DNA of 64,000 nucleotides from an uncultured Prevotella sp. (GCF_946407605.1 NZ_CAMJOS010000016.1:20800-84799), one strand, 5' to 3'. Shown: positions 1-64,000, numbered from the stretch's first letter. Translations and numbers: made by a program. Notes: generated by a model from the sequence alone, not told the origin.

Positions 1-2
1 CC

Positions 3-512
3 TTTCAGCAGAGGGGCGTGTTTGCCGACCTGGAGTCAGGACGCATCGGCAAAGAGGAGTTCCGACAGGAGATGTGCCGACTGATAGGCCATGAGGTCAC
101 CATGCAGGAGTGCTACGATGCCTGGCACGGCTATGTGGACCACGTACCGCAGCGGAACCTCGATATGCTGCTGCGCCTGCGACAGAAGGGTTATAAGGTG
201 TGCCTGCTGTCAAATACCAATCCCTTTATGACCATGTGGACGGAAAGTCCTGCCTTCGACGGCCACGGCCATCCCATGAGTCATTACTTCGACCACCTGT
301 ACCTGAGCTACGAATGTGGTGTGATGAAACCCTCGCCCGCCATCTTCCACATGATGCTCGAAGGTCAGGATGCCCTGCCCGAAGAGACGCTCTTCATCGA
401 CGACAGTCCCACGAACGTCCAGACGGCCCAGACCATTGGCATACATACACTCTGCCCCCAGAACAACGAGGACTGGACGCTGTTTCCCGAGATTCAAGAG
501 CTGAAAAGATGA
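3..512 (+). CDS. HAD-superfamily hydrolase, 5' end outside the window
   Basis: The frame is open from nt 3, and the listed ORF start at 18 is an internal GTG. LLSNTNP and FIDDSPTNV resemble HAD motifs II and III/IV. Confidence 0.75.
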   Translation, partial: FQQRGVFADLESGRIGKEEFRQEMCRLIGHEVTMQECYDAWHGYVDHVPQRNLDMLLRLRQKGYKVCLLSNTNPFMTMWTESPAFDGHGHPMSHYFDHLYLSYECGVMKPSPAIFHMMLEGQDALPEETLFIDDSPTNVQTAQTIGIHTLCPQNNEDWTLFPEIQELKR

Positions 513-597
513 TGTCTCTAACGGCGGAACTGACGACGGAAGAGGGACGAGGAGATGATTTTTCGAATGATTATTTGGTGACATGGAATTTTGTTAG

Positions 598-605
598 TAC
601 CTTTG
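598..605 (+). promoter_or_regulatory. Bacteroidetes -7 box TAccTTTG (cca), with TTTG at 574-577 as the -33 element
   Basis: Matches the TAnnTTTG consensus, and the -33 TTTG lies 20 nt upstream. Confidence 0.55.
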
Positions 606-627
606 CAGTCCAAAGAAAGAATGAGGC

Positions 628-2130
628 ATGAAGTTATATTCTGACGAAGAGCTGGCAGAGATACTGGACCAGGAGATTTTCCATCAAATCAGCGAGGCAG
701 CCGACAGGCTGGGGCTGGAATGCTATGTCGTGGGCGGTTATGTGCGCGACATCTTCTTGGAACGTCCCTCTGACGACATCGACGTGGTGGTGGTGGGTAG
801 CGGCATCGCAGTGGCCAAAGAGTTGAAGCGGATGCTGGGACACAAAGCCCATCTGGCTGTGTTCAAGAACTTCGGTACGGCACAAGTTAAATTATTGAGG
901 AAAGAGGAAAGTGGAAAGAGGAAAGAGGATAGTGAAAAGTGGATGGAAGTAGAGTTCGTGGGTGCCAGGAAGGAGAGCTATAGTCATGACTCGCGCAAGC
1001 CTATTGTTGAAAATGGTACGCTAGAAGACGACCAGAACCGTCGCGACTTTACTATCAACGCGATGGCTATCTGTCTGAATAAGAACAGGTTCGGTGAGTT
1101 GGTGGACCCCTTCAACGGACTGGCCGATCTGGATGACGGCATCATAGCCACACCCTTGGAGCCAGGCATCACCTTCAGCGACGACCCGCTGCGCATGATG
1201 CGCTGCATACGCTTTGCCACCCAGCTGAACTTCGAGATAGAATCTGAGACCTTCGAGGCGCTGGAACGCATGGCCGACCGCATCAAGATAGTGAGTGGTG
1301 AGCGTATTGAGGTGGAACTGAATAAAATCATGATGGCACCGCACCCCAGCAAGGGTTTTGTAGACCTGCAGCGCTGCGGTCTGCTGAATATCATCCTGCC
1401 AGAACTGGCTGCCCTCGACATTGTGGAACAGAAGAACGGCAGGGCACACAAGAACAATTTCTACCATACGCTCGAAGTGCTGGAAAACGTCTGTGCGAAG
1501 GACAATGGAAATCTCTGGCTGCGTTGGGCATCGCTGCTCCACGACATAGGAAAGACGAAGACCAAGCGCTGGGACCCTGCCATAGGCTGGACTTTCCATA
1601 ACCATAATTATATTGGGGCGAAGATGGTGCCCGAGATTTTCAGGCGACTGAAACTGCCGCTGGGCAGCGAGATGAAATACGTGCAGAAGCTGGTGGACCT
1701 GCACATGAGGCCGCAGGTGATTGCCGACAGCGAGGTGACCGACTCGGCCGTGCGCCGTCTGCTGAACGATGCTGGCGATGATATCAACGACCTGATGACG
1801 CTCTGCGAGGCTGATATCACCTCGAAGAACGAAGGACGCAAAAAAATGTTCCTGGAGAACTTTCGCATGGTGCGCGAAAAGCTGGCCGACCTGCAGGAGA
1901 AGGACTATAAGCGACTGCTGCAGCCCGTAATCGATGGTAATGAGATAATGGAGATGTTCCACCTGAAGCCCTCGCGCGAGGTGGGTGCCCTGAAGCAGTA
2001 CCTGAAGGATGCGGTACTGGACAATAAGGTGGAGAACGAACGCGAACCCCTGATGCAACTGCTGATGGAAAAAGCAAAGCAGATGGGGCTTGTCAAAATT
2101 GAGAATTGGGAATTGAGAATTGAAAATTGA
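628..2130 (+). CDS. cca: CCA tRNA nucleotidyltransferase / poly(A) polymerase-family protein with HD domain
   Basis: ATG at 628. It has a GGYVRD...DIDVVV nucleotidyltransferase signature, RRDFTINA, and an HD region (LLHDIGK). 500 aa. Confidence 0.85.
   Translation: MKLYSDEELAEILDQEIFHQISEAADRLGLECYVVGGYVRDIFLERPSDDIDVVVVGSGIAVAKELKRMLGHKAHLAVFKNFGTAQVKLLRKEESGKRKEDSEKWMEVEFVGARKESYSHDSRKPIVENGTLEDDQNRRDFTINAMAICLNKNRFGELVDPFNGLADLDDGIIATPLEPGITFSDDPLRMMRCIRFATQLNFEIESETFEALERMADRIKIVSGERIEVELNKIMMAPHPSKGFVDLQRCGLLNIILPELAALDIVEQKNGRAHKNNFYHTLEVLENVCAKDNGNLWLRWASLLHDIGKTKTKRWDPAIGWTFHNHNYIGAKMVPEIFRRLKLPLGSEMKYVQKLVDLHMRPQVIADSEVTDSAVRRLLNDAGDDINDLMTLCEADITSKNEGRKKMFLENFRMVREKLADLQEKDYKRLLQPVIDGNEIMEMFHLKPSREVGALKQYLKDAVLDNKVENEREPLMQLLMEKAKQMGLVKIENWELRIEN
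897..945 (+). repeat. Heptamer array, 7 x GWGGAAA-like, inside the cca coding sequence
   Basis: gaggaaa gaggaaa gtggaaa gaggaaa gaggata gtgaaaa gtggatg. Confidence 0.85.
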
Positions 2131-2134
2131 GAAT
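2097..2134 (+). repeat. Heptamer array, 5.4 x AATTGAG, across the cca stop and up to the LRR gene start
   Basis: aattgag aattggg aattgag aattgaa aattgag aat. The stop TGA is at 2128-2130 and the next ATG is at 2137. Confidence 0.9.
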
Positions 2135-2136
2135 AT

Positions 2137-3102
2137 ATGGAGAATCAAACACCGTTTTACAAGCAGATTTGGTTTCTGGGTGGCGTGGCTGCCCTCGTCA
2201 TTTTCGTGTTGTGCTTTCTGGGCATCAACTATGTGAGTCAGCCTGACAGTGATGAAGGGCCCGATGTGGAGGAGGAGCAGATTGCTACCCTCGAGAGCAA
2301 CGAACCCCTGATTATGATTGCCCGTGCGCAGGGCTGGATAGAGCCCGACGCTACGGAGATGACCAGCATCGACGCTGCTGCCGTGGACAGCTTGGGCGAG
2401 GCTTTCGTGAAGAGTAACATCAAGAGCTTCAAGGAGTTTCGCTATTTCGTGGGGCTAAAGGAAATCAAGAGTGGCGCCTTTGCCCATGCTGATCAGTTAA
2501 TGGAAATAGTGATTCCATCGCAGGTGGTGACCATCGAGGATGGCGCCCTGGCCTATTGTCCTGCCTTGGAGTCGATAGCTGTGGATACCGCCAACGCACA
2601 CTATGACTCACGTGGCGACTGCAATGGCATTGTATGCACCTGGAAAGGCAAGCTGATGCTGGTGGCTGGTTGTAAGAACACCAAGATGAGCGACAACATG
2701 CGCTACATTGCTCCGCAGGCCTTCAAGGGATGTACGTCGCTGACGAAAATAGTGTTCCCAGAGCGTATGGAATCTATTGGTGCTGAGGCCTTTATGGACT
2801 GCACGGCCCTGAAGGAGGTGGAGATTCCGCAGGGTGTGCGCTTCGTGGAAGAGGGCACCTTTATGGGCTGTAAGTCGCTGACCCAGGTGACGCTGCCCAA
2901 GAGCATAGAGCGTCTGCATCAGGATGCTTTCAAGGGCTGCTCTTCGCTGGTCACGATCATTTGTCCTAAGAAATACACGCCCGTCATTGAGAATGCCTTT
3001 GACAACTATAACGCCACGGTGAGAGTGCCTAAAGGGTTGGAGAATAAATACTTCTCTGACAAATACTGGAAGTATTTCAAGGACGTCAGAGAGATGGAAT
3101 AA
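2137..3102 (+). CDS. BspA-type leucine-rich-repeat (LRR_5-like) membrane-anchored surface protein
   Basis: N-terminal hydrophobic anchor (IWFLGGVAALVIFVLCFLGI). Repeated F.GC.SL..I.iP..v..Ig..AF units follow. Confidence 0.8.
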   Translation: MENQTPFYKQIWFLGGVAALVIFVLCFLGINYVSQPDSDEGPDVEEEQIATLESNEPLIMIARAQGWIEPDATEMTSIDAAAVDSLGEAFVKSNIKSFKEFRYFVGLKEIKSGAFAHADQLMEIVIPSQVVTIEDGALAYCPALESIAVDTANAHYDSRGDCNGIVCTWKGKLMLVAGCKNTKMSDNMRYIAPQAFKGCTSLTKIVFPERMESIGAEAFMDCTALKEVEIPQGVRFVEEGTFMGCKSLTQVTLPKSIERLHQDAFKGCSSLVTIICPKKYTPVIENAFDNYNATVRVPKGLENKYFSDKYWKYFKDVREME

Positions 3103-3116
3103 TATTAATAAACTGT

Positions 3117-3156
3117 AAAAAAGAGGTGGAAGTAAGGTGACTTTCACCTCTTTTTT
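3117..3156 (+). terminator. Rho-independent terminator after the LRR gene
   Basis: AAAAAAGAGGTG...CACCTCTTTTTT hairpin with a T tract, 15 nt after the stop. Confidence 0.7.
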
Positions 3157-3157
3157 G

Positions 3158-3165
3158 TATCTTTG
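3158..3165 (+). promoter_or_regulatory. -7 box TAtcTTTG upstream of the RND operon
   Basis: Consensus match 76 nt before the adaptor ATG, directly after the preceding terminator. Confidence 0.5.
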
Positions 3166-3240
3166 CAGTCAGAAAACCGGGCAAGCGTACTTGGTTTTCA
3201 GCATAGAATGAAATTTATATATAAATTTAAGTTTTGAAAT

Positions 3241-4416
3241 ATGAAGAAAAAATCAATGCTTTTGGTTGCATTTGTTGCAACCGTGCTGATGTCGTGCGGT
3301 GGAGGCGGTGGCCGTCCTACCTTTGGCGACAATGAGTATCCTGTGGAGGCTGTAGCCACTCAGAGCGCAGCCCTGCAGAGCACGTATCCTGCCACTATCA
3401 ATGGTATTCAGGATGTGGAGATACGTCCGAAAGTACAGGGATTCCTGACACAGATTAACGTGACTGAGGGTCAGACTGTCAGCGCAGGTCAGGTGCTCTT
3501 CGTGATTGACAACGAGACCTATCAGGCTCAGGTGCGTCAGGCTCAGGCTGCCGTGAATACGGCACAGAGCGCCGTGAACACCGCCAAGCTGACGTTTGAG
3601 AACACCAAGCAGTTGCACGAGAACCGCGTGGTGGGTGACTATGAGCTGCAGACTGCAGAGAACAGCTACCTCAGCGCTCAGGCACAGCTGGCTCAGGCAC
3701 AGGCTGCCCTGGCTTCTGCCAAGGAGGCGCTGAGCTTCTGCTATGTGAAGAGTCCTGCCGCTGGTGTTGTGGGCACGCTGCCTTTTAAGAAGGGTGCGCT
3801 GGTGAGCGCCTCTAACGTGCTGACCCATGTGTCGGATATCAGCAAGATGGAGGTGTACTTCTCGATGACCGAGAAGGACATGCTGACCATGTCGCAGAAC
3901 GAAGGTGGTCTGCGTGGTGCCATCGACGCCTTCCCCGCTGTGAAGCTGGAACTGGCAGACGGCAGTATCTATGCCCACGAAGGTAAGGTTGTGGCCATGA
4001 GTGGTGTGATAGACCGTTCTACCGGCTCTGTACAGCTGAAGGCTCACTTCCCCAACCCCGAGAAGCTGCTGAAGAGCGGCGGCTCTGGTACTATTATCAT
4101 TCCGCGTTCTGCCGATGCCGTTATCGTTATCCCGCAGCGTGTGGTGATGGAGGTGCAGAACAAGAAGTTCGTCTATGTGCTGAAGGACAGCAACAGGGTG
4201 GCCTACACAGAGATTACTGTTAATCCCCAGAACGATGGCGTGAACTACATCGTGACCAGTGGCCTGAATGTTGGCGACAAGTATGTGACTAACGGCATCA
4301 CCAAGTTGAGCGACAACATGGAGATTGTGCCTATCACACCCCAGCGCTATCAGGAGAAGATTGATGAGCAGGCCAAGTCAATGACTGCCAGCGATATCGT
4401 GAATGCGATGAAATAA
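3241..4416 (+). CDS. RND efflux periplasmic adaptor (membrane fusion) lipoprotein
   Basis: Lipoprotein signal (LMSCGG), a coiled-coil hairpin (AQVRQAQAAVNTAQSAVNTAKL), and a position directly upstream of the RND pump. Confidence 0.9.
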   Translation: MKKKSMLLVAFVATVLMSCGGGGGRPTFGDNEYPVEAVATQSAALQSTYPATINGIQDVEIRPKVQGFLTQINVTEGQTVSAGQVLFVIDNETYQAQVRQAQAAVNTAQSAVNTAKLTFENTKQLHENRVVGDYELQTAENSYLSAQAQLAQAQAALASAKEALSFCYVKSPAAGVVGTLPFKKGALVSASNVLTHVSDISKMEVYFSMTEKDMLTMSQNEGGLRGAIDAFPAVKLELADGSIYAHEGKVVAMSGVIDRSTGSVQLKAHFPNPEKLLKSGGSGTIIIPRSADAVIVIPQRVVMEVQNKKFVYVLKDSNRVAYTEITVNPQNDGVNYIVTSGLNVGDKYVTNGITKLSDNMEIVPITPQRYQEKIDEQAKSMTASDIVNAMK

Positions 4417-4445
4417 CAGAAAAAGAAACAGTAAAAAGGTAAAAT

Positions 4446-7400
4446 ATGACTTTTACGAATTTTATCAAGCGCCCAGTGCTGTCGACGGTGATCTCTATCC
4501 TCATCGTCATCCTGGGTGTCATCGGACTGTTCAGCCTGCCTATTGAGCAGTATCCCGATATAGCACCGCCTACTGTTGTGGTGTGGACCAGCTATCCTGG
4601 TGCCGATGCCGAGACGGTGAAGAACTCGGTCATCACGCCGCTGGAAGAGAGTATCAACGGTGTGGAAGGCATGGACTATATCTCGTCAACGGCAGGTGCC
4701 GGCTCGGCTCAGATCAGTATCCTGTTCCGTCAGGGCATGAATGCCGATATGTGTGCTGTGAACGTTCAGAACCGTGTGCAGCAGGCACTGGCTTTGCTGC
4801 CTGCCGAGGTAACACGTATCGGTGTGACGGTGATGAAGCGTCAGACCTCACAGGTGCTGATGTTCACTCTGACCTCTGACGGCCGCTACGATGATGAGTT
4901 CCTGACAAACTACAACAACATCAATATCATCCCTGCCATCAAGCGTATTCAGGGTGTGGGTGATGTGCAGAGCCCTGGTTTGAAAACCTATGCCATGCGT
5001 ATCTGGCTCAAGCCTGATGTGATGAAGCAGTACAACCTGATGCCTTCAGACATCAGCGCTGTGCTGGCCGAGCAGAATATCGAGGCTGCTCCTGGTAACT
5101 TTGGTGAGCAGAGTGATGTGGCTTATGAGTATGCCATGCGCTATACCGGTCGTCTGAAGTCAGCTGAGGAGTTTGGCAATATCATCATCAGCAGCAATGC
5201 TGACGGTCAGACCCTCAAGCTGAAGGATGTTGCAGACATCGAACTGGGCGGACAGCAGTACACCGTGTCGATGAAGAACAACAACTTGCCCTCTGTGCTG
5301 GGTATGGTGCAGCAGATTGCGGGTTCTAACGCCAACGAGATTGCCAAGCAGGTGAAAGCCGAACTGAAAGAGCAGGCAAAGTTGTTCCCCCCGGGCATGA
5401 CCTATAAAATTAACTACGACGTTACCGAGTTCCTGTATGCCTCTATCGAGGAGGTTATCTTCACGCTGTTCTTCACCTTGATTCTGGTGTTCATCGTGAT
5501 CTACGTATTCCTGCAGGACTGGCGTTCTACGCTTATCCCGTTGATTGCCGTGCCGGTGTCACTTATCGGTACGTTCTTCTTCCTCAGCGTGATGGGCTTC
5601 TCCATCAACCTGCTGACGCTATCGGCATTGCTGCTGGCCATCGCCATTGTGGTGGACGATGCCATCGTGGTGGTGGAGGCCGTACATGCGAAGTTGGACC
5701 AGGGCTATAAGAGCGCATTGACAGCCTCTATCGATGCCATGAATGAGATCTCGGGTGCTATCATCTCCATCACACTCGTGATGGCTTCGGTGTTCATCCC
5801 CGTGTCGTTCATCGGTGGCACCAGCGGTACGTTCTACCGTGAGTTCGGTGTGACGATGGCTGTCTCTATCTTTATCTCGGCACTGAACGCCTTGACGCTG
5901 TCTCCTGCCCTTTGTGCCATCTTCCTGAAGCCGCATCATAAGGACGGTGAGAAGCCGCTGAGTCGTATAGACCGTATGCACTTGGCTTTCAACACCTCTT
6001 ATAATAAGATACTGGGAAAGTACAAGAACAGTATTGAGAAGACTGTTCGTAAGCCTCTGGTAATCCTGTTGGCAGTGATTATTGGTATCTCGGCTTTGGT
6101 AGGTACGATGCTTACCACCAAGACTGGTCTGGTGCCCAGCGAGGATACCGGAACCATCTTCTGTACCATCTCGATGCCGCCTGCCACCTCTGTGGCCCGC
6201 ACCCGTCAGATTATCAATCAGGTGGACTCTATTCTGGCTGCCGACCCCGCAATACAGAGCCGTGAGCAGATTCAGGGTTATAACTTCATTGCAGGTTCGG
6301 GCTCTGACCAGGCTACCTTCATCATCAAGCTGAAGCCCTTCTCAGAGCGTCAGAAAGGATTCTGGTGGAAGCTCTCCGGTCTGTGGGAAGGCGATGGTAT
6401 CTATCGCTTCCTCATCAACCCACTGGATGCCAACATGGTGATTGCACAGATCTTTATCAAGACGGCTCACATCAAGGATGCCTCTATCCTGGCCTTCTCG
6501 CCCCCAATGATTCCTGGTTTCTCTGCCAGCAGCGGTATCTCGCTGGTGATGCAGGACCGTACTGGTGGTGACCTGAACCGTTTCTTCGGTATTGTGACGG
6601 ACTATATCGCAGAACTGAACAAACGTCCTGAGATTCAGATGGCACAGACCTCCTACAACCCGTCATATCCGCAGTATATGATTCATGTCGATGTGCCTAA
6701 GTGTAAGCAGGTAGGTGTTTCTCCTTCTACGATACTTAGCACCCTGCAGGGTTATTATGGTGGCTTGTATGCCTCTAACTTCAATGCCTACGGAAAACTG
6801 TTCCGTGTGATGATTCAGGGTTCGCCTGATACACGTATGACTGAGGAGTCGCTCAACAGCATCTTCGTACGTACGCCGGCTGGCATGTCGCCAGTGAAGG
6901 AGTTCTGCCACTTGGAGCGTGTCTATGGTCCTTCGAACATCAACCGCTTCAACCTGTTCACATCTATTAATGTGACGGCTACGGTGGCCGATGGCTACTC
7001 GTCTGGTGAGGCTATTGCAGCTTGTCAGGAAGTGGCTTCTGCCATACTGCCCACAGGTTATACCTACGACTATCAAGGTCTGACACGTGAGGAGGCCAAG
7101 GCCAGCAACACCACATGGATTATCTTCCTGTTGTGTTTCATCTTCATCTATCTGATTCTGTCGGCACAGTATGAGTCGTACATTCTGCCGTTGTGTGTGG
7201 TACTCTCAGTACCCTTCGGATTGGCAGGCTGCTTCGGATTCACGGCATTGTTCGGACACTCGAACGATATCTACATGCAGATCTCGCTCATCATGCTGAT
7301 TGGTCTGTTGGCCAAGAACGCCATCCTGATTGTACAGTTCGCACTGGAGCGCCGCCAGACAGGTATGGCAGTCTCATGGTCGGCTGTGTTGGGTGCCGCA

Positions 7401-7700
7401 GCTCGTCTGCGTCCTATCCTCATGACGTCACTGGCCATGGTTGTAGGTCTGCTGCCAATGATGTTTGCCTCTGGTGTTGGTAAGAATGGTAACCAGACGC
7501 TGGGTGCCGCTGCCGTTGGTGGTATGTTGATTGGTACGCTGTGCCAGATCTTCGTAGTGCCTGCTCTGTTTGTCATGTTCCAGAGTCTGCAGGAGAAGTT
7601 CCGTCCTATGAAGTTCGAGGGCGACGAGGAGAATCCTGATGTGACTACAGAGTTGCAGCAATATGCAAAGCGTCCCGTAGAATATGAATTGGAAAAATAA
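4446..7700 (+). CDS. RND multidrug efflux permease (AcrB/MexB family)
   Basis: 1084 aa with a 12-TM plus two large loops layout. The N-terminus is typical of the AcrB family (FIKRPVLSTVISILIVILG). Confidence 0.95.
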   Translation: MTFTNFIKRPVLSTVISILIVILGVIGLFSLPIEQYPDIAPPTVVVWTSYPGADAETVKNSVITPLEESINGVEGMDYISSTAGAGSAQISILFRQGMNADMCAVNVQNRVQQALALLPAEVTRIGVTVMKRQTSQVLMFTLTSDGRYDDEFLTNYNNINIIPAIKRIQGVGDVQSPGLKTYAMRIWLKPDVMKQYNLMPSDISAVLAEQNIEAAPGNFGEQSDVAYEYAMRYTGRLKSAEEFGNIIISSNADGQTLKLKDVADIELGGQQYTVSMKNNNLPSVLGMVQQIAGSNANEIAKQVKAELKEQAKLFPPGMTYKINYDVTEFLYASIEEVIFTLFFTLILVFIVIYVFLQDWRSTLIPLIAVPVSLIGTFFFLSVMGFSINLLTLSALLLAIAIVVDDAIVVVEAVHAKLDQGYKSALTASIDAMNEISGAIISITLVMASVFIPVSFIGGTSGTFYREFGVTMAVSIFISALNALTLSPALCAIFLKPHHKDGEKPLSRIDRMHLAFNTSYNKILGKYKNSIEKTVRKPLVILLAVIIGISALVGTMLTTKTGLVPSEDTGTIFCTISMPPATSVARTRQIINQVDSILAADPAIQSREQIQGYNFIAGSGSDQATFIIKLKPFSERQKGFWWKLSGLWEGDGIYRFLINPLDANMVIAQIFIKTAHIKDASILAFSPPMIPGFSASSGISLVMQDRTGGDLNRFFGIVTDYIAELNKRPEIQMAQTSYNPSYPQYMIHVDVPKCKQVGVSPSTILSTLQGYYGGLYASNFNAYGKLFRVMIQGSPDTRMTEESLNSIFVRTPAGMSPVKEFCHLERVYGPSNINRFNLFTSINVTATVADGYSSGEAIAACQEVASAILPTGYTYDYQGLTREEAKASNTTWIIFLLCFIFIYLILSAQYESYILPLCVVLSVPFGLAGCFGFTALFGHSNDIYMQISLIMLIGLLAKNAILIVQFALERRQTGMAVSWSAVLGAAARLRPILMTSLAMVVGLLPMMFASGVGKNGNQTLGAAAVGGMLIGTLCQIFVVPALFVMFQSLQEKFRPMKFEGDEENPDVTTELQQYAKRPVEYELEK

Positions 7701-7704
7701 GGAT

Positions 7705-9090
7705 ATGAAGAAGATTATGACTATAGCCGTATGCTCGCTGATGTTGGCGAGCTGCGGCCTCTACAACAAATACGAGCGTCCTGATGTGAACACTCAGGGA
7801 CTGGTGCGCGACATCCAGAACGATGGCGACACCCTGGCTGTGAACACTGACGAGAACTTCGGTAACCTGCCTTGGCGCGAGGTGTTCACAGACCCCCAGC
7901 TGCAGGCACTTATCGAGCAGGCTCTTGAAAACAATGTCGACCTGCGTAATGCTGCCCTCAACGTGAAGATGATGGAGACGGCACTGACTTGTGCTAAGCT
8001 GGCTTTCCTGCCCTCTGTGGCTTTTGCCCCTCAGGGTACTATCAGTCAGGTGCAGATGGATGGAGCCTCTGTATCACGTACCTATCAGTTGCCCATCGCT
8101 GCCACATGGAACGTTGACCTCTTTGGCAACCTGCTCTCGCAGAAGCGCTCTGCACAGATGAAGCTGCTGGCCACCAAGGATTATCAGGTGGTGGTGCAGA
8201 CCAATATCATCTGTGGCGTGGCAAACCTCTATTACACGCTGATGATGCTCGACGAGCAACTGGCTATCGTTACCGATATGGAGCAGCTGACCAAGGAGAC
8301 ATGGGAGATGATGCAGTTGCAGATGCAGCTGGGTCGTGCCCGTTCTACCAGTGTGCAGACGGCTGAGGCTAACTATTACAGCGTGCAAGCCAAGAAGGCT
8401 GATTTGAAGCGTCAGATTCGCGAGATGGAGAACTCTATGTCGCTGCTGCTCAACGAGCCTGGTCATCAGATTGCTCGTGGCCAGTTCTACAACCAGAACC
8501 TGCCCACGGAGTTCTCTACTGGCGTAGGCATCCAGCTGCTCTCGAACCGTGCTGATGTACATGCTGCTGAGATGGCGCTGGCTCAGTGCTACTATAACAC
8601 AGAGACCGCCCGTTCGCAGTTCTATCCGAATGTTAAGATTACTGGTACTGCTACGTTTACCAACTCGCTTGGCGGTTCTATTGTCAACCCTGGCAAGTGG
8701 ATCCTCTCGGCAGTAGGCTCGCTCACACAGCCCATCTTCCAGCATGGTCAGATTGTGGCTGGCCTGAAGGTGGCTAAGGCTCAGCAGGAGCAGGCTCTCA
8801 ACACCTTCCAGAACACCATTCTGAAGGCTGGCAATGAGGTGAGCAACGCCCTTCTGGCTTACAACACTTGCGATGAGAAGAGCAAGCTCGACGAGAAGCA
8901 GGTGGATATCTACAAGCAGACCGTCGAGGATACCAAGCTGCTCTACACCTCGAAAGGCTCTACCTATTTGGAGGTGATCCAGGCTCAGAATGGTTTACTT
9001 AATGCACGCATCTCAAAGGTCACCGATGACTTCAATAAGATGCAGGCCGTGGTGAACCTCTATCAAGCCTTGGGTGGCGGCTCTAAATAA
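7705..9090 (+). CDS. Efflux outer-membrane factor lipoprotein (NodT/TolC family)
   Basis: The ATG at 7705 gives the lipoprotein signal MKKIMTIAVCSLMLASCG. The ORF track start at 7684 would overlap the pump gene by 17 nt. Duplicated OEP-type helical repeats. Confidence 0.9.
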   Translation: MKKIMTIAVCSLMLASCGLYNKYERPDVNTQGLVRDIQNDGDTLAVNTDENFGNLPWREVFTDPQLQALIEQALENNVDLRNAALNVKMMETALTCAKLAFLPSVAFAPQGTISQVQMDGASVSRTYQLPIAATWNVDLFGNLLSQKRSAQMKLLATKDYQVVVQTNIICGVANLYYTLMMLDEQLAIVTDMEQLTKETWEMMQLQMQLGRARSTSVQTAEANYYSVQAKKADLKRQIREMENSMSLLLNEPGHQIARGQFYNQNLPTEFSTGVGIQLLSNRADVHAAEMALAQCYYNTETARSQFYPNVKITGTATFTNSLGGSIVNPGKWILSAVGSLTQPIFQHGQIVAGLKVAKAQQEQALNTFQNTILKAGNEVSNALLAYNTCDEKSKLDEKQVDIYKQTVEDTKLLYTSKGSTYLEVIQAQNGLLNARISKVTDDFNKMQAVVNLYQALGGGSK

Positions 9091-9165
9091 TTAGGAGTTA
9101 AGCGCTCGGCTATGCCGCTTTTACAAAGGCGGAACGCCGACTAAAAGAATTAAGAGTTAAGAATT

Positions 9166-9945
9166 ATGGCAAGCGAAATTAGTCCAAAGGCCGAAATCAG
9201 CCCCAAGGCGAAAATCGGCGACAACTGTAAGATATTCCCCTTCGTGTATATCGAGGACGACGTGGTAATTGGTGACAACTGCATCATCTTCCCCTTCGTC
9301 AGTATATTAAGTGGTACGCGTATGGGCAGTAATAATAAGGTGCACCAAGGCGCTGTCCTTGGTGCGCTGCCACAGGACTTTGACTTCCGTGGTGAGAAGT
9401 CGGAGTGCATCATTGGCAACAATAACATCATCCGCGAGAATGTGGTCATCAACCGTGCCACCCATACTGGTGGACAGACCATGATTGGCGATGAGAACGT
9501 GCTGATGGAGGGCGCCCATATCTCTCACGACACGAAGGTGGGCAACCGCTGCGTGTTTGGCTATGGTACCAAGATTGCTGGCGACTGCGAGATTCACGAT
9601 GGTGTCATCTTCTCGTCGTCAGTCATCGAGAATGCCAAGACCCGTGTGGGCCGTGGCGCCATGATTCAGGCAGGTACTACCTTCTCAAAGGATGTACCTC
9701 CCTTTATCATATGCACCAAAAAGGCAGAATATGGCGGTGTGAACTTCACCATGGCACGTGCCAATGGCATTGACGAGAAAGTGCTGAAGCATATCGCCAA
9801 CGCCTATCGTCTGGTGTTCCACGGAAAGTCATCGCTCTTCGATGATATCATCCAGATTGAAGAGCAGGTGCCTGATAGTCCTGAGGTACGGAGTATTCTT
9901 GAATTCCTCCGCGCCACACAACTGGGCATCATCGCAAAGATTTAG
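9166..9945 (+). CDS. lpxA: Acyl-ACP--UDP-N-acetylglucosamine O-acyltransferase
   Basis: Left-handed beta-helix hexapeptide repeats, an AHISHDTKVGN catalytic-His region, a C-terminal helical domain, 259 aa. Confidence 0.85.
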   Translation: MASEISPKAEISPKAKIGDNCKIFPFVYIEDDVVIGDNCIIFPFVSILSGTRMGSNNKVHQGAVLGALPQDFDFRGEKSECIIGNNNIIRENVVINRATHTGGQTMIGDENVLMEGAHISHDTKVGNRCVFGYGTKIAGDCEIHDGVIFSSSVIENAKTRVGRGAMIQAGTTFSKDVPPFIICTKKAEYGGVNFTMARANGIDEKVLKHIANAYRLVFHGKSSLFDDIIQIEEQVPDSPEVRSILEFLRATQLGIIAKI

Positions 9946-9949
9946 TGAA

Positions 9950-10327
9950 TTATTTATACAGGTGGAAGATGCGCTCCATGGGCCGCCATTTCTCATCGCT
10001 GCGGGCCTCGGAGCTGCATCCCTGGAACTTCGACACGAAAGCTTCCCATTCCGCCTGTCGTGGCAGGGTAGCTAGTCGGTTCATAGCCGCTTGCCAGTCA
10101 AGGTCGGCAGGCGCATCGACAATCATCGTCAGGTGATTACCTAGGAGGTAGATCTCCATTTCCAGGATACCTACCTCGCGGATACCGTCACGAATCTCCT
10201 TCCAGTGGTACTCTTCCGAGTGCCACTTTTTGTATTGCGTCAAAAGTTCTGGGTCGTCGCTAATCGCCAGATACTGCACATATCTCTTGATCTTTCCTTC
10301 AGATATGGTTTGAATATATCCCTCCAT
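9950..10327 (-). CDS. L-rhamnose mutarotase-family protein (probable L-fucose mutarotase)
   Basis: RhaM/DUF718-like sequence (KRYVQYLAI...YKKWHSEEYHWKEI). I took the ATG at 10327, because the listed start at 10336 is a TTG. It is the last gene of the fucose operon. Confidence 0.75.
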   Translation of the reverse strand: MEGYIQTISEGKIKRYVQYLAISDDPELLTQYKKWHSEEYHWKEIRDGIREVGILEMEIYLLGNHLTMIVDAPADLDWQAAMNRLATLPRQAEWEAFVSKFQGCSSEARSDEKWRPMERIFHLYK

Positions 10328-10339
10328 AAACGTCAAACC

Positions 10340-11365
10340 TTAATCCTCGAAATTCACAAGAATACGGAATACCTTACCAGGGTTCTCACTCCACCAGCGC
10401 ATGGTGTTGAAAGCCTCTTCGGGCTTGATGACTTTCGTAATCAGCGTATCGATGGGACAGTCGTTGGTCTCAAGATAGTGAATCACGGCACGGAAATCAG
10501 AGGGCAGGGCATTGCGTGAGCCGCGGATATCGAGCTCCTTCTGTACGAAGTATTTCGTCTGCAGCGATACTTCGCTCTTGGCATAGCCAATGCAGGCCAC
10601 ACGACCCGTGAAGGCCACCTCGTTGATGGCCATCTGATAGGTGGGTACGCTGCCCACGGCCTCGATAACCACATCAGGCCCACAGCCGTTGGTCAACTCC
10701 TGCAGACGCTGGTGGGCATCCTCCGTCTTGGTGTTAATGGCATAGGCGGCTCCCATCTTCTTGGCCAGTGCCAGCTTCTCGTCGTCGATGTCGGCAGCGA
10801 TGACGGTGGCACCACGCAGGGCAGAGCGTACGATAGCACCCATGCCCACCATGCCGCAGCCAATCACCATCACCACATCTATGTCTGTCACCTCAGCACG
10901 ACTCACAGCGTGGAAGCCCACACTCATTGGCTCTACCAGTGCGCAGACCTTCGGCGCCAGACTGCCCGCTGGAATCACCTTCTCCCAAGGCAGGGTGATA
11001 TACTCCATCATGGCACCATTGCGCTGAACGCCCAGCGTCTCGTTGTGCTGACAGGCGTTTACGCGACGGTTACGGCACGAAGGACAGTTGCCGCAGTTAG
11101 TGTAGGGGTTGCAGGTCACCACCATACCTTTCTTCAGATTCTCGGGCACGCCTGCACCTACGGCTTCAATTACGGCACCTACCTCATGACCAGGAATCAC
11201 GGGGTTCAGCGCCATCGTGTTTCTTCCCATGAAGGTGTTGATGTCAGAGCCGCAGAAACCAACGTAGCTCAGTTTTAAGAGTACCTCGCCCTGACCAGGG
11301 GTCTGAGGCTTTTCTATATCAATAATGTTCAGTTCTTGTGTGTGTGTAATCTGAATAGCTTTCAT
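10340..11365 (-). CDS. Zinc-dependent medium-chain alcohol/polyol dehydrogenase
   Basis: PGHEVGAVI catalytic-zinc motif, CGNCPSCRNRRVNAC structural-zinc motif, GCGMVG Rossmann motif. The ATG at 11365 (MKAIQI) overlaps the fucP stop as ATGA. Confidence 0.9.
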   Translation of the reverse strand: MKAIQITHTQELNIIDIEKPQTPGQGEVLLKLSYVGFCGSDINTFMGRNTMALNPVIPGHEVGAVIEAVGAGVPENLKKGMVVTCNPYTNCGNCPSCRNRRVNACQHNETLGVQRNGAMMEYITLPWEKVIPAGSLAPKVCALVEPMSVGFHAVSRAEVTDIDVVMVIGCGMVGMGAIVRSALRGATVIAADIDDEKLALAKKMGAAYAINTKTEDAHQRLQELTNGCGPDVVIEAVGSVPTYQMAINEVAFTGRVACIGYAKSEVSLQTKYFVQKELDIRGSRNALPSDFRAVIHYLETNDCPIDTLITKVIKPEEAFNTMRWWSENPGKVFRILVNFED

Positions 11366-12675
11366 TTCTTTATTGATTTTAATTGCATGTATGAACGATA
11401 ACCATAGATGATGATGATGATGAAGCACACCAACGGCAGTATGAACGACATGTTCACTGCTGGCATTCCAAAGATGGTGCCCTGGTCAATCATCAGACCC
11501 TGCAACGGCGGCATGAGTGCTCCACCAACGATGGCCATAACCAGGAAAGCGGCTCCCAGATGGGTGTCTTTCGAGTCAACGTTCTCCAGGGCGATGCCAT
11601 AGATAGAGGGGAACATGATTGACATGAAGAGGCTGATGGCCACAAGACTGTATAATCCCCAAATGCCTTCTATGCAGATGGCACCCATCGTACAGATGGA
11701 TGCTCCCACACCAAAGATGGTGAGCAGGCGTCGAGAGTTGACATAGCGCATGATAAACGTGCCAATGAAACGTCCGCTGAGGTTGAGTGACATCGCCACA
11801 ATATTATATATCTGAGCCGTAGCCTTATTGATGCCCAGATGGTCGGCATACTGTATGATGAAGGTCCATACCATAATCTGTGCAGCTACATAGCAAACCT
11901 GTGCAAAGACACCCTCACGGTAGATAGTGTTATGCCAAAGGTTCGACAGCGTTACCTTAACGGTGTGCGTCTCTCCTGCAGCCTTCTGTTCCTCGCTCTC
12001 GGTCTTAGGCATCTTGGTCAGGGCGATAATCACCAGTACTGCCACCACCACCAATCCTATGGCAACGTAAGGATTGCGGATGACGGCGAGGTCGTGAAGA
12101 CGGATGCCTGCTTTCTCAGCCTCCGACAGCATGGGGAAGATAATCTTTCCTGCTGCGTCGCGCTCGTCAGACAACAGATGAGGCAGTACGATGAATGAAG
12201 CCACAGCCATGCCGCTCAGTGAGCCAACAGGGTTGAAGGCCTGAGCAAGGTTCAGTCGGCGTGTAGAGGTCTCCTTGTTACCCAGCGAGAGAATAAAGGG
12301 GTTGGCCGTCGTCTCAAGAAAAGCGAGACCAAACGTAAGGATATAAAGCGACAGGCAGAAGAACGAGAACTCCTGCCACTCGGCTGCTGGTATAAACAGG
12401 AAGGCGCCAATGGCATAGAGCGCTAATCCCAGGAGGATACCGCTTTTATAGGAATACCTGCGTATGAACAGGGCGGCAGGGATAGCCATTGTGGCATAGC
12501 CGCCATAGAATGCAAACTGAATCAGCGAGGCCTTGGCAGCAGACAGTTCCATGACAGTCTGGAATGCAGCCACCATCGGGTTCGTGATGTCGTTGGCAAA
12601 GCCCCAGAGGGCAAACAACGACGTGATAAGGATAAACGTAAACAAGTATTTCCTTGGAACTAATGGCTTTTTCAT
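11362..12675 (-). CDS. fucP: L-fucose:H+ symporter permease (MFS)
   Basis: 437 aa, 12 TM, FucP-type N-terminus (FILITSLFALWGFANDITNPMV), and fucosidase neighbours. Confidence 0.9.
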   Translation of the reverse strand: MKKPLVPRKYLFTFILITSLFALWGFANDITNPMVAAFQTVMELSAAKASLIQFAFYGGYATMAIPAALFIRRYSYKSGILLGLALYAIGAFLFIPAAEWQEFSFFCLSLYILTFGLAFLETTANPFILSLGNKETSTRRLNLAQAFNPVGSLSGMAVASFIVLPHLLSDERDAAGKIIFPMLSEAEKAGIRLHDLAVIRNPYVAIGLVVVAVLVIIALTKMPKTESEEQKAAGETHTVKVTLSNLWHNTIYREGVFAQVCYVAAQIMVWTFIIQYADHLGINKATAQIYNIVAMSLNLSGRFIGTFIMRYVNSRRLLTIFGVGASICTMGAICIEGIWGLYSLVAISLFMSIMFPSIYGIALENVDSKDTHLGAAFLVMAIVGGALMPPLQGLMIDQGTIFGMPAVNMSFILPLVCFIIIIIYGYRSYMQLKSIKK

Positions 12676-12677
12676 AT

Positions 12678-13562
12678 CTATTCTGACATATTTTTAATGT
12701 AAGGTAATTCAGGAAGGTTCTTGAAACCATAAAAGCGCTGAGCATTCTGACCTAAGAAGGCGCCCTTCTCTGCATCGCTCAGCTCTGAGCTTTTCTCTAC
12801 GAAGTCATAAGACATACGGTAGGTGATGGCGGTGATGGTACGAGGATAGTCCGAACCCCACATCAGTCGCTCCATACCTACCCAGTCGGCAGCCTCAAGG
12901 ATGCGGCGAACGGCAGTGGGGTAGGGATAGAACTCAGGGTTGTAGAGCCAAGTGATGCCACCACTCTCAATCATCACGTTGTCACCCTGACGAGCCAGCA
13001 TCACCTGACTCTTGAACGAGGGCGTGGTAGGCATGCCGAAATGGCCGATGGCCACCTTCAGCTTTGGACACTCCTGTATCACCTCGGCCATTTGGGCTAT
13101 CTGAGCCTCGTCGTCGCCTAAGCACATTGACAGTATCATACCTTTCTCCTCCATGAATTTGAATACTGGCATCAGCGTCTGCAACGGTTCGTGCATGCGG
13201 TGGCCTGGAAAGGCGATGCCCTTCAGTCCTGCCTCATATACGGCTTTTGCCTCGTCGAGGTTCCACGCCATGCCCATACAGAAGAATCGGTCTGGGTATT
13301 GCTGCTGTACCTGGGTGAGGTATTCGTTCTGGTTGCCATCGATGACTTCCTGCACCACAACGGCAGCACCCACCTGGGCATAGTTCATGTTTGAAAGGAA
13401 CACCTCGGCAGAGTTCACGCTGTCAATCATAAACGGTGGCACCATCTGCACTTCCTCATCCATGAAGATGCTGCGTCCGTTCTTGAGCGACAGGATGCGC
13501 TTACCATCGACGGTGGTGTCCTGTTTCAGCCAGAGGTGGCTGTGTGCGTCAATCCTAATCAT
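12678..13562 (-). CDS. Amidohydrolase_2 (cog3618-type) protein, candidate L-fucono-1,5-lactonase
   Basis: The ATG at 13562 gives MIRIDAHSHLW, the metal-binding HxH motif at the N-terminus typical of cog3618 lactonases. The function is inferred from context. Confidence 0.7.
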   Translation of the reverse strand: MIRIDAHSHLWLKQDTTVDGKRILSLKNGRSIFMDEEVQMVPPFMIDSVNSAEVFLSNMNYAQVGAAVVVQEVIDGNQNEYLTQVQQQYPDRFFCMGMAWNLDEAKAVYEAGLKGIAFPGHRMHEPLQTLMPVFKFMEEKGMILSMCLGDDEAQIAQMAEVIQECPKLKVAIGHFGMPTTPSFKSQVMLARQGDNVMIESGGITWLYNPEFYPYPTAVRRILEAADWVGMERLMWGSDYPRTITAITYRMSYDFVEKSSELSDAEKGAFLGQNAQRFYGFKNLPELPYIKNMSE

Positions 13563-13564
13563 CG

Positions 13565-15178
13565 TTATTTGGCTATTCGTAATACGGGAGCAATCTGATT
13601 GCAAGGCTTCGGCAGCTGCACCTCCAATCCCTCTGCGGTCTGGCGTGTCTTAATCTTACCATAACCTAAGAGGTGCACGCTGCTGATGCCCTTCTGAAAA
13701 TCTTTATTGCCTTTGGCCAGCGACTTGATGACGAGTCGTCCGTCCTCAGGCCAGCCCATAGCTGTTACATATAAGTATTTCTTTGTCTGATTGAAACGGA
13801 TGTCGCGATAGTCCATGCCGTTATATTGTCCTTCGTTGAAGCCCTGAGCATTGATCTTGATGTCTTTCTCGGCCACAGGACCCTCGCCAAACTTCACCCA
13901 GGGACGGGTGCCGAAGATGCTCTCGCCATTCTGCGTCATCCAGGCTTCCAACTCGTCGAGGAAGGCAGAGGCTTTCTCATCGTAGGTGCCGTCAGCACGC
14001 AAGGGGATGTTCAGCAGCAGACATCCGTTCTTAGAAACGATGTCCACCAGCTGCTTCACGATATTGGTGGCTGTGCGATAGCCACGCTGGTAGGTGCCAG
14101 TGTTATAGTGCCAGTCGCCAATGCAGTTACATGTCTGCCAAGGCTCCTCCACCATCTGGTTAGGAGCTCCACGCTCCACGTCCCATGTCAGCGCCTTCTT
14201 CTGGTCGTCATTCAGAATCTTGCCAAACACCACGCCACGTGGGTTCTTATTATAAAGATGTGTGGCAATCTTCAGTCCGCAGTCGCTCAAGGGATAGAAC
14301 GGCAACACGGTGACGTCGAAGTAAATCAAATCGGGGTTATAGCGATTGATGGCGTCGATGGTGCGATCAAAGAAGTTGGTGACAAACTCCTGAGACGGCG
14401 GACAGGCGCCGTTGTCCCATCCCCATTGGCTGTGGATGGCACCGTTGTCCCACGAGCCCTTGCTCATGGGGTGGTTCTGCTGATACAGCATCTGTGGGTC
14501 CAGTCCTTCCCACCATTTGCCCTTACCGTCTTCCTTGGTCAGGTTGCCGTCATAGTAGATGCCTGCCTTGTCGCCCTTTAGGTCGTAGCGCTGCGAGGGC
14601 TCGAACCAGGTCCATGCATGATCGGCATGGAACGAGATACCCAGTGGCAGTCCCACCTTCTTTGCGGCCTTGGACCATTCGTCCAGGATATCGCGCTTGG
14701 GGCCAATGTTCTTCGAGTTCCAAGGCTGGTATTTTGAATCCCATAGGTCGTAGTTGTCATGATGGTTGCCCAACACGAAGAAATATTGTGCACCACAACG
14801 CTTGTAGCGTTCAACCAATGCCTCAGGGTCCCACTTCTCAGCCTTGAAAAGTGGCAGGATGTCTTTATAGCCAAACTCCGAGGGGTGGCCGTAGTGCTCA
14901 CGGTGGTAGTTATACTGTCCACCTCCCTCGAGATACAGTCCGCGAGCCATCCAGTCGCCTGAGCCCTCTACACACTGGGCACCCCAGTGGGCCCAGATGC
15001 CGAACTTGGCATCACGAAACCATTCAGGCGTCTCGTGGGTCTCCAGTGACTCCCATGTGGGTTCGTACTGTCCCGTCTGCATCTGCTCGTGAATCTCCTG
15101 AACGGGAATCCTGTATTGCTGTGCTCCTGCCGTCATGACGAAGAGCAGCAGACCTGCCATCATCGATAGTCTCTTCAT
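13565..15178 (-). CDS. Alpha-L-fucosidase, GH29, secreted
   Basis: The ATG at 15178 gives the signal peptide MKRLSMMAGLLLFVMTAGAQQ. GH29-type KFGIWAHWG region and a C-terminal beta-sandwich. Confidence 0.9.
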   Translation of the reverse strand: MKRLSMMAGLLLFVMTAGAQQYRIPVQEIHEQMQTGQYEPTWESLETHETPEWFRDAKFGIWAHWGAQCVEGSGDWMARGLYLEGGGQYNYHREHYGHPSEFGYKDILPLFKAEKWDPEALVERYKRCGAQYFFVLGNHHDNYDLWDSKYQPWNSKNIGPKRDILDEWSKAAKKVGLPLGISFHADHAWTWFEPSQRYDLKGDKAGIYYDGNLTKEDGKGKWWEGLDPQMLYQQNHPMSKGSWDNGAIHSQWGWDNGACPPSQEFVTNFFDRTIDAINRYNPDLIYFDVTVLPFYPLSDCGLKIATHLYNKNPRGVVFGKILNDDQKKALTWDVERGAPNQMVEEPWQTCNCIGDWHYNTGTYQRGYRTATNIVKQLVDIVSKNGCLLLNIPLRADGTYDEKASAFLDELEAWMTQNGESIFGTRPWVKFGEGPVAEKDIKINAQGFNEGQYNGMDYRDIRFNQTKKYLYVTAMGWPEDGRLVIKSLAKGNKDFQKGISSVHLLGYGKIKTRQTAEGLEVQLPKPCNQIAPVLRIAK

Positions 15179-15210
15179 GCGTCCTCTTAACTTCTTTAAC
15201 TTCCAAACTC

Positions 15211-16182
15211 CTACGAATTTGCCCATGTCACACGCTCCTGGTCGCCAATAATCTCCTTCACCTCGCATACCAGGTTCCAGTCGGGCTCTTCGTTGGCCCA
15301 CTCAATGTTACGACGCACATTGGCAGGATTGGCTGAAGAGAACAGGGTTGAAGCAATACGGGGGAAACTTACGGAATACTGCACAGCCAACTTCTCAATG
15401 GGGTAGCCTTTGGCCTTGCAGTGCTCGGCAGCCTTCTGACAGGCAGCCACCAACTCTTTAGGAGCTGGATGCCAGGCTGGTACGCCACGCTCTGACAGCA
15501 AGCCCATGCTCAGCGGTGAGGCGTTGATCACACCCACACCTTTCTGCTCGAAGAAGCCCACATAGTCAGCCAGCGCATCATCGTTCAGGGTGAAATGACA
15601 GAAGTTCAGGATGCTTTCCAGCTTCCACTTCCCGTTTTCCTTCTGCATCTTCTCCTCGAACTTCTCCACCACCCATTTCAGGTTCTGCAACTGCAGGTCG
15701 GTGATGCCCACATGGCTCACCAGTCCCTTGTCCTTCAACTCGAACAGGGCAGGAAGTGTTTCGTCCACCACCTTCTGTAGTCCACCTGGCAGAGCGGCCT
15801 GGAATTCTATATCGTGTACATTAATCAAGTCAATATGGTCGATGCCTAAACGCTCCATGCTCTCATAAACGCTGTCCGTCACCCGCTTGGCTGAGTAGTC
15901 CCAGGTGTTTACGCCGTCCTTACCATAGCGGCCCACCTTCGTACTCAGATAATATTTATCGCGGGGGATATTTCTCAGCGCCTTGCCCAGCACCGTCTCT
16001 GCCTTATAGTGTCCGTAGTAGGGACTCACGTCGATGAAGTTGATGCCTCCCTCGATGGCGGCCTCCACGGCCTCGAAGCTATCCTTTTCGTTCGTCTCAT
16101 GAAACACGCTTCCCAGCGACGATGCACCAAAGCTCAGGTGCGAAATCATCATGCCCGTATGGCCTAATTCTCTGTATTGCAT
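15211..16182 (-). CDS. Aldo/keto reductase, candidate L-fucose (D-threo-aldose) 1-dehydrogenase
   Basis: The ATG at 16182 (MQYRELGHTGMMISHLSFG) gives an AKR-family N-terminus. The substrate is inferred only from the operon context. Confidence 0.75.
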   Translation of the reverse strand: MQYRELGHTGMMISHLSFGASSLGSVFHETNEKDSFEAVEAAIEGGINFIDVSPYYGHYKAETVLGKALRNIPRDKYYLSTKVGRYGKDGVNTWDYSAKRVTDSVYESMERLGIDHIDLINVHDIEFQAALPGGLQKVVDETLPALFELKDKGLVSHVGITDLQLQNLKWVVEKFEEKMQKENGKWKLESILNFCHFTLNDDALADYVGFFEQKGVGVINASPLSMGLLSERGVPAWHPAPKELVAACQKAAEHCKAKGYPIEKLAVQYSVSFPRIASTLFSSANPANVRRNIEWANEEPDWNLVCEVKEIIGDQERVTWANS

Positions 16183-16215
16183 TTCCTTTGTTTTTGTTGT
16201 GTAATATTTCGGGGG

Positions 16216-16223
16216 CAAAGGTA
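16216..16223 (-). promoter_or_regulatory. -7 box TAccTTTG (minus strand) for the fucose operon
   Basis: Consensus match 34 nt upstream of the AKR ATG at 16182. Confidence 0.5.
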
Positions 16224-16330
16224 CAAATAATCTTTTATCTCTCGTGTCACCATATTGACATATAATAGGACTAAATTGACATTCTTGCTAAATCAGCAAA
16301 ATGGTTACTCCCTTCATGTATGGATATAAG

Positions 16331-16369
16331 AAGCGGACGAAAGTGCAATGAAGCAACTTTCGCCCGCTT
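16331..16369 (-). terminator. Hairpin after the xylan operon (minus strand)
   Basis: AAGCGGACGAAAGT / ACTTTCGCCCGCTT pairs 13 of 14 positions, 25 nt beyond the GH43 stop. The U tract is weak. Confidence 0.5.
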
Positions 16370-16393
16370 GGTATTTAGGTTCGTTTGCTAGTC

Positions 16394-17854
16394 TTACCAG
16401 TCCTTACGGAAGTTCCACTTCGAGTTATCGCTGTTGAAGTCGTACTCGGCAAGAGTGGGGGTAGAGTCACCTGCGGAGTAGAGGCAGTACTTCTTGTTCT
16501 TGCCCTCCTGTCCAGGGATGACGTAAGGCATCACACGGAAGGTGCCGTCTGTGAGCTGCTCAATACGCCAGAGCTGCTCGTCGAGGTTGGTAAACTCCTT
16601 GGTGGTGAGCTCCAGGTCGGCCGTAGCGGTTAGAGCGCGGTTGGTACCTTCAATCTTGATGGTGTAGAGCGGTCCGGCGATGGTGCCTTTGTCTGTGGGC
16701 TGCAGCTGCCATTTCTGCCAGGGGCGGAACATATAGTCGCTGCAACGCACGTCGATGTCGCCAGCAGGCCATTTGCTCTGTACCTGCTCCAGCGTCTGCT
16801 CAGCCACGGGCTGGGGAGGAGCGGCGTTAGCCTGCTGTCCACCACCGAAGCCACCAAAGCCACCAGCACGAGCCACATTCATGCGGACGAAGTCGACAGC
16901 CAGCTCCAGAGAGTAGCCGCGGCGCTCGCTCAGGATGCAGTAGGTTCCTGCCTTTAGCTGGTCGCCAGCATAGGGCCAGTCATTCTTCCACAGCAGGGGA
17001 CGGATGGCCAGTGTGGAGCGTCCACCCTGGTCGAAGTCGGCCTCCCAGTGGAACGACATAATCTCAACACCCTCGTCGAGGATGGTACGTCCGAAGTGAC
17101 CTGCGCCAGTCTTGCGGTCGCCAGCAGCGATGACCATGCGGCCACCACCGTGGAACATATCACGACCTACATTGTCGATATACGGGCCTTCAACGCTCTT
17201 AGAGCGGCCCACTACAATATTATAGGTAGAGTTCACACCGTCGCAGCAGGTGCCGTGGGTGCCCAGCAGGTAGTACCAGCCGTTGCGATAGATGAGGTCG
17301 GTGGCCTCACAGTCGATGGCGATATCCTTCTCCTTGTTGCCGCTCACACGGTAGCCAGTGTTTGGATCGATCTCGATGAGGCGGATGGTGCCGAAGTAGG
17401 TACCGTAGCTGACCCACATACGACCTGTGGTGGGGTCGAGCAGTACACCTGGGTCGATGGCATCCTGATCCTCCATACCGTCGCTAGAGCAGACCTCGAC
17501 AGCGGTAGACCACTTGAAGTCAGGACTCTTGGGGTCGAGGGTCTTGTTCCACATGGTGAGGATACGGCCACTGTGACCGCCTCCGAGGCCACCACCAGTG
17601 GCTCCATAGATGCAGAGGTAACGGTCGCCGACCTTAATCATATCGGGGGCAGCACCGCCACCAGGACGCTCGGCGCCGCTGTGCCAGCTCCAGCCGTCTT
17701 CAGAGATGAGGCCGCCGCCACCGGTGCCGAAGGTATAGTACTTGCCATCGCACTCGGCGATGGTCGAGGGGTCGTGGATAAATGGTTGTCCAATTTGGGC
17801 GTTAGCGGCTGTGGCAATGGCCAGTGCCGCAAGTAATGTATGTAGGCGTTGCAT
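16394..17854 (-). CDS. GH43 glycoside hydrolase (arabinanase-like) with C-terminal ricin-type beta-trefoil (CBM13-like)
   Basis: Signal peptide, a GH43 five-bladed-propeller N-terminus (IHDPSTI...), a Gly-rich linker (GGFGGFGGGQQ), and three QxW-type motifs (QKWQL, QLWRI, SKWNF). Confidence 0.8.
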   Translation of the reverse strand: MQRLHTLLAALAIATAANAQIGQPFIHDPSTIAECDGKYYTFGTGGGGLISEDGWSWHSGAERPGGGAAPDMIKVGDRYLCIYGATGGGLGGGHSGRILTMWNKTLDPKSPDFKWSTAVEVCSSDGMEDQDAIDPGVLLDPTTGRMWVSYGTYFGTIRLIEIDPNTGYRVSGNKEKDIAIDCEATDLIYRNGWYYLLGTHGTCCDGVNSTYNIVVGRSKSVEGPYIDNVGRDMFHGGGRMVIAAGDRKTGAGHFGRTILDEGVEIMSFHWEADFDQGGRSTLAIRPLLWKNDWPYAGDQLKAGTYCILSERRGYSLELAVDFVRMNVARAGGFGGFGGGQQANAAPPQPVAEQTLEQVQSKWPAGDIDVRCSDYMFRPWQKWQLQPTDKGTIAGPLYTIKIEGTNRALTATADLELTTKEFTNLDEQLWRIEQLTDGTFRVMPYVIPGQEGKNKKYCLYSAGDSTPTLAEYDFNSDNSKWNFRKDW

Positions 17855-17856
17855 AA

Positions 17857-19968
17857 TTATTTACTGTTGATGATGGTATAGTTAGTTACAGGGTTACCTT
17901 TCTCGTCGAGGAAGCGCACGCAGAAGTCGCTCATGCCAGGGCCGTTGATAATGGCACCACGCAGGATGTTGCGGCCCTTCTTCAGGGTGATGCGGCGCGA
18001 CATGCAGTCGTCCTTCACCATACGGCGGTCGCCGCTCATCAGCAGCACCTCTTCACCGTTGAGCCACCACATAGAGGCTGAGTTAGAACCTACAGCCAAG
18101 CGGATGTTCTCGATATCCTCGGGACAGTCGATGATGGTAACGCCCCAGAAGAGCACGCCATAGACCTTCTCGCCCCATTTCTCAGCGAAACGGAACAGCT
18201 TCACGTTGAAGCGGTCGCTATCGAGGGCATGCCAGGTGAGTGTCTGCTTCACGGTCTTCACTTCGGGCTGAGCAGGAGCCTGCTGCATGCCGCGGCCGAA
18301 GCCTGCAGGAGCCTGTTCCTGCTGGAACTCAGCCTTCACCTTCTGTCCGTCCTTTGGCACGATGGTCTGCTGGTCCTTGAAGTATGTGCGGTTGAAGTGT
18401 TCGCGCAGATAAGAGTCGGTGAACACGGTGTTGCCGCTGTTGGGCTTGTCGATAGGCTCAAGGAGCAGCCAACGACGGATGAAGCCTTCCTCATCAGGCT
18501 TGGCAGGAGTGGCTGTAGCAGGTGTGAAGTACTTGGGACGGTTCTTGAACTGTACCCAGTCAACACCCAGGGCACCATCACCTTCGTTGGTGATGACGAG
18601 GTCGGTAACACCGCTGGGCTTATAATCCAAGGCTACAGTCTGGGTGAGCCACTGGTTGCGGTTGTCACGACGGAAACGGCTCATCATGCCGCCACCCTGA
18701 CCACCTGCGGGAGGCTCTGGGGGACGTACTGCCAGCTTGATGCGGGCGATGACCTTACCCTTGGCATTACCCTCACGGACACAGAACTCAGTGTCGTCGC
18801 TGGCCTTGACATTGATAATCATATAGCCATCGGTCATATTGCTGAAGTCAACATCGGCATAGCGCATCCAGCTGCCTTTCTTAGGCAGTTCGGCATAGTC
18901 GCCGCTGAAAGCACGGGTGGTGTCAACATGAGCGGTGGTCACATCGCTTGAAGCCTCGCTGTAGCGGTCAATCTGAATCTTCTCGGTGGCCTTGTTGATA
19001 CCTACGCCACGCATGGTCTCCTTCACCTCCTGGATGGTGCCGTCAGCATTGAAGGCCAGCTTCTCGATACATACCGAGCGGCGCTTGTCATCATTTGGCG
19101 AGAAGAAATTGGTGTGGTAGAAGATATACCACTGACCCTTGTAGTTCACAATGCTGTGGTGGTTGGTCCAGCAACCATTGGGATGCTCGGCCATGATGAG
19201 ACCCTTATACTCGTAAGGACCCATTGGATTCTTACTCATGGCATAACCCAGTACCTCGGTGTTCTCACGGACATAAGGATAGGTTAGATAGTACCAGCCG
19301 TTAGCCTCGAAAGCGAACGGACCCTCGGCCTGACGGCTAGGCAGACCCTCGAGACAGTTGACGCCAGTCATCTCTATCTCGCGGTTACCAAACTTAACTG
19401 TCGACTTGGGGTTGTCCTCGGCCAGCTCCTTCATGTTGGGCTTCAGTTTGGCGCAACGGCCATTGCCCCAGAAGATATAGGCATTGCCGTCAGAGGCCTG
19501 AAGCACGCAGGGGTCGATGCCGTTGATACCCTTGATGGGCTCTGGCTCGGGGATGAACGGACCCTCGGGACTGTCGGCAATAGCTACGCCAACTGCGAAG
19601 CCGCCACGACCCTCAGCAGGTGCAGAGGGGAAATAGAAATAGTACTTTCCATTACGCTCCACGCAGTCGGGAGCCCACATAGAGTAAGAGTCTTTTCTCA
19701 CCCAGGGTACTTTGTTCTGGGTGACAATCACGCCATGGTCAGTCCAGTCGGTAAGGTTTTCTGACGAGAAGACATGATAGTCTTCCATGCAGAACCAGTC
19801 CTGACGCTGTCCCTGAGGGGGCATGATGTCGTGTGAAGGGTACAGATACACCTTGTTGTTAAACACACGAGCTGTAGGGTCAGCCGAGAACAGGTCTCGG
19901 ATGACGGGGTTCTGGGCTGTTGCCATCATGGGCAAAGCTAGCAGAACACAGGCTATGGTTTTTTTCAT
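17857..19968 (-). CDS. GH43 beta-xylosidase/alpha-L-arabinofuranosidase with CBM6-like and C-terminal jelly-roll domains
   Basis: The ATG at 19968 (MKKTIACVLLALPMMATAQ) is preferred, because the listed start at 19974 is a TTG. GH43 N-terminus (NPVIRDLFSADPTARVF). Confidence 0.8.
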   Translation of the reverse strand: MKKTIACVLLALPMMATAQNPVIRDLFSADPTARVFNNKVYLYPSHDIMPPQGQRQDWFCMEDYHVFSSENLTDWTDHGVIVTQNKVPWVRKDSYSMWAPDCVERNGKYYFYFPSAPAEGRGGFAVGVAIADSPEGPFIPEPEPIKGINGIDPCVLQASDGNAYIFWGNGRCAKLKPNMKELAEDNPKSTVKFGNREIEMTGVNCLEGLPSRQAEGPFAFEANGWYYLTYPYVRENTEVLGYAMSKNPMGPYEYKGLIMAEHPNGCWTNHHSIVNYKGQWYIFYHTNFFSPNDDKRRSVCIEKLAFNADGTIQEVKETMRGVGINKATEKIQIDRYSEASSDVTTAHVDTTRAFSGDYAELPKKGSWMRYADVDFSNMTDGYMIINVKASDDTEFCVREGNAKGKVIARIKLAVRPPEPPAGGQGGGMMSRFRRDNRNQWLTQTVALDYKPSGVTDLVITNEGDGALGVDWVQFKNRPKYFTPATATPAKPDEEGFIRRWLLLEPIDKPNSGNTVFTDSYLREHFNRTYFKDQQTIVPKDGQKVKAEFQQEQAPAGFGRGMQQAPAQPEVKTVKQTLTWHALDSDRFNVKLFRFAEKWGEKVYGVLFWGVTIIDCPEDIENIRLAVGSNSASMWWLNGEEVLLMSGDRRMVKDDCMSRRITLKKGRNILRGAIINGPGMSDFCVRFLDEKGNPVTNYTIINSK

Positions 19969-20007
19969 AAACAATTAATTGGGGTTTGTTAGTTATTAAT
20001 GATGCTT

Positions 20008-21798
20008 TTATTTCTTGTTAGCGAATTGTCCGAAATACTCCAAACAAACATCGCGCCACAGACGGGCATCCTGTTGCTGAAAAGCCATGAGGTCGGCCAC
20101 CTCCTGCCAGCGTTGCTCGTCGATATAGGGCTTGACCTGCTGCCATACGGCGGCAAAGTCGTCAACCTCAGCCACTCCGCGGTTATAATGCCATTGCAGC
20201 TCCTCCCACAAGGTGCGACCGCTGTTCATGCGGCGTGTCCAGGGTACTCGATGGAACCACAGCAGGAAACGCTCTGGACAGGTATTCACATCATCGTAGA
20301 GCGAGCAGTAGGGCTCGGGATACTGTGCAGTGGCGTTCGAACCCGTGTGACTTCTGTCGAAACCGATGCTATCGGCATTGGCACGGTGGTAGTACACAGG
20401 ACACCACTCAATAGGATAGCTGCGGATAAAGCCGCCAGGCTGGGGACCCATGTGGTGGTCGAACTTGAAGATATGGTGCAGACCCAGTGGCATCATATAG
20501 TCCACACAGGCCTCGCGACTGCGGAGCATCACGGATACAAGTTGAGATTTGAGATTTTGAGATTTATTGCTACTCTCATCATCAAAGGTCTGAGCAAGCC
20601 ACTCTTCTGCAATCTTCTTCGACGACAGCATGGGGTTCCACGCCAGTCGGCCGAAGGCATACCAGTTGGCCTGCGAGAAGTGATGTCCGCACCAGTTGGT
20701 GTCGAGGCCAATGTTAGCCACGCCTGCAATGCCCACCAGTTGCTGGGGACTGACATAGGAGAAGAACTCCTTCCACATGGGAGCCAGATAGACCAGGTGC
20801 TTGCTCTGGCCCAGATATTCCTGGGTAATCTGCAGCTCAGCCATCTGCGGGGTCTTCTTCATCTGATGGAAGATGGGAGCGTAGGGCTCTCGGGGTTGGA
20901 AGTCCAGCGGACCGTTCTTTGACTGCAGGATGACATTGTCGCGGAACTGTCCGTCGAGTTCGGCAAACTCCGAAACGGCCTGCTTCACGCGATCTTCTCC
21001 CTTATGCTTGGCACCATAGACAAACGAACGCCACATGACGATGCCGCCATAGGGTTTCAGCGCGTCGGCCAGCATATTGGCGCCGTCGGCATGGGTGCGA
21101 CCATAGTCGAACGGACCAGGCTGTCCCTCGCTATTGGCCTTGACCAGGAAACCACCAAAGTCGGGGATGACAGCGTAGATCTCCTTCACCTTCTTCTGCC
21201 ACCACTGTCGAACCTTCGGGTCAAGCGGGTCGGCAGTCGTCAGGTCGCCTAATGCCTTGGGCGAGCCGAAGTTGACGGAGATATAAACCCTGATGCCCCA
21301 GGGACGCAGGATGTCGGCCACCTCTTTCACCTTATTAATATATATAGAGGTGAGCATCTTCGGCGAGGCGTTCACATTATTGAGCACCGTGCCGTTGATG
21401 CCTATCGAGGCGTTGGCCTCGGCATATTTCTCTATCAGGCTGTGGTCTATCTCCAAGCGGTTGTTCCAGAATATGCTCTTGCCAGCGTAGCCGCGCTCGA
21501 TGCTACCATCGATATTGTCCCAATGGTTCAGGATGCGCAACTTGTAGTAGGGGTGCGACTCACCCTGCTCGCCACGCAACAGGGCATAGCGGCCATAGAG
21601 CAGTCCCATCTCGGTGCGGGCTGTAACAGTACGTCCGCTGATGCGGTAGCCGTCATCATCGGGCATCGTAGGGTCAATCTTCTGCGTGATATCCTTCGGC
21701 ATCTCGCCGCGCAGCCACAGACGACTGCCGTCCTCTGCCCAGACTACGGTAGTCAGGCAGAGGACCAACAGGGTGATGATTGTTCTTGATTTACTCAT
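20008..21798 (-). CDS. Alpha-glucuronidase, GH67
   Basis: GH67-like along its whole length (EDGSRLWLRG..., ...REACVDYMMPLGLHHIF...). Starting at 21798 gives the signal peptide MSKSRTIITLLVLCL. The alternative ATG at 21822 overlaps the upstream gene by 32 nt. Confidence 0.85.
   Translation of the reverse strand: MSKSRTIITLLVLCLTTVVWAEDGSRLWLRGEMPKDITQKIDPTMPDDDGYRISGRTVTARTEMGLLYGRYALLRGEQGESHPYYKLRILNHWDNIDGSIERGYAGKSIFWNNRLEIDHSLIEKYAEANASIGINGTVLNNVNASPKMLTSIYINKVKEVADILRPWGIRVYISVNFGSPKALGDLTTADPLDPKVRQWWQKKVKEIYAVIPDFGGFLVKANSEGQPGPFDYGRTHADGANMLADALKPYGGIVMWRSFVYGAKHKGEDRVKQAVSEFAELDGQFRDNVILQSKNGPLDFQPREPYAPIFHQMKKTPQMAELQITQEYLGQSKHLVYLAPMWKEFFSYVSPQQLVGIAGVANIGLDTNWCGHHFSQANWYAFGRLAWNPMLSSKKIAEEWLAQTFDDESSNKSQNLKSQLVSVMLRSREACVDYMMPLGLHHIFKFDHHMGPQPGGFIRSYPIEWCPVYYHRANADSIGFDRSHTGSNATAQYPEPYCSLYDDVNTCPERFLLWFHRVPWTRRMNSGRTLWEELQWHYNRGVAEVDDFAAVWQQVKPYIDEQRWQEVADLMAFQQQDARLWRDVCLEYFGQFANKK
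20542..20563 (+). repeat. Three TTGAGAT units inside the GH67 coding sequence
   Basis: ttgagat ttgagat t ttgagat. It encodes NLKSQ in ...SSNKSQNLKSQLVS... on the minus strand. Confidence 0.7.
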
Positions 21799-22822
21799 TG
21801 ATAACGGTCTGAATGGTTCCATCTTCGTTGTAGAACAGACGCTGTACCTTCAGAGAACGCAGATGTGTGATGTCGTTAGAAGGCACGCAGTCGTGATACA
21901 GCAAATACCACTGACCTTTGAACTCCACAATACAGTGGTGGGTGGTCCAGCCTACGACGGGCTCGAGGATGACTCCCTGATAGGTGAAGGGACCGTAAGG
22001 GTTGTCACCAATGGCGTAGCACAGGAAATGGCTGTCGCCAGTAGAGTAGCTGAAGTAGTACTTGCCATTGTACTTATGCATCCAGCTTGCCTCGAAGAAA
22101 CGATGCGGGTCACTGGCCTTCAGGGGATGTCCGTTTTTGTCGAGGATAACCACGGGACGTGGAGCCTCTGTAAACTGCAGCACGTCGTCGCTCATCTTCA
22201 CCACATAGCTCGACAGGGCAGGAGCATCGGCAGGTGCCCACAGTTCGGTCTTCTTGTCAGAAGCATGACCAATGTCGACATAGCCGGCAGGAGCGGCCTG
22301 GGTGTCGGGCTGCTGGATGGGCTTTACACTCAGAGGTACATGCCACTGAAGCTGTCCGCCCCACAGTCCACCATAGTAGCAGTAGATGGTGCCGTCATCG
22401 TCCTTGAACACACAGGGGTCGATGCTGTAAGCGCCGCGGATGGGGTGCTCCTGAGGGATGAACGGACCCTCGGGCTTGTCGGCGATAGCTACGCCGAGGT
22501 GGAACTCACCATTATAGTCCTTGGCCGAATATACCAGATAGTACTTGCCGTTCTTCTCAACGACGTCGCTGTCCCACAACTGCTTCTCTACCCAGGCAAT
22601 CTGATCCTGATCGAGAATCACGCCATGGTCTGTTACAGGACCGTTCTCAATATCGTCGAACGACAGCACGTGGTAGTCGCGCATCTGGAAGTGTCCGCCA
22701 TCATCGTCAAACACATTGTCGCACTCACGGTCATGTGAAGGGTAGATGTACAACTTGCCGTTAAACACATGGGCCGCAGGGTCGGCCATATAATCACTGG
22801 GGAAAAGATACCTAGGTTTCAT
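21791..22822 (-). CDS. GH43 beta-xylosidase/alpha-L-arabinofuranosidase (cytoplasmic type)
   Basis: 343 aa with no signal peptide. GH43 N-terminus (DYMADPAAHVFNGKLYIYPSHD). Confidence 0.85.
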   Translation of the reverse strand: MKPRYLFPSDYMADPAAHVFNGKLYIYPSHDRECDNVFDDDGGHFQMRDYHVLSFDDIENGPVTDHGVILDQDQIAWVEKQLWDSDVVEKNGKYYLVYSAKDYNGEFHLGVAIADKPEGPFIPQEHPIRGAYSIDPCVFKDDDGTIYCYYGGLWGGQLQWHVPLSVKPIQQPDTQAAPAGYVDIGHASDKKTELWAPADAPALSSYVVKMSDDVLQFTEAPRPVVILDKNGHPLKASDPHRFFEASWMHKYNGKYYFSYSTGDSHFLCYAIGDNPYGPFTYQGVILEPVVGWTTHHCIVEFKGQWYLLYHDCVPSNDITHLRSLKVQRLFYNEDGTIQTVINE

Positions 22823-22879
22823 AATGCTTGTTTTTTTAGTTATTATTGTTACGTTAATTCGTTATCACGTCATCACGAC

Positions 22880-23989
22880 TCACTGATAGAGCTTGATGAT
22901 TTCGTTGATGACAGGTTTCTCCTTATACTGACGGTCGAAGAGCAGCGGATAGTTGGTGCGCCCCTTCACAGGCCAGCCGTTAAGCCAGGAACCACCGTCG
23001 CTGACACCCCACAGGTTGATGCGGGCAATCTGAGAGCGGTGCTTGTAGTAGATGTTGAAGAGGTCGAGCCAGCGCTTGTCCACTTCCTTCTGCTTGGCAG
23101 CAGGCAATCCAGCGGTGTAGGGGTTGTACTTCTGCTGCAATTCGAAGTTCTGGGCGATATCGGCACCACCGAAACCCTCGGGGTTGGGTAGCACGTTCAA
23201 GTCTAGTTCGGTAATCATCACCTTCACACCACAGGCGGCAAAGGCGTCGATGCTCTTCTCGTACTCAGCAAGGTTGGGGTAGTCCAGACCGTTATGGCTT
23301 TGCATACCTACACCATCGATGCGCAAGCCTTTGGCTTTCAGGTTCTTCACCAGACGACAAACAGCTTCGCGCTTCTTCTCGCCTGCCATCGAATAGTCGT
23401 TGTAGTACAACTCGGCATCAGGGTCGGCTTCATGGGCCGTGCGGAAGGCAATCTCGATAAACTCCTCGCCCAACAGGTTGTAATAGGGTGACTTACGGAA
23501 GGAACCGTCGTCCTCGATGGCTTCGTTCACCACATCCCAACCGTGTACCTGACCTTTATAATGGCCTACCACCGTCTTGATATGTTTGATGAGACGGGCC
23601 TTCACCACTTCCTTCGAAGCAGGTGAGGCTGCATAACCATTGGTGAACCACCAGTCGGGAGCCTGAGAGTGCCATACCAGACAGTGGCCTATGACCTTCA
23701 GCTTGTGCTGTTCGCAGTAGCTCACGAACTTGTCGGCCACACGGAAGTCGAAGATGCCTTCTGCAGGAGCCAGCGACTCGGGTTTCATACAGTTCTCGGC
23801 CACGGCGCAGTTGAAGTGCTTGTCAGTGATAGCGTCAGCCTCAGGCACCTGTCCGTCGCTCTGCCACTGGTTGATGGCAGCGCCAATGAGGCAGTACTTG
23901 CCTATGGCATCCTTCAGTCCCTGCTGGGCCATTGATGCCAGCGGCATCATGGCCAGACAGAGAGCAAGTGTCTTTATGTTTTTATTCAT
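22880..23989 (-). CDS. Endo-1,4-beta-xylanase, GH10
   Basis: Signal peptide. WDVVNEA (acid/base Glu) and ITELD (nucleophile Glu) motifs. The start overlaps the transporter stop as ATGA. Confidence 0.9.
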   Translation of the reverse strand: MNKNIKTLALCLAMMPLASMAQQGLKDAIGKYCLIGAAINQWQSDGQVPEADAITDKHFNCAVAENCMKPESLAPAEGIFDFRVADKFVSYCEQHKLKVIGHCLVWHSQAPDWWFTNGYAASPASKEVVKARLIKHIKTVVGHYKGQVHGWDVVNEAIEDDGSFRKSPYYNLLGEEFIEIAFRTAHEADPDAELYYNDYSMAGEKKREAVCRLVKNLKAKGLRIDGVGMQSHNGLDYPNLAEYEKSIDAFAACGVKVMITELDLNVLPNPEGFGGADIAQNFELQQKYNPYTAGLPAAKQKEVDKRWLDLFNIYYKHRSQIARINLWGVSDGGSWLNGWPVKGRTNYPLLFDRQYKEKPVINEIIKLYQ

Positions 23990-25389
23990 TTGTTGCGTGC
24001 TTCAATTTCTTGGTTAATCTCATCCAGTCTCTCATCGGTAAGCGGATACTTGTAGATGAGGTATCCTACAACGACAAGGAGGGCGGCGGGAATGATGCAG
24101 GTGAATATCAGAATGGCATTCTGTGCAATCTCAGAATAGTTGGCCAACTTTGTATAGTAAGCATTTACTGGTGCGCTGATGAAAGATGCCAGGAACACCA
24201 CCACAAAGATGCTCAGCACCAACTGGAGACACTTGTTGGCCTTGAATTCCTGCCACATCTCACCGAATGATACGGGTTTCTCGGGTGTTGTCGTGATATT
24301 CTCCTTGCTGCCCATGAAGCAAAGCATCAAGAGGATGAAGCCTACGAGGGCAAACACACAGGTGACTGTAAACCACGCACTGGGCTCGATGGGCAGAGCT
24401 GACTCCTCGCTGGCAAAGTTGAAGCCAATCCATCCCATCACCAGCGGTGTAATCCAACCGGCGATAGAGAAGCCTGCCTTGAAAGCCACACCGGCAAGGG
24501 CGTTGACGGTGGCTGCAGGTCTGTTGCCAGTACGATACTCTGCCTCGGTGATGACCTCAGGCACCAAGGCCCACATCAGTGAACCTACCAGCAGTCCTAC
24601 ACCTGTCATAACCTTTGCAATCTGGACAACCGTATTGAGGCTCTCTACATCAAAGAATTTACCGATAGTGAACAGGATGGCAAATCCTATGAGACCAATA
24701 GAGAGAAGGGTATAGTAAAGACCTTTCTTACCCAGCCATTTCTTCAGTACTGGCAGCATAGGCAGGATGACGAAGGCGGGAATGGTTCCGATGGCCATGA
24801 AGGTAGCCTGATTCCAGTCGATGGCGGTATGGACACACATGGCGAGTCCGATGGGGAAACCAGCCTGAACGACAATCTGACCGATATTGGCACATACCAT
24901 TCGTGTAGAGGTGAGAATGAGTACCTCGTCGTTGTCACGTGTCATACTGGCCATGATCGAGCCATAGGGGATGTTTACCACTGAGTAGATCATGCTCAGC
25001 ACGGTGTAGCTCACCGTGGCATAGATAATCTTTGCAGTGGTGCCCCATTCTGCAGCCTGAGGCAGCATCAGCAGACAGGCGGCAACGGTAAGGGGGATAC
25101 CACCATAGAGGAGGTAAGCACGATACTTGCCTAACTTAGGATTGCGGTTGTCAATATAACGTCCTACTACGGGACTCCAGAAACAGTCTATGAGGCGAAC
25201 GGCGAGAATCAGTCCGCTGACAAAGGCTGGGTTCAGTTTCAATACCGTAGTCAGGTAAATCATCAGGTAGCATGCTACCGTCTGAAAAATCAAGTTTTGC
25301 GCCAGGTCACCCGAACCGAAGCCGATGCGCTGGAGCCACGAAAGTTTGTAGAATCCTTTTGATTCCTGATTAATAGTAACTGTTGACAT
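23986..25389 (-). CDS. Glycoside-pentoside-hexuronide (GPH):cation symporter, probable xylo-oligosaccharide transporter
   Basis: 467 aa, 12-TM MFS/GPH pattern. It is the first gene of the xylan operon. Confidence 0.85.
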   Translation of the reverse strand: MSTVTINQESKGFYKLSWLQRIGFGSGDLAQNLIFQTVACYLMIYLTTVLKLNPAFVSGLILAVRLIDCFWSPVVGRYIDNRNPKLGKYRAYLLYGGIPLTVAACLLMLPQAAEWGTTAKIIYATVSYTVLSMIYSVVNIPYGSIMASMTRDNDEVLILTSTRMVCANIGQIVVQAGFPIGLAMCVHTAIDWNQATFMAIGTIPAFVILPMLPVLKKWLGKKGLYYTLLSIGLIGFAILFTIGKFFDVESLNTVVQIAKVMTGVGLLVGSLMWALVPEVITEAEYRTGNRPAATVNALAGVAFKAGFSIAGWITPLVMGWIGFNFASEESALPIEPSAWFTVTCVFALVGFILLMLCFMGSKENITTTPEKPVSFGEMWQEFKANKCLQLVLSIFVVVFLASFISAPVNAYYTKLANYSEIAQNAILIFTCIIPAALLVVVGYLIYKYPLTDERLDEINQEIEARNK

Positions 25390-25420
25390 AATTATTGATT
25401 GTTGTTGTGTATTTTGCTTG

Positions 25421-25428
25421 CAAAGGTA
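25421..25428 (-). promoter_or_regulatory. -7 box TAccTTTG (minus strand) for the xylan operon
   Basis: Consensus match 32 nt upstream of the transporter ATG at 25389. Confidence 0.5.
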
Positions 25429-25536
25429 CTCGTTTTTTTTCGATAATGTCTTTTCTTATGTTTCATAATGCTATTCTAATTGTTTCATTTGTCTTAAAAA
25501 GTCTTTTGCTTTCTGCATAATAAGGCGGGAAATGTG

Positions 25537-25544
25537 TATTTTTG
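25537..25544 (+). promoter_or_regulatory. -7 box TAttTTTG for the esterase gene
   Basis: Consensus match 7 nt before the ATG at 25552. Confidence 0.5.
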
Positions 25545-25551
25545 CACTGTT

Positions 25552-27507
25552 ATGAAAAAGACTATCACTATGCTATGGACACTCGTGCTGAGTGTCACTC
25601 TGTGTCATGCCGAGGTGCGCTTGCCACAGATTTTCCAGTCGGGAATGGTGCTTCAGAGAGGTACAGAGATTCCTGTGTGGGGACAGGCCAGTCCTCAGGA
25701 AACGGTTATCGTTACCCTGAATAAAAAGCGTGCTACCGCTGTGGCTGATGCCAGCGGACGGTGGCGCGTTGACTTGCCTGCGATGAAGGCTGGCGGCCCT
25801 TATGTGTTAGAGATAAAGGGTCAAGGGGCTGAGACCAAGACACTCACCGATGTTTGGATTGGCGATGTGTGGCTCTGCTCGGGCCAGTCGAACATGGAGA
25901 CCACGTTAGAGCGTGTGTCGCCGCAGTATCCCGATGAACTGAACGATAGTAATAATATGGTGCGGCTGTTTCATGTGCAGTATCAGACCGACACCCGTCA
26001 GCCCTCGGCCGACCTGCGCCCTACATCGTGGCAGCCTCTGAATCGTAAGAACGCATGGACCTTCTCTTCTATTGGCTATTTCCTGGGCAAACAACTGCAG
26101 CGTGAGAAAGGTGTGGCACAGGGTATCATCGAGAGTGCCTGGGGTGGCACACCCATCGAGGCATGGATTTCTGCCGACACCTTGGCAAAATACTATCCGG
26201 TGATGCACCGTCAGACACAACTCTATCAGGAAGATACTTTCATCCAGGCTCAGCGTAGGGCCGGCACGCTGGCCGACCAGCGTTGGCAGGCTATTCTGAA
26301 CCAGGGCGACCCGGGCTTGGTGCCTGTGGAAGGTTCAAAGGGCGCACTGTGGACGCAATTGTCGTTCGACGATGCTTCGTGGGCCGAGGTAGACCAGTAT
26401 GACTTGACGGCCCAGCCTTCACCAATGGCAGGCCGTCGTAGCTGGATTGGCAGTCTGTGGTTGCGTCAGCATATCCATATTAGTAAAGAACATGCGGGTA
26501 AGGCGGCTCAACTGCTGCTGGGCACGCTCTACGACAGCGATGTTACTTATATTAATGGTGTTCAGGTGGGCAGCACAGGCTATCAGTATCCGCCACGCCG
26601 CTATCAGGTGCCGGAAGGCTTGCTGCGTGAGGGCGATAATGTCATCACCATTCGTTTTGTCAACAAGGGCGGCATGCCTTATTTCGTCAAGGAGAAACCC
26701 TATCGCTTGGTCTTTGCTACTGATGATATCCAGCCGCTGGGACAACGTTGGAAGATACAGACAGGACTGGAGATGCCAAACCCCATAGGCGTTGGCATAA
26801 ACCTACAGTATCAGCCATCGACACTCTTTAACGGTATGATTCATCCCATGGCGCCTTTCGCTGTAGCTGGCGTGGTGTGGTATCAGGGCGAGTCGAATGC
26901 TGATACGTCGCAGGCTCGAGAGTATGCCTCGCTGCTGCGTCTGATGATGGCCAACTGGCGTCAGACCTTCGAACGGCCAGAGATGCCGTTTGTCATCATC
27001 CAGCTGGCCAACTTCATGGAGCCGTCGGAACAGCCGCAGAATACGGGCTGGTCGATGGTGCGAGAGGCCCAGCGACTGGTGGCTAAGGAAGATACACGGG
27101 CCGAACTGGCTGTGACGATAGATAGGGGTGAGACAGTCGATATCCATCCACTGCGCAAGAAAGATGTGGCAGAGCGTGTGGCGTTGGCCTTCGAGCGTCT
27201 ACTGTGGAATCCGAAGGTCCAGTTGTCGCCTGAAGTGGAAATGGCTGTTGCCGAGGGTGGTCAGGTGGTCTGCACACTTTCGCAACCCTTGCAGACCAAT
27301 GGTCAGCTCTATGAGTTCGAGGTGGCTGGTAACGATGGACGTTATGTGAATGCTGTGGCTGAGGGTGCTGGTAGTACTATCGTCATCAAGTCGTCTGTGG
27401 CTAATCCTTCCTCTATTCGTTATGCCTGGAAGAACAATCCCATTCGTGCCAATGTCTATGGTAAGAATGGCTTGCCAATGAGTCCGTTCGAGATGAAGAT
27501 AAAATAA
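25552..27507 (+). CDS. SASA-family (sialate O-acetylesterase-like) carbohydrate esterase, probable acetyl-xylan esterase
   Basis: GDVWLCSGQSNME catalytic-Ser motif, an inserted galactose-binding-like jelly roll, and a signal peptide from the ATG at 25552. A -7 box at 25537-25544 argues against the listed start at 25534. Confidence 0.8.
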   Translation: MKKTITMLWTLVLSVTLCHAEVRLPQIFQSGMVLQRGTEIPVWGQASPQETVIVTLNKKRATAVADASGRWRVDLPAMKAGGPYVLEIKGQGAETKTLTDVWIGDVWLCSGQSNMETTLERVSPQYPDELNDSNNMVRLFHVQYQTDTRQPSADLRPTSWQPLNRKNAWTFSSIGYFLGKQLQREKGVAQGIIESAWGGTPIEAWISADTLAKYYPVMHRQTQLYQEDTFIQAQRRAGTLADQRWQAILNQGDPGLVPVEGSKGALWTQLSFDDASWAEVDQYDLTAQPSPMAGRRSWIGSLWLRQHIHISKEHAGKAAQLLLGTLYDSDVTYINGVQVGSTGYQYPPRRYQVPEGLLREGDNVITIRFVNKGGMPYFVKEKPYRLVFATDDIQPLGQRWKIQTGLEMPNPIGVGINLQYQPSTLFNGMIHPMAPFAVAGVVWYQGESNADTSQAREYASLLRLMMANWRQTFERPEMPFVIIQLANFMEPSEQPQNTGWSMVREAQRLVAKEDTRAELAVTIDRGETVDIHPLRKKDVAERVALAFERLLWNPKVQLSPEVEMAVAEGGQVVCTLSQPLQTNGQLYEFEVAGNDGRYVNAVAEGAGSTIVIKSSVANPSSIRYAWKNNPIRANVYGKNGLPMSPFEMKIK

Positions 27508-27541
27508 AAAACATCGATGAAATCGGCATTTTCTAAACAAT

Positions 27542-27565
27542 AAAAGAGGTCATTTGACCTCTTTT
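27542..27565 (+). terminator. Rho-independent terminator after the esterase gene
   Basis: AAAAGAGGTCA-TT-TGACCTCTTTT perfect 11-bp stem. Confidence 0.75.
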
Positions 27566-27568
27566 GTC

Positions 27569-27599
27569 GTGATCCGCTTGGGGTTGAATACCCCATAAC
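27569..27599 (-). pseudogene. Decayed fragment of the 3' end of tRNA-Lys
   Basis: The 17 nt GTGATCCGCTTGGGGTT at 27569-27585 are identical to 27675-27691. About 14 nt of degenerate similarity follow (GAA..ACCCCATAAC). Confidence 0.45.
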
Positions 27600-27623
27600 G
27601 CTGGCGCGAGCCATCGTACAAAC

Positions 27624-27665
27624 AAAAAAGACCCGAAGTTTGAAAGTAAACTTTCACTTCGAGTC
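27624..27665 (-). terminator. Terminator of tRNA-Lys (minus strand)
   Basis: On the minus strand, GACTCGAAGTGAAAGT-TT-ACTTTCAAACTTCGGGTC is followed by TTTTTTGTTTG, starting 11 nt after the tRNA 3' end. Confidence 0.75.
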
Positions 27666-27675
27666 TCTTTATTTG

Positions 27676-27748
27676 TGATCCGCTTGGGGTTCGAACCCAA
27701 GACCCCAACATTAAAAGTGTTGTGCTCTACCGACTGAGCTAGCGGATC
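27676..27748 (-). tRNA. tRNA-Lys (anticodon UUU)
   Basis: A hand-folded 73-nt cloverleaf: acceptor GATCCGC/GCGGATC, D arm GCTC/GAGC, anticodon arm CAACA-CTTTTAA-TGTTG, T arm TTGGG-TTCGAAC-CCCAA. CCA is not encoded. Confidence 0.93.
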
Positions 27749-27778
27749 TACCTTAGTGCTTTATTTGAAAAGCGGGTG

Positions 27779-27786
27779 CAAAATTA
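27779..27786 (-). promoter_or_regulatory. -7 box TAatTTTG (minus strand) upstream of tRNA-Lys
   Basis: Consensus match 30 nt upstream of the mature tRNA 5' end. Confidence 0.4.
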
Positions 27787-27811
27787 CTAATAAATTATGA
27801 ATTGACCAAAT

Positions 27812-28924
27812 TTATTCGGATGATTTTTCCTTTTCGACCTCAATTTCGCCGTTTTCCTCGTTCTCTTTGGTGATATAACGCTGATAATAAGCCATTAAGA
27901 GGGTGGTGGCAGGCAGCGCGATGATGAGTCCGATGAAGCCCAGAAGTGCTCCCCATATTGACAGCGACAGCAGCAGGATGGCAGGGTTGAGGCGCATGGC
28001 TTTACCCATAATATAAGGTGTTACCACCAAGTCGATGATGACCTGGACTACTGCGAAGACCGCTACTGCCAAGGCGAAGATTACCCAGAAGTTCTGGCCT
28101 GTATCGGCAGCTTTGAGTAGTGCCAGCAGGGCTGTGGGTATCAGGGCGAAGGTATGCAGATAAGGTACCAAGTCGAGTATGCCGATGAGGATGCCCAGTC
28201 CGATGGCCATGGGGAAATCGATAATCGTGAAGCCAATACAGAAGAGGACGCCCATGATAAAGGCTACCATGCCTTGTCCGCGGATATAATTGCTCAACTC
28301 GCGTTCTGCATCTTTGGCCAACTCGCTCCAGAAAGGTCTGCTCTTCTTGGGGAATATCTTAATCCAGTTCTCCGTCAGGTATTCATAGTCCATCAGGATG
28401 AAGAACATATATAATAAGGTGATGAGCGAGGCGATGATGCTGATGATAATGCTGGCTGTCTGACCTACCACCGAGAACATCTGGGGCAGGGCCGCCCTGA
28501 CGCCATCGGTGAAGTTGGCACTCAGCAGGTATTCCTCCAGCTCCTCATGGTGGGTCTTTGTCCATTCGCTTACAGCCTCGGGGATACTGTCGATGTTGGC
28601 CGCATTATATATATAAGTGGTGATCAGGTCGCCCAACTTACGGAACTGCTCAATCATGGATGGAATGATTAGCCAGCCGATGCCACACATCACCAAGGTG
28701 ACAATGAATAGCGTGACGACGATACTGAGCACGCGGCCTGGCACATGAAGTTTGTACTGCACGAACTTGACGACAGGGTAGAGCAGGTAGGCCAGCAGCC
28801 ATGCAACGGCAAAGGGCAGTAGCACGCTGCCGAGATAGTTGACAAGGTAGAGGACGACAACAGCCAGCAGACCGTAGCCCAGCCAGCGCACAAACTTGTC
28901 GAAGGTGATAGGTTTATCGTACAT
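27812..28924 (-). CDS. AI-2E family transporter (PerM/UPF0118)
   Basis: 370 aa with about 8 TM segments and a family-typical layout. It lies 13 nt downstream of tdk on the same strand. Confidence 0.8.
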   Translation of the reverse strand: MYDKPITFDKFVRWLGYGLLAVVVLYLVNYLGSVLLPFAVAWLLAYLLYPVVKFVQYKLHVPGRVLSIVVTLFIVTLVMCGIGWLIIPSMIEQFRKLGDLITTYIYNAANIDSIPEAVSEWTKTHHEELEEYLLSANFTDGVRAALPQMFSVVGQTASIIISIIASLITLLYMFFILMDYEYLTENWIKIFPKKSRPFWSELAKDAERELSNYIRGQGMVAFIMGVLFCIGFTIIDFPMAIGLGILIGILDLVPYLHTFALIPTALLALLKAADTGQNFWVIFALAVAVFAVVQVIIDLVVTPYIMGKAMRLNPAILLLSLSIWGALLGFIGLIIALPATTLLMAYYQRYITKENEENGEIEVEKEKSSE

Positions 28925-28937
28925 GATAGTTTACAGT

Positions 28938-29531
28938 TTACTGTTTGCGGTTGTCTTCTTGTAGGGTCTTCTGATAGCATTCGCGACATAGGGGCTCGTA
29001 CTCCTGCGTTTCGCCCAACAGCACACGCTTGTCGTTTTGCACCTTACGGTGACTGACATAAGCCAGCGAGCCGCATTTCACGCAGATGGCATGAACCTTG
29101 GTCACCTCGTCGGCAATGGCACAAAGGGCAGGCATAGGGCCGAAGGGCACACCCTTAAAGTCCATGTCGAGGCCAGCTACGATGACTCGCACACCACGGT
29201 TTGCTAACTGGTTGCACACATCGACGATACCCTCGTCGAAGAACTGTGCCTCGTCGATTCCTACTACGTCTATATCGTTGGCTAACAGCAAGATGCTGGC
29301 CGACGAGTCGATGGGCGTTGACTGGATGTGCTTCTGGTCGTGGCTCACCACGTCTTCCTCAGAATAGCGCACATCAATGGCGGGCTTGAATATCTCAACC
29401 CGCTGCTTGGCAAACTGGGCGCGTCTCATGCGTCTGATGAGTTCCTCTGTCTTGCCCGAGAACATCGAGCCGCACACTACTTCGATTCTTCCTGGGCGGT
29501 GTGTCTCGCCCGTTGCTGGATACGTAATCAT
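28938..29531 (-). CDS. tdk: Thymidine kinase
   Basis: P-loop [15 protein letters not shown]-terminal zinc-ribbon cysteines (CVKCG...CRECY), 197 aa. Confidence 0.95.
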
Positions 29532-29535
29532 GGTG

Positions 29536-29543
29536 CAAAGATA
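29536..29543 (-). promoter_or_regulatory. -7 box TAtcTTTG (minus strand) for tdk
   Basis: Consensus match with only CACC between the box and the ATG. Confidence 0.5.
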
Positions 29544-29555
29544 ATAAAAAGTTTA

Positions 29556-29583
29556 TAGTTCGTAGTTCATAGTTCATAGTTTT
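29556..29583 (+). repeat. Heptamer array, 4 x TAGTTCA-like (left arm)
   Basis: tagttcg tagttca tagttca tagtttt. Confidence 0.9.
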
Positions 29584-29616
29584 TTTTAGTAAAATGTTGT
29601 TAATTTGCGACAATAA

Positions 29617-29644
29617 TGAATTATGAACTATGAACTATGAACTA
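29617..29644 (+). repeat. Heptamer array, 4 x TGAACTA-like (right arm, reverse complement of the left arm)
   Basis: tgaatta tgaacta tgaacta tgaacta. Confidence 0.9.
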
Positions 29645-29651
29645 AAAACAC

Positions 29652-29659
29652 TAACTTTG
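29652..29659 (+). promoter_or_regulatory. -7 box TAacTTTG for rsmI
   Basis: Consensus match 8 nt before the ATG at 29668. Confidence 0.5.
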
Positions 29660-29667
29660 CACCCGAA

Positions 29668-30339
29668 ATGGGAATATTGTATATTGTACCGACCCCTGTG
29701 GGGAATATGGAGGACATGACCCTGCGAGCTGTTCGCATCCTGAAGGAGGTGGACTTGGTGCTGGCAGAAGATACCCGTACCTCGGGCATCCTGCTGAAGC
29801 ATTTCGACATCAAGAACCAACTGATGTCGCACCATAAGTTCAACGAACATGGTACCAGTGCTGGCATCGTCCAGCGACTGCAGGCAGGACAGGACGTAGC
29901 CCTGATTAGCGACGCAGGCACCCCAGGCATCAGCGACCCAGGCTTCTTCCTGGTTCGCGAGGCGGTGAGGGCTGGTATCGAGGTGCAGACGCTCCCTGGT
30001 CCTACGGCCTTCGTGCCTGCCTTGGTGAGCAGCGGCCTGCCCTGCGACCGTTTTGTGTTCGAGGGCTTCCTGCCTCAGAAGAAAGGCAGGAAGACGCGAT
30101 TGGAGTCGCTCATCAACGAGGAGCGCACCATGATATTCTATGAGTCGCCCTATCGTCTGGTCAAGACGCTGGAGCAGTTTGCCGAGGTCTATGGTGCTGA
30201 CCGTCAGGTGAGTGTCTGCCGAGAAATATCAAAGGTACACGAGGAAAGTGTGCGTGGCTCCTTGCAGGAGGTCATCGCCCATTTCAAAGAGACGGAACCT
30301 CGAGGGGAAATCGTCATCATTCTAGCTGGAAAAGAATAG
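29668..30339 (+). CDS. rsmI: 16S rRNA (cytidine1402-2'-O)-methyltransferase
   Basis: LYIVPTPVGNMEDMTLRAVRILKEVDLVLAEDTR is a typical RsmI tetrapyrrole-methylase-fold N-terminus. Confidence 0.9.
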   Translation: MGILYIVPTPVGNMEDMTLRAVRILKEVDLVLAEDTRTSGILLKHFDIKNQLMSHHKFNEHGTSAGIVQRLQAGQDVALISDAGTPGISDPGFFLVREAVRAGIEVQTLPGPTAFVPALVSSGLPCDRFVFEGFLPQKKGRKTRLESLINEERTMIFYESPYRLVKTLEQFAEVYGADRQVSVCREISKVHEESVRGSLQEVIAHFKETEPRGEIVIILAGKE

Positions 30340-30357
30340 TTTATGAACTTAAATGAT

Positions 30358-31209
30358 ATGAAGAAAGTTTTATTTTTTGCCGTATGCCTGCTGGCGCTGG
30401 CATCGTGCAAGGACAATGGTAACAACAAGGAACGCGCTGACTTGAATCAGAGAATAGACTCGCTGCAGCGTGTGAACGTCCAGAAGGACAATGAGATTAA
30501 CGACATGCTCGAGACGCTGAACAGCATCGAGGATGGCTTCCGTGCCATCAACGAGGCTCAGGGTCGCGTGACTGTGGAGCGTCGCGGTGAGGGTGCTAAT
30601 GCCAGTGCCCGCATTCGTGAGAATATGCAGTTCATCCAGGAAACGATGAACCAGAACAAAGAGCTCATCAACAAGCTGCGCATCCGTCTGCGTGACAGCA
30701 ATACGGCTAGTGAGCAACTGCGTAAGACCATCGAGAACCTGACGGCTCAGATGGAGGAGAAGGAGAGTGAGATTGCAGTACTGCGTGAGGAGCTGGAGGC
30801 AAAGGATATCCATATTGCTGAGTTGGACCAGCAGGTATCGCAGCTGAGCGATGATGTGGTGATGCTGAAGGACGAGAATGCCCAGAAAGACGAGACCATC
30901 GGCACGCAGGACAAGGAGCTGAACACAGCTTGGTATGTCTTTGGCACCAAACGTGAGCTGAAAGAGCAGAACATCCTGAAGAGTGGCGAGGTGCTGCAGG
31001 GCAACTTCAACAAGAACTACTTTACGAAGATTGACATTCGTGTGGACAAAGAGATTAAGCTGATGTCGCGCGATGCCAAGCTCCTTACCAACCATCCTGC
31101 TGGCAGCTACACGCTGGAGCGTGATGCCAATAAGCAGTATGTGCTGCGTATCACCAACCCCCAGCAGTTCTGGAGCACCAGCAAGTATCTGGTTGTTCAG
31201 GTTAAGTAA
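30358..31209 (+). CDS. Coiled-coil lipoprotein of unknown function
   Basis: MKKVLFFAVCLLALASC lipobox from the ATG at 30358 (an alternative ATG lies at 30343). A long Glu/Leu/Gln heptad-like region follows. I recognise no family. Confidence 0.6.
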   Translation: MKKVLFFAVCLLALASCKDNGNNKERADLNQRIDSLQRVNVQKDNEINDMLETLNSIEDGFRAINEAQGRVTVERRGEGANASARIRENMQFIQETMNQNKELINKLRIRLRDSNTASEQLRKTIENLTAQMEEKESEIAVLREELEAKDIHIAELDQQVSQLSDDVVMLKDENAQKDETIGTQDKELNTAWYVFGTKRELKEQNILKSGEVLQGNFNKNYFTKIDIRVDKEIKLMSRDAKLLTNHPAGSYTLERDANKQYVLRITNPQQFWSTSKYLVVQVK

Positions 31210-31258
31210 GGTGAAAGGTGAAAAGTGAAAATTGAAAATTGAAGGGTGAAAGGTGAAA
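31210..31258 (+). repeat. Heptamer array, 7 x GGTGAAA-like (49 bp), between convergent genes
   Basis: ggtgaaa ggtgaaa agtgaaa attgaaa attgaag ggtgaaa ggtgaaa. Confidence 0.9.
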
Positions 31259-31262
31259 TACC

Positions 31263-31706
31263 TTAGCGCTTCTGCTTAAAGAAATCTTGCATTAACTGGC
31301 GGCATTCTTCCTCAAGGATGCCGCCTTTGCATTCTGCCTTGGGGTGAAGCACACGAGGGGCATACTCCTGAAAGCCGCGCTTGGGGTCGGCCGCACCAAA
31401 GATGATGCGAGGCACCTGAGCCCAACCAATAGCGCCAGCACACATAGGACAGGGCTCTACAGTGACGTACAACGTGCAGTCAGTCAGGTACTTACCTCCA
31501 AGAGTGTTAGCCGCCATTGTGATGGCCTGCATCTCAGCATGAGCCGTAGGGTCGGTGAGGGTCTCCGTCAGATTATGGGCACGAGCCACGATGGTATCAT
31601 GGCATACAATGACGCAGCCGATGGGTATCTCGTCCTTGGCAAAGGCCTTTTTGGCCTCGGATAGTGCCATCTGCATATACTTTTCGTCTTTATTTTTCTC
31701 TTCCAT
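31263..31706 (-). CDS. tadA: tRNA adenosine(34) deaminase
   Basis: HAEMQAI and PCPMCAGAI zinc-binding motifs, 147 aa. Confidence 0.92.
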   Translation of the reverse strand: MEEKNKDEKYMQMALSEAKKAFAKDEIPIGCVIVCHDTIVARAHNLTETLTDPTAHAEMQAITMAANTLGGKYLTDCTLYVTVEPCPMCAGAIGWAQVPRIIFGAADPKRGFQEYAPRVLHPKAECKGGILEEECRQLMQDFFKQKR

Positions 31707-31710
31707 GATG

Positions 31711-31718
31711 CAAAGTTA
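31711..31718 (-). promoter_or_regulatory. -7 box TAacTTTG (minus strand) for tadA
   Basis: Consensus match with only CATC between the box and the ATG. Confidence 0.5.
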
Positions 31719-31815
31719 CGAGAAATCGAGTGCAGAACAAAAGATTTTAATCTTTTTTATGCCGAGATGCAGTAAGTTCGCCATCTAAGATGGCAAAGTT
31801 ACGAAAAATATTTCG

Positions 31816-31823
31816 TACTTTTG
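31816..31823 (+). promoter_or_regulatory. -7 box TActTTTG for birA
   Basis: Consensus match with only CAAC between the box and the GTG at 31828. Confidence 0.45.
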
Positions 31824-31827
31824 CAAC

Positions 31828-32529
31828 GTGGAATGGAAAATCATACATATTGACGAAACGGACTCCACCAACCGCTGGCTAAAAGACCACGGGGAAGAGC
31901 AAAAAGTCGCCGTTGTGGCTGAGTATCAGACGGCAGGTCGCGGCTGTGGCACCAACAAATGGGAGAGTGAACGTGGCAAGAACCTGCTGTTCTCGTTGCT
32001 TATTCATCCCACAGAACTGCCTGCCGCAAAGCAGTTTCATATCTCGATGGCCATCTCGCTGGCCATCTGTGAGGCGCTGGGACAGCATATCGGCGACCTC
32101 TCCATCAAATGGCCCAACGACATTTACTGGCGCAACGGCAAAATTGGCGGCATCTTGATAGAGAACCGTATTCAGGGCAGCACCATCAAGGACTGCATCA
32201 TTGGTGTGGGACTGAATGTCAATCAGCGTGAGTTTCACAGCGATGCCCCCAATCCTGTGTCGCTGTGGCAGATATGTGAACACGAGTCTGATTGCAACCA
32301 ACTGCTGCAGGATATCCTGGAGGCGTTCGAAAAGATGATGGGGTCAGTGATCAAGGATCGCTATATGCAGATGCTCTATCGTCGTAAGGGCTTTCATCCC
32401 TATGTCGACAAAGATGGCGCCTTCATGGCCCAGTTGGTAGATGTGGAGGACGATGGTCACCTGCAGCTCTGCGATGACAACGGCCAGCAGCGACGCTATG
32501 CCTTCAAGGAGGTTCAGTATGTGATTTAG
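31828..32529 (+). CDS. birA: Biotin--[acetyl-CoA-carboxylase] ligase (no DNA-binding domain)
   Basis: IDETDSTNRWL and QTAGRGCGTNKWES (a GRGRxGRxW-type motif). The apparent start is a GTG at 31828, 4 nt after a -7 box. Confidence 0.85.
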   Translation: MEWKIIHIDETDSTNRWLKDHGEEQKVAVVAEYQTAGRGCGTNKWESERGKNLLFSLLIHPTELPAAKQFHISMAISLAICEALGQHIGDLSIKWPNDIYWRNGKIGGILIENRIQGSTIKDCIIGVGLNVNQREFHSDAPNPVSLWQICEHESDCNQLLQDILEAFEKMMGSVIKDRYMQMLYRRKGFHPYVDKDGAFMAQLVDVEDDGHLQLCDDNGQQRRYAFKEVQYVI

Positions 32530-32533
32530 GCCT

Positions 32534-32565
32534 CGAAATAACGAAATAACGTAATAACGAAATAA
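32534..32565 (+). repeat. Octamer array, 4 x CGAAATAA, between birA and pyrH
   Basis: cgaaataa cgaaataa cgtaataa cgaaataa. It ends 12 nt before the pyrH ATG. Confidence 0.9.
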
Positions 32566-32576
32566 AACAAAAAACT

Positions 32577-33287
32577 ATGGCAAGATTTAAAAGGATTCTA
32601 TTGAAGCTGTCAGGCGAGAGCCTGATGGGAAAGCAGGGCTACGGCATCGACCCTGAGCGCTTGAGCGACTATGCCAAGCAGATTAAGGAGGTGGCCGAGA
32701 TGGGCGTGCAGATTGGCATCGTCATTGGAGGCGGCAACATCTTCCGTGGCCTGAGTGGCTCGCAGAAGGGCTTCGATCGTGTGAAGGGCGACCAGATGGG
32801 CATGTGCGCCACAGTCATCAACTCGCTGGCGTTGAGTTCGGCTCTGGGCGCTATTGGCGTGAAGAACAAGGTGTTGACGGCTATCCGCATGGAGCCTATT
32901 GGTGAGTTCTACACCAAGTGGAAGGCCATTGAGGCGATGGAGGCAGGCTATGTGTGCATCTTCTCGGCAGGTACAGGCTCGCCCTATTTCACCACAGATA
33001 CAGGCTCAAGCCTGCGTGGTATCGAGATTGAGGCTGACGTGATGCTGAAGGGCACTCGTGTGGACGGTATCTATACGGCCGACCCAGAGAAAGACCCCAC
33101 AGCCACCAAGTTCGACAGTATTACATATAAAGAGGTACTAGCGCGAGGCCTGAAGGTGATGGACCTCACAGCTATCTGCATGTGCCAGGACAACAACCTG
33201 CCCATCTATGTGTTTAATATGGATGTTGTAGGAAATCTGAAGAAGGTAATGGCTGGCGAGGAAATAGGCACGTTAGTTCACAACTAA
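32577..33287 (+). CDS. pyrH: UMP kinase
   Basis: KRILLKLSGESL, GGGNIFRG and GTGSPYFTTD motifs, 236 aa. Confidence 0.95.
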   Translation: MARFKRILLKLSGESLMGKQGYGIDPERLSDYAKQIKEVAEMGVQIGIVIGGGNIFRGLSGSQKGFDRVKGDQMGMCATVINSLALSSALGAIGVKNKVLTAIRMEPIGEFYTKWKAIEAMEAGYVCIFSAGTGSPYFTTDTGSSLRGIEIEADVMLKGTRVDGIYTADPEKDPTATKFDSITYKEVLARGLKVMDLTAICMCQDNNLPIYVFNMDVVGNLKKVMAGEEIGTLVHN

Positions 33288-33319
33288 CCTCTTTCCTCCT
33301 TCCACATTCCTCTTTCCAC
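33288..33319 (-). repeat. Heptamer array, about 4.5 x GWGGAAA-like (minus strand), directly after the pyrH stop
   Basis: The reverse complement reads gtggaaa gaggaat gtggaag gaggaaa gagg, the same unit as the array at 897-945. Confidence 0.85.
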
Positions 33320-33325
33320 TAAAGT

Positions 33326-33718
33326 TTACTCTTCAGTAAACTCTACATATTCGCCCTCATCCTGGGCGAATATTTTTTTGTTCGACTGCGGCTGGCGCTC
33401 ATCAACGATGGTGACGCCATCGGCAGTATGGATGGTGGTGCGAGTGGATTGCTGCTGCTGACGACGGAACGGCCCTTGCTGTTGCTGTCGGCCCTGCTGC
33501 TGTGTGCCAGAGCCCTTGAAGTAGTCGCTGTCGAAGTTTACTTTGTCTTTCTTCTTGTAGAAACGGTTCGACAGGCGCTCGAAGTCCTCCTCCGTCATCT
33601 CGCCCCTGGTCATCCGCTTCACAAACTTATAGCCCTTGCGCAGATAGTAAAAGCCTACCACCAGCCCCAAGGCGATGATGACAACAATGACGATAGCTAT
33701 AGCACCCAGAATCTCCAT
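33326..33718 (-). CDS. Small N-terminally anchored protein with a Gln/Arg-rich region (DUF4834-like)
   Basis: A single N-terminal TM, a QQQGRQQQQGPFRRQQQQ tract and an acidic tail. As I recall, Bacteroidales DUF4834 proteins also sit downstream of pssA. Confidence 0.6.
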   Translation of the reverse strand: MEILGAIAIVIVVIIALGLVVGFYYLRKGYKFVKRMTRGEMTEEDFERLSNRFYKKKDKVNFDSDYFKGSGTQQQGRQQQQGPFRRQQQQSTRTTIHTADGVTIVDERQPQSNKKIFAQDEGEYVEFTEE

Positions 33719-33721
33719 GAG

Positions 33722-33770
33722 CTTTCACCTTTCAACTTTCACCTTTCATCTTTCACCTTTCACCCTTCAC
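33722..33770 (-). repeat. Heptamer array, 7 x GTGAAAG-like (49 bp, minus strand), between the pssA stop and the next start
   Basis: The plus strand reads ctttcac ctttcaa ctttcac ctttcat ctttcac ctttcac ccttcac. The array overlaps the pssA stop and ends 3 nt from the ATG at 33718. Confidence 0.9.
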
Positions 33771-34462
33771 CCCTTCTTCTGTGTACAAGCAGACAGCACC
33801 ACATACCATGCGATGATGGCAGCCAGACCGCTGACACCCAGTATCAGCAGCAAGGGGATGCAGGTCAGCAGGAAGATGAACTTCACCTCGTTGCCCTTCC
33901 AGCCCCAGGTCTTGAACTTCAGGGCGAACATGGGAATCTCGGCTATCAGCAGATAGCTGAACAGCAGCATCATGACGATGACACCATATATATAAATAGG
34001 TGACGACTGCAGCCAGTCGCCTGCTCCCACGATGAGTGAACCCCAGAACAGGGCGTTGGCAGGGGTAGGCAGGCCAATGAAGCCCATCGCCTGACGCTCG
34101 TCGAGGTTGAACTTCGCCAGTCTGAGGGCCGAGAAGGCAGCCATGATAAATGCCAGGAACGGCATGATGAAGGCAATGGGGTAGGGCAGTTCGTGGAAGC
34201 TGTAGCCACACAGCCAGTTGAAGATGATGGCTGAGGGCGCGAAGCCGAAGGTGATATCGTCGGCCAGCGAGTCTAGCTCCTTGCCTATGGGCGAGCTGAC
34301 GTGCAGCAGACGAGCCGTCATGCCGTCGAAGAAGTCGAACACGGCTCCGATGATAATAAACAGCAACGCCAGCTTGTAGTCTCCTAGAAAGGCCCAATAA
34401 GTAGCGATGCATCCTGAAATCAGGTTGCAGCACGTAATCGTATTAGGGATGTGCTTCTTCAT
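33767..34462 (-). CDS. pssA: CDP-diacylglycerol--serine O-phosphatidyltransferase
   Basis: CDP-alcohol phosphatidyltransferase motif DGMTARLLHVSSPIGKELDSLADD. I took the ATG at 34462 (MKKHIPN), because the listed start at 34471 is a TTG. Confidence 0.9.
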   Translation of the reverse strand: MKKHIPNTITCCNLISGCIATYWAFLGDYKLALLFIIIGAVFDFFDGMTARLLHVSSPIGKELDSLADDITFGFAPSAIIFNWLCGYSFHELPYPIAFIMPFLAFIMAAFSALRLAKFNLDERQAMGFIGLPTPANALFWGSLIVGAGDWLQSSPIYIYGVIVMMLLFSYLLIAEIPMFALKFKTWGWKGNEVKFIFLLTCIPLLLILGVSGLAAIIAWYVVLSACTQKKG

Positions 34463-34464
34463 AA

Positions 34465-34485
34465 ACCTCAAATCTCAAACCTCAA
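34465..34485 (-). repeat. Three TTGAGRT heptamers (minus strand) bridging the psd stop and the pssA start
   Basis: The plus strand reads acctcaa atctcaa acctcaa. The psd stop is at 34482-34484 and the pssA ATG is at 34462. Confidence 0.8.
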
Positions 34486-35171
34486 GCCAGCTTGGCGATG
34501 ACTGTCTGGTCACCTGTGGTGGGCTGCTTCATCTTCACGCAGGGCTTAGAGCCGAGGGGCAGATAGACATCCACTCGCGAGCCCAGCTTGATGAATCCCA
34601 GGTGCTCGTCGATATAGCATTCCTCGTCGCCCTTGGCGTAGGTCACGATGCGTCGGGCCATAGCGCCTGCAATCTGGCGCACCAGCACCTCCTCGCTGTG
34701 AGGCGTCTCAATCATGATGTCAGCATGTTCGTTCTCCTCGCTGGCCTTGGGTAGCCAGGCCTTGTGGTAGTTGCCGTTGAAGTGCTTCACGAACTTTACC
34801 CTTCCGTCAACGGGGAACCAGTTGGCGTGGACGTTCAGCGGACTCATGAAGATGCTGATCATCAGGCGCTTATCGTGAAAGTAATCGTTCTCTTCCACCT
34901 CTTCTATCACCACGATCTTACCGTCGGCTGGCGCCACCACCACCTTGTCTGTGTCGCCGCTGAAGTAGCGGATAGGACAGCGATAGAAGTTGAGCATCAG
35001 CATCCAGGCGGTGCCGAAGATGAGTATGAAGATAATAAAAGGTATAGGTGTGTCGAAGAATCTCCAGAGCGCCACGCTTATGGCAATGATGATAAAGAGG
35101 CTGTAAAGCAGCTCTTCCGTGCCCTCGCGATGTATTCTGATTTTCTTCAGTTTCTTTATTCTTTCTCCCAT
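34482..35171 (-). CDS. psd: Phosphatidylserine decarboxylase proenzyme
   Basis: Short Bacteroidetes-type Psd with two N-terminal TM segments and a LGSRV self-cleavage region. It is adjacent to pssA. Confidence 0.9.
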
Positions 35172-35201
35172 GAGTTTGTTTTAAGCATTCGATTTTCGAT
35201 G

Positions 35202-35209
35202 CAAAGGTA
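35202..35209 (-). promoter_or_regulatory. -7 box TAccTTTG (minus strand) for psd-pssA
   Basis: Consensus match 31 nt upstream of the psd ATG. Confidence 0.5.
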
Positions 35210-35462
35210 ATGCTTTTTTATCAATTAACAAAGTTTTTGTCGATGAATCTTCTTTTTTTGTTCCTTAAAGGTTAATCAAAGCGAGTGAAAAGACTCATAA
35301 TTCGACTCAAAATTTCACCCCAAAGAAATAATGTTTCTGCTTCATTCCGACATTGGAAACAAACCGTTTCTCTAGTGTCTGGTTAAATGCGAAATGTTAA
35401 TATTTTTCATACGTCTCCAGTCCTACTCCATTTTTGCCACTTAACTAGAGAAAAATATCTCG

Positions 35463-35528
35463 CTAGTTAGGAAAAATTTTTTTCCTAGTTAGGGAAAAAG
35501 TTTTTTCTAGTTAGGGCGCAAATTTTAT
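35463..35528 (+). repeat. Three tandem 22-bp units, each starting CTAGTTAGG, preceded by one inverted core (TTAACTAG at 35441-35448)
   Basis: CTAGTTAGG occurs at 35463, 35485 and 35507, an exact 22-nt period. Each core is followed by an A-run and then a T-run. Confidence 0.85.
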
Positions 35529-35798
35529 TAGTCTGAGAACACTAGTTTCCAATTAAAAATTTGTTGAGAAAATACAGGTTTTTCCGACATTCATTTTTTG
35601 GCTAACTTATATATGAGAAAGTACAAAGATACAAAAATTAATCAGAATTTATTTAGAATGCCATAACCTATTGATAATAAAGAATTTAGTCAATGTTGTA
35701 AAATTGTTAACCGGACACTAATGGATGAAAAAAATAATTTTTTTCTTTAGAAATTTAAAAAAGTTACTTAAAAACTTGTGAGTTTAAATATTTTTTAA

Positions 35799-35806
35799 TA
35801 TATTTG
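35799..35806 (+). promoter_or_regulatory. -7 box TAtaTTTG, candidate promoter of the giant-protein operon
   Basis: Consensus match with CTTG at 35775-35778, 20 nt upstream. This predicts a leader of about 110 nt before the ATG at 35923. Confidence 0.45.
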
Positions 35807-35821
35807 CAGCCTAAAGCCTAA

Positions 35822-35838
35822 TTTGTGTCCGACACAAA
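35822..35838 (+). promoter_or_regulatory. 17-bp palindrome TTTGTGTC-C-GACACAAA just downstream of the candidate operon promoter
   Basis: Perfect 8-bp arms, flanked by two AAAGCCTAA copies (35813-35821 and 35861-35869). Confidence 0.5.
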
Positions 35839-35922
35839 AACCTAAAATGTGGTTAGCCACAAAGCCTAAAGCGAATTTTTATACAATTTATTAACAATAA
35901 TATTAACTTAAAGCGATTAGTT

Positions 35923-38900
35923 ATGAAAGTATTTACAAAGTACCTATTGACCTTGCTGTTGCTAGGCATCGCAAGCGTTGTAAATGCTCAAGAATCGGAG
36001 GCGTTATTAGCTGATGGTACCTATTACATTAAGAATGTTGCATCTGGCAACTTCTTTACTGGTGCAAACAATTGGGGTACTCAGGCTTCAGTAGCTCCTT
36101 CTGGTGCTCCCTTCGAAGTAACATTGTTGCCCGAGGGTGGTTATTCTTTGAAGTATTTGCTCTCTACTGTAGACAACACGCACCTGGGTTCTAACCTCTA
36201 TGTTGACTCACAAACACCTGATGGTGGTTTTGCTATCGAGAAGAATGAGGATGATACCTTCGTTATCAAGCTCGATGGCAAGTATCTAGCTGAGGGTACG
36301 GAAACAGGTCCCACCAACGATGCAATTGTTGTTCAGACTGAAGAACTGACTGCTGCTGCCAAGTGGCAGTTCATAACTATTGATGAGGCTGTTGCTGCTA
36401 TGAAGCAAACGGCTCCTGCTAATGCAACGTTCTTGATTAGCAATCCGAACTTCAACCGCAACACCAGCACCGCAGCTTGGACTGTAAGTGCTGATTGCAC
36501 CAACAGGAACTTGGGCGGTGGTGGCACTGGCAACTTCTGTGCTGAGTCATACCATTCAACATTTACCATTTCTCAGGTTCTTGCCAACGCTCCTGCTGGT
36601 AGATATATGATGACTGCTCAGGGCTTCTATCGTCAGGATGATGATCTCAACGAGGATGCACCTGTATTTTTTGCCAATGACAAGTCTGTTGCTATTCCTG
36701 TCAAGACTGGTTCTGAGAATTCCATGACTGATGCTTCTAATTCATTCACAGCAGGAGCATACACCATTGAGCCTTTCGAGTTCACCGTATTCGAGGATGG
36801 TCAGTTGACCATTGGCGTAAAGGGAACGTCAACAAGTCAGTGGGTCATTTGGGATAACTTCCAGTTGACTTATCTGTCAAGCGAGGTTCCTGCCGATGAG
36901 TTCGAACCTGCATATCAGAACGCTCTGGCAGCTGCTATTGATGCTCTGGAGAATGAGGATTATTCAGTTGTTGATGGTATTGAAAGGGAAAACCTTGAGA
37001 ATGCAATTAATATATATAGTGAAGTGGAAGGTTCTCAGGCTGCCTATGAGGAAGCCATCAAAGCTTTGGTTGCTGCAACCAATGCCTATGTGGCTGCCGC
37101 TCCTGCTTATCTGGCCTTTGGCGAGGCTCAGGCACAGTTGGCAGCTTGCCAGATCATGTATCCTTATGCTTCTGAAGAGAAGTTGGCCGCTGCTAAGCAG
37201 GTTGGCTTGATTACCATCGAGAATGCTGAGCAGGCCGAGGAGATGGCCGTTCGTCTGTTGATGCTTTGCCGTCAGGTGGCAGAGTCGAGTGCTCTGCTCG
37301 AAGGTGTTGAGGGTTCTCACGTCCTGACAGAACTCATCCAGAATCCTAATGCAGAATACGGAACCGATGGCTGGGAGTTCATCCTTGAAGATGGCACTAG
37401 CGGACGTGTTGATATTCTGAGCAATGAGCCACTTACCGATGGTGATGGCAACTCTGATTATCGTTACTTCGATGGCATTAACTGGAGTTCTGACTATTGG
37501 AATGGAAGTCTCCAGCAGATGATTACACTTCCTGCAGGTAGATATCTGCTCACCGTCAGCGGTCGTGCTTCATCAGATGTGATGATGTCCGTCTTTGCAG
37601 GCGAGGACAATGAAGAGATGATCTTCGGCGAAGGTGCTACTGGTGGTTTGTATGGAAGAGGCTGGAACGATGTTTCTGTAGAATTTGAACTGGACGAGGC
37701 TTCTAATATATATATAGGTGTAAGAGGTGAGGCTTCTACTATCCACCAGTGGATGTCGTTCACTCGCTTCCGCCTGGCTCAGTTTGAGGGTGATGCTGTA
37801 CCTGTTGAAGATGATCCTGAGCTCGAGGCTCCTGAGGGTTGGACCAACTTGATTGCCAATGGTAACTTGGCTGGCGATAACGTAGAGAGCTTCATCTCTA
37901 AGGAGTGGCCTTCTGAGGAAATGGTTGGTGCACGCATTGTTGATGGCGCTGGTTTTAACGGCAGCCGCGGTATCTTGGTAAGCACACCTGACGAGACAGA
38001 CTTTGGAGATGCTCAGAGCTGGGACAGCCAGTTCTGGATTAATCTGAACAAGGCTCTGCCAGCAGGTACTATCCTGCATGTTGAGTTTGACTATGCAGCT
38101 AGCGATTACTCTTGGGCTTCCACTCAGGCTCATGGTGAGCCAAGTGTGTACCAGCATTGGGTTTGCCTCGGTAACGTTGAATTCGCTCAGGAGTGGCAGC
38201 ACTTCTCTACCGACATTGAAGTCAGCGAAGAAATGGCAAAGGGTGGTAACGGTGACGGTATTGGTCTGAAGAGCATTGCCTTCATGCTGAATGAAGATAA
38301 GAATGCTGTTGACTATTACTTCGATAACTTCGGCGTTTGGGCTCAGTTGCCTAATGTTGTTAAAATTCCTTCTGTTGTATTCACCTATCCAGAAGCATCT
38401 TCATTCAATGTTGATGGTGGCACAATGGAGTTCCATGTTAACTTCGATATGCCTGTTGACGCCGAGCAAATCCATGCTACACTCGACAATGAGGAACTCA
38501 CTGTGATTGCTGATGGGTCGATTGTATGGCTGGCCCGTCAGGGTGACGTAGAAGACATGACTGATGGCGAGCACACCATCAAACTGTATAGTATCTATGC
38601 TGAAGGTTGGGAAGACGAGGATGCCTATACAAATTATGAATTCTCATTCGTCGTAGGTCCGATTAATCTTGATCCTGAAGCTAAGGCTGAAGTCATCCTG
38701 GCTGACAATCTGTGGGATGCTACTGAGGAGGGTGGAATTCCTGAAGGTTATCTTGTGAACTTCAATGGTGAGGAACGTAATTCTGAAAGTCAGTATAGTT
38801 CTGGTGCCCGTATGTTCGTCTTTGCAGAAGGTGGTGACTTCACTCATGGTCTCTACTTCCGCGAGGGCTATACCCAGTATGGAGGCTACGAAGACTATCC

Positions 38901-41115
38901 GCTTTACCTCGAGGCAGGCAAGAAGTACACCATTAACTTCAAGTCGGCTATGTGGAAAGATAGCGGAACTACAATGAATTTCCAGATTCTGTCTGCTGAT
39001 GAAGATTATTTGGTATACGAAGAGGTTATTAAGAATAATCCTAACGTGAATGGTAGTAAGGCTGCCGTAACTGATGCTACGAACACTACCATCGCATTCA
39101 CTCCTCAGGAAGATGGTAATTACATACTGCGCTGGGCAGTTGACGGCTTCAACGAGGTGCTGCTGGCTAATCCTACTGTGAAGTATATGACTGATGATGT
39201 CAACGAGAATGTTTTGGCATTCTTCGCTGCACTTGAGAACGCTAAGCAGGTGCGTGATGCCAATGCTGACTTTACAAATAATGGAGAATATGCTAATCTG
39301 GACGATGTCATTAACTGGTATGAGAGTGAGTACAAGTACTTCAATAATTTTGACCAGTTCTTGGAGGCAGCAAAAGATCTTGAGAATGTTGCCTATTATA
39401 TGAAGGAGTATCGCAGACTGTATCAGGAATACTATCCGTTGGCAGAGACTATGCTGGCTCTGCGTCAGCAGTATGCAGACACCAAGTTTACTCAGAGCTA
39501 TATTTATAACTATTATCTTATTAGGTGCATCGATAACTATGCTCCTTATGGTGAAATCCTTGATCAGTACAACCTCGGTAGCCTCTCAAATGCATATTCT
39601 GACATTAAGTATGCTGTGAATATGGTACAGGATATGTTCACAGAAGGTCCTTCGCAAGTCACGATGACTGGTTATGCTGTGCTGAAAGAGCGTGTCCGTC
39701 AGGGTGCTGAGACCATGCGTACGCTGGGTATCGATAATGAAGACCTGCTGTGGGATGCAGAGAATATTCTTGATGAGGAGGAATGGCTGGTCGATGAGAT
39801 GAAGCAGAGCATCAAGAAGGATATCTATAAGAAGCTGAGCAAGGCTGACAACACCCTGTTCGATCCTATTATCGACGAGGCTACGCTTGAAGAGATTACT
39901 CCTGCTTACAACATGAATATCTTTGTAGAGAATCCAAACATCTACAAGTGGGGTTACTCTGATAAGGACTTCAGCGTTCCTGGTTGGTATGTTGAAAATG
40001 CAAATGTATCTACTGGTTGGGTTAACTATGACAGTTGGGAAGTTCCTGCCGACGCTATGTTCTCTAACTGGGGTAATTTCTTCGAAGTAGCTCAGAGTAT
40101 TGGAGACCTGCCTGCAGGCACTTATACCGTGAAGTTCGCAGTTGGTGAGCGTCAGGAAGATACTTACACTGATTCTAAGGCTTATGTATATACCGGAAAT
40201 GAAGAGTATTATGCTGACATCGACTACATTGGTCAGACCTTCCCAGAGTTCAGCGTTAACAATGGTATCGTTACTATCGAGAACGTGGTTGTAACTGATG
40301 GTTGGATGCAGTTTGGTGTCCTGGCAGAGTCTGGTTCTCACCTGTTCTTCAACGAAGTACAACTGCTGCTCACAGCTCCTGCTCCTGGCTACGACTACTA
40401 TGATGAAAGCGAAGTGCTGGTGGGCGACGTGAACCTCGACGGCGAGGTGACCACCTCTGACGCTGTGGCTACCGTTGGTCTCGTACTCGATGATTGGCAG
40501 CCTAGCTACAGACAGTTCCGTGCTGCTGATGTGAACTACTCTTATAACATCACCGTTTCTGACGTGGTGGGCGTTGTGAATATCGCACTCAACGGCTATG
40601 AGTGGTATAGAGCACTGGCCCGCAGTCAGTCGATGGAGCAAGAGATTAACTACCTCACTCAGGACGCTAACAAGATTGGTCTGAACAACACCACCGAGTT
40701 TGTGGCATTCCAGATGGATGTAACGCTGGCTGATGGTGCTATGCTCAACGGCGTGAACCTGAACCAGCGTGCTAATGGTCTGAATATCAGATATAGCCAC
40801 CTGGAGGGTAACACCTACCGTATCATGGCCTTCTCGATGAATATGGCTGCTATCACGGGCAATGAGGGTGAACTCCTCTCGCTCGATATTACTGGCAACC
40901 AGACCGTAACACTCAGCAACATCGAATTCACCGATACTGCTGCACGTGCTTATGCTCTCGGCGTGAACGACGCTACTGGCATCAACGGCATCATGGCTGG
41001 CGACGCCAATGCTGACTACTACACTGTTGACGGTGTGAAGAGCAACAAGATGCGTAAGGGCATGAATGTTGTGAAGACTGCCGACGGCAAGGTACGTAAG
41101 ATGTTCGTGAAGTAA
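35923..41115 (+). CDS. Giant secreted modular protein 1 (1730 aa): lectin-like, CBM-like, dockerin-like and cohesin-like modules
   Basis: Signal peptide (ASVVNA|QE). Beta-trefoil-like module at aa 30-155 (ends KWQF). Three copies of an unassigned module at aa 170-318, 470-620 and 1333-1485. CBM4/9-like region at aa 638-808 and Ig-like region at aa 815-912. Helical spacers, a dockerin-like pair at aa 1498-1557, a cohesin-like module at aa 1575-1680, and a basic C-terminal tail. Confidence 0.85.
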   Translation: MKVFTKYLLTLLLLGIASVVNAQESEALLADGTYYIKNVASGNFFTGANNWGTQASVAPSGAPFEVTLLPEGGYSLKYLLSTVDNTHLGSNLYVDSQTPDGGFAIEKNEDDTFVIKLDGKYLAEGTETGPTNDAIVVQTEELTAAAKWQFITIDEAVAAMKQTAPANATFLISNPNFNRNTSTAAWTVSADCTNRNLGGGGTGNFCAESYHSTFTISQVLANAPAGRYMMTAQGFYRQDDDLNEDAPVFFANDKSVAIPVKTGSENSMTDASNSFTAGAYTIEPFEFTVFEDGQLTIGVKGTSTSQWVIWDNFQLTYLSSEVPADEFEPAYQNALAAAIDALENEDYSVVDGIERENLENAINIYSEVEGSQAAYEEAIKALVAATNAYVAAAPAYLAFGEAQAQLAACQIMYPYASEEKLAAAKQVGLITIENAEQAEEMAVRLLMLCRQVAESSALLEGVEGSHVLTELIQNPNAEYGTDGWEFILEDGTSGRVDILSNEPLTDGDGNSDYRYFDGINWSSDYWNGSLQQMITLPAGRYLLTVSGRASSDVMMSVFAGEDNEEMIFGEGATGGLYGRGWNDVSVEFELDEASNIYIGVRGEASTIHQWMSFTRFRLAQFEGDAVPVEDDPELEAPEGWTNLIANGNLAGDNVESFISKEWPSEEMVGARIVDGAGFNGSRGILVSTPDETDFGDAQSWDSQFWINLNKALPAGTILHVEFDYAASDYSWASTQAHGEPSVYQHWVCLGNVEFAQEWQHFSTDIEVSEEMAKGGNGDGIGLKSIAFMLNEDKNAVDYYFDNFGVWAQLPNVVKIPSVVFTYPEASSFNVDGGTMEFHVNFDMPVDAEQIHATLDNEELTVIADGSIVWLARQGDVEDMTDGEHTIKLYSIYAEGWEDEDAYTNYEFSFVVGPINLDPEAKAEVILADNLWDATEEGGIPEGYLVNFNGEERNSESQYSSGARMFVFAEGGDFTHGLYFREGYTQYGGYEDYPLYLEAGKKYTINFKSAMWKDSGTTMNFQILSADEDYLVYEEVIKNNPNVNGSKAAVTDATNTTIAFTPQEDGNYILRWAVDGFNEVLLANPTVKYMTDDVNENVLAFFAALENAKQVRDANADFTNNGEYANLDDVINWYESEYKYFNNFDQFLEAAKDLENVAYYMKEYRRLYQEYYPLAETMLALRQQYADTKFTQSYIYNYYLIRCIDNYAPYGEILDQYNLGSLSNAYSDIKYAVNMVQDMFTEGPSQVTMTGYAVLKERVRQGAETMRTLGIDNEDLLWDAENILDEEEWLVDEMKQSIKKDIYKKLSKADNTLFDPIIDEATLEEITPAYNMNIFVENPNIYKWGYSDKDFSVPGWYVENANVSTGWVNYDSWEVPADAMFSNWGNFFEVAQSIGDLPAGTYTVKFAVGERQEDTYTDSKAYVYTGNEEYYADIDYIGQTFPEFSVNNGIVTIENVVVTDGWMQFGVLAESGSHLFFNEVQLLLTAPAPGYDYYDESEVLVGDVNLDGEVTTSDAVATVGLVLDDWQPSYRQFRAADVNYSYNITVSDVVGVVNIALNGYEWYRALARSQSMEQEINYLTQDANKIGLNNTTEFVAFQMDVTLADGAMLNGVNLNQRANGLNIRYSHLEGNTYRIMAFSMNMAAITGNEGELLSLDITGNQTVTLSNIEFTDTAARAYALGVNDATGINGIMAGDANADYYTVDGVKSNKMRKGMNVVKTADGKVRKMFVK
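40414..40593 (+). other. Dockerin-like module (two Ca-binding loop/helix repeats) in protein 1
   Basis: GDVNLDGEVTTSDAVATVGLVL and ADVNYSYNITVSDVVGVVNIAL. Both fit the D-x-N-x-(D/S)-x6-D loop followed by a hydrophobic helix, spaced as in type-I dockerins. Confidence 0.65.
40645..40962 (+). other. Cohesin-like beta-sandwich module at the C-terminus of protein 1
   Basis: FVAFQMDVTLADGAMLNGV...TYRIMAFSMNMAAITGNEGELLSLDITG...VTLSNIEFTD aligns by eye with the protein 2 N-terminal module and with the cohesin g.qfdi.yd pattern. Confidence 0.5.
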
Positions 41116-41144
41116 ATTATTGATAATCTAAAAACTTAAACGAT

Positions 41145-44100
41145 ATGAAACACAAAGGTATTTTTAAGAGGTTGTCGCTATTGACCCTCTTGTTGATTGC
41201 CGGCTTCACGAGCGCTATGGCACAGTCGCTCTATATGGAAGGCTTTAAGATCAACGCCGGTGACACCAAGACCGTAACGGTTGCTCTGGCCACTGATGGC
41301 TACGACATCTATGGTCTGCAAACCGATATTGTGCTGAGTAATGGACTATACCTCGATGGCGACCCAGTCGCCGTCGAGGGGGCCATGGCAGACCCTAATC
41401 CCAGCATCAGCTGCAAGTGGATGGACAACAAAACCATCCGTGTGGTGATGTTATCGTTGAATGCCAAGGTCTTTATGCCTGGTAAAACAAACGTCATCCA
41501 GCTTAATGTGGGATGCACAGAGAATTTCGTTGGTGGAACTATTAAGCTGACGAATTCTCGTCTCACCATTAGTAATTATGGTGATGAGGTTTATGTTTCT
41601 AACTTCTCTGCCAAGATTACTACTGATCAAGAGGTTCAGATTCCTGAGGGCGTCTGGGGTGACATTCCTGAGCCACAGGGTCTGGAGTTTGTCGATGAGA
41701 TTAGTTTCGATGGTTCTTGGTATTATCTCTACAACCCCGAAGGCAAAAGATTCTTCGCCAGCGGCAACGAGTGGAGTACTCGTGCCAGCCTGGCCCAGTT
41801 TGGCTATCCCGTTTGGTTCCAAGAGGCTACTGAGCCTGATGCTCCTGAAGGTTCTTACGAGTTCTGGGATGTGGTAGAACACCCTGACCGTTATCTGGGT
41901 GAGAATAATATTTTCACTGACTATGATGGTGGAACATGGGTGGACCATGGTTCACAGGACAACTACTCTTGGTTTGTGATACCTGTTGGCGATGGCTTCT
42001 ATCGTCTGCAGAATGCTTCATTGATTCAGAGAGATGAAAACTATGAGGGCAGATACCTGGGATGGAACGGTACTGGTGATAACCGCCTGTATATGATTTA
42101 TCCAGAGGAAGGTCATGCTGTTGACTGGAGGTTCGTAACCTATGACTCTTATCAGAATTTCATTAGTTCTGAAGAATATTATGAATATTCACAACTTGCA
42201 GAAAATGGCGCTCTTGGTCAAAGGTTGTATGAGCTTTTGGTTGATGCTAAAGAGTTGGACATCAATATTGTTAGGTGGCTGGAGGTTTATATGAATACTG
42301 ATAGCAGCTATGGTGAACTACAGAGTGCTATCAGCGAGATTTCCACCTATATTAGTTATAAGATCCGCCTGAGAGATGCTGTCGAGATGGCTGCTGAAGT
42401 TCGCGTTGATGTTTCTGAGTATCAAGGCGTTTACGATAATCCTGAAGCAGAGTTGGAGGAGATGGAAAATGCCTATTATAATGTGCAGGATGCCATCGAC
42501 GTCATGAATAACTTCTTGAATCTTGTTGAAAAGTCACGCGAAATGCTGACCATGCCTGACTTCCAGGGATTGGATGCGACTCAGGAGCTGGCCGATTATC
42601 TGAATGGCGAACTGGCAAAGTTGCTCGAAGCCACGATGACCCGTGAGGAGATCTATATGGCTACTGAGACAATCAAGAATCTGAGAGAGATCATGATCGA
42701 GGAGTCGAAGGGTGTGGTTTATGATGGTAAGGATGTGACCTACCTGATAGAGAACCCAGGATTCGATGATGATTGGAATATCGACTCTGGTTCTGCAGAA
42801 GGTTGGAATATTGACAACTATTCTGGAAGAACTCTGACTCGTGGTCCTCTCGGACAGAACAATAAGGACCTGATGGAGAATGCCCTTGGCTATATGAACT
42901 ACTGCTTCGAGGCTTGGCACAACTACAACTGGGATGTATGGCAGGAGTTGACTAATCTGCCTGTTGGTATGTACGAGTTGCAGGTTCAGGGTTATGTACG
43001 TTGCGAGGTTCCTGGATATACCCGTGGTGATGATATCAATCCTAACTATCCTTCACCCGTATACCTCTATATGAATAACGCTCTGAGCTCATTCCCAAGT
43101 GTTTATTCTGAGAGCCCTGCCGACTATGGTAAGGAAATGGTTGAGGTTGAGTCTTGGTATCAGGAGGAAGTCAATGGCAACTTCTATCCCAACTCAATGG
43201 GTGCTGCTGCACAGTGCTTTGGCTGGGGTATGTATAAGACCACTGCCTATGGTTTGATAGCAAGAGAAGGTGATATCTTCCGTATTGGTGTGAAGATGAA
43301 CAAGAATCAGGACTGGTGGTGTATCTTTGATAACTTCAAGTTGACATATCGCACCCCGACTGCTGAAATCGTACAGCCAATCCTTGAAACTGAACTGGCT
43401 AAGTTGGATCTTTCTCGTCCTATGGGTAAAGATATCTATGAGTTGATTTCAAATTTGAAGACTACTGCCCAGAATGCTATTGATGCACAGGATGGACAGG
43501 TTATGTTCAATGTCCTGACTCAGGCTTATGACTTGAATGCTGATTATTTGGAGTCGGTAGCTCTGTTTGTAGAACTGCAGCGTGCTGTTGATACCTTCGT
43601 TGAGGCTATTAATAGATCAGAGAATCAGGATGCTATTAATCAGGCAGACGCTCTGGCAGGTGAAATCTATAATGGTATTAATAACCATACCATCTATGAC
43701 AATCAGGTTTATGAGTACATCGATCAGATGAACAACCTGTATACTGCTTTGGCTTTGCCTGCTGACTGGGCAAGTGCTTCTGACAAGAATCCTATCGATC
43801 TGACAGCTGTTATCAAGAATCCGAGTTTCGAGAACGAGTGGGGTGAGAGTACTGACGAGGGTTGGATGAATCCTGGTAATCTGGGTAACGACGACATTCA
43901 GCGTTCTGCTCTTGCTATGGAGTTCTGGGAGACAGATTACAATATGTATCAGGATATCCAGGGACTGCCCGAGGGTACCTACATGATAACTGTTGATGCT
44001 TGGGACCGTGTTGGTTACAATGAAAACAACTACTATTCTTGGCTTGAAGACAATCGCTACACTAATTCTTACCTTTATGGTATGAATGGCGATGGCAAAG

Positions 44101-46718
44101 TGTATAATGCTCGTATTGCCAACATGATGAAGGCCGCTCCAACAGAGGATCCTGGTATGGAAGGAATCTATGAGTATGAATTAGATGGCAATATCTACTA
44201 CCTGCCAAATACTCTCGTTGGTGGTAAGGGCCTCATTGATTTGAATCCTGGTGCTTACACCAACAAGGTGATTGTGAATGTAGGTCCTGATGGATACCTG
44301 CGTATTGGTGCTTTGAGAAACGAATGGACTTCCGACGGCTGGACGGTTATGGATGACTTCAAGCTCTATTACTTCGGTAAGAACAGCTCTAGACAGCCTG
44401 GTGAGGTGATTGATATTGACTTGGCTTCTGTTATCAAAGAGGCTAACGACCTGCTCGGCATGTATATGCAGACTTCTCTGCAGACAGAACTGCAGCAGCT
44501 GGTTGACACCTATAAGGATGCTACTGATGCCGCTGAGATGGAAGAGGGTTATCAGTTGCTGACCAACTGTATTATCCGTGTTCGTGAGAATATCAACGCT
44601 TACGCTAACCTGGCTGAGGTAATCAACGCTGTGAAGCAGCGTCTGGCTAATGGTCAGAACATGGACGAGGACGTTGTAGCTGAGGCTACCGCTTTCGTAG
44701 CTACGGCTGAGGCTGCTTACGTGGCTCGCGAAATCAACACCAGAGTGGCTAATGAGTACGCTAACAGGCTGTATACCCTGTTAGACCAGCTCTATGCTGT
44801 ATTCGCTACTGTAACGATCGAGATTCCTGGAACACTTGCCGATACATTATATAGTGTAGCTGGTGATCCTTGGAACCTGCAGGGTCTGAAGGTGAAGGGC
44901 GCGATGAACGAAGATGACCTCTACTTCATCAGTAACCTGTATAACCTGAGACTGCTCGACTTGGCTGGTACGAACCTGGAGAAGATGCCTAACTGGATCT
45001 TTGAGTATCGCGACAACCTGCAGAAGGTGGAACTGCCCGCTACGCTGTTGTTTATGGGATATGGCGCATTCGATGGCTGCTATAACCTGCAGTCTTTGAC
45101 GCTCCATGCTGCTGTTCCTCCTTATGGAACCGACAGAGCTACATGGAGTTGGGGTTACAACCTCTATGTGCCTGCAGTCTCTGTTCAGGCTTACCAGAAC
45201 AACGAATTATGGAATAACTGGAACATTCAGGGCATCGACGAGCTGCCTGAGAAGTACCACGCTATTACTAACTTCCAGGTAACATGGCCTGAGACTCAGA
45301 TTAACGACTCTGTTCAGTACAAGCCCGATATGCGTATCGGTCAGTATAACCTGGGTGGAAACTATGATTACACTTACGGTGCTGTCATAGTAAATTCTGA
45401 TAAGAACAATACGGTATCACTCGGACAGTTCACCATCGTTTATGATCCGAACGTAGAACTGAACCAGCGCTACTATTGGGGCTACAGTGACTACTCTGGC
45501 AACGGTTCGCTGCTGAACTATGCAGAAAACATGCGTGCCGACAACGTGACTGTTGACTACTGGGTACGTCGCGACAGATGGACATTCTTCTCACTGCCGT
45601 TCGATGCTCAGGTTTCTGAGATTGGACTGAACTTCGAGAACACACCGTTCGTTATCCGTAAGTATGATGCAGCTGCTCGTGCCGCTGGCAATATGAACGA
45701 GACTTGGGTGAACATGACTGCCGACAGCGTGCTGCATGCTGGTGAGGGTTACATCCTCCAGAGCACCGCAATGGACTATGATGAGGCTTATCGTGAATAC
45801 AACGGATTCTTCTTCAAGGCCATGCAGACCACCAACAAGAACAATATCTTTGCTAGTGACGACGTAGAGGTGCCACTGAAGCAGTTCGCAAGTGAGTTCG
45901 CTCATAACCAGAACTGGAACCTCATTGGTAACCCATATCCTTGCTACTATAACATTCAGGGTATGCAGACCAATGCTCCTATCACCGTTTGGAACCAGGG
46001 ATCTCAGAACTACGAGGCTTACTCGCCTCTGGATGATATCTATGTGCTGAATCCTGGTGAGGCATTCTTCGTACAGCGTCCTGTCAACGAGAGTTCTATC
46101 GTATTCATCGAGGAGGGCCGTCAGGCTCGCCGCGACCAGGTGAACTACGACCTCGTGGCTGGTGCACGTAGTGCCGTGAAGGCTGCCGATCGCTATGTGT
46201 TCAACATCACCATCAGTGATGGAGAGACTACCGACCGTACACGTATCGTGCTCAACGAAGAGGCTAAGGCTGGCTACGAGCAGGATAAGGATGCTTCGAA
46301 GTTCATGAGCTTGAGCGACGAGGTGGCTCAGATCTACTCTGTAGCTGATGCTAAGTATGCTATCAATGAGCGTCCGATGGCTAACGGTGAGGTGAAGCTG
46401 GGTGTACACTTCGGCAAGCAGGGTACCTATACCATCGCACTCAACACGAAGGTTGATGCCGAGGTAGTGCTGGTTGACCTGCTCACTGGCAAGGAGATTC
46501 GTCTCGACGGCTCTGAGGGTTATACCTTCGAGGCTAATGAGGGCGATACCGAGGACCGCTTCGTGGTTCGCTTCGCTGGTGGTCAGCTCACTGGTATCCA
46601 GACCATTGCCAATGGCAATTCTGATAATGAGAAGTATTACAACCTCAACGGTATGCAGATTGAGCAGCCGAAGAAGGGTCTCTACTTGAAGAACGGCAAG
46701 AAGGTCGTTGTGAAGTAA
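41145..46718 (+). CDS. Giant secreted modular protein 2 (1857 aa): N-terminal cohesin-like module, lectin-like, CBM-like and BspA-LRR modules
   Basis: Signal peptide (TSAMA|QS). Cohesin-like module at aa 28-158 and a beta-trefoil-like module at aa 185-335, homologous to that of protein 1. Two copies of the unassigned module at aa 534-736 and 888-1077. LRR_5-like region at aa 1228-1365 and a GWNLIGNPY-containing module at aa 1375-1660. The C-terminus has a beta-sandwich and a basic tail. Confidence 0.85.
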   Translation: MKHKGIFKRLSLLTLLLIAGFTSAMAQSLYMEGFKINAGDTKTVTVALATDGYDIYGLQTDIVLSNGLYLDGDPVAVEGAMADPNPSISCKWMDNKTIRVVMLSLNAKVFMPGKTNVIQLNVGCTENFVGGTIKLTNSRLTISNYGDEVYVSNFSAKITTDQEVQIPEGVWGDIPEPQGLEFVDEISFDGSWYYLYNPEGKRFFASGNEWSTRASLAQFGYPVWFQEATEPDAPEGSYEFWDVVEHPDRYLGENNIFTDYDGGTWVDHGSQDNYSWFVIPVGDGFYRLQNASLIQRDENYEGRYLGWNGTGDNRLYMIYPEEGHAVDWRFVTYDSYQNFISSEEYYEYSQLAENGALGQRLYELLVDAKELDINIVRWLEVYMNTDSSYGELQSAISEISTYISYKIRLRDAVEMAAEVRVDVSEYQGVYDNPEAELEEMENAYYNVQDAIDVMNNFLNLVEKSREMLTMPDFQGLDATQELADYLNGELAKLLEATMTREEIYMATETIKNLREIMIEESKGVVYDGKDVTYLIENPGFDDDWNIDSGSAEGWNIDNYSGRTLTRGPLGQNNKDLMENALGYMNYCFEAWHNYNWDVWQELTNLPVGMYELQVQGYVRCEVPGYTRGDDINPNYPSPVYLYMNNALSSFPSVYSESPADYGKEMVEVESWYQEEVNGNFYPNSMGAAAQCFGWGMYKTTAYGLIAREGDIFRIGVKMNKNQDWWCIFDNFKLTYRTPTAEIVQPILETELAKLDLSRPMGKDIYELISNLKTTAQNAIDAQDGQVMFNVLTQAYDLNADYLESVALFVELQRAVDTFVEAINRSENQDAINQADALAGEIYNGINNHTIYDNQVYEYIDQMNNLYTALALPADWASASDKNPIDLTAVIKNPSFENEWGESTDEGWMNPGNLGNDDIQRSALAMEFWETDYNMYQDIQGLPEGTYMITVDAWDRVGYNENNYYSWLEDNRYTNSYLYGMNGDGKVYNARIANMMKAAPTEDPGMEGIYEYELDGNIYYLPNTLVGGKGLIDLNPGAYTNKVIVNVGPDGYLRIGALRNEWTSDGWTVMDDFKLYYFGKNSSRQPGEVIDIDLASVIKEANDLLGMYMQTSLQTELQQLVDTYKDATDAAEMEEGYQLLTNCIIRVRENINAYANLAEVINAVKQRLANGQNMDEDVVAEATAFVATAEAAYVAREINTRVANEYANRLYTLLDQLYAVFATVTIEIPGTLADTLYSVAGDPWNLQGLKVKGAMNEDDLYFISNLYNLRLLDLAGTNLEKMPNWIFEYRDNLQKVELPATLLFMGYGAFDGCYNLQSLTLHAAVPPYGTDRATWSWGYNLYVPAVSVQAYQNNELWNNWNIQGIDELPEKYHAITNFQVTWPETQINDSVQYKPDMRIGQYNLGGNYDYTYGAVIVNSDKNNTVSLGQFTIVYDPNVELNQRYYWGYSDYSGNGSLLNYAENMRADNVTVDYWVRRDRWTFFSLPFDAQVSEIGLNFENTPFVIRKYDAAARAAGNMNETWVNMTADSVLHAGEGYILQSTAMDYDEAYREYNGFFFKAMQTTNKNNIFASDDVEVPLKQFASEFAHNQNWNLIGNPYPCYYNIQGMQTNAPITVWNQGSQNYEAYSPLDDIYVLNPGEAFFVQRPVNESSIVFIEEGRQARRDQVNYDLVAGARSAVKAADRYVFNITISDGETTDRTRIVLNEEAKAGYEQDKDASKFMSLSDEVAQIYSVADAKYAINERPMANGEVKLGVHFGKQGTYTIALNTKVDAEVVLVDLLTGKEIRLDGSEGYTFEANEGDTEDRFVVRFAGGQLTGIQTIANGNSDNEKYYNLNGMQIEQPKKGLYLKNGKKVVVK
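41226..41618 (+). other. Cohesin-like beta-sandwich module at the N-terminus of protein 2
   Basis: FKINAGDTKTVTVALATDGYDIYGLQTDIVLSNGLYLDG...TIRVVMLSLNAKVFMPGKTNVIQLNVGC...GTIKLTNSRLT. It follows the signal peptide directly. Confidence 0.5.
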
Positions 46719-46755
46719 GGAAAATGTATTCTAGGACATAAAAAACAATGTCATT

Positions 46756-49700
46756 ATGAATAGGTTATTAAGTATATTCGTGTTGTGGCTCTGCCAACTT
46801 GCGCTCTTTGCGCAAGCTGGCTCGGCCGACAGCATACCTGGGCCTGACCTGGGTACCTATGAGCTGACGCTGAAGTCGTCGCCTCAAGGTGTGGCGGGTT
46901 TCAACTATAGTAACAAGAGTCAGATTCTGGCAGGTAGTCGCATTTGGGTCTATGCCTATGTGCAGGACAACTTCGTGCTCGACTACTGGCTGATGAACAA
47001 TGAACAGGTGCCTTCTGAAGGCTATGGAATTGAGTTCACCATGCCAGAGAATGACGTGACCCTGACAGCAGTATGTCACTATGATCCGATGAGCCCGGAA
47101 AATCCACAGGCTGTAGGAGAAAGGTATTGGGTGACACTGGAATCACAACCTAAGGGTGCCGGCTCGTTCAACTGGGCCGAAAAGACCAAGTGTGAGGAAG
47201 GAAAAATCTATACCGTCATTGCATACAACCGTTATGGCTTTGACTTCAAGGGATGGAAGAACTCTGAGGAACAGTGGATATCTTTTGACCAGTCTTATAA
47301 GTTCACCATGCCTTCACAGGCTATCACGCTGACGGCTGTCTATGAGTACAATCCGCAGAATCCTGGTAACCCCAGAAAGAACTATTTCAACGAGGAAACG
47401 GGTGAGGTCATTATCGATGACTTTAATCCTGGCGACCTGTGGAGTGCCTTCTGGGAAGTGACGCAGGGTAACTACGAGGGCGTTAAGTCTATTACAGTGG
47501 CTGGAATGGTGGAAGACTGGGACTGGTATATCGCTAATGAGTCTCGCAGTTGTACCACTTTGGACTTCAGTCGCACTAACGCTACCTTCATTCCTTCTTG
47601 GCAATTTGAAGGAAACGGCACTCTGGAGACCATCATGCTGCCTGCTTCACTGGAGAGTATAGAGTGGTGTGCGTTCTATAACTGCACAGCACTCTCGACA
47701 ATCGGCTGTCATGCTGTGGTTCCACCCGTTGTTGACCCAACGGCATTCGATGGTGTTAACCCCGATATGGTGACGGTCTATGTGCCTTCTAAGTCGGTGT
47801 CTCTCTATCAGGCTGCTGATGTGTGGAAGGACTTCACGATTCTGCCTTTCCAGGAAGAAGTGAAGTCGCTGACGGTGGGTCTGCCCGAGGAAGAGGCTCC
47901 TTTATATAAAGATATGTATATAGAGCTGCTGAACCTGAAGAACGGACAGCGCATGCGTTATGTGATTACTGACCGTGTGGTCTATACGTTCTACAACCTG
48001 CTTCAGAACACTAGCTACAACGTTTATCTGAAGAATGCTCAAGACTTTGTGCTGGGTGAGATAGACAATGTAGAGATTGTTGATAAGGACAAGAGCGTGA
48101 CGTTCGAGAACCTGCTGGTTCCACGTAAGGTGCTGGCTAAGGTGCTGACACCAGAAGGAGCTGATGTCACAGAGAAGGCCACTGTTATATGGTCTAGCGA
48201 CAAGGGCGTATTCATGACTCGTGGTACAGAACTGGCCAACCAGTTGAGAGGTACAATGGTCAAGGTGAGCGTTCAGCTGTCGCAGGAGCTGGCCATGAAG
48301 TATCTCATGGTTCCCGATTCTCTCTATGAGGTGAGAGATGCGGCTGACAATGTCGTGAACATCACCCTTGAGGAGATCCCGCAACTGACCATTGGTGGTC
48401 TGGTACGTAATGTCAAGACTGAACAGCCATTGGCTGGAGCTACGATTTCTGTCAGTCAGATGCTCAACGGACTCTACTCACAGGCATTCACTACCAAGAC
48501 CAATGAACAGGGCCAGTGGAGTCAGAAGGTATTTGCTGCTCCCACCGAGGTTACTGCTTCGAAGACCAACTTCGTGAGCCAGAGTCTGGCAATGCCGACA
48601 CCGCTCGTGGAGGTGCCTACCTTTGATTTGAAGGACATCAACGGTACGATGATCTACCTGAACGTCACCTATACCGACGTTGATGGTAATACGAAGAACT
48701 CGTACGACGACATGTCTAATGTAACGTTCGCTGTCTATAATGAGGCTACTGGTGAGCAGTATACTGAGATGAATCTGCAGTTCCCGCAGATTGTGCTCAT
48801 GGACTCTCACGCTCAGGGCACCCAACTGCGTGTCGTGGCTACCAGTAAGAACGAAAAGTTCATGCCTGTAGAGGTGGTGGGCACTGTAGGTGCCAACGAC
48901 CGTGCCGATGTGACTGTTGCTATCAAGCAGCTTGGTGGCATCAAGGCTACGTACATCAGAACCGACAACCCGACAGTAGTAGGTATTCTTTATGACAGCA
49001 ATGGACGTCTGGTTAAGAAGTATGACTATAGTGAGAAATCTCTTACTATCAGTGATCTGAAAGATGGTAACTACACGCTGGTGACGATGGCTGGTAGCCA
49101 ATTCTTCAACAGTATCTATACCATTGGTCAATTCACGGAGTCTGGCCTGCGTCAGGGTGTTGACTACATGAAGAACAATGTGGCTGTTAAGAGTGGTAAG
49201 ATGACCAATGTCGCTAATCAGATTATTCCTTATCTCGACGAGACCAAGTTGTATTACACCTCTGACAACACTTCGTTCTCTGTGAACAAGAACCAGATTA
49301 CCGCTGGTCAGTATCTCACGGTGAGCGCTCATCTCGACTTCAAGTCGAAGTATGTAAGCGGTATCAGCGATGTGAAACTGATTGTCGGTCTGCCTGAGCA
49401 GAGCTCATTTGTGGATAATTCAGTGATGTATGGCAACGCTACAATTGGCTATACCTATGCCGACCATGTGGTTACTATTCCTCTGGATAGTTATGACGAG
49501 CGCATACGCTTCTGCTTCATTCCTCTGGCAGGTGGTGAATATAGTGCAGCTGCAGCTGTGCAGTTCACATTCGATGGACGCACCATCACTCAGCCTATTG
49601 GTAATGCCAGCTTCACGGTGAAGAACTTGTCGCTGACCGTGCCTGCAGTGGTGGCCAGCACAAAGGTGCCTGTGAGCGGAACAGCTATGAGCAAGGCAAC

Positions 49701-52593
49701 CGTAAAGGTTTATGTTGATGACGTGATGCTGGGACAGACCGTGGCTCTGGCTAACGGTTCTTGGGCAACGACCGTCGAACTGGATAATCCTGAGAGTCCG
49801 TCAGTACACAATGTGTATGCAGTGGTGACCACTCAGCAGGGTGCAGAGATGGTTTCTGAGACCCAGCAGGTGAAGTACGATGAGGATGCTATCCAGGTGG
49901 AAGGCGTGACCATGTACTATACTAACCCAGAAGAGAACTGGTGGCAGGGTAAGAACTACGAGTTGCTGTTCAACTTCCTTACGCCGTCGGTAGTGCCTCT
50001 GCGTTATACCTATTATATATATAACCGTTCGTTCACCTTCGCTATCCGCTTCAACAATAATGATGCTTCAATCATTACCAAAGTGATTCTGGAAGTGAAG
50101 ACTGGTGATGGTGTGTGGAATCCGTTGGAGGCCGTCTACAACGCTAATAAGGGTTGCTGGATTGCCTATGGCGAGTTCGGTAATATGTATGATGGTATTG
50201 TACCAGTCAATGTACGTGTAAGATACTGGATTGGAGGTTATGAGTACTTGGTTATCTATCCTGGACCGAACTGCGATGTGCCTATCGACCCGTCAGGCTA
50301 TGTCTACGAGGCTGTAAGCACCAACCGTGTACAGGGTGTCACCGCTACTATCTATTATAAGGAGACGGTGGAAGACCAGTATGGCGACCTGCATGAGAAT
50401 ATCGTGCTCTGGAATGCTGAGGAGTATGCTCAGGAGAACCCGCTGTTCACTGATGAGAATGGTATGTATCGCTGGGATGTTCCTCAGGGATTATGGCAGG
50501 TGAAGTTCGAGAAGGAAGGTTATCAGACCGTCTACTCAGAATGGCTGCCCGTGCCTCCGCCACAGCTCGACGTGAACATTGCCATTATTCAGCTGATGCA
50601 GCCTCAGGTGCTGAAGGCCAGTGCTTCGAAGGATGGCGTGGAGATTGAGTTCGACAAGTTCATGGATATCGAGACACTGAATACCGATAACATCGAAGTA
50701 ACATGCAACGGTGAGAAGGTTGAAGGTAAGATCGAACTCGTCAATGAGGAGAATGTCAGCGAGGATAGTGAGCAGACCTACGCTTCGAAGGTTCGCTTCG
50801 CACTACTTGATGACAAGGAACTGCTTCCTACCGACGAGGTAACCATCTCTGTCAAGAGCTTGGTGAAGAGCTATGCCGGCGTGACGATGCAGGATAACTT
50901 CTCTCAGGACTTCGAGGTCGTGAAGAAGGTACGTAGCATCTCTACTTCTGACAATGAGGTGAACGTGGCATTCGGTGGTCAGCGTACGCTGAAGGTGGCT
51001 GCATTGCCTGCTGACGCCTCAAAGGGTAAGAAACTCACTGTGAAGTCGCTCTCTGCTGCTATTGCCAAGACAACTGTCAACGAAATGACACTTGATGAAA
51101 ATGGTGAGGCAGAGATCGTGATTACTGGTGAGATGCCTGGTCAGACTGTCCTGACCTTCAAGGTTGAGGGTGTGGACGATGTGGAAGGTCGTCTGACTGT
51201 CAATGTGAAGGATGAGGCTCGACTGATAACGATTGCTCCGAAGGCCTCACGTGTCTCTGGCACAGAAGTCTATCGCGGCACTCAGATTCATCTGAGCAGT
51301 GAGACAGAGAGCGCAGTCATTTATTATACACTCGATGGCTCTGAACCTACAGATCTGTCTATCAAGTATGATGACGAGGCTCCTATCACGATTGCTAATG
51401 ACATCACAATCAAGGCTATTGCTAAGGGTCATGACCTGCTCGATAGTGAGGTGAAGACATTCACTTATACGTTGAAGCGTACAACCGTTGGTTATCAGAT
51501 GCCAGAGGGTTGGTCGTGGATCTCACACAATCTGGAAGAGCCCGTGGCTGCCAATGCGTTCAAGGAGAATGCTGAGCGTATCATGAGTCAGACTCAGGAG
51601 TTGATCAATGATCCTGTGGCCGGTCTGGTGGGTAACCTTACTGAACTGCTGCCTACCGAGGCTTATAAGGTGAAGGTTTCTGCTCAGACAGTTAACAGCC
51701 TGCAGGGCTTTGAGTTCAACGCTACGACAAGCACTGTACCTGTAGAGATTGGTTGGAACTGGATTGGCTATCCTGTCAACCAGGTGATGACCATCGACGA
51801 GGTATTTGAGTTCTTCGGTGCTCAGGAAGGCGACTATGTGCTGGGTCAGGATGGCTTCGCAGAGTATGTGGATGGCCAGTGGAAGGGTACCCTCGAGGGC
51901 ATGAAGCCTGGTCAGGGTTATCTCTACAAGTCATCGGTGAAGGGCGAGCTGCTGTTCAATACCACGATTGTATCTAATGCTGCAAGTCGTGTGGGTAAGT
52001 TCAACTACCTGATGAACAGCCCGTGGGCTCCCGCCAAGTACGCTTATCCTGATGTGATGCCGTTGACGGCTCACCTCTATGACGGTGGTGTGAAGGTAAA
52101 TGCCGATGAGTATGTGGTTGGCGCATTCGCTGGTACCGAGTGCCGTGGCGTGGGCATCTGGAAGGATGACCGACTGCTGATGAGCATCTACGGACAACCT
52201 GGCGACGAGATCACCTTCGTGGCCATTCAGACCGCTACAGGTAACTGCTATGACCTGACAGAGCAGATGGGCTTCCAGGCTGACAATGTCGGCACATGGA
52301 GCATGCCGTCGACACTGACTATCGGTGGTCAGGTAACAGGTATTGAGAAGATGTACGACAAACTGACTGTGACACCTGCCGTGGCTCGCGATTATATCAT
52401 CGTTTCTGCTGGCGGTCATGAGATCAGCAACCTCACTCTGACTAATATGAGTGGTAAGAACGTGCTGTCACTCTCTAACCTGGGAAAGAGCGCCACTGTT
52501 ACTACAGGTCAGTTGCCGGCTGGTGTCTATATCGCCACTGTGCAGGCTAATGGCAAGTCGTACTACAAGAAGATTTTGAAAGTTAATAAATAA
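46756..52593 (+). CDS. Giant secreted adhesin-like protein 3 (1945 aa) with a T9SS type-A C-terminal domain
   Basis: Signal peptide. Two divergent InlB-B-repeat-like units at aa 34-108 and 123-197. LRR_5-like region at aa 240-365, followed by a long array of beta-sandwich, CarboxypepD_reg-like and Ig-like domains. Big_2-like region at aa 1392-1485 and CHB_HEX_C_1-like region at aa 1492-1573. GWNWIGYP module at aa 1580-1735, ECRGVG domain at aa 1760-1858, and CTD at aa 1868-1945. Confidence 0.85.
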   Translation: MNRLLSIFVLWLCQLALFAQAGSADSIPGPDLGTYELTLKSSPQGVAGFNYSNKSQILAGSRIWVYAYVQDNFVLDYWLMNNEQVPSEGYGIEFTMPENDVTLTAVCHYDPMSPENPQAVGERYWVTLESQPKGAGSFNWAEKTKCEEGKIYTVIAYNRYGFDFKGWKNSEEQWISFDQSYKFTMPSQAITLTAVYEYNPQNPGNPRKNYFNEETGEVIIDDFNPGDLWSAFWEVTQGNYEGVKSITVAGMVEDWDWYIANESRSCTTLDFSRTNATFIPSWQFEGNGTLETIMLPASLESIEWCAFYNCTALSTIGCHAVVPPVVDPTAFDGVNPDMVTVYVPSKSVSLYQAADVWKDFTILPFQEEVKSLTVGLPEEEAPLYKDMYIELLNLKNGQRMRYVITDRVVYTFYNLLQNTSYNVYLKNAQDFVLGEIDNVEIVDKDKSVTFENLLVPRKVLAKVLTPEGADVTEKATVIWSSDKGVFMTRGTELANQLRGTMVKVSVQLSQELAMKYLMVPDSLYEVRDAADNVVNITLEEIPQLTIGGLVRNVKTEQPLAGATISVSQMLNGLYSQAFTTKTNEQGQWSQKVFAAPTEVTASKTNFVSQSLAMPTPLVEVPTFDLKDINGTMIYLNVTYTDVDGNTKNSYDDMSNVTFAVYNEATGEQYTEMNLQFPQIVLMDSHAQGTQLRVVATSKNEKFMPVEVVGTVGANDRADVTVAIKQLGGIKATYIRTDNPTVVGILYDSNGRLVKKYDYSEKSLTISDLKDGNYTLVTMAGSQFFNSIYTIGQFTESGLRQGVDYMKNNVAVKSGKMTNVANQIIPYLDETKLYYTSDNTSFSVNKNQITAGQYLTVSAHLDFKSKYVSGISDVKLIVGLPEQSSFVDNSVMYGNATIGYTYADHVVTIPLDSYDERIRFCFIPLAGGEYSAAAAVQFTFDGRTITQPIGNASFTVKNLSLTVPAVVASTKVPVSGTAMSKATVKVYVDDVMLGQTVALANGSWATTVELDNPESPSVHNVYAVVTTQQGAEMVSETQQVKYDEDAIQVEGVTMYYTNPEENWWQGKNYELLFNFLTPSVVPLRYTYYIYNRSFTFAIRFNNNDASIITKVILEVKTGDGVWNPLEAVYNANKGCWIAYGEFGNMYDGIVPVNVRVRYWIGGYEYLVIYPGPNCDVPIDPSGYVYEAVSTNRVQGVTATIYYKETVEDQYGDLHENIVLWNAEEYAQENPLFTDENGMYRWDVPQGLWQVKFEKEGYQTVYSEWLPVPPPQLDVNIAIIQLMQPQVLKASASKDGVEIEFDKFMDIETLNTDNIEVTCNGEKVEGKIELVNEENVSEDSEQTYASKVRFALLDDKELLPTDEVTISVKSLVKSYAGVTMQDNFSQDFEVVKKVRSISTSDNEVNVAFGGQRTLKVAALPADASKGKKLTVKSLSAAIAKTTVNEMTLDENGEAEIVITGEMPGQTVLTFKVEGVDDVEGRLTVNVKDEARLITIAPKASRVSGTEVYRGTQIHLSSETESAVIYYTLDGSEPTDLSIKYDDEAPITIANDITIKAIAKGHDLLDSEVKTFTYTLKRTTVGYQMPEGWSWISHNLEEPVAANAFKENAERIMSQTQELINDPVAGLVGNLTELLPTEAYKVKVSAQTVNSLQGFEFNATTSTVPVEIGWNWIGYPVNQVMTIDEVFEFFGAQEGDYVLGQDGFAEYVDGQWKGTLEGMKPGQGYLYKSSVKGELLFNTTIVSNAASRVGKFNYLMNSPWAPAKYAYPDVMPLTAHLYDGGVKVNADEYVVGAFAGTECRGVGIWKDDRLLMSIYGQPGDEITFVAIQTATGNCYDLTEQMGFQADNVGTWSMPSTLTIGGQVTGIEKMYDKLTVTPAVARDYIIVSAGGHEISNLTLTNMSGKNVLSLSNLGKSATVTTGQLPAGVYIATVQANGKSYYKKILKVNK
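52357..52590 (+). other. T9SS type-A C-terminal sorting domain of protein 3
   Basis: LTVTPAVARDYIIVSAGGHEISNLTLTNMSGKNVLSLSNLGKSATVTTGQLPAGVYIATVQANGKSYYKKILKVNK matches the Por_Secre_tail pattern. Confidence 0.75.
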
Positions 52594-52605
52594 ACGATTC
52601 CGACC

Positions 52606-55600
52606 ATGACAAAGTTCATTGAAAAAATACTGGTATGTCTGATTATGGCACTGTGGGCTCCGGCCCTCAGTGCCCAGACGCACTTCACTTTTGATTACCG
52701 CCAGTACCAATACGATATGACAGTCTACTTCGTGTTGAAAAACAATAGTCAGCTTGTTGAAAGTCCAGCTGATAAATACGAGGTGGGTGCTATCGTAAAC
52801 GATGAGTGTCGTGGCGTGGGTGAGTTTGTTGATACTCAAGACGCCAGCGGGCAGCCATTGAAGTACGGTTATCTGCGTGTTTACAGCAATGTGAAAGAAG
52901 GAGAATTTGTTATCTTCAAGTTATATGACAAGGCGACGGGAAAAGTGGCAGAGGTGACCGACGAGAGTTTCGCTTTCACACCTGATGCCGTTATCGGCAT
53001 GCCATCTACCCCTCGTGTCTTTAACGTTGACAAAGCTGTAATCTATTGTACTGTTGAAGTGAATTCGGCTAACCCCGAAATGGGAACAGTGAAAGGTGGC
53101 GGTGTATGTGTTGAGGGCGTTCCTGTGACGCTGACCGCAAAACCTGTTGAGGGTCACGTATTCGTCAAATGGTCTGACGGATCAACTGACAACCCCTATG
53201 TATATGTTCCAACGGGTAATGCAGAATTGACTGCTACGTTTGCTATTGGAAAGTACACCATGACATTCGTGAAGGATAATGGTCAGGAAAATGAGGTGTT
53301 GGCAGACCTTGAGTATAACACACCTCTGGCTGCGCCGGCAAACTTCCGAAAGAAGGGTTTTACTTTCTTAGGATGGGAACCTGAAGTGCCAGAGACGGTA
53401 CCAGGACAGGATATGATCTTCACGGCACAGTGGGAGCGTAACCACTATAAAGTGACGTGGGTGATTGAAGGTGAGAGCACCGAGGTGGACTATGCCTATG
53501 AGGATGTTCTCAACATCCCAGCAGTTCCTGCAAAGACTGGTTATAGTTTTGCCGGATGGTCGCCTGAAGTACCTGAGACCATGCCTGCTCAGGATGCTAC
53601 CTATACAGCTCAGTATGCAATCAATCAGTATGCGATGACGTTCGTCCTTGACAACGGTGAAGAAAATCTCGTTATCAAGCAGGACTATAACTCTGTATTG
53701 ACGGCTCCTGCCGACCCGGAGAAGGAAGGCTTCACGTTTGCTGGATGGGATATGGAGATTCCAGAAAATATCCCTGCTACAAACATGACGTTTACTGCCC
53801 AGTGGGAACGCAATAGCTATACCGTGACGTGGGTTGTTGACGGACAAAGCAAGAGCTCAACTCTGCTGTATGATACACCTATTGCCCAGCCGGCAGATCC
53901 TGAAAAGGAAGGTTATACCTTCAAGGGCTGGACACCTGTCGTGCCAGAGCGTATGCCAGCAGAGGATGTGATCTACACGGCCATGTTTGGTGTCAATACT
54001 TATGCCATTGTATATGTAATTAATGGTAAAGAAGAACATCGCGACTCGCTGAACTATGGACAGCTCATCAGTCTTTGGAATTATGTTCCTCAGAATGATG
54101 ACATCTTCAATGGTTGGAAGTGTGATCAGGCTGAGTTGTATACCACAGTACCTGCGCACGACGTTTACTTCTGGGACGAATTGACACCTGTTTACACTAT
54201 CACAGTGTCTTCGGCCGATGAAGAGAAGGGTACTGTGATTGGTGGCGGTAAGTATGCCAAAGGTACATTTGTTACGCTGACAGCAAAGCCCAATGAGGGA
54301 TATCAGTTCGTTAGCTGGTCTAACGAAACTGCAGTGAATCCTTATGTCTTTGCTCCTACTCAAGACTCGACATTGACGGCTACTTTCGCACCGAAGTCCT
54401 ATAACATGACATTCGTGCTGGATAATGGTTCGAATGATGTCGTCATACCACAGCTCTATAACACAGCGTTGACGGAACCTGATGACGTGAAGAAGGAAGG
54501 CTTTACCTTCAAAGGTTGGAATCCTGCTTTGCCAGAAAAGGTTCCTGCTACTGACATGACATTCACCGCCATTTGGGAGCGCAACAACTACAAGTTGACT
54601 TGGGTCGTTGACGGCGTTAGCACCGAGTCGACTGTGGCATACGATTCTTATATCACCCTGCCGGAAGACCCCGCGAAGGAAGGCTTTACTTTCACAGGAT
54701 GGGATCCTACCGTTCCTGAGAAGATGCCAGCTGCAGACCAGACGTTCACTGCTAAATGGCAGCGTAACACCTACAAAGTGACGTGGATTGTTGATGGTGA
54801 GGCCACTGTAGTTGAGTATGACTATGAGGCTGATATTAACAAACCGACAGATCCAGAGAAGGAAGGCTTTACTTTCACAGGCTGGAGTCCTGAGGTGCCT
54901 GAGAAGACTCCCGCATCTGACCTGACATTTACCGCTCAGTGGCAGCGTAACAGCTACAAGCTGACGTGGGTGGTCGATACGGTGAGCACCGAGTCTGTGG
55001 TTCCGTTCGAATCCTTTATCATTAAGCCTGCTGATCCTGAGAAGGAAGGATTCACATTCACTGGATGGGATCCTGCCGTTCCAGAGCAGATGCCAGCATC
55101 AGACCAGACGTTTACTGCTCAGTGGTCACGTAACCATTATAAGGTGACGTGGATTATTGAGGGCGTGAGCACCGAGGTTGATTATGCTTATGAAGACAGC
55201 ATCAAGAAGCCTGCTGATCCTGTAAAGGTTGGCTATACCTTCCTGGGTTGGTCACCTGAGGTGGCAGAGACGATGCCGGCACAGGATTTGAGATATACTG
55301 CACGTTTCGCTATCAACTCGTATGCGATGACCTTCGTACTCGGTAATGGTGAGGAGGATGTGGTTATCACTCAGGAGTATATGACACCGCTGACAGCTCC
55401 AGAGAATCCTACAAAGACTGGATGCACCTTCTTGGGCTGGAATCCTGAAGTGCCTGACAGCATTCCTGCATCTGACATGACATTCACTGCCCAATGGCAG
55501 CCCAATACCTATAAGGTGACATGGATTGTTGAAGGTCAGTCAACGGTGAAGGAAGTGGTCTATGGAACTCCTATAGAGAAACCGACAGACCCGACGAAGG

Positions 55601-56586
55601 AAGGTTATACTTTTACCGGTTGGACACCAGAGATACCTGATTCCATGCCTGCTAACGACCTGACATTCACAGCTCAGTTCTCGATTAACCAGTACAAGAT
55701 GACGTTTGTCTTCGACAATGGTGCTGAGGATGTCGTGAAGACTCAGGATTATGGTACTGATTTGACGGCTCCTGCCGACCCGGAGAAGGTTGGCTTCACG
55801 TTCAAGGGTTGGAATCCTGCTGTACCTGCAACGGTACCTGCATCTGATATGACGTTCACTGCTCAGTGGGAACGTAATATCTATAAGGTGACATGGATTG
55901 TCGAAGGTCAGTCAACGGTGAAGGATGTTGCTTACGGTGCTCCCATCGAGAAACCGACAGATCCGACAAAGGAAGGTTATACCTTTATTGGTTGGACTCC
56001 AGAGGTGCCTGTGACGATGCCTGCTAACGACCTGACATTCACAGCTCAGTTCTCGATTAACCAGTACAAGATGACGTTTGTCTTCGACAATGGTGCTGAG
56101 GATGTCGTGAAGACTCAGGATTATGGTACTGATTTGACGGCTCCTGCCGCCCCGGAGAAGGTAGGCTTCACGTTCAAAGGCTGGGATCCAGCTGTTCCTG
56201 CCACAGTTCCTGCAAAGGATATGACATTCACCGCCCAGTGGGATCGTAATGTCTATGCTGTTATCTATATGGTACATGGCAAGGAATGGCAGCGTGATAG
56301 CTTGGCATACGAGGCTCCCATCCAGCTGCGTACTTATAGTGAGGACGGCTGGACCTTCAATGGCTGGGTAAGCGATGCTACCTATGTAACTATGCCTGCT
56401 CATGATGTGGTTTACACTGCAGATATTACGTCTGGCATTGCCACCATCCTTGCTGGCAAGTCGGAAGTGGATGTTTACACGCTTCAGGGCCGTCTGGTAG
56501 CTCGCAGAATGCCTGTGGCTCAGATTCGCAAGACCTTGCCTCGTGGTGTCTATATCATTGAAGGAACGAAGGTGGTCATCAGATGA
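52606..56586 (+). CDS. Giant secreted protein 4 (1326 aa) with 16 Listeria-Bacteroides (InlB B-type) repeats and a short T9SS-like CTD
   Basis: Signal peptide (PALSA|QT). ECRGVG domain at aa 26-142. Two divergent B-repeats at aa 146-214 and 530-595. Sixteen 61-63-aa repeats of the form Y.(V/M)T(W/F)V...G(F/Y)TF.GW.P..P..MP..D..FTA.W. The C-terminus reads VDVYTLQGRLVARR...GVYIIEGTKVVIR. Confidence 0.88.
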   Translation: MTKFIEKILVCLIMALWAPALSAQTHFTFDYRQYQYDMTVYFVLKNNSQLVESPADKYEVGAIVNDECRGVGEFVDTQDASGQPLKYGYLRVYSNVKEGEFVIFKLYDKATGKVAEVTDESFAFTPDAVIGMPSTPRVFNVDKAVIYCTVEVNSANPEMGTVKGGGVCVEGVPVTLTAKPVEGHVFVKWSDGSTDNPYVYVPTGNAELTATFAIGKYTMTFVKDNGQENEVLADLEYNTPLAAPANFRKKGFTFLGWEPEVPETVPGQDMIFTAQWERNHYKVTWVIEGESTEVDYAYEDVLNIPAVPAKTGYSFAGWSPEVPETMPAQDATYTAQYAINQYAMTFVLDNGEENLVIKQDYNSVLTAPADPEKEGFTFAGWDMEIPENIPATNMTFTAQWERNSYTVTWVVDGQSKSSTLLYDTPIAQPADPEKEGYTFKGWTPVVPERMPAEDVIYTAMFGVNTYAIVYVINGKEEHRDSLNYGQLISLWNYVPQNDDIFNGWKCDQAELYTTVPAHDVYFWDELTPVYTITVSSADEEKGTVIGGGKYAKGTFVTLTAKPNEGYQFVSWSNETAVNPYVFAPTQDSTLTATFAPKSYNMTFVLDNGSNDVVIPQLYNTALTEPDDVKKEGFTFKGWNPALPEKVPATDMTFTAIWERNNYKLTWVVDGVSTESTVAYDSYITLPEDPAKEGFTFTGWDPTVPEKMPAADQTFTAKWQRNTYKVTWIVDGEATVVEYDYEADINKPTDPEKEGFTFTGWSPEVPEKTPASDLTFTAQWQRNSYKLTWVVDTVSTESVVPFESFIIKPADPEKEGFTFTGWDPAVPEQMPASDQTFTAQWSRNHYKVTWIIEGVSTEVDYAYEDSIKKPADPVKVGYTFLGWSPEVAETMPAQDLRYTARFAINSYAMTFVLGNGEEDVVITQEYMTPLTAPENPTKTGCTFLGWNPEVPDSIPASDMTFTAQWQPNTYKVTWIVEGQSTVKEVVYGTPIEKPTDPTKEGYTFTGWTPEIPDSMPANDLTFTAQFSINQYKMTFVFDNGAEDVVKTQDYGTDLTAPADPEKVGFTFKGWNPAVPATVPASDMTFTAQWERNIYKVTWIVEGQSTVKDVAYGAPIEKPTDPTKEGYTFIGWTPEVPVTMPANDLTFTAQFSINQYKMTFVFDNGAEDVVKTQDYGTDLTAPAAPEKVGFTFKGWDPAVPATVPAKDMTFTAQWDRNVYAVIYMVHGKEWQRDSLAYEAPIQLRTYSEDGWTFNGWVSDATYVTMPAHDVVYTADITSGIATILAGKSEVDVYTLQGRLVARRMPVAQIRKTLPRGVYIIEGTKVVIR
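53254..56430 (+). repeat. Coding array of 16 Listeria-Bacteroides repeats (183-189 nt each), interrupted by one divergent B-repeat at 54193-54390
   Basis: Repeat boundaries were counted by hand from the translation. The first unit starts at Tyr217 (TAC at 53254). Confidence 0.85.
55510..56253 (+). repeat. Two tandem 372-bp copies (55510-55881 and 55882-56253), each spanning two protein repeats
   Basis: A hand alignment gives about 40 mismatches in 372 nt, all outside a 133-nt perfectly identical core (55645-55777 = 56017-56149). Confidence 0.9.
56434..56583 (+). other. Short T9SS-like C-terminal domain of protein 4
   Basis: SEVDVYTLQGRLVARRMPVAQIRKTLPRGVYIIEGTKVVIR resembles the last strands of type-A CTDs. 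Confidence 0.55.
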
Positions 56587-56634
56587 TTAAAGGTTCATGT
56601 AGACCATAAGGTCAGTCTACTGAATAAAGTGTTC

Positions 56635-56668
56635 AGACGGATGCAGAATATTTTTCCTGCATCCGTCT
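56635..56668 (+). terminator. Rho-independent terminator ending the giant-protein operon
   Basis: AGACGGATGCAG-(10 nt)-CTGCATCCGTCT perfect 12-bp stem followed by TGTTTGTTT, 49 nt after the protein 4 stop. Confidence 0.8.
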
Positions 56669-56690
56669 TGTTTGTTTAAGGAAAAATGAT

Positions 56691-56698
56691 TAACTTTG
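56691..56698 (+). promoter_or_regulatory. -7 box TAacTTTG for dnaE
   Basis: Consensus match 49 nt upstream of the ATG at 56748. Confidence 0.5.
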
Positions 56699-56747
56699 CA
56701 GAAAAATTATTCGTAAGAGAAAAAGAATAGCAATCTGCGAGAGAGGA

Positions 56748-59700
56748 ATGGAAGATTTCATACATTTACACGTACATACATATTATTCTATACTTGATGG
56801 ACAGTCAAAGATTAAGAATCTAGTAGACAAGGCCATCAAGGACGGCATGCGCGGCATGGCCATTACCGACCATGGCGACATGTTCGGCATCAAAGAGTTT
56901 CATGACATCGTGAATGGTGTCAACAAAGACCGGAAGAAAGAGGGTCTGGAACCCTTTAAGCCGATTTTTGGCTGCGAGATGTATGTGTCGCGAAATGGTT
57001 CTAAGACGTTGCGACGAGGCAAGGAGGACCAAAGCGGCTATCACCTCATTGTGCTGGCAAAGAACTATCAGGGTTATAAGAACCTGATTAAGTTAGTGTC
57101 GAACTCATGGGTCGATGGCTATTATATGCGTCCCCGTACCGACCGTGAAGACTTGGAGAAATATCATGAAGGACTGATTGTTTGCTCTGCCTGTATTGCT
57201 GGTGAGGTGCCTAAGAAGATCCTGGATGGTAATATGGCTGGGGCTCGTGAGGCTATAGAATGGTATCATCGTGTGTTTGGTGATGACTACTATCTGGAAC
57301 TGCAGCGCCATGAGGTGAAGGACCCGTCAGTTCGTGCCAATCGTGAGACGTTTCCTCTGCAGCAGCAGGCCAATAGGGTGCTCATAGAATTGGCACGTGA
57401 GTATGGAATCAAGCTCGTTTGTACCAATGACGTGCATTTCGTGGATAAAGAAAATGCCGAGGCTCATGATCATTTGCTTTGTCTTTCAACGGGTAAGGAC
57501 CTGGATGATCCTACTCGTATGCTCTACTCTAAGCAGGAGTGGTTTAAGACTCAGGCAGAGATGAATGAGATATTCAGTGATGTTCCTGAGGCTTTGTCGA
57601 ACACGTTGGAGATTCTTGATAAGGTAGAGATCTACAGCTTGGACCATGACCCCATCATGCCGTTCTTCCCCATTCCGGAGTCGTTTGGTACGGAAGACGA
57701 GTGGCGGAAGAAGTTCACGGAGGATGACCTGTATAAGGAGTTTACCAGTGATGAGAATGGCGAGAACCAGTTGGCACCAGAGGAAGGGGAGAAGAAGATT
57801 AAGAAGCTGGGTGGCTACGATAAGATTTACCGCATCAAGTTCGAGGCTGATTATCTGGCTAAACTGGCGTATGAAGGCGCTTATCGCCGTTATGGCGAGC
57901 CATTGCCGCAGGATGTGGAGGACCGTATCCGGTTTGAACTACACATCATGAAGACGATGGGCTTCCCGGGTTACTTCCTCATCGTGCAGGACTTTATCAA
58001 CTCGGCACGTGATGAACTGGATGTCATGGTGGGGCCAGGACGTGGCTCCGCAGCTGGTAGTGTGGTGGCCTATTGTCTGGGAATTACGAAGATTGACCCG
58101 CTGAAGTATGATTTGCTGTTTGAGCGTTTCCTGAATCCCGACCGTATATCGTTGCCTGATATCGATACTGACTTCGATGATGACGGACGTGGTAAGGTGC
58201 TGAAATGGGTAGAAGATAAATATGGACATGAGAACTGTGCCCATATCATTACTTATGCTTCTATGGCCACGAAGAACTCTATTAAGGATGTGGCCCGTGT
58301 AGAGAAGGTGCCATTGGCTATCAGCAACGCCTTATGTAAAGCCATCCCCGACCGTCTGCCAGATGTTGACGGTAAGACGCCGAAGATGAATCTGGCCAAT
58401 GCCATCAAGGCAGTGCCGGAATTGCGTGAGGCAGAGGCTTCTCCTGATCCTGCCCTGGCTAATACCATCAAATATGCTAAGATGCTTGAAGGTACCGTTC
58501 GTGGTACTGGCATTCATGCCTGTGGCTTTATCATCTGTCGTGATCCTATCAGTGACTGGGTTCCTGTGTCAACTGCCGATGACCCTGACTTTAAGGATAC
58601 AAAGACCAACTGCACTCAGTATGACGGACATGTCATTGAGTCGACGGGACTGATTAAGATGGACTTCCTGGGATTGAAGACACTTTCGGAGTTGAAGGAG
58701 GCCTGTGCAAATATCAAACAGACGTTGGGTATAGATGTAGACCTTGACACCATACCTATTGATGATCCCAAGACTTATGAGCTCTATCAACAGGGACGTA
58801 CCGTCGGAACCTTCCAGTTTGAGTCGGCAGGTATGCAGAAATATCTGCGAGAACTGAAACCTACCGTCTTCGAGGATCTCATCGCCATGAACGCCTTGTA
58901 TCGTCCAGGCCCCATGAGTTATATTCCGCAGTTCATTCGCCGTAAGCATGGTGAGGAGCCTATTACCTATGATATCCCCATCATGGAGAAATATCTAAAG
59001 GATACTTATGGCATTACGGTTTATCAAGAGCAGGTGATGCTCCTGTCGCGTCTGTTGGCTGATTTCACCCGAGGTGAGAGCGATGCCCTGCGTAAGGCCA
59101 TGGGTAAGAAGAAAAAGGATATCGTAGATGCGATGAAGCCGAAGTTCATTGAGGGCGGTAAGAAGAACGGACATGACCCGAAGGTGTTGGAGAAAATATG
59201 GGCCGACTGGGAAGCATTTGCATCTTATGCGTTTAATAAGTCGCATGCTGCCTGCTATTCATGGGTGGCTTACCAAACGGCTTATATGAAGGCAAACTAT
59301 CCTGCCGAGTTCATGGCAGCCATCATGAGTCGTCGACGTGACCAGATAACGGAAATTACCAAGCTGATGGACGAATGTAAGGCAATGGGTATTGCCACGC
59401 TTGGTCCTGATGTGAATGAGTCGTACCAGAAGTTTGGTGTGAACAAGAAAGGTGAGATACGTTTTGGCTTGGCGGCAATTAAGGGTTTGGGCGACAGTGC
59501 TGCTCAGGCAATTATTGATGAGCGCGAGAAGAACGGTCCCTATAAGGATATCTATGACTTTGCACAGCGTGTGCCATTCTCCAGCGTCAACCGTAAGGCT
59601 TATGAGTCGTTGGCACTCAGCGGCGGCTTCGATAGCTTTGGCATACGCCGTGAGGCTTTCTTTGCCGAGAACAATAAAGGTGAGGCTTTCCTCGATACGT

Positions 59701-60473
59701 TGGTGCGCTATGGCCAGACTTATCAATTGGAAAAACAGCAGGCTGTCAACTCGTTATTTGGTGGCTTCGACGATGTGGAGATTGCTACGCCGCCAGTGCC
59801 TAAGACAGATGTGCGTTGGAGTGATATAGAACGTCTGAACAAGGAGCGTGACCTGGTGGGTATTTATCTGTCAGCCCATCCGCTTGATGAGTTCCGTATC
59901 ATTCTTGATAATCTTTGTAATGCTCGTTGTGAAGAATTGGCTGATAGAGGGGCTGCATTGAAGGACCGTGAAGACATTACGTTGGGAGGTATTGTTACTG
60001 CTGTTCAAACTAAGACAGGCAGAGACAATAAACCTTGGGGGTTGGTAACCCTTGAGGATTTTAACGGGTCGGGTGAACTCGCTCTCTTTGGTGATGACTG
60101 GTTCAACCTCAACGGAAAGTTCTTTGTAGGAGCCGCAGTTTATATCACAGGTAAGATGAAGTCACGTTTCTATAATTCCGACGTTAAAGAACTGAAGGTC
60201 GTCAATGTGGAATTGTTGCAGTCGGTTAAGGAGAAGGCAATTGATCATATCACCATCACGGTAATTACCGATCAAATAGATGACAAGGTGGTCGAAGAAC
60301 TGGATGAGATTATTGCGGAGCATCCTGGAAAGACACAATTGTTCTTCCGGTTGCATGACTCTTTGGGTAAGCATCATGTACTGTTGCATTCGAAAACTAA
60401 AATGGTTGACGTGAAGCACCAGCTCATCGATTTTATTGACTCGAAACCCGCATTGGACTATAAGATTAATTAG
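56748..60473 (+). CDS. dnaE: DNA polymerase III subunit alpha
   Basis: PHP-domain N-terminus (FIHLHVHTYYSILDG), polymerase core, OB-fold, 1241 aa. Confidence 0.97.
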   Translation: MEDFIHLHVHTYYSILDGQSKIKNLVDKAIKDGMRGMAITDHGDMFGIKEFHDIVNGVNKDRKKEGLEPFKPIFGCEMYVSRNGSKTLRRGKEDQSGYHLIVLAKNYQGYKNLIKLVSNSWVDGYYMRPRTDREDLEKYHEGLIVCSACIAGEVPKKILDGNMAGAREAIEWYHRVFGDDYYLELQRHEVKDPSVRANRETFPLQQQANRVLIELAREYGIKLVCTNDVHFVDKENAEAHDHLLCLSTGKDLDDPTRMLYSKQEWFKTQAEMNEIFSDVPEALSNTLEILDKVEIYSLDHDPIMPFFPIPESFGTEDEWRKKFTEDDLYKEFTSDENGENQLAPEEGEKKIKKLGGYDKIYRIKFEADYLAKLAYEGAYRRYGEPLPQDVEDRIRFELHIMKTMGFPGYFLIVQDFINSARDELDVMVGPGRGSAAGSVVAYCLGITKIDPLKYDLLFERFLNPDRISLPDIDTDFDDDGRGKVLKWVEDKYGHENCAHIITYASMATKNSIKDVARVEKVPLAISNALCKAIPDRLPDVDGKTPKMNLANAIKAVPELREAEASPDPALANTIKYAKMLEGTVRGTGIHACGFIICRDPISDWVPVSTADDPDFKDTKTNCTQYDGHVIESTGLIKMDFLGLKTLSELKEACANIKQTLGIDVDLDTIPIDDPKTYELYQQGRTVGTFQFESAGMQKYLRELKPTVFEDLIAMNALYRPGPMSYIPQFIRRKHGEEPITYDIPIMEKYLKDTYGITVYQEQVMLLSRLLADFTRGESDALRKAMGKKKKDIVDAMKPKFIEGGKKNGHDPKVLEKIWADWEAFASYAFNKSHAACYSWVAYQTAYMKANYPAEFMAAIMSRRRDQITEITKLMDECKAMGIATLGPDVNESYQKFGVNKKGEIRFGLAAIKGLGDSAAQAIIDEREKNGPYKDIYDFAQRVPFSSVNRKAYESLALSGGFDSFGIRREAFFAENNKGEAFLDTLVRYGQTYQLEKQQAVNSLFGGFDDVEIATPPVPKTDVRWSDIERLNKERDLVGIYLSAHPLDEFRIILDNLCNARCEELADRGAALKDREDITLGGIVTAVQTKTGRDNKPWGLVTLEDFNGSGELALFGDDWFNLNGKFFVGAAVYITGKMKSRFYNSDVKELKVVNVELLQSVKEKAIDHITITVITDQIDDKVVEELDEIIAEHPGKTQLFFRLHDSLGKHHVLLHSKTKMVDVKHQLIDFIDSKPALDYKIN

Positions 60474-60548
60474 CTGCCCATCTTGGCATGGCATTTGCTG
60501 TTAGTGTATTGAGAGAATCATTTATGTATCATTTAAATTAATAGAGTT

Positions 60549-60863
60549 ATGGAAGTACAGATCACAAACGAGAACTTTGAGGCCCTGAAAAATGGAGAAC
60601 TGCCTTTGGTGTTGGATTTCTGGGCTACATGGTGTGGTCCTTGCCGCATGGTGTCACCCATCCTGTCTGAACTGGCAGAGAAATACGATGGAAAGATCAT
60701 CGTAGGAAAGTGCGATGTAGAGGAAAATGAGGAACTGGCTGCCGAGTTCGGTATTCGTAATATTCCTACTATCCTGTTCTTTAAAGGTGGAGCGCAGGTC
60801 GACAAACTGGTCGGCGCTCAGTCGAAGGCAAAATTCGAAGAGAAAATAGAAGCATTACTCTAA
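60549..60863 (+). CDS. trxA: Thioredoxin
   Basis: WATWCGPCRM active site, 104 aa. Confidence 0.95.
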   Translation: MEVQITNENFEALKNGELPLVLDFWATWCGPCRMVSPILSELAEKYDGKIIVGKCDVEENEELAAEFGIRNIPTILFFKGGAQVDKLVGAQSKAKFEEKIEALL

Positions 60864-60864
60864 G

Positions 60865-61185
60865 ATGGCAAGTATTGACGAGGAGTTGCTGCAGGATATG
60901 GAGGAAACCCGCCGCGAGATAGCCTTTATCCGTGAGCAGTTGCCTACTGACCTGAAGGAACTGTATAGCGATGCCCAGCTGGAATGGATTATAGACACCA
61001 TTGCCACCTATTTCTATGAGAGTGGTATTTTGGAGTCTAATGATGACGAGGTAGATGTGGATATCGATGAGGTGTCAGACTATCTGTGTCGTCAGGCTGT
61101 GGCTGAAGGTATGCCGAAATTGCAAGCTGATGAGGTACGCTTCGTCGTAGAGGCTGACCTTGATTTTCAGGAAGCGAATATCTGA
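60865..61185 (+). CDS. Small acidic hypothetical protein
   Basis: 106-aa ORF starting 1 nt after the trxA stop. It is highly acidic (DDEVDVDIDEVSD) and I recognise no family. Confidence 0.55.
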   Translation: MASIDEELLQDMEETRREIAFIREQLPTDLKELYSDAQLEWIIDTIATYFYESGILESNDDEVDVDIDEVSDYLCRQAVAEGMPKLQADEVRFVVEADLDFQEANI

Positions 61186-61201
61186 CTTGTTATCAGAAAG
61201 A

Positions 61202-61238
61202 AAGAGATGGGAGACTTTTTTGAGGTCTCCCATCTCTT
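61202..61238. terminator. Bidirectional terminator between convergent genes
   Basis: AAGAGATGGGAGAC-(9 nt)-GTCTCCCATCTCTT perfect 14-bp stem, flanked by an A-rich side and a T-rich side. Confidence 0.8.
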
Positions 61239-61241
61239 GTT

Positions 61242-62576
61242 TTATACATGCCGTTCTGAGTCTGGTGGCAAGATATAATGCCTGATGTAAGCCCTGTGGC
61301 CGTAAATGGCTATCACAATAAAACAGATGAAGGGGACGATAAATGACAGGTTGGTGGAAGAGACACCGAACAGTGTGATGTCAGAGTCTATAATCAGAGC
61401 CTGAAGTGGCGGGAATACTGAACCGCCAAGGATAGCCATGATGAGACCTGCGCCAGCAAACTTGACATTGTCGCCTACGCTGCGTAGAGCTATTCCATAG
61501 ATGGTCGGGAACATCAACGACATACAGGCCGATATGCCCACCAGACAATAGAGACCGTCGCGGCCGGTAAATAGGATGACGCCTGATACCAAAGCAATTG
61601 CAACAATGGCAAGGAGTGACAGTAGACGCCCTGCAGGGATGTATTTCAGGAACCATGTGCAGATGAACCTGCTTACGGTGAAGAATATCATAGCAATGAT
61701 ATTATATTTCTGCGAGAGAATCTCTGCGCTTTTCTCATCCATTCCCTCTTCCATGAAAACTCGCGTTCCATATTGTATGATAAAGGTCCAGCAAGTCACC
61801 TGGGCACCAACATAAAAGAACTGGGCAATGATACCCTCGCGATAGTTCTCTATCCTCAACAGTTCCCTAAAAGCGGAGGCAATGCTCTTGTTGGCTTTTG
61901 TCTCGCCGGCCTTCGGCATCTTATGGATTCTGATAAGCACTAATAATATCAAACAGGCGGCACCAAGACCTAGATAGGGACCAATCAGTACACTGAGATC
62001 GTTGTCTTTCAGATTATCAAATTGCAGGTCCGACAAGCTCATGCGTTGCTCTGTAGTCATCGGACTCATCTTGGCTTGTACGAACTGCATAGCTATGTAC
62101 ATACCCATCAATGCCCCGATAGGATTGAAAGCTTGCGCCAGATTGAGTCGTTGGGTGGCAGTCTCTTCGCTGCCCATACAGTAGATATAAGGATTACATG
62201 ATGTCTCCAGAAACGACAAACCGCAAGTCAAGATAAAGTAGGCCAGCAGGAATGGATAGTACATGCCTGTCATCTTGGCAGGAAAAAACATAAATGAGCC
62301 TATGGCGAAGAGCGACAGTCCCACCAGCACACCCACTTTGAACGAATAACGCTGAATGAACATGGCGGCAGGGAAAGCCATTGCGAAGTAGCCTAGGTAG
62401 AAGGCAACTTGTACTAAGGCGCCCTCGGTGACGCTCATGCGGAAAATCTTTGAGAATGCCTTGACTATAGGGCCGGTCATGTCATTGGCAAATCCCCAAA
62501 GGGCAAAGCATGATGTGATAAGAATGAATGGTACCAGAAAGTTGATACCGTCTTTGGTCAGTATGCTCGGTTTCAT
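61242..62576 (-). CDS. FucP-like sugar:H+ symporter (MFS), second paralogue in the window
   Basis: 444 aa. The N-terminus (FILITSCFALWGFANDMTGPIV) and overall layout parallel the FucP at 11362-12675. It is divergent from fkp. Confidence 0.8.
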   Translation of the reverse strand: MKPSILTKDGINFLVPFILITSCFALWGFANDMTGPIVKAFSKIFRMSVTEGALVQVAFYLGYFAMAFPAAMFIQRYSFKVGVLVGLSLFAIGSFMFFPAKMTGMYYPFLLAYFILTCGLSFLETSCNPYIYCMGSEETATQRLNLAQAFNPIGALMGMYIAMQFVQAKMSPMTTEQRMSLSDLQFDNLKDNDLSVLIGPYLGLGAACLILLVLIRIHKMPKAGETKANKSIASAFRELLRIENYREGIIAQFFYVGAQVTCWTFIIQYGTRVFMEEGMDEKSAEILSQKYNIIAMIFFTVSRFICTWFLKYIPAGRLLSLLAIVAIALVSGVILFTGRDGLYCLVGISACMSLMFPTIYGIALRSVGDNVKFAGAGLIMAILGGSVFPPLQALIIDSDITLFGVSSTNLSFIVPFICFIVIAIYGHRAYIRHYILPPDSERHV

Positions 62577-62613
62577 TTCTTAGGTTGCTGTTTGGTTTGC
62601 TGTTAATTGTCGG

Positions 62614-62621
62614 CAAAATTA
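62614..62621 (-). promoter_or_regulatory. -7 box TAatTTTG (minus strand) for the FucP-like gene
   Basis: Consensus match 37 nt upstream of the ATG at 62576. Confidence 0.45.
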
Positions 62622-62664
62622 CAATATTTTTTTCATAACAGAGGCTTTTCTTGTTGTTTTTTTG

Positions 62665-62672
62665 TATTTTTG
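62665..62672 (+). promoter_or_regulatory. -7 box TAttTTTG for fkp
   Basis: Consensus match 20 nt upstream of the ATG at 62693. Confidence 0.5.
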
Positions 62673-62692
62673 CAGGCAAATAGCGAAAGGAA

Positions 62693-64000
62693 ATGAAAAA
62701 ACTTCTATCCCTGCCACCTAATCTGGTTAGAAAAGATGATGATGGCACAACAGTATTTCATCATATCACAGGCCTTTCTGCCGATGAGTTCTTTTGTACC
62801 TGCGACCCAGAAGGGCATCGTATAGGTAGCGGCGGTGGTACGGCCTGGCTGTTACAGCAGGCTTGCAAAGCTGAGCATGGCGCCTCGTTCGATAAATGGC
62901 TGGCCAGTGACAAGCGCATCTTGCTGCATGCCGGTGGACAGAGCAGACGTCTGCCGTCGTATGCGCCGTCAGGTAAAATCCTGACGCCGATACCAGTGTT
63001 CCGTTGGGAGCGTGGACAGCGACTATCTCAGGATTTGTTGTCTCTACAGTTGCCACTCTATGAGCAGATGATGGATAAGGCCCCCGATGATGTCCACACA
63101 ATGGTTGTCAGTGGTGATGTGCTGGTCCGTACGTCTCAGCCTGTCGGTCCAGTGCCGCATGCCGATGTTATCTGCTATGGCCTATGGCTCGATGCCAGTG
63201 TAGCAAAGAATCATGGCGTCTTTGTTTCTGATCGTCGTACACCACAGGTTCTAAAGCAGATGCTTCAGAAGCCTAGTGTGGAAGAATTGCAGGCCTTGCA
63301 GCAACAGCATTTTTATCTCACCGATATTGGCGTATGGCTGCTTAGCGACAGAGCCGTGAAACTGTTGATGAAAAAATGTCTCAAAGAGAACCCCATAGGT
63401 CCCATGGACTCTATGAGTCCCATAACCTCTTACGACCTTTATTCAGAGTTCGGCCTTACGCTGGGTACCAATCCCGCCATTGACGATCCAGAACTTAATG
63501 CGCTGTCGGTGGCTATCGTACCATTGGCAGGTGGGGAGTTTTATCATTTCGGTACGTCGCGTGAGATGATCTCTTCAACGATGAAGCTGCAGAATGTGGT
63601 GTCTGACCAACGACTTATCATGCACAACGACCGCAAACCGCATCCTTCAATCTTTGTGCAGAATGCGATGATGGATATTGCTTTCTCTGCTGAGAATACC
63701 AATATTTGGATTGAAAACAGCTATATAGCAAAAGGTTGGCAACTAACGTCTGATCATATCGTGACGGGAGTGCCTAGGAATGAATGGCAGGTCTCTCTGC
63801 AACCTGGACAGTGTCTAGATGTTGTACCTATTGATTCTGATAAATATGTGGTACGCTGCTATCATATAGATGACCGCTTTGATGGCGCAGAACAGCAGCG
63901 GAAACAGTTCCCTGTGCTGAGGTTCGAAGATATTGAGGCTTATCTAAAGGGAGATATGTCTCATGTTTTGCGTCTGATGAGCGCTGAGGAGATATCGTCA
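62693..64000 (+). CDS. fkp: Bifunctional L-fucokinase / L-fucose-1-phosphate guanylyltransferase (Fkp), 3' end outside the window
   Basis: My own translation from the ATG at 62693 is open for 436 codons to the window edge. This ORF is absent from the ORF track because it has no stop. MKKLLSLPPNLV...CDPEGHRIGSGGGTAWLL...HAGGQSRRLPSYAPSGKILTPIPVF matches my recollection of the Bacteroides Fkp N-terminal pyrophosphorylase domain. Confidence 0.85.
   Translation, partial: MKKLLSLPPNLVRKDDDGTTVFHHITGLSADEFFCTCDPEGHRIGSGGGTAWLLQQACKAEHGASFDKWLASDKRILLHAGGQSRRLPSYAPSGKILTPIPVFRWERGQRLSQDLLSLQLPLYEQMMDKAPDDVHTMVVSGDVLVRTSQPVGPVPHADVICYGLWLDASVAKNHGVFVSDRRTPQVLKQMLQKPSVEELQALQQQHFYLTDIGVWLLSDRAVKLLMKKCLKENPIGPMDSMSPITSYDLYSEFGLTLGTNPAIDDPELNALSVAIVPLAGGEFYHFGTSREMISSTMKLQNVVSDQRLIMHNDRKPHPSIFVQNAMMDIAFSAENTNIWIENSYIAKGWQLTSDHIVTGVPRNEWQVSLQPGQCLDVVPIDSDKYVVRCYHIDDRFDGAEQQRKQFPVLRFEDIEAYLKGDMSHVLRLMSAEEISS

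Follow-up and report, generated by a model that had tools for sequence, protein, structure and literature searches.

Four giant binding-module proteins predicted as type IX secretion cargo, encoded by an operon-like block in a rumen Prevotella, with a candidate dockerin-cohesin contact between the first two

Several described systems come close to the locus considered here. Short C-terminal domains (CTDs) of type IX secretion system (T9SS) cargo from P. intermedia comprise 40-55 aa with a PT/GI site, Y..G as motif B, GxY or GxN as motif D and a motif E that ends in a basic residue, and their cleavage and glycosylation were demonstrated in this organism, given as the sole species seen with short CTDs (PMC11969387). 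BspA of Tannerella forsythia and BspA-type LRR proteins are T9SS-exported surface adhesins with Ig-like domains. The cohesin-dockerin pairs of C. perfringens join secreted proteins non-covalently, outside cellulose degradation. In rumen Prevotella, orphan dockerins were noted in 2016, without partners (PMC6487960). The host of the DNA analyzed here (a whole stretch of 64 kb, hereafter the window) is placed in the Xylanibacter brevis/ruminicola group of rumen Prevotella, and the locus is composed as follows.

35172..35922, plus strand: AT-rich leader, 751 nt, non-coding, 28.5% GC overall
35446..35515, no strand assigned: three 22-nt direct repeats ending CTAGTTAGG (repeat search)
35799..35806, plus strand: candidate Bacteroidetes -7 promoter element TATATTTG, matching the consensus TAnnTTTG
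35923-41115, plus strand: G1 ORF, 1730 aa
41145-46718, plus strand: G2 ORF, 1857 aa
46756-52593, plus strand: G3 ORF, 1945 aa
52606-56586, plus strand: G4 ORF, 1326 aa
56635..56677, plus strand: intrinsic-terminator-like hairpin (perfect 12-bp stem, 10-nt loop) and T-rich run
56691-56698, plus strand: dnaE -7 motif TAACTTTG, 3′ of the hairpin

The coordinates, lengths and gaps of the four same-strand ORFs reported in the initial annotation were exactly reproduced (29, 37 and 12 nt for G1/G2, G2/G3 and G3/G4), and its placement of the block amid core genes, away from any mobility gene, was verified on both sides: psd and pssA on the minus strand together with a DUF4834 gene lie upstream, dnaE downstream. 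Since psd and dnaE, whose adjacency in relatives had been raised there as a question, proved to be direct neighbors in ~68 of 80 related species upon comparison of their genomes, the region is a lineage-specific insertion of ~21.4 kb between psd and dnaE. Alignment of the leader with psd-dnaE spacers of related genomes is confined to its left end; its first ~70 nt are the ancestral psd promoter region, the remainder having arrived with the insertion. GC content per 60-nt window of the leader ranges from 11.7% to 43%, falling to 25% or less in 32% of windows, so that the value of 20-23% proposed earlier describes local windows but not the mean. The leader is 97% conserved in a strain variant (L001), and an Rfam search of it found no family near threshold. 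TATATTTG is the sole plus-strand TAnnTTTG match in the leader and, sitting 117 nt 5′ of the G1 start codon, represents a candidate promoter of the block; scanning of the three intergenic gaps for TAnnTTTG gave zero matches. The motif was also matched within the genes themselves, and internal promoters are therefore possible. The 22-nt direct repeats lie inside an imperfect 44-nt palindrome (inverted repeat), possibly a regulator-binding site. The perfect 12-bp hairpin claimed 3′ of the block is real, with stem arms at 56635-56646 and 56657-56668 and TTGTTTGTTT directly after. With a single candidate -7 motif ahead of G1, gaps devoid of it and one terminator-like hairpin at the 3′ end, the layout resembles an operon, and the four genes may be co-transcribed.

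All four proteins indeed have a signal-peptide-like N-terminus, as had been stated, with a basic n-region, hydrophobic core and A|Q cleavage context in 4/4; the predicted cleavage agrees with the Q-rule for Bacteroidetes signal peptides (PMC5837995). At the opposite end, the tail of G3 is a canonical long type A CTD (1862-1945) scoring 46.6 bits with TIGR04183 (cutoff 23), and the Por_Secre_tail model matches G3 alone among the four, G4 reaching only 18.5 bits with TIGR04183 (cutoff 23). The tails of G1, G2 and G4 share a T/GI cleavage motif, Y..G, GxY or GxN and terminal K/R.

40978..41112, plus strand: G1 short T9SS CTD, 45 aa; AT/GI, B YYTVDG, D GMN, E KMFVK
46593..46715, plus strand: G2 short T9SS CTD, 41 aa; LT/GI, YYNLNG, GLY, KVVVK
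G4 aa 1277-1326, plus strand: short T9SS CTD, 50 aa; TS/GI, VYTLQG, GVY, KVVIR

The G1 tail has no match in Pfam or NCBIfam, and the distant PDB matches of the short-tail profile are RgpB CTD structures (E 0.04-0.07). T9SS export is hence predicted for all four proteins, from the curated model in the case of G3 and from short-CTD motifs and lengths in the others. T9SS machinery genes are absent from the 64-kb window; a homologous gene array adjoins porU-porV in Prevotella sp. E15-22. The modules preceding the tails in G1 and G2 are listed below.

G1 aa 1-22, plus strand: signal peptide (sequence features)
G1 aa 24-151, plus strand: beta-trefoil
G1 aa 153-320, 463-623 and 1318-1485, plus strand: jelly rolls
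G1 aa 324-457 and 1096-1317, plus strand: helical bundle and helical region, respectively
G1 aa 640-808, plus strand: CBM4/22-like roll (AF2/Foldseek)
G1 aa 818-911 and 913-1095, plus strand: Ig-like domain and unassigned beta region, respectively
40399..40608, plus strand: G1 dockerin, aa 1493-1562, two Ca-loop and helix repeats
40642..40965, plus strand: G1 C-terminal cohesin-fold module, aa 1574-1681 (Foldseek)
G2 aa 1-26 and 183-332, plus strand: signal peptide and beta-trefoil, respectively (sequence/domain searches)
41223..41678, plus strand: G2 N-terminal cohesin-fold module, aa 27-178 (profile search)
G2 aa 524-738 and 871-1079, plus strand: jelly rolls (domain searches)
G2 aa ~1220-1370, plus strand: BspA-type LRR (domain searches)
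45297..46499, plus strand: G2 pre-CTD module, aa 1385-1785, ~390 aa, conserved family

After the jelly roll at 1318-1485, G1 ends with dockerin, cohesin and short CTD. Foldseek with the AF2 model of G1 24-1095 (pLDDT 79) retrieved CBM22, CBM4, CBM61, SGBP-B and BT_4411 and no enzyme core; jackhmmer domain copies further support the parts listed for G1. G1 has more than 831 homologues, and its modules recur in more than 800 giant Prevotella paralogues. In G2, helical regions come after the beta-trefoil and after each jelly roll, and the order closes with LRR, pre-CTD module and short CTD. In the matched proteins, too, the pre-CTD module stands immediately N-terminal of a short CTD (such a tail is found on 111 of 150 listed representatives). 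The remaining two proteins contain the following.

G3 aa 244-361, plus strand: LRR_5 (just below Pfam threshold; PDB LRR matches 4fd0, 4fdw, 3sb4)
G3 aa 545-611 and ~1226-1269, plus strand: CarboxypepD_reg (Pfam)
G3 aa 1504-1571, plus strand: CHB_HEX_C_1/Fn3_assoc (Pfam)
51991..52338, plus strand: G3 domain X, aa 1746-1861, directly before the CTD (BLASTP homology to G4)
G4 aa 25-146, plus strand: N-terminal domain X, after the signal peptide
G4 aa 150-1270, plus strand: Listeria-Bacteroides/InlB B-type repeats, ~16 copies

G3 starts with a signal peptide and two Flg_new_2 domains and also has Ig-like stretches. Domain X (~120 aa, with an ECRGV motif invariant in the alignment) is the sole module of this kind, an end domain, common to G3 and G4; jackhmmer found it confined to the C-termini of G3 orthologues and N-termini of G4 orthologues, unrelated to the cohesin profile and with no PDB match. 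The G4 repeats score 369.9 bits with Flg_new in 14 stretches and 132 bits with Flg_new_2, and are also matched by TIGR02543. The earlier assignment of Listeria-Bacteroides repeats is thereby borne out (14 stretches, 370 bits), and CarboxypepD_reg, CHB_HEX_C_1 and Flg_new_2 likewise exceed Pfam thresholds. Other proposed domains fared unevenly: BspA-type LRR relies on PDB matches, LRR_5 being just under the Pfam threshold; the Big_2-like call is weak (17 bits); and dockerin, cohesin, beta-trefoil and CBM-like calls miss the Pfam threshold but have profile or structure evidence.

The claimed absence of an enzyme signature also stood, as no enzyme family reached threshold in G1-G4 in Pfam, NCBIfam and PDB sequence searches or by Foldseek on the parts tested. 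Asp_protease_2 and TIGR02281 hits in G4 were rejected as repeat artefacts because none of their stretches is significant and D[TS]GA is missing. One might still suppose that a glycoside hydrolase, lyase or protease of a kind not yet described is hidden in one of the stretches to which no fold was assigned (the G2 pre-CTD module, G1 913-1095 or much of G3 ~620-1500), the locus being a multi-modular T9SS enzyme set as in rumen Bacteroidota. The pre-CTD module invites this thought: it has many invariant residues, including NRSWNLIGNPYP, EAFFVQ.P and AINERP (~40 invariant positions, D, E, R and W among them), matches at least 1718 cluster representatives at E<=1e-3 (894 at E<=1e-30), and its profile matched nothing in Pfam or PDB; furthermore, GH67, GH43 and GH29 genes are present in the window and some relatives bear CBM26 or X25 modules. 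Nevertheless, besides the negative searches, this module is paired with a preceding BspA-type LRR adhesin domain, not with CBMs, in 124/150, while the weak matches in G3 ~620-1500 are all Ig-like or carboxypeptidase-regulatory-like, which makes a hidden enzyme improbable.

The G1 dockerin consists of the repeats GDVNLDGEVTTSD and ADVNYSYNITVSD and aligns to the canonical dockerin pattern; it scores 19.6 bits (E 0.001) with Pfam Dockerin_1, under the cutoff of 22.9, and its model superimposes on 2ccl_B with TM 0.86, rmsd 1.2 A and 30% identity, being matched further by 4uyp_B and 4fl4_J. For the adjacent module, 26/26 best Foldseek matches are cohesins (target-normalized TM 0.43-0.62). G1 1574-1681 and G2 27-178 are homologous by jackhmmer, and the best four PDB matches of a cohesin profile built from 22 family members are all the C. 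perfringens NagJ cohesin (2jh2, 2ozn, 2o4e, 2w1n; E 0.01-0.03, with alignments that span the whole domain). Pfam cohesin (PF00963) did not match the G1 and G2 modules; their assignment as cohesin-fold comes from an AF2 model built from 13 sequences, for which TM values are no more than moderate (0.43-0.62), and from a profile E of only 0.01. The order dockerin, cohesin, CTD is found in 23/23 dockerin-bearing sequences (about a dozen distinct ones without near-identical alleles), and at 6/8 junctions the gene after one that ends in a dockerin starts with signal peptide and cohesin, against a background of 20/150 (13%). The binomial P = 1e-4 is optimistic, since the arrays that supplied the eight junctions are related and the junctions thus not wholly independent of one another. 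Both non-fitting junctions belong to L087, and in L093 the dockerin gene was not found within the sequence available. In strain variant L091, the G1 dockerin (74% identity) and the G2 cohesin (72%) have both diverged, adjacent modules being 93-100% and dnaE 98% identical.

G2 27-178 is thus considered as a candidate partner of the G1 dockerin, and a Ca2+-dependent contact between the two proteins, tentative as it is, would be the most likely wiring, the alternative being that the G1 dockerin binds its own cohesin. The latter belongs to a broader account, somewhat doubtful in our opinion, according to which independent T9SS adhesins have no more than a transcript in common, the dockerin closes on its own cohesin to give a rigid base beside the anchor and N-terminal cohesin folds serve as ordinary beta-sandwich binding or spacer domains, with no complex between proteins. 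It draws on the spacing of dockerin and cohesin, 12 residues apart within one chain in every dockerin-bearing relative, on the AF2 model of G1 1485-1730 (built from 13 sequences), whose pTM of 0.70 hints at fixed dockerin-cohesin packing of its three modules, on the absence of dockerin and cohesin from G3 and G4 and on the 2/8 junctions without a downstream N-terminal cohesin. The junction excess over background, the parallel divergence of G1 dockerin and G2 cohesin and the G2-G3-G4 order kept across species argue against it. Of the surface-complex model put forward in the initial annotation, secreted, non-catalytic, modular proteins predicted as T9SS cargo stand, but one complex of all four is an overstatement: a physical link is plausible for G1-G2 only, because G3 and G4 carry neither module.

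Taken as a whole, the locus is best explained, with moderate preference, as an inserted operon-like block encoding non-catalytic T9SS surface proteins with dockerin-cohesin wiring of G1 to G2; that the four are surface-anchored non-catalytic T9SS binding proteins is, in itself, quite probable. They would cross the inner membrane via Sec, with signal peptidase I exposing Gln, and the outer membrane via the T9SS, whereupon PorU would cut off C-terminal signals of 45, 41, 84 and 50 aa and couple the C-terminus so formed to a glycan on the cell surface. Because of this linkage, C-terminal modules should stay at the cell surface with N-terminal ones facing outward, and the C-terminal cohesin of G1, once the CTD is cut, would find itself next to the surface anchor. 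The outward parts would be ricin-type beta-trefoils, CBM4/22/61-like jelly rolls, BspA-type LRRs, Ig-like domains and ~16 Listeria-Bacteroides repeats, spaced apart by helical bundles. Since these are binding modules, we infer that G1-G4 are surface adhesins or glycan-capture proteins, a known kind, whose targets would be feed particles, other cells or the surfaces of the host.

Comparison of strains and species revealed that G2, G3 and G4 form a conserved syntenic triad headed by a fast-changing, strain-variable G1. The order G2-like/G3/G4-like is kept in four arrays at other genomic sites (L089, L090, L092 and L093; G3 identity 55%). Clusters at 90% contain 5 members for G1 versus 30 to 61 for G2-G4 and dnaE, G1 alleles gain or lose whole modules between strains, and module identities span 50% to 100% where dnaE is 98% identical. 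Such variability would fit a surface-variation device, in which G1 and the helical spacers diversify to evade phage, predatory protozoa or host antibody, with binding specificity secondary; we give this reading little credence, however, as the same is equally expected of adhesins tracking different ligands, binding-type modules are conserved between strains (beta-trefoil 99%, pre-CTD 92%, G3 middle 95%), and gene content and repeat search disclosed no shufflon, invertase or phase-variation repeat at the locus.

As BspA-type LRR, Listeria-Bacteroides repeat, short-CTD and non-cellulosomal cohesin-dockerin proteins are all known, the previous statement that there is no characterized equivalent was too strong, although cohesin-dockerin wiring on T9SS cargo appears to be undescribed. 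G2 and G3 resemble BspA in LRR_5-type repeats and CTDs, while G2 additionally has cohesin, beta-trefoil, jelly rolls and the 390-aa pre-CTD module, none of them known from BspA. Tails of G1, G2 and G4 fit P. intermedia short-CTD cargo in length and motifs, G1 falling into the GxN subgroup (PMC11969387); here they are predicted to act as such signals on giant proteins of 1300-1850 aa in a rumen Prevotella, and in contrast to the single species named in that paper, 111 of the 150 listed representatives of the G2 pre-CTD family end in a tail of this type. ‘Ca. Paraporphyromonas polyenzymogenes’ also has giant multi-modular, PUL-independent T9SS cargo of rumen Bacteroidota, but with GH5 and GH9 catalytic modules, of which none were found here (PMC5831590). 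The C. perfringens NagJ cohesin/NagH dockerin pair (2ozn, 2jh2), the best PDB sequence-profile match to the cohesin-fold module, connects toxins that are glycoside hydrolases, in a Gram-positive bacterium, whereas the proteins described here are enzyme-free predicted T9SS cargo of a diderm and G1 has dockerin and cohesin within a single chain. Cellulosome and amylosome scaffoldins of Ruminococcus and Clostridia likewise exhibit type-I-like dockerins (2ccl_B, TM 0.86) and 9-stranded cohesin folds, their adaptor scaffoldins bear both module types and cognate parts are often encoded in gene clusters; the present locus differs in having neither dockerin-bearing enzymes nor a multi-cohesin scaffoldin, in modules missed by Pfam Cohesin (PF00963) and in predicted anchoring by T9SS CTD instead of sortase or SLH. 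Finally, internalin B-repeats of Listeria (Flg_new, TIGR02543) have counterparts in the ~16 copies of G4 (370 bits) and two of divergent type in G3, but in place of the internalin LRR cap and LPXTG, G4 possesses a T9SS CTD and the N-terminal domain X common to G3.

The four giant genes have exactly the coordinates, sizes, strand and spacing given in the initial annotation, and the AT-rich leader before G1, the perfect 12-bp hairpin after G4 and the psd-pssA and dnaE flanks described there are likewise present.

Layout of the G1-G4 block (window positions)
35172-35922: leader, 751 nt, 28.5% GC
35202-35209, minus strand: TAnnTTTG match before psd
35799-35806, plus strand: TAnnTTTG match in the leader, the single one there on this strand
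35923-41115, plus strand: G1, ORF of 1730 aa
41145-46718, plus strand: G2, ORF of 1857 aa
46756-52593, plus strand: G3, ORF of 1945 aa
52606-56586, plus strand: G4, ORF of 1326 aa
56635-56646 / 56657-56668: stem of the hairpin 3' of G4, perfect 12 bp with a 10-nt loop, then a T-rich run
56691-56698: TAnnTTTG match before dnaE, downstream of the hairpin
Minus-strand neighbours: psd, pssA and a DUF4834 gene; plus-strand neighbour: dnaE

The genes are separated by only 29, 37 and 12 nt, and single 60-nt windows within the leader reach down to 11.7% GC. The hairpin was overlooked by the terminator scan because of its loop-length limit only. The motif TAnnTTTG is the Bacteroidetes -7 promoter consensus; the motif scan detected none in the three short intergenic gaps, and further matches lie inside the G1-G4 genes. 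Such a layout fits one transcription unit, without proving it, and we infer co-transcription of the four genes from it. Some 300 nt 5' of the candidate promoter, the leader contains three 22-nt direct repeats with a CTAGTTAGG end (35446-35515) inside an imperfect 44-nt palindrome (35433-35522), which could serve to bind a regulator; Rfam gave no family close to threshold in this region. The block itself comprises four genes adjoined by psd/pssA and dnaE, and does not hold the SusC/SusD pair with linked CAZymes that marks a PUL. A hemicellulose-degradation cluster (GH67 alpha-glucuronidase, two GH43, GH29 alpha-L-fucosidase, MFS transporter) occupies the minus strand at window 11362-21822, its GH67, GH43 and GH29 genes lying at least 14 kb upstream of the block, beyond several unrelated genes on both strands. 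A SASA-family esterase at 25534-27507, recognized by comparison with the strain-variant locus L001, and an RND efflux operon (HlyD, AcrB, OEP) at 3241-9090 are also encoded in the window.

The nearest relatives of the psd protein, 76-91% identical, belong to MAGs and isolates of rumen Prevotella and Xylanibacter, with X. brevis ATCC 19188 and X. ruminicola among them. The comparison of psd-dnaE adjacency proposed in the initial annotation revealed the two genes as neighbours in about 68 of 80 species representatives, dnaE starting ~120-550 bp from psd on the opposite strand; the other loci have unrelated genes, and G1-G4 occupy this site in none of the 80. Since the first ~70 nt of the leader and the final ~60 nt before dnaE align to ancestral psd-dnaE spacers, and psd and dnaE adjoin elsewhere, the remainder of the leader, the four genes and the terminator can be taken as a lineage-specific insertion of ~21.4 kb. 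At its borders neither an integrase or transposase nor a tRNA or flanking direct repeat was seen, and a signature of foreign DNA was rejected, with GC content of 48.0% in the block, 47.6% in dnaE and 47.0% in the right flank. The block is common within the species: clusters at 90% identity have 5 members for G1, 30 for G2, 50 for G3 and 61 for G4, and 42 for dnaE. Variation is pronounced at the leading gene. The L001 locus shares 97% DNA identity over the flanks, G2 and G3, and 91% over the 5' half of G1, which also differs by two module-sized indels; G1 alleles range from 1727 to 2182 aa owing to a 136-aa module added at the N-terminus and to one or two additional CBM-like rolls past residue 810, and G4 alleles have 1313 or 1326 aa. 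In another strain locus, L091, dnaE is 98% identical to that of the window and module identities lie between 50%, in helical spacers, and 99%, in the G2 beta-trefoil. The helical spacers diverge fastest there (50-56% vs 80-99% for adjacent domains), which indicates that they either recombine as a mosaic or evolve under relaxed constraint.

Fastest-diverging helical spacers (L091 comparison)
G1 aa 1096-1317
G2 aa 340-520
G2 aa 745-870

All four N-termini, earlier called signal-peptide-like, are classical signal peptides with predicted A/Q cleavage (VNA/QE, AMA/QS, LFA/QA and LSA/QT), Gln after the cleavage site being the Q-rule of Bacteroidetes (PMC5837995). G3 is the sole one of the four to exceed the cutoffs of type A sorting-domain models, its long CTD of 84 aa scoring 46.6 bits with TIGR04183 (cutoff 23) and 29.2 with PF18962 (cutoff 27), and it is firmly predicted to be T9SS cargo. 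G4 reaches 18.5 bits with TIGR04183, under the cutoff of 23, and the tails of G1 and G2 match neither TIGR04183 nor PF18962. These three tails are homologous to one another and to tails in ~147 of 184 collected relatives, with the family consensus TGI...IYNLxGQKV...KGLYIxNGKKVVxK. In a 2025 mass spectrometry study of P. intermedia, short CTDs of 40-55 aa were found cleaved and glycosylated like long ones; they feature a PT/GI cleavage motif in which Ile is conserved, a motif B containing Tyr and Gly (Y..G), a motif D of GxY (GxN in a subgroup) with an aliphatic residue after it, and at the C-terminus a motif E that is basic (PMC11969387). The tails of G1, G2 and G4 share every one of these features, in motifs and in length counted from the T/GI or S/GI site to the C-terminus.

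Short CTDs (length; cleavage site, motifs B, D and E)
G1: 45 aa; AT/GI, YYTVDG, GMNV, KMFVK
G2: 41 aa; LT/GI, YYNLNG, GLYL, KVVVK
G4: 50 aa; TS/GI, VYTLQG, GVYI, KVVIR

We conclude from these motifs that G1, G2 and G4 are probably T9SS cargo as well, so that secretion and surface anchoring would apply to the whole set. The predicted C-termini after CTD removal are G1 T1685, G2 T1816, G3 T1861 and G4 S1276. The AF2 model of the G1 tail has three strands at a pLDDT of only ~60; the tail profile matches RgpB CTD structures (5ag8, 5ag9, 7pq4, 5hfs) weakly, at E 0.04-0.07, and the C-terminus of a rumen-metagenome arabinanase (4kca) at E 3e-9. The TIGR04183 and PF18962 models overlook nearly all short tails, the curated TIGR04183 retrieving 2 of 31 at E<0.01. 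Of the 150 G2 module family representatives (P0185-P0334), 111 end in a short CTD tail, and short T9SS CTDs are, on this prediction, widespread in rumen Prevotellaceae. P. intermedia was the only species observed with them in the 2025 paper (PMC11969387); the present distribution suggests that such signals occur well beyond it. T9SS genes are absent from the window. Prevotella sp. E15-22 (L085 1-9899, CP096247.1) has a homologous array of two genes, the first ending in a dockerin and the second starting with a cohesin, directly downstream of porU (Peptidase_C25), porV, ispF and a gene for a small LytTR DNA-binding protein. This neighbourhood links the protein family physically to T9SS genes and a possible regulator.

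The absence of a catalytic domain, claimed from reading the sequence, held in Pfam, NCBIfam and structure/profile searches, which found no enzyme family in G1-G4. An enzyme hidden in the unassigned modules seems quite improbable, no positive evidence of one having emerged. Aspartic-protease matches in G4 were rejected, as they comprise no significant stretch and no DTGA/DSGA motif and are positioned inside repeats; matches to PIN_5, STAT1, PCNA, T4 gp9/10 and microRNA/PyrR were dismissed as weak and arising by chance. To resolve the G1 protein into domains, its aa 24-1095 were modelled with AF2 from 35 sequences (MAFFT alignment of full-length giants; pLDDT 79).

Domains in the AF2 model of G1
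aa 24-151: beta-trefoil-like all-beta domain (RicinB_lectin_2 only 17.7 bits in Pfam)
aa 153-320 and 463-623: jelly rolls
aa 324-457: helical bundle
aa 640-808: CBM4/22-like roll
aa 818-911: Ig-like domain, then a low-confidence beta region

Foldseek related this model to CBM22, CBM4, CBM61, SGBP-B, the sugar-binding protein BT_4411 and accessory domains of GH101, with no catalytic core among the matches. The top-ranked Cry1Ac match and that to Vip3 protoxin were rejected as toxin homology (TM 0.12, rmsd 26-27 Å over ~960-1010 columns), since they reflect just the way helical bundles alternate with CBM-like rolls along the chain. Jelly rolls are present in three copies in G1, two in G2 and 458 in the ~500 collected sequences. 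More than 831 relatives of G1 were found, all of them giant Prevotella proteins labelled "hypothetical" in which the modules are shuffled; some carry dockerin, CBM_4_9, CBM26 or RicinB domains at Pfam level.

At the C-terminal end of G1, an AF2 model of aa 1485-1730 (13 sequences, pLDDT 77.6, pTM 0.70) consists of three helices, a sandwich of nine strands and a tail of three, with the dockerin at aa 1493-1562 and the cohesin-fold module at aa 1574-1681. The best 26 PDB matches in Foldseek are all cohesins (2xdh, 6kge_A, 2jh2, 5nrm_A, 4dh2 and 2vo8 among them), with E 1e-5 to 2e-3 and target TM 0.43-0.62, and the helical part resembles type I dockerins: 2ccl_B (TM 0.86, rmsd 1.2 Å, 30% identity), 4uyp_B (TM 0.81) and 4fl4_J (0.79). 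It is made of two Ca-loop and helix repeats; at loop positions 1, 3, 5 and 12, where type I dockerins have D/N, the residues are D, N, D, D in GDVNLDGEVTTSD and D, N, S, D in ADVNYSYNITVSD. A module homologous to the G1 cohesin opens G2 directly after the signal peptide (aa 27-178); for a 22-sequence profile of this family the four best PDB matches are the C. perfringens NagJ cohesin, at full length and E 0.01-0.03, and the model, Foldseek and profile agree on the nine-stranded jelly-roll fold of cohesins. The dockerin- and cohesin-like modules of the initial annotation thus stand by fold and profile and fall short in Pfam: PF00404 gives 19.6 bits for the G1 dockerin, below the gathering threshold of 22.9, and PF00963 has no match even at E<=10 in G2 27-178 or G1 1493-1693. 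Aligned relatives P0094, P0117, P0120, P0133, P0135, P0139, P0148, P0175 and P0179 carry precomputed PF00404 matches.

Dockerin is followed by the cohesin-fold module and then the CTD in all 23 dockerin-bearing sequences (about a dozen distinct ones without near-identical alleles), and relatives of G1 are often encoded in arrays of giant genes that share one strand (L084, L085, L086, L087 and L090). When these arrays and the window are considered, the gene directly after a dockerin-ending gene opens with signal peptide and cohesin in six cases of eight, against a background of 20/150 such starts among representatives of G2's own family; the binomial P of 1e-4 is optimistic because the arrays are related. 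In L091 the G1 dockerin and the G2 N-terminal cohesin, 74% and 72% identical to those of the window, are both among the diverged modules, which is compatible with their co-divergence in this one comparison. A dockerin-cohesin link between G1 and G2, which would be a specific Ca2+-dependent one, is plausible, with the gene order and the parallel divergence in one strain pair as indirect evidence. In the main rival reading the dockerin pairs in cis with the cohesin next to it, and the four proteins work independently; the pTM of 0.70 for the three-module G1 model leaves room for this. The four-protein surface complex initially proposed overstates the evidence, a physical link being plausible for G1 and G2 only. 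In L086 (7234-7954) a DUF6364/PIN toxin-antitoxin-like pair lies immediately upstream of a dockerin-then-cohesin giant-gene pair, whose proteins carry CBM26 and X25 starch-binding modules.

For G2-G4, homologues were gathered by cluster look-up, representative search and metagenome scan. The scan with G3 revealed orthologues at 55-56% identity in L089, L090, L092 and L093, each having a G2-like gene before and a G4-like gene after; the G2-like genes encode two N-terminal cohesins, LRR, the pre-CTD module and a short CTD. The two gaps within the triad, measured in L090 and L093, are 62 nt and 18-19 nt, and in these loci, which include downstream sequence, unrelated genes rather than dnaE lie 3' of G4; L090 has small dockerin-cohesin-CTD genes upstream as well. 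Since the G2-G3-G4 order is kept in other loci, the triad is a conserved unit with a variable leading gene.

Further domains of G2, G3 and G4
G2 aa 183-332: beta-trefoil, beyond the cohesin-fold module
G2 aa 1385-1785 (window 45297-46499): pre-CTD module, ~390 aa, between LRR and short CTD
G3 aa 1746-1861 (window 51991-52338): domain X, last before the CTD
G4 aa 25-146 (window 52678-53043): domain X, first domain

Past its beta-trefoil G2 has two jelly rolls with helical regions between them and then a BspA-type LRR, and G3 contains two Flg_new_2, an LRR_5 region, CarboxypepD_reg domains, weak Ig-like stretches and CHB_HEX_C_1/Fn3_assoc before its long CTD. Among the profiles suggested at the outset, TIGR04183 recognized the G3 CTD and PF09479 (Flg_new) was far above threshold in G4 (369.9 bits, 14 stretches), and LRR_5 (PF13306) stayed below its cutoff of 27.7 bits in both G2 (24.2) and G3 (27.2). 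The two proteins match LRR structures solved from Bacteroides (3sb4, 4fd0 and 4fdw), with E between 9e-9 and 7e-6, the latter for G2 with 3sb4. G4 is built of ~16 Listeria-Bacteroides repeats (TIGR02543 126.7 bits); at aa ~1020-1212 (window ~55660-56240) a two-repeat unit (FSINQYKMTFVFDNGAEDVVKTQDYGTDLTAPA.PEKVGFTFKGW...) is duplicated near-identically, which suggests recent repeat expansion. The pre-CTD module has ~40 invariant residues, including NRSWNLIGNPYP, EAFFVQ.P and AINERP, and no relative in Pfam or PDB; it was looked for and not found in G3. It occurs in at least 1718 cluster representatives (50% identity), always directly before a short CTD and preceded by a BspA-type LRR in 124/150 of the representatives, and represents a large uncharacterised domain family. 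Domain X, ~120 aa with an invariant ECRGV motif, has homologous copies in G3 and G4 and in all G3/G4 orthologue pairs (L089, L090, L091, L093), and was seen nowhere but at these C-terminal and N-terminal positions among ~500 collected sequences. It has no PDB match, and its candidacy as a third cohesin was rejected (hhalign probability 0.1%). Its location at the facing ends of G3 and G4 echoes that of the cohesin-fold modules at the C-terminal end of G1 and the N-terminal end of G2.

The folds, signals, synteny and variation observed best support a set of binding proteins without catalytic function, exported by T9SS and anchored at the surface, that would act in adhesion or glycan capture; secretion, anchoring, ligand binding and complex formation are inferred from these observations. 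More tentatively, and with fairly low confidence on our side, rumen Prevotellaceae might possess an enzyme-free cohesin-dockerin assembly system anchored by T9SS and drawing cognate pairs from tandem genes. A cognate pair would consist of a gene with a dockerin-cohesin-short CTD end and a following gene with a cohesin start, whose products would join giant lectin, CBM and LRR proteins in a daisy chain, as a scaffold for adhesion at the cell surface; domain X, as a second matching-end domain, might couple G3 to G4 likewise. Cohesins too diverged for PF00963 could then account for the "orphan" dockerins of rumen Bacteroidota.

The initial claim that characterised equivalents are lacking goes too far, every ingredient being known: short-CTD T9SS cargo, BspA-type LRR adhesins, Listeria-Bacteroides repeat proteins, CBM-like and lectin modules, and non-cellulosomal cohesin-dockerin pairs. 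Prevotella dominates the rumen and is usually described via PULs and free enzymes; to our knowledge, its attachment to feed particles is poorly understood. Full-text literature searches turned up no account of T9SS cargo bearing cohesin-dockerin modules, nor of the dockerin-then-cohesin gene-order rule. If giant T9SS proteins assemble via such cryptic cohesin-dockerin pairs, cohesin-dockerin assembly would reach enzyme-free diderm T9SS cargo, the Prevotella dockerins reported in 2016 without partners (PMC6487960) would gain them, and cohesin surveys relying on PF00963 only (PMC9763041) would undercount those of Bacteroidota. Should no binding occur between the modules, this would be one more strain-variable adhesin island. 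Two large uncharacterised modules, the pre-CTD module and domain X, are worth solving. The cellulosome and amylosome combine dockerin-bearing catalytic subunits with a multi-cohesin scaffoldin, whereas G1-G4 are devoid of catalytic modules, and G1 and G2 carry one cohesin each.
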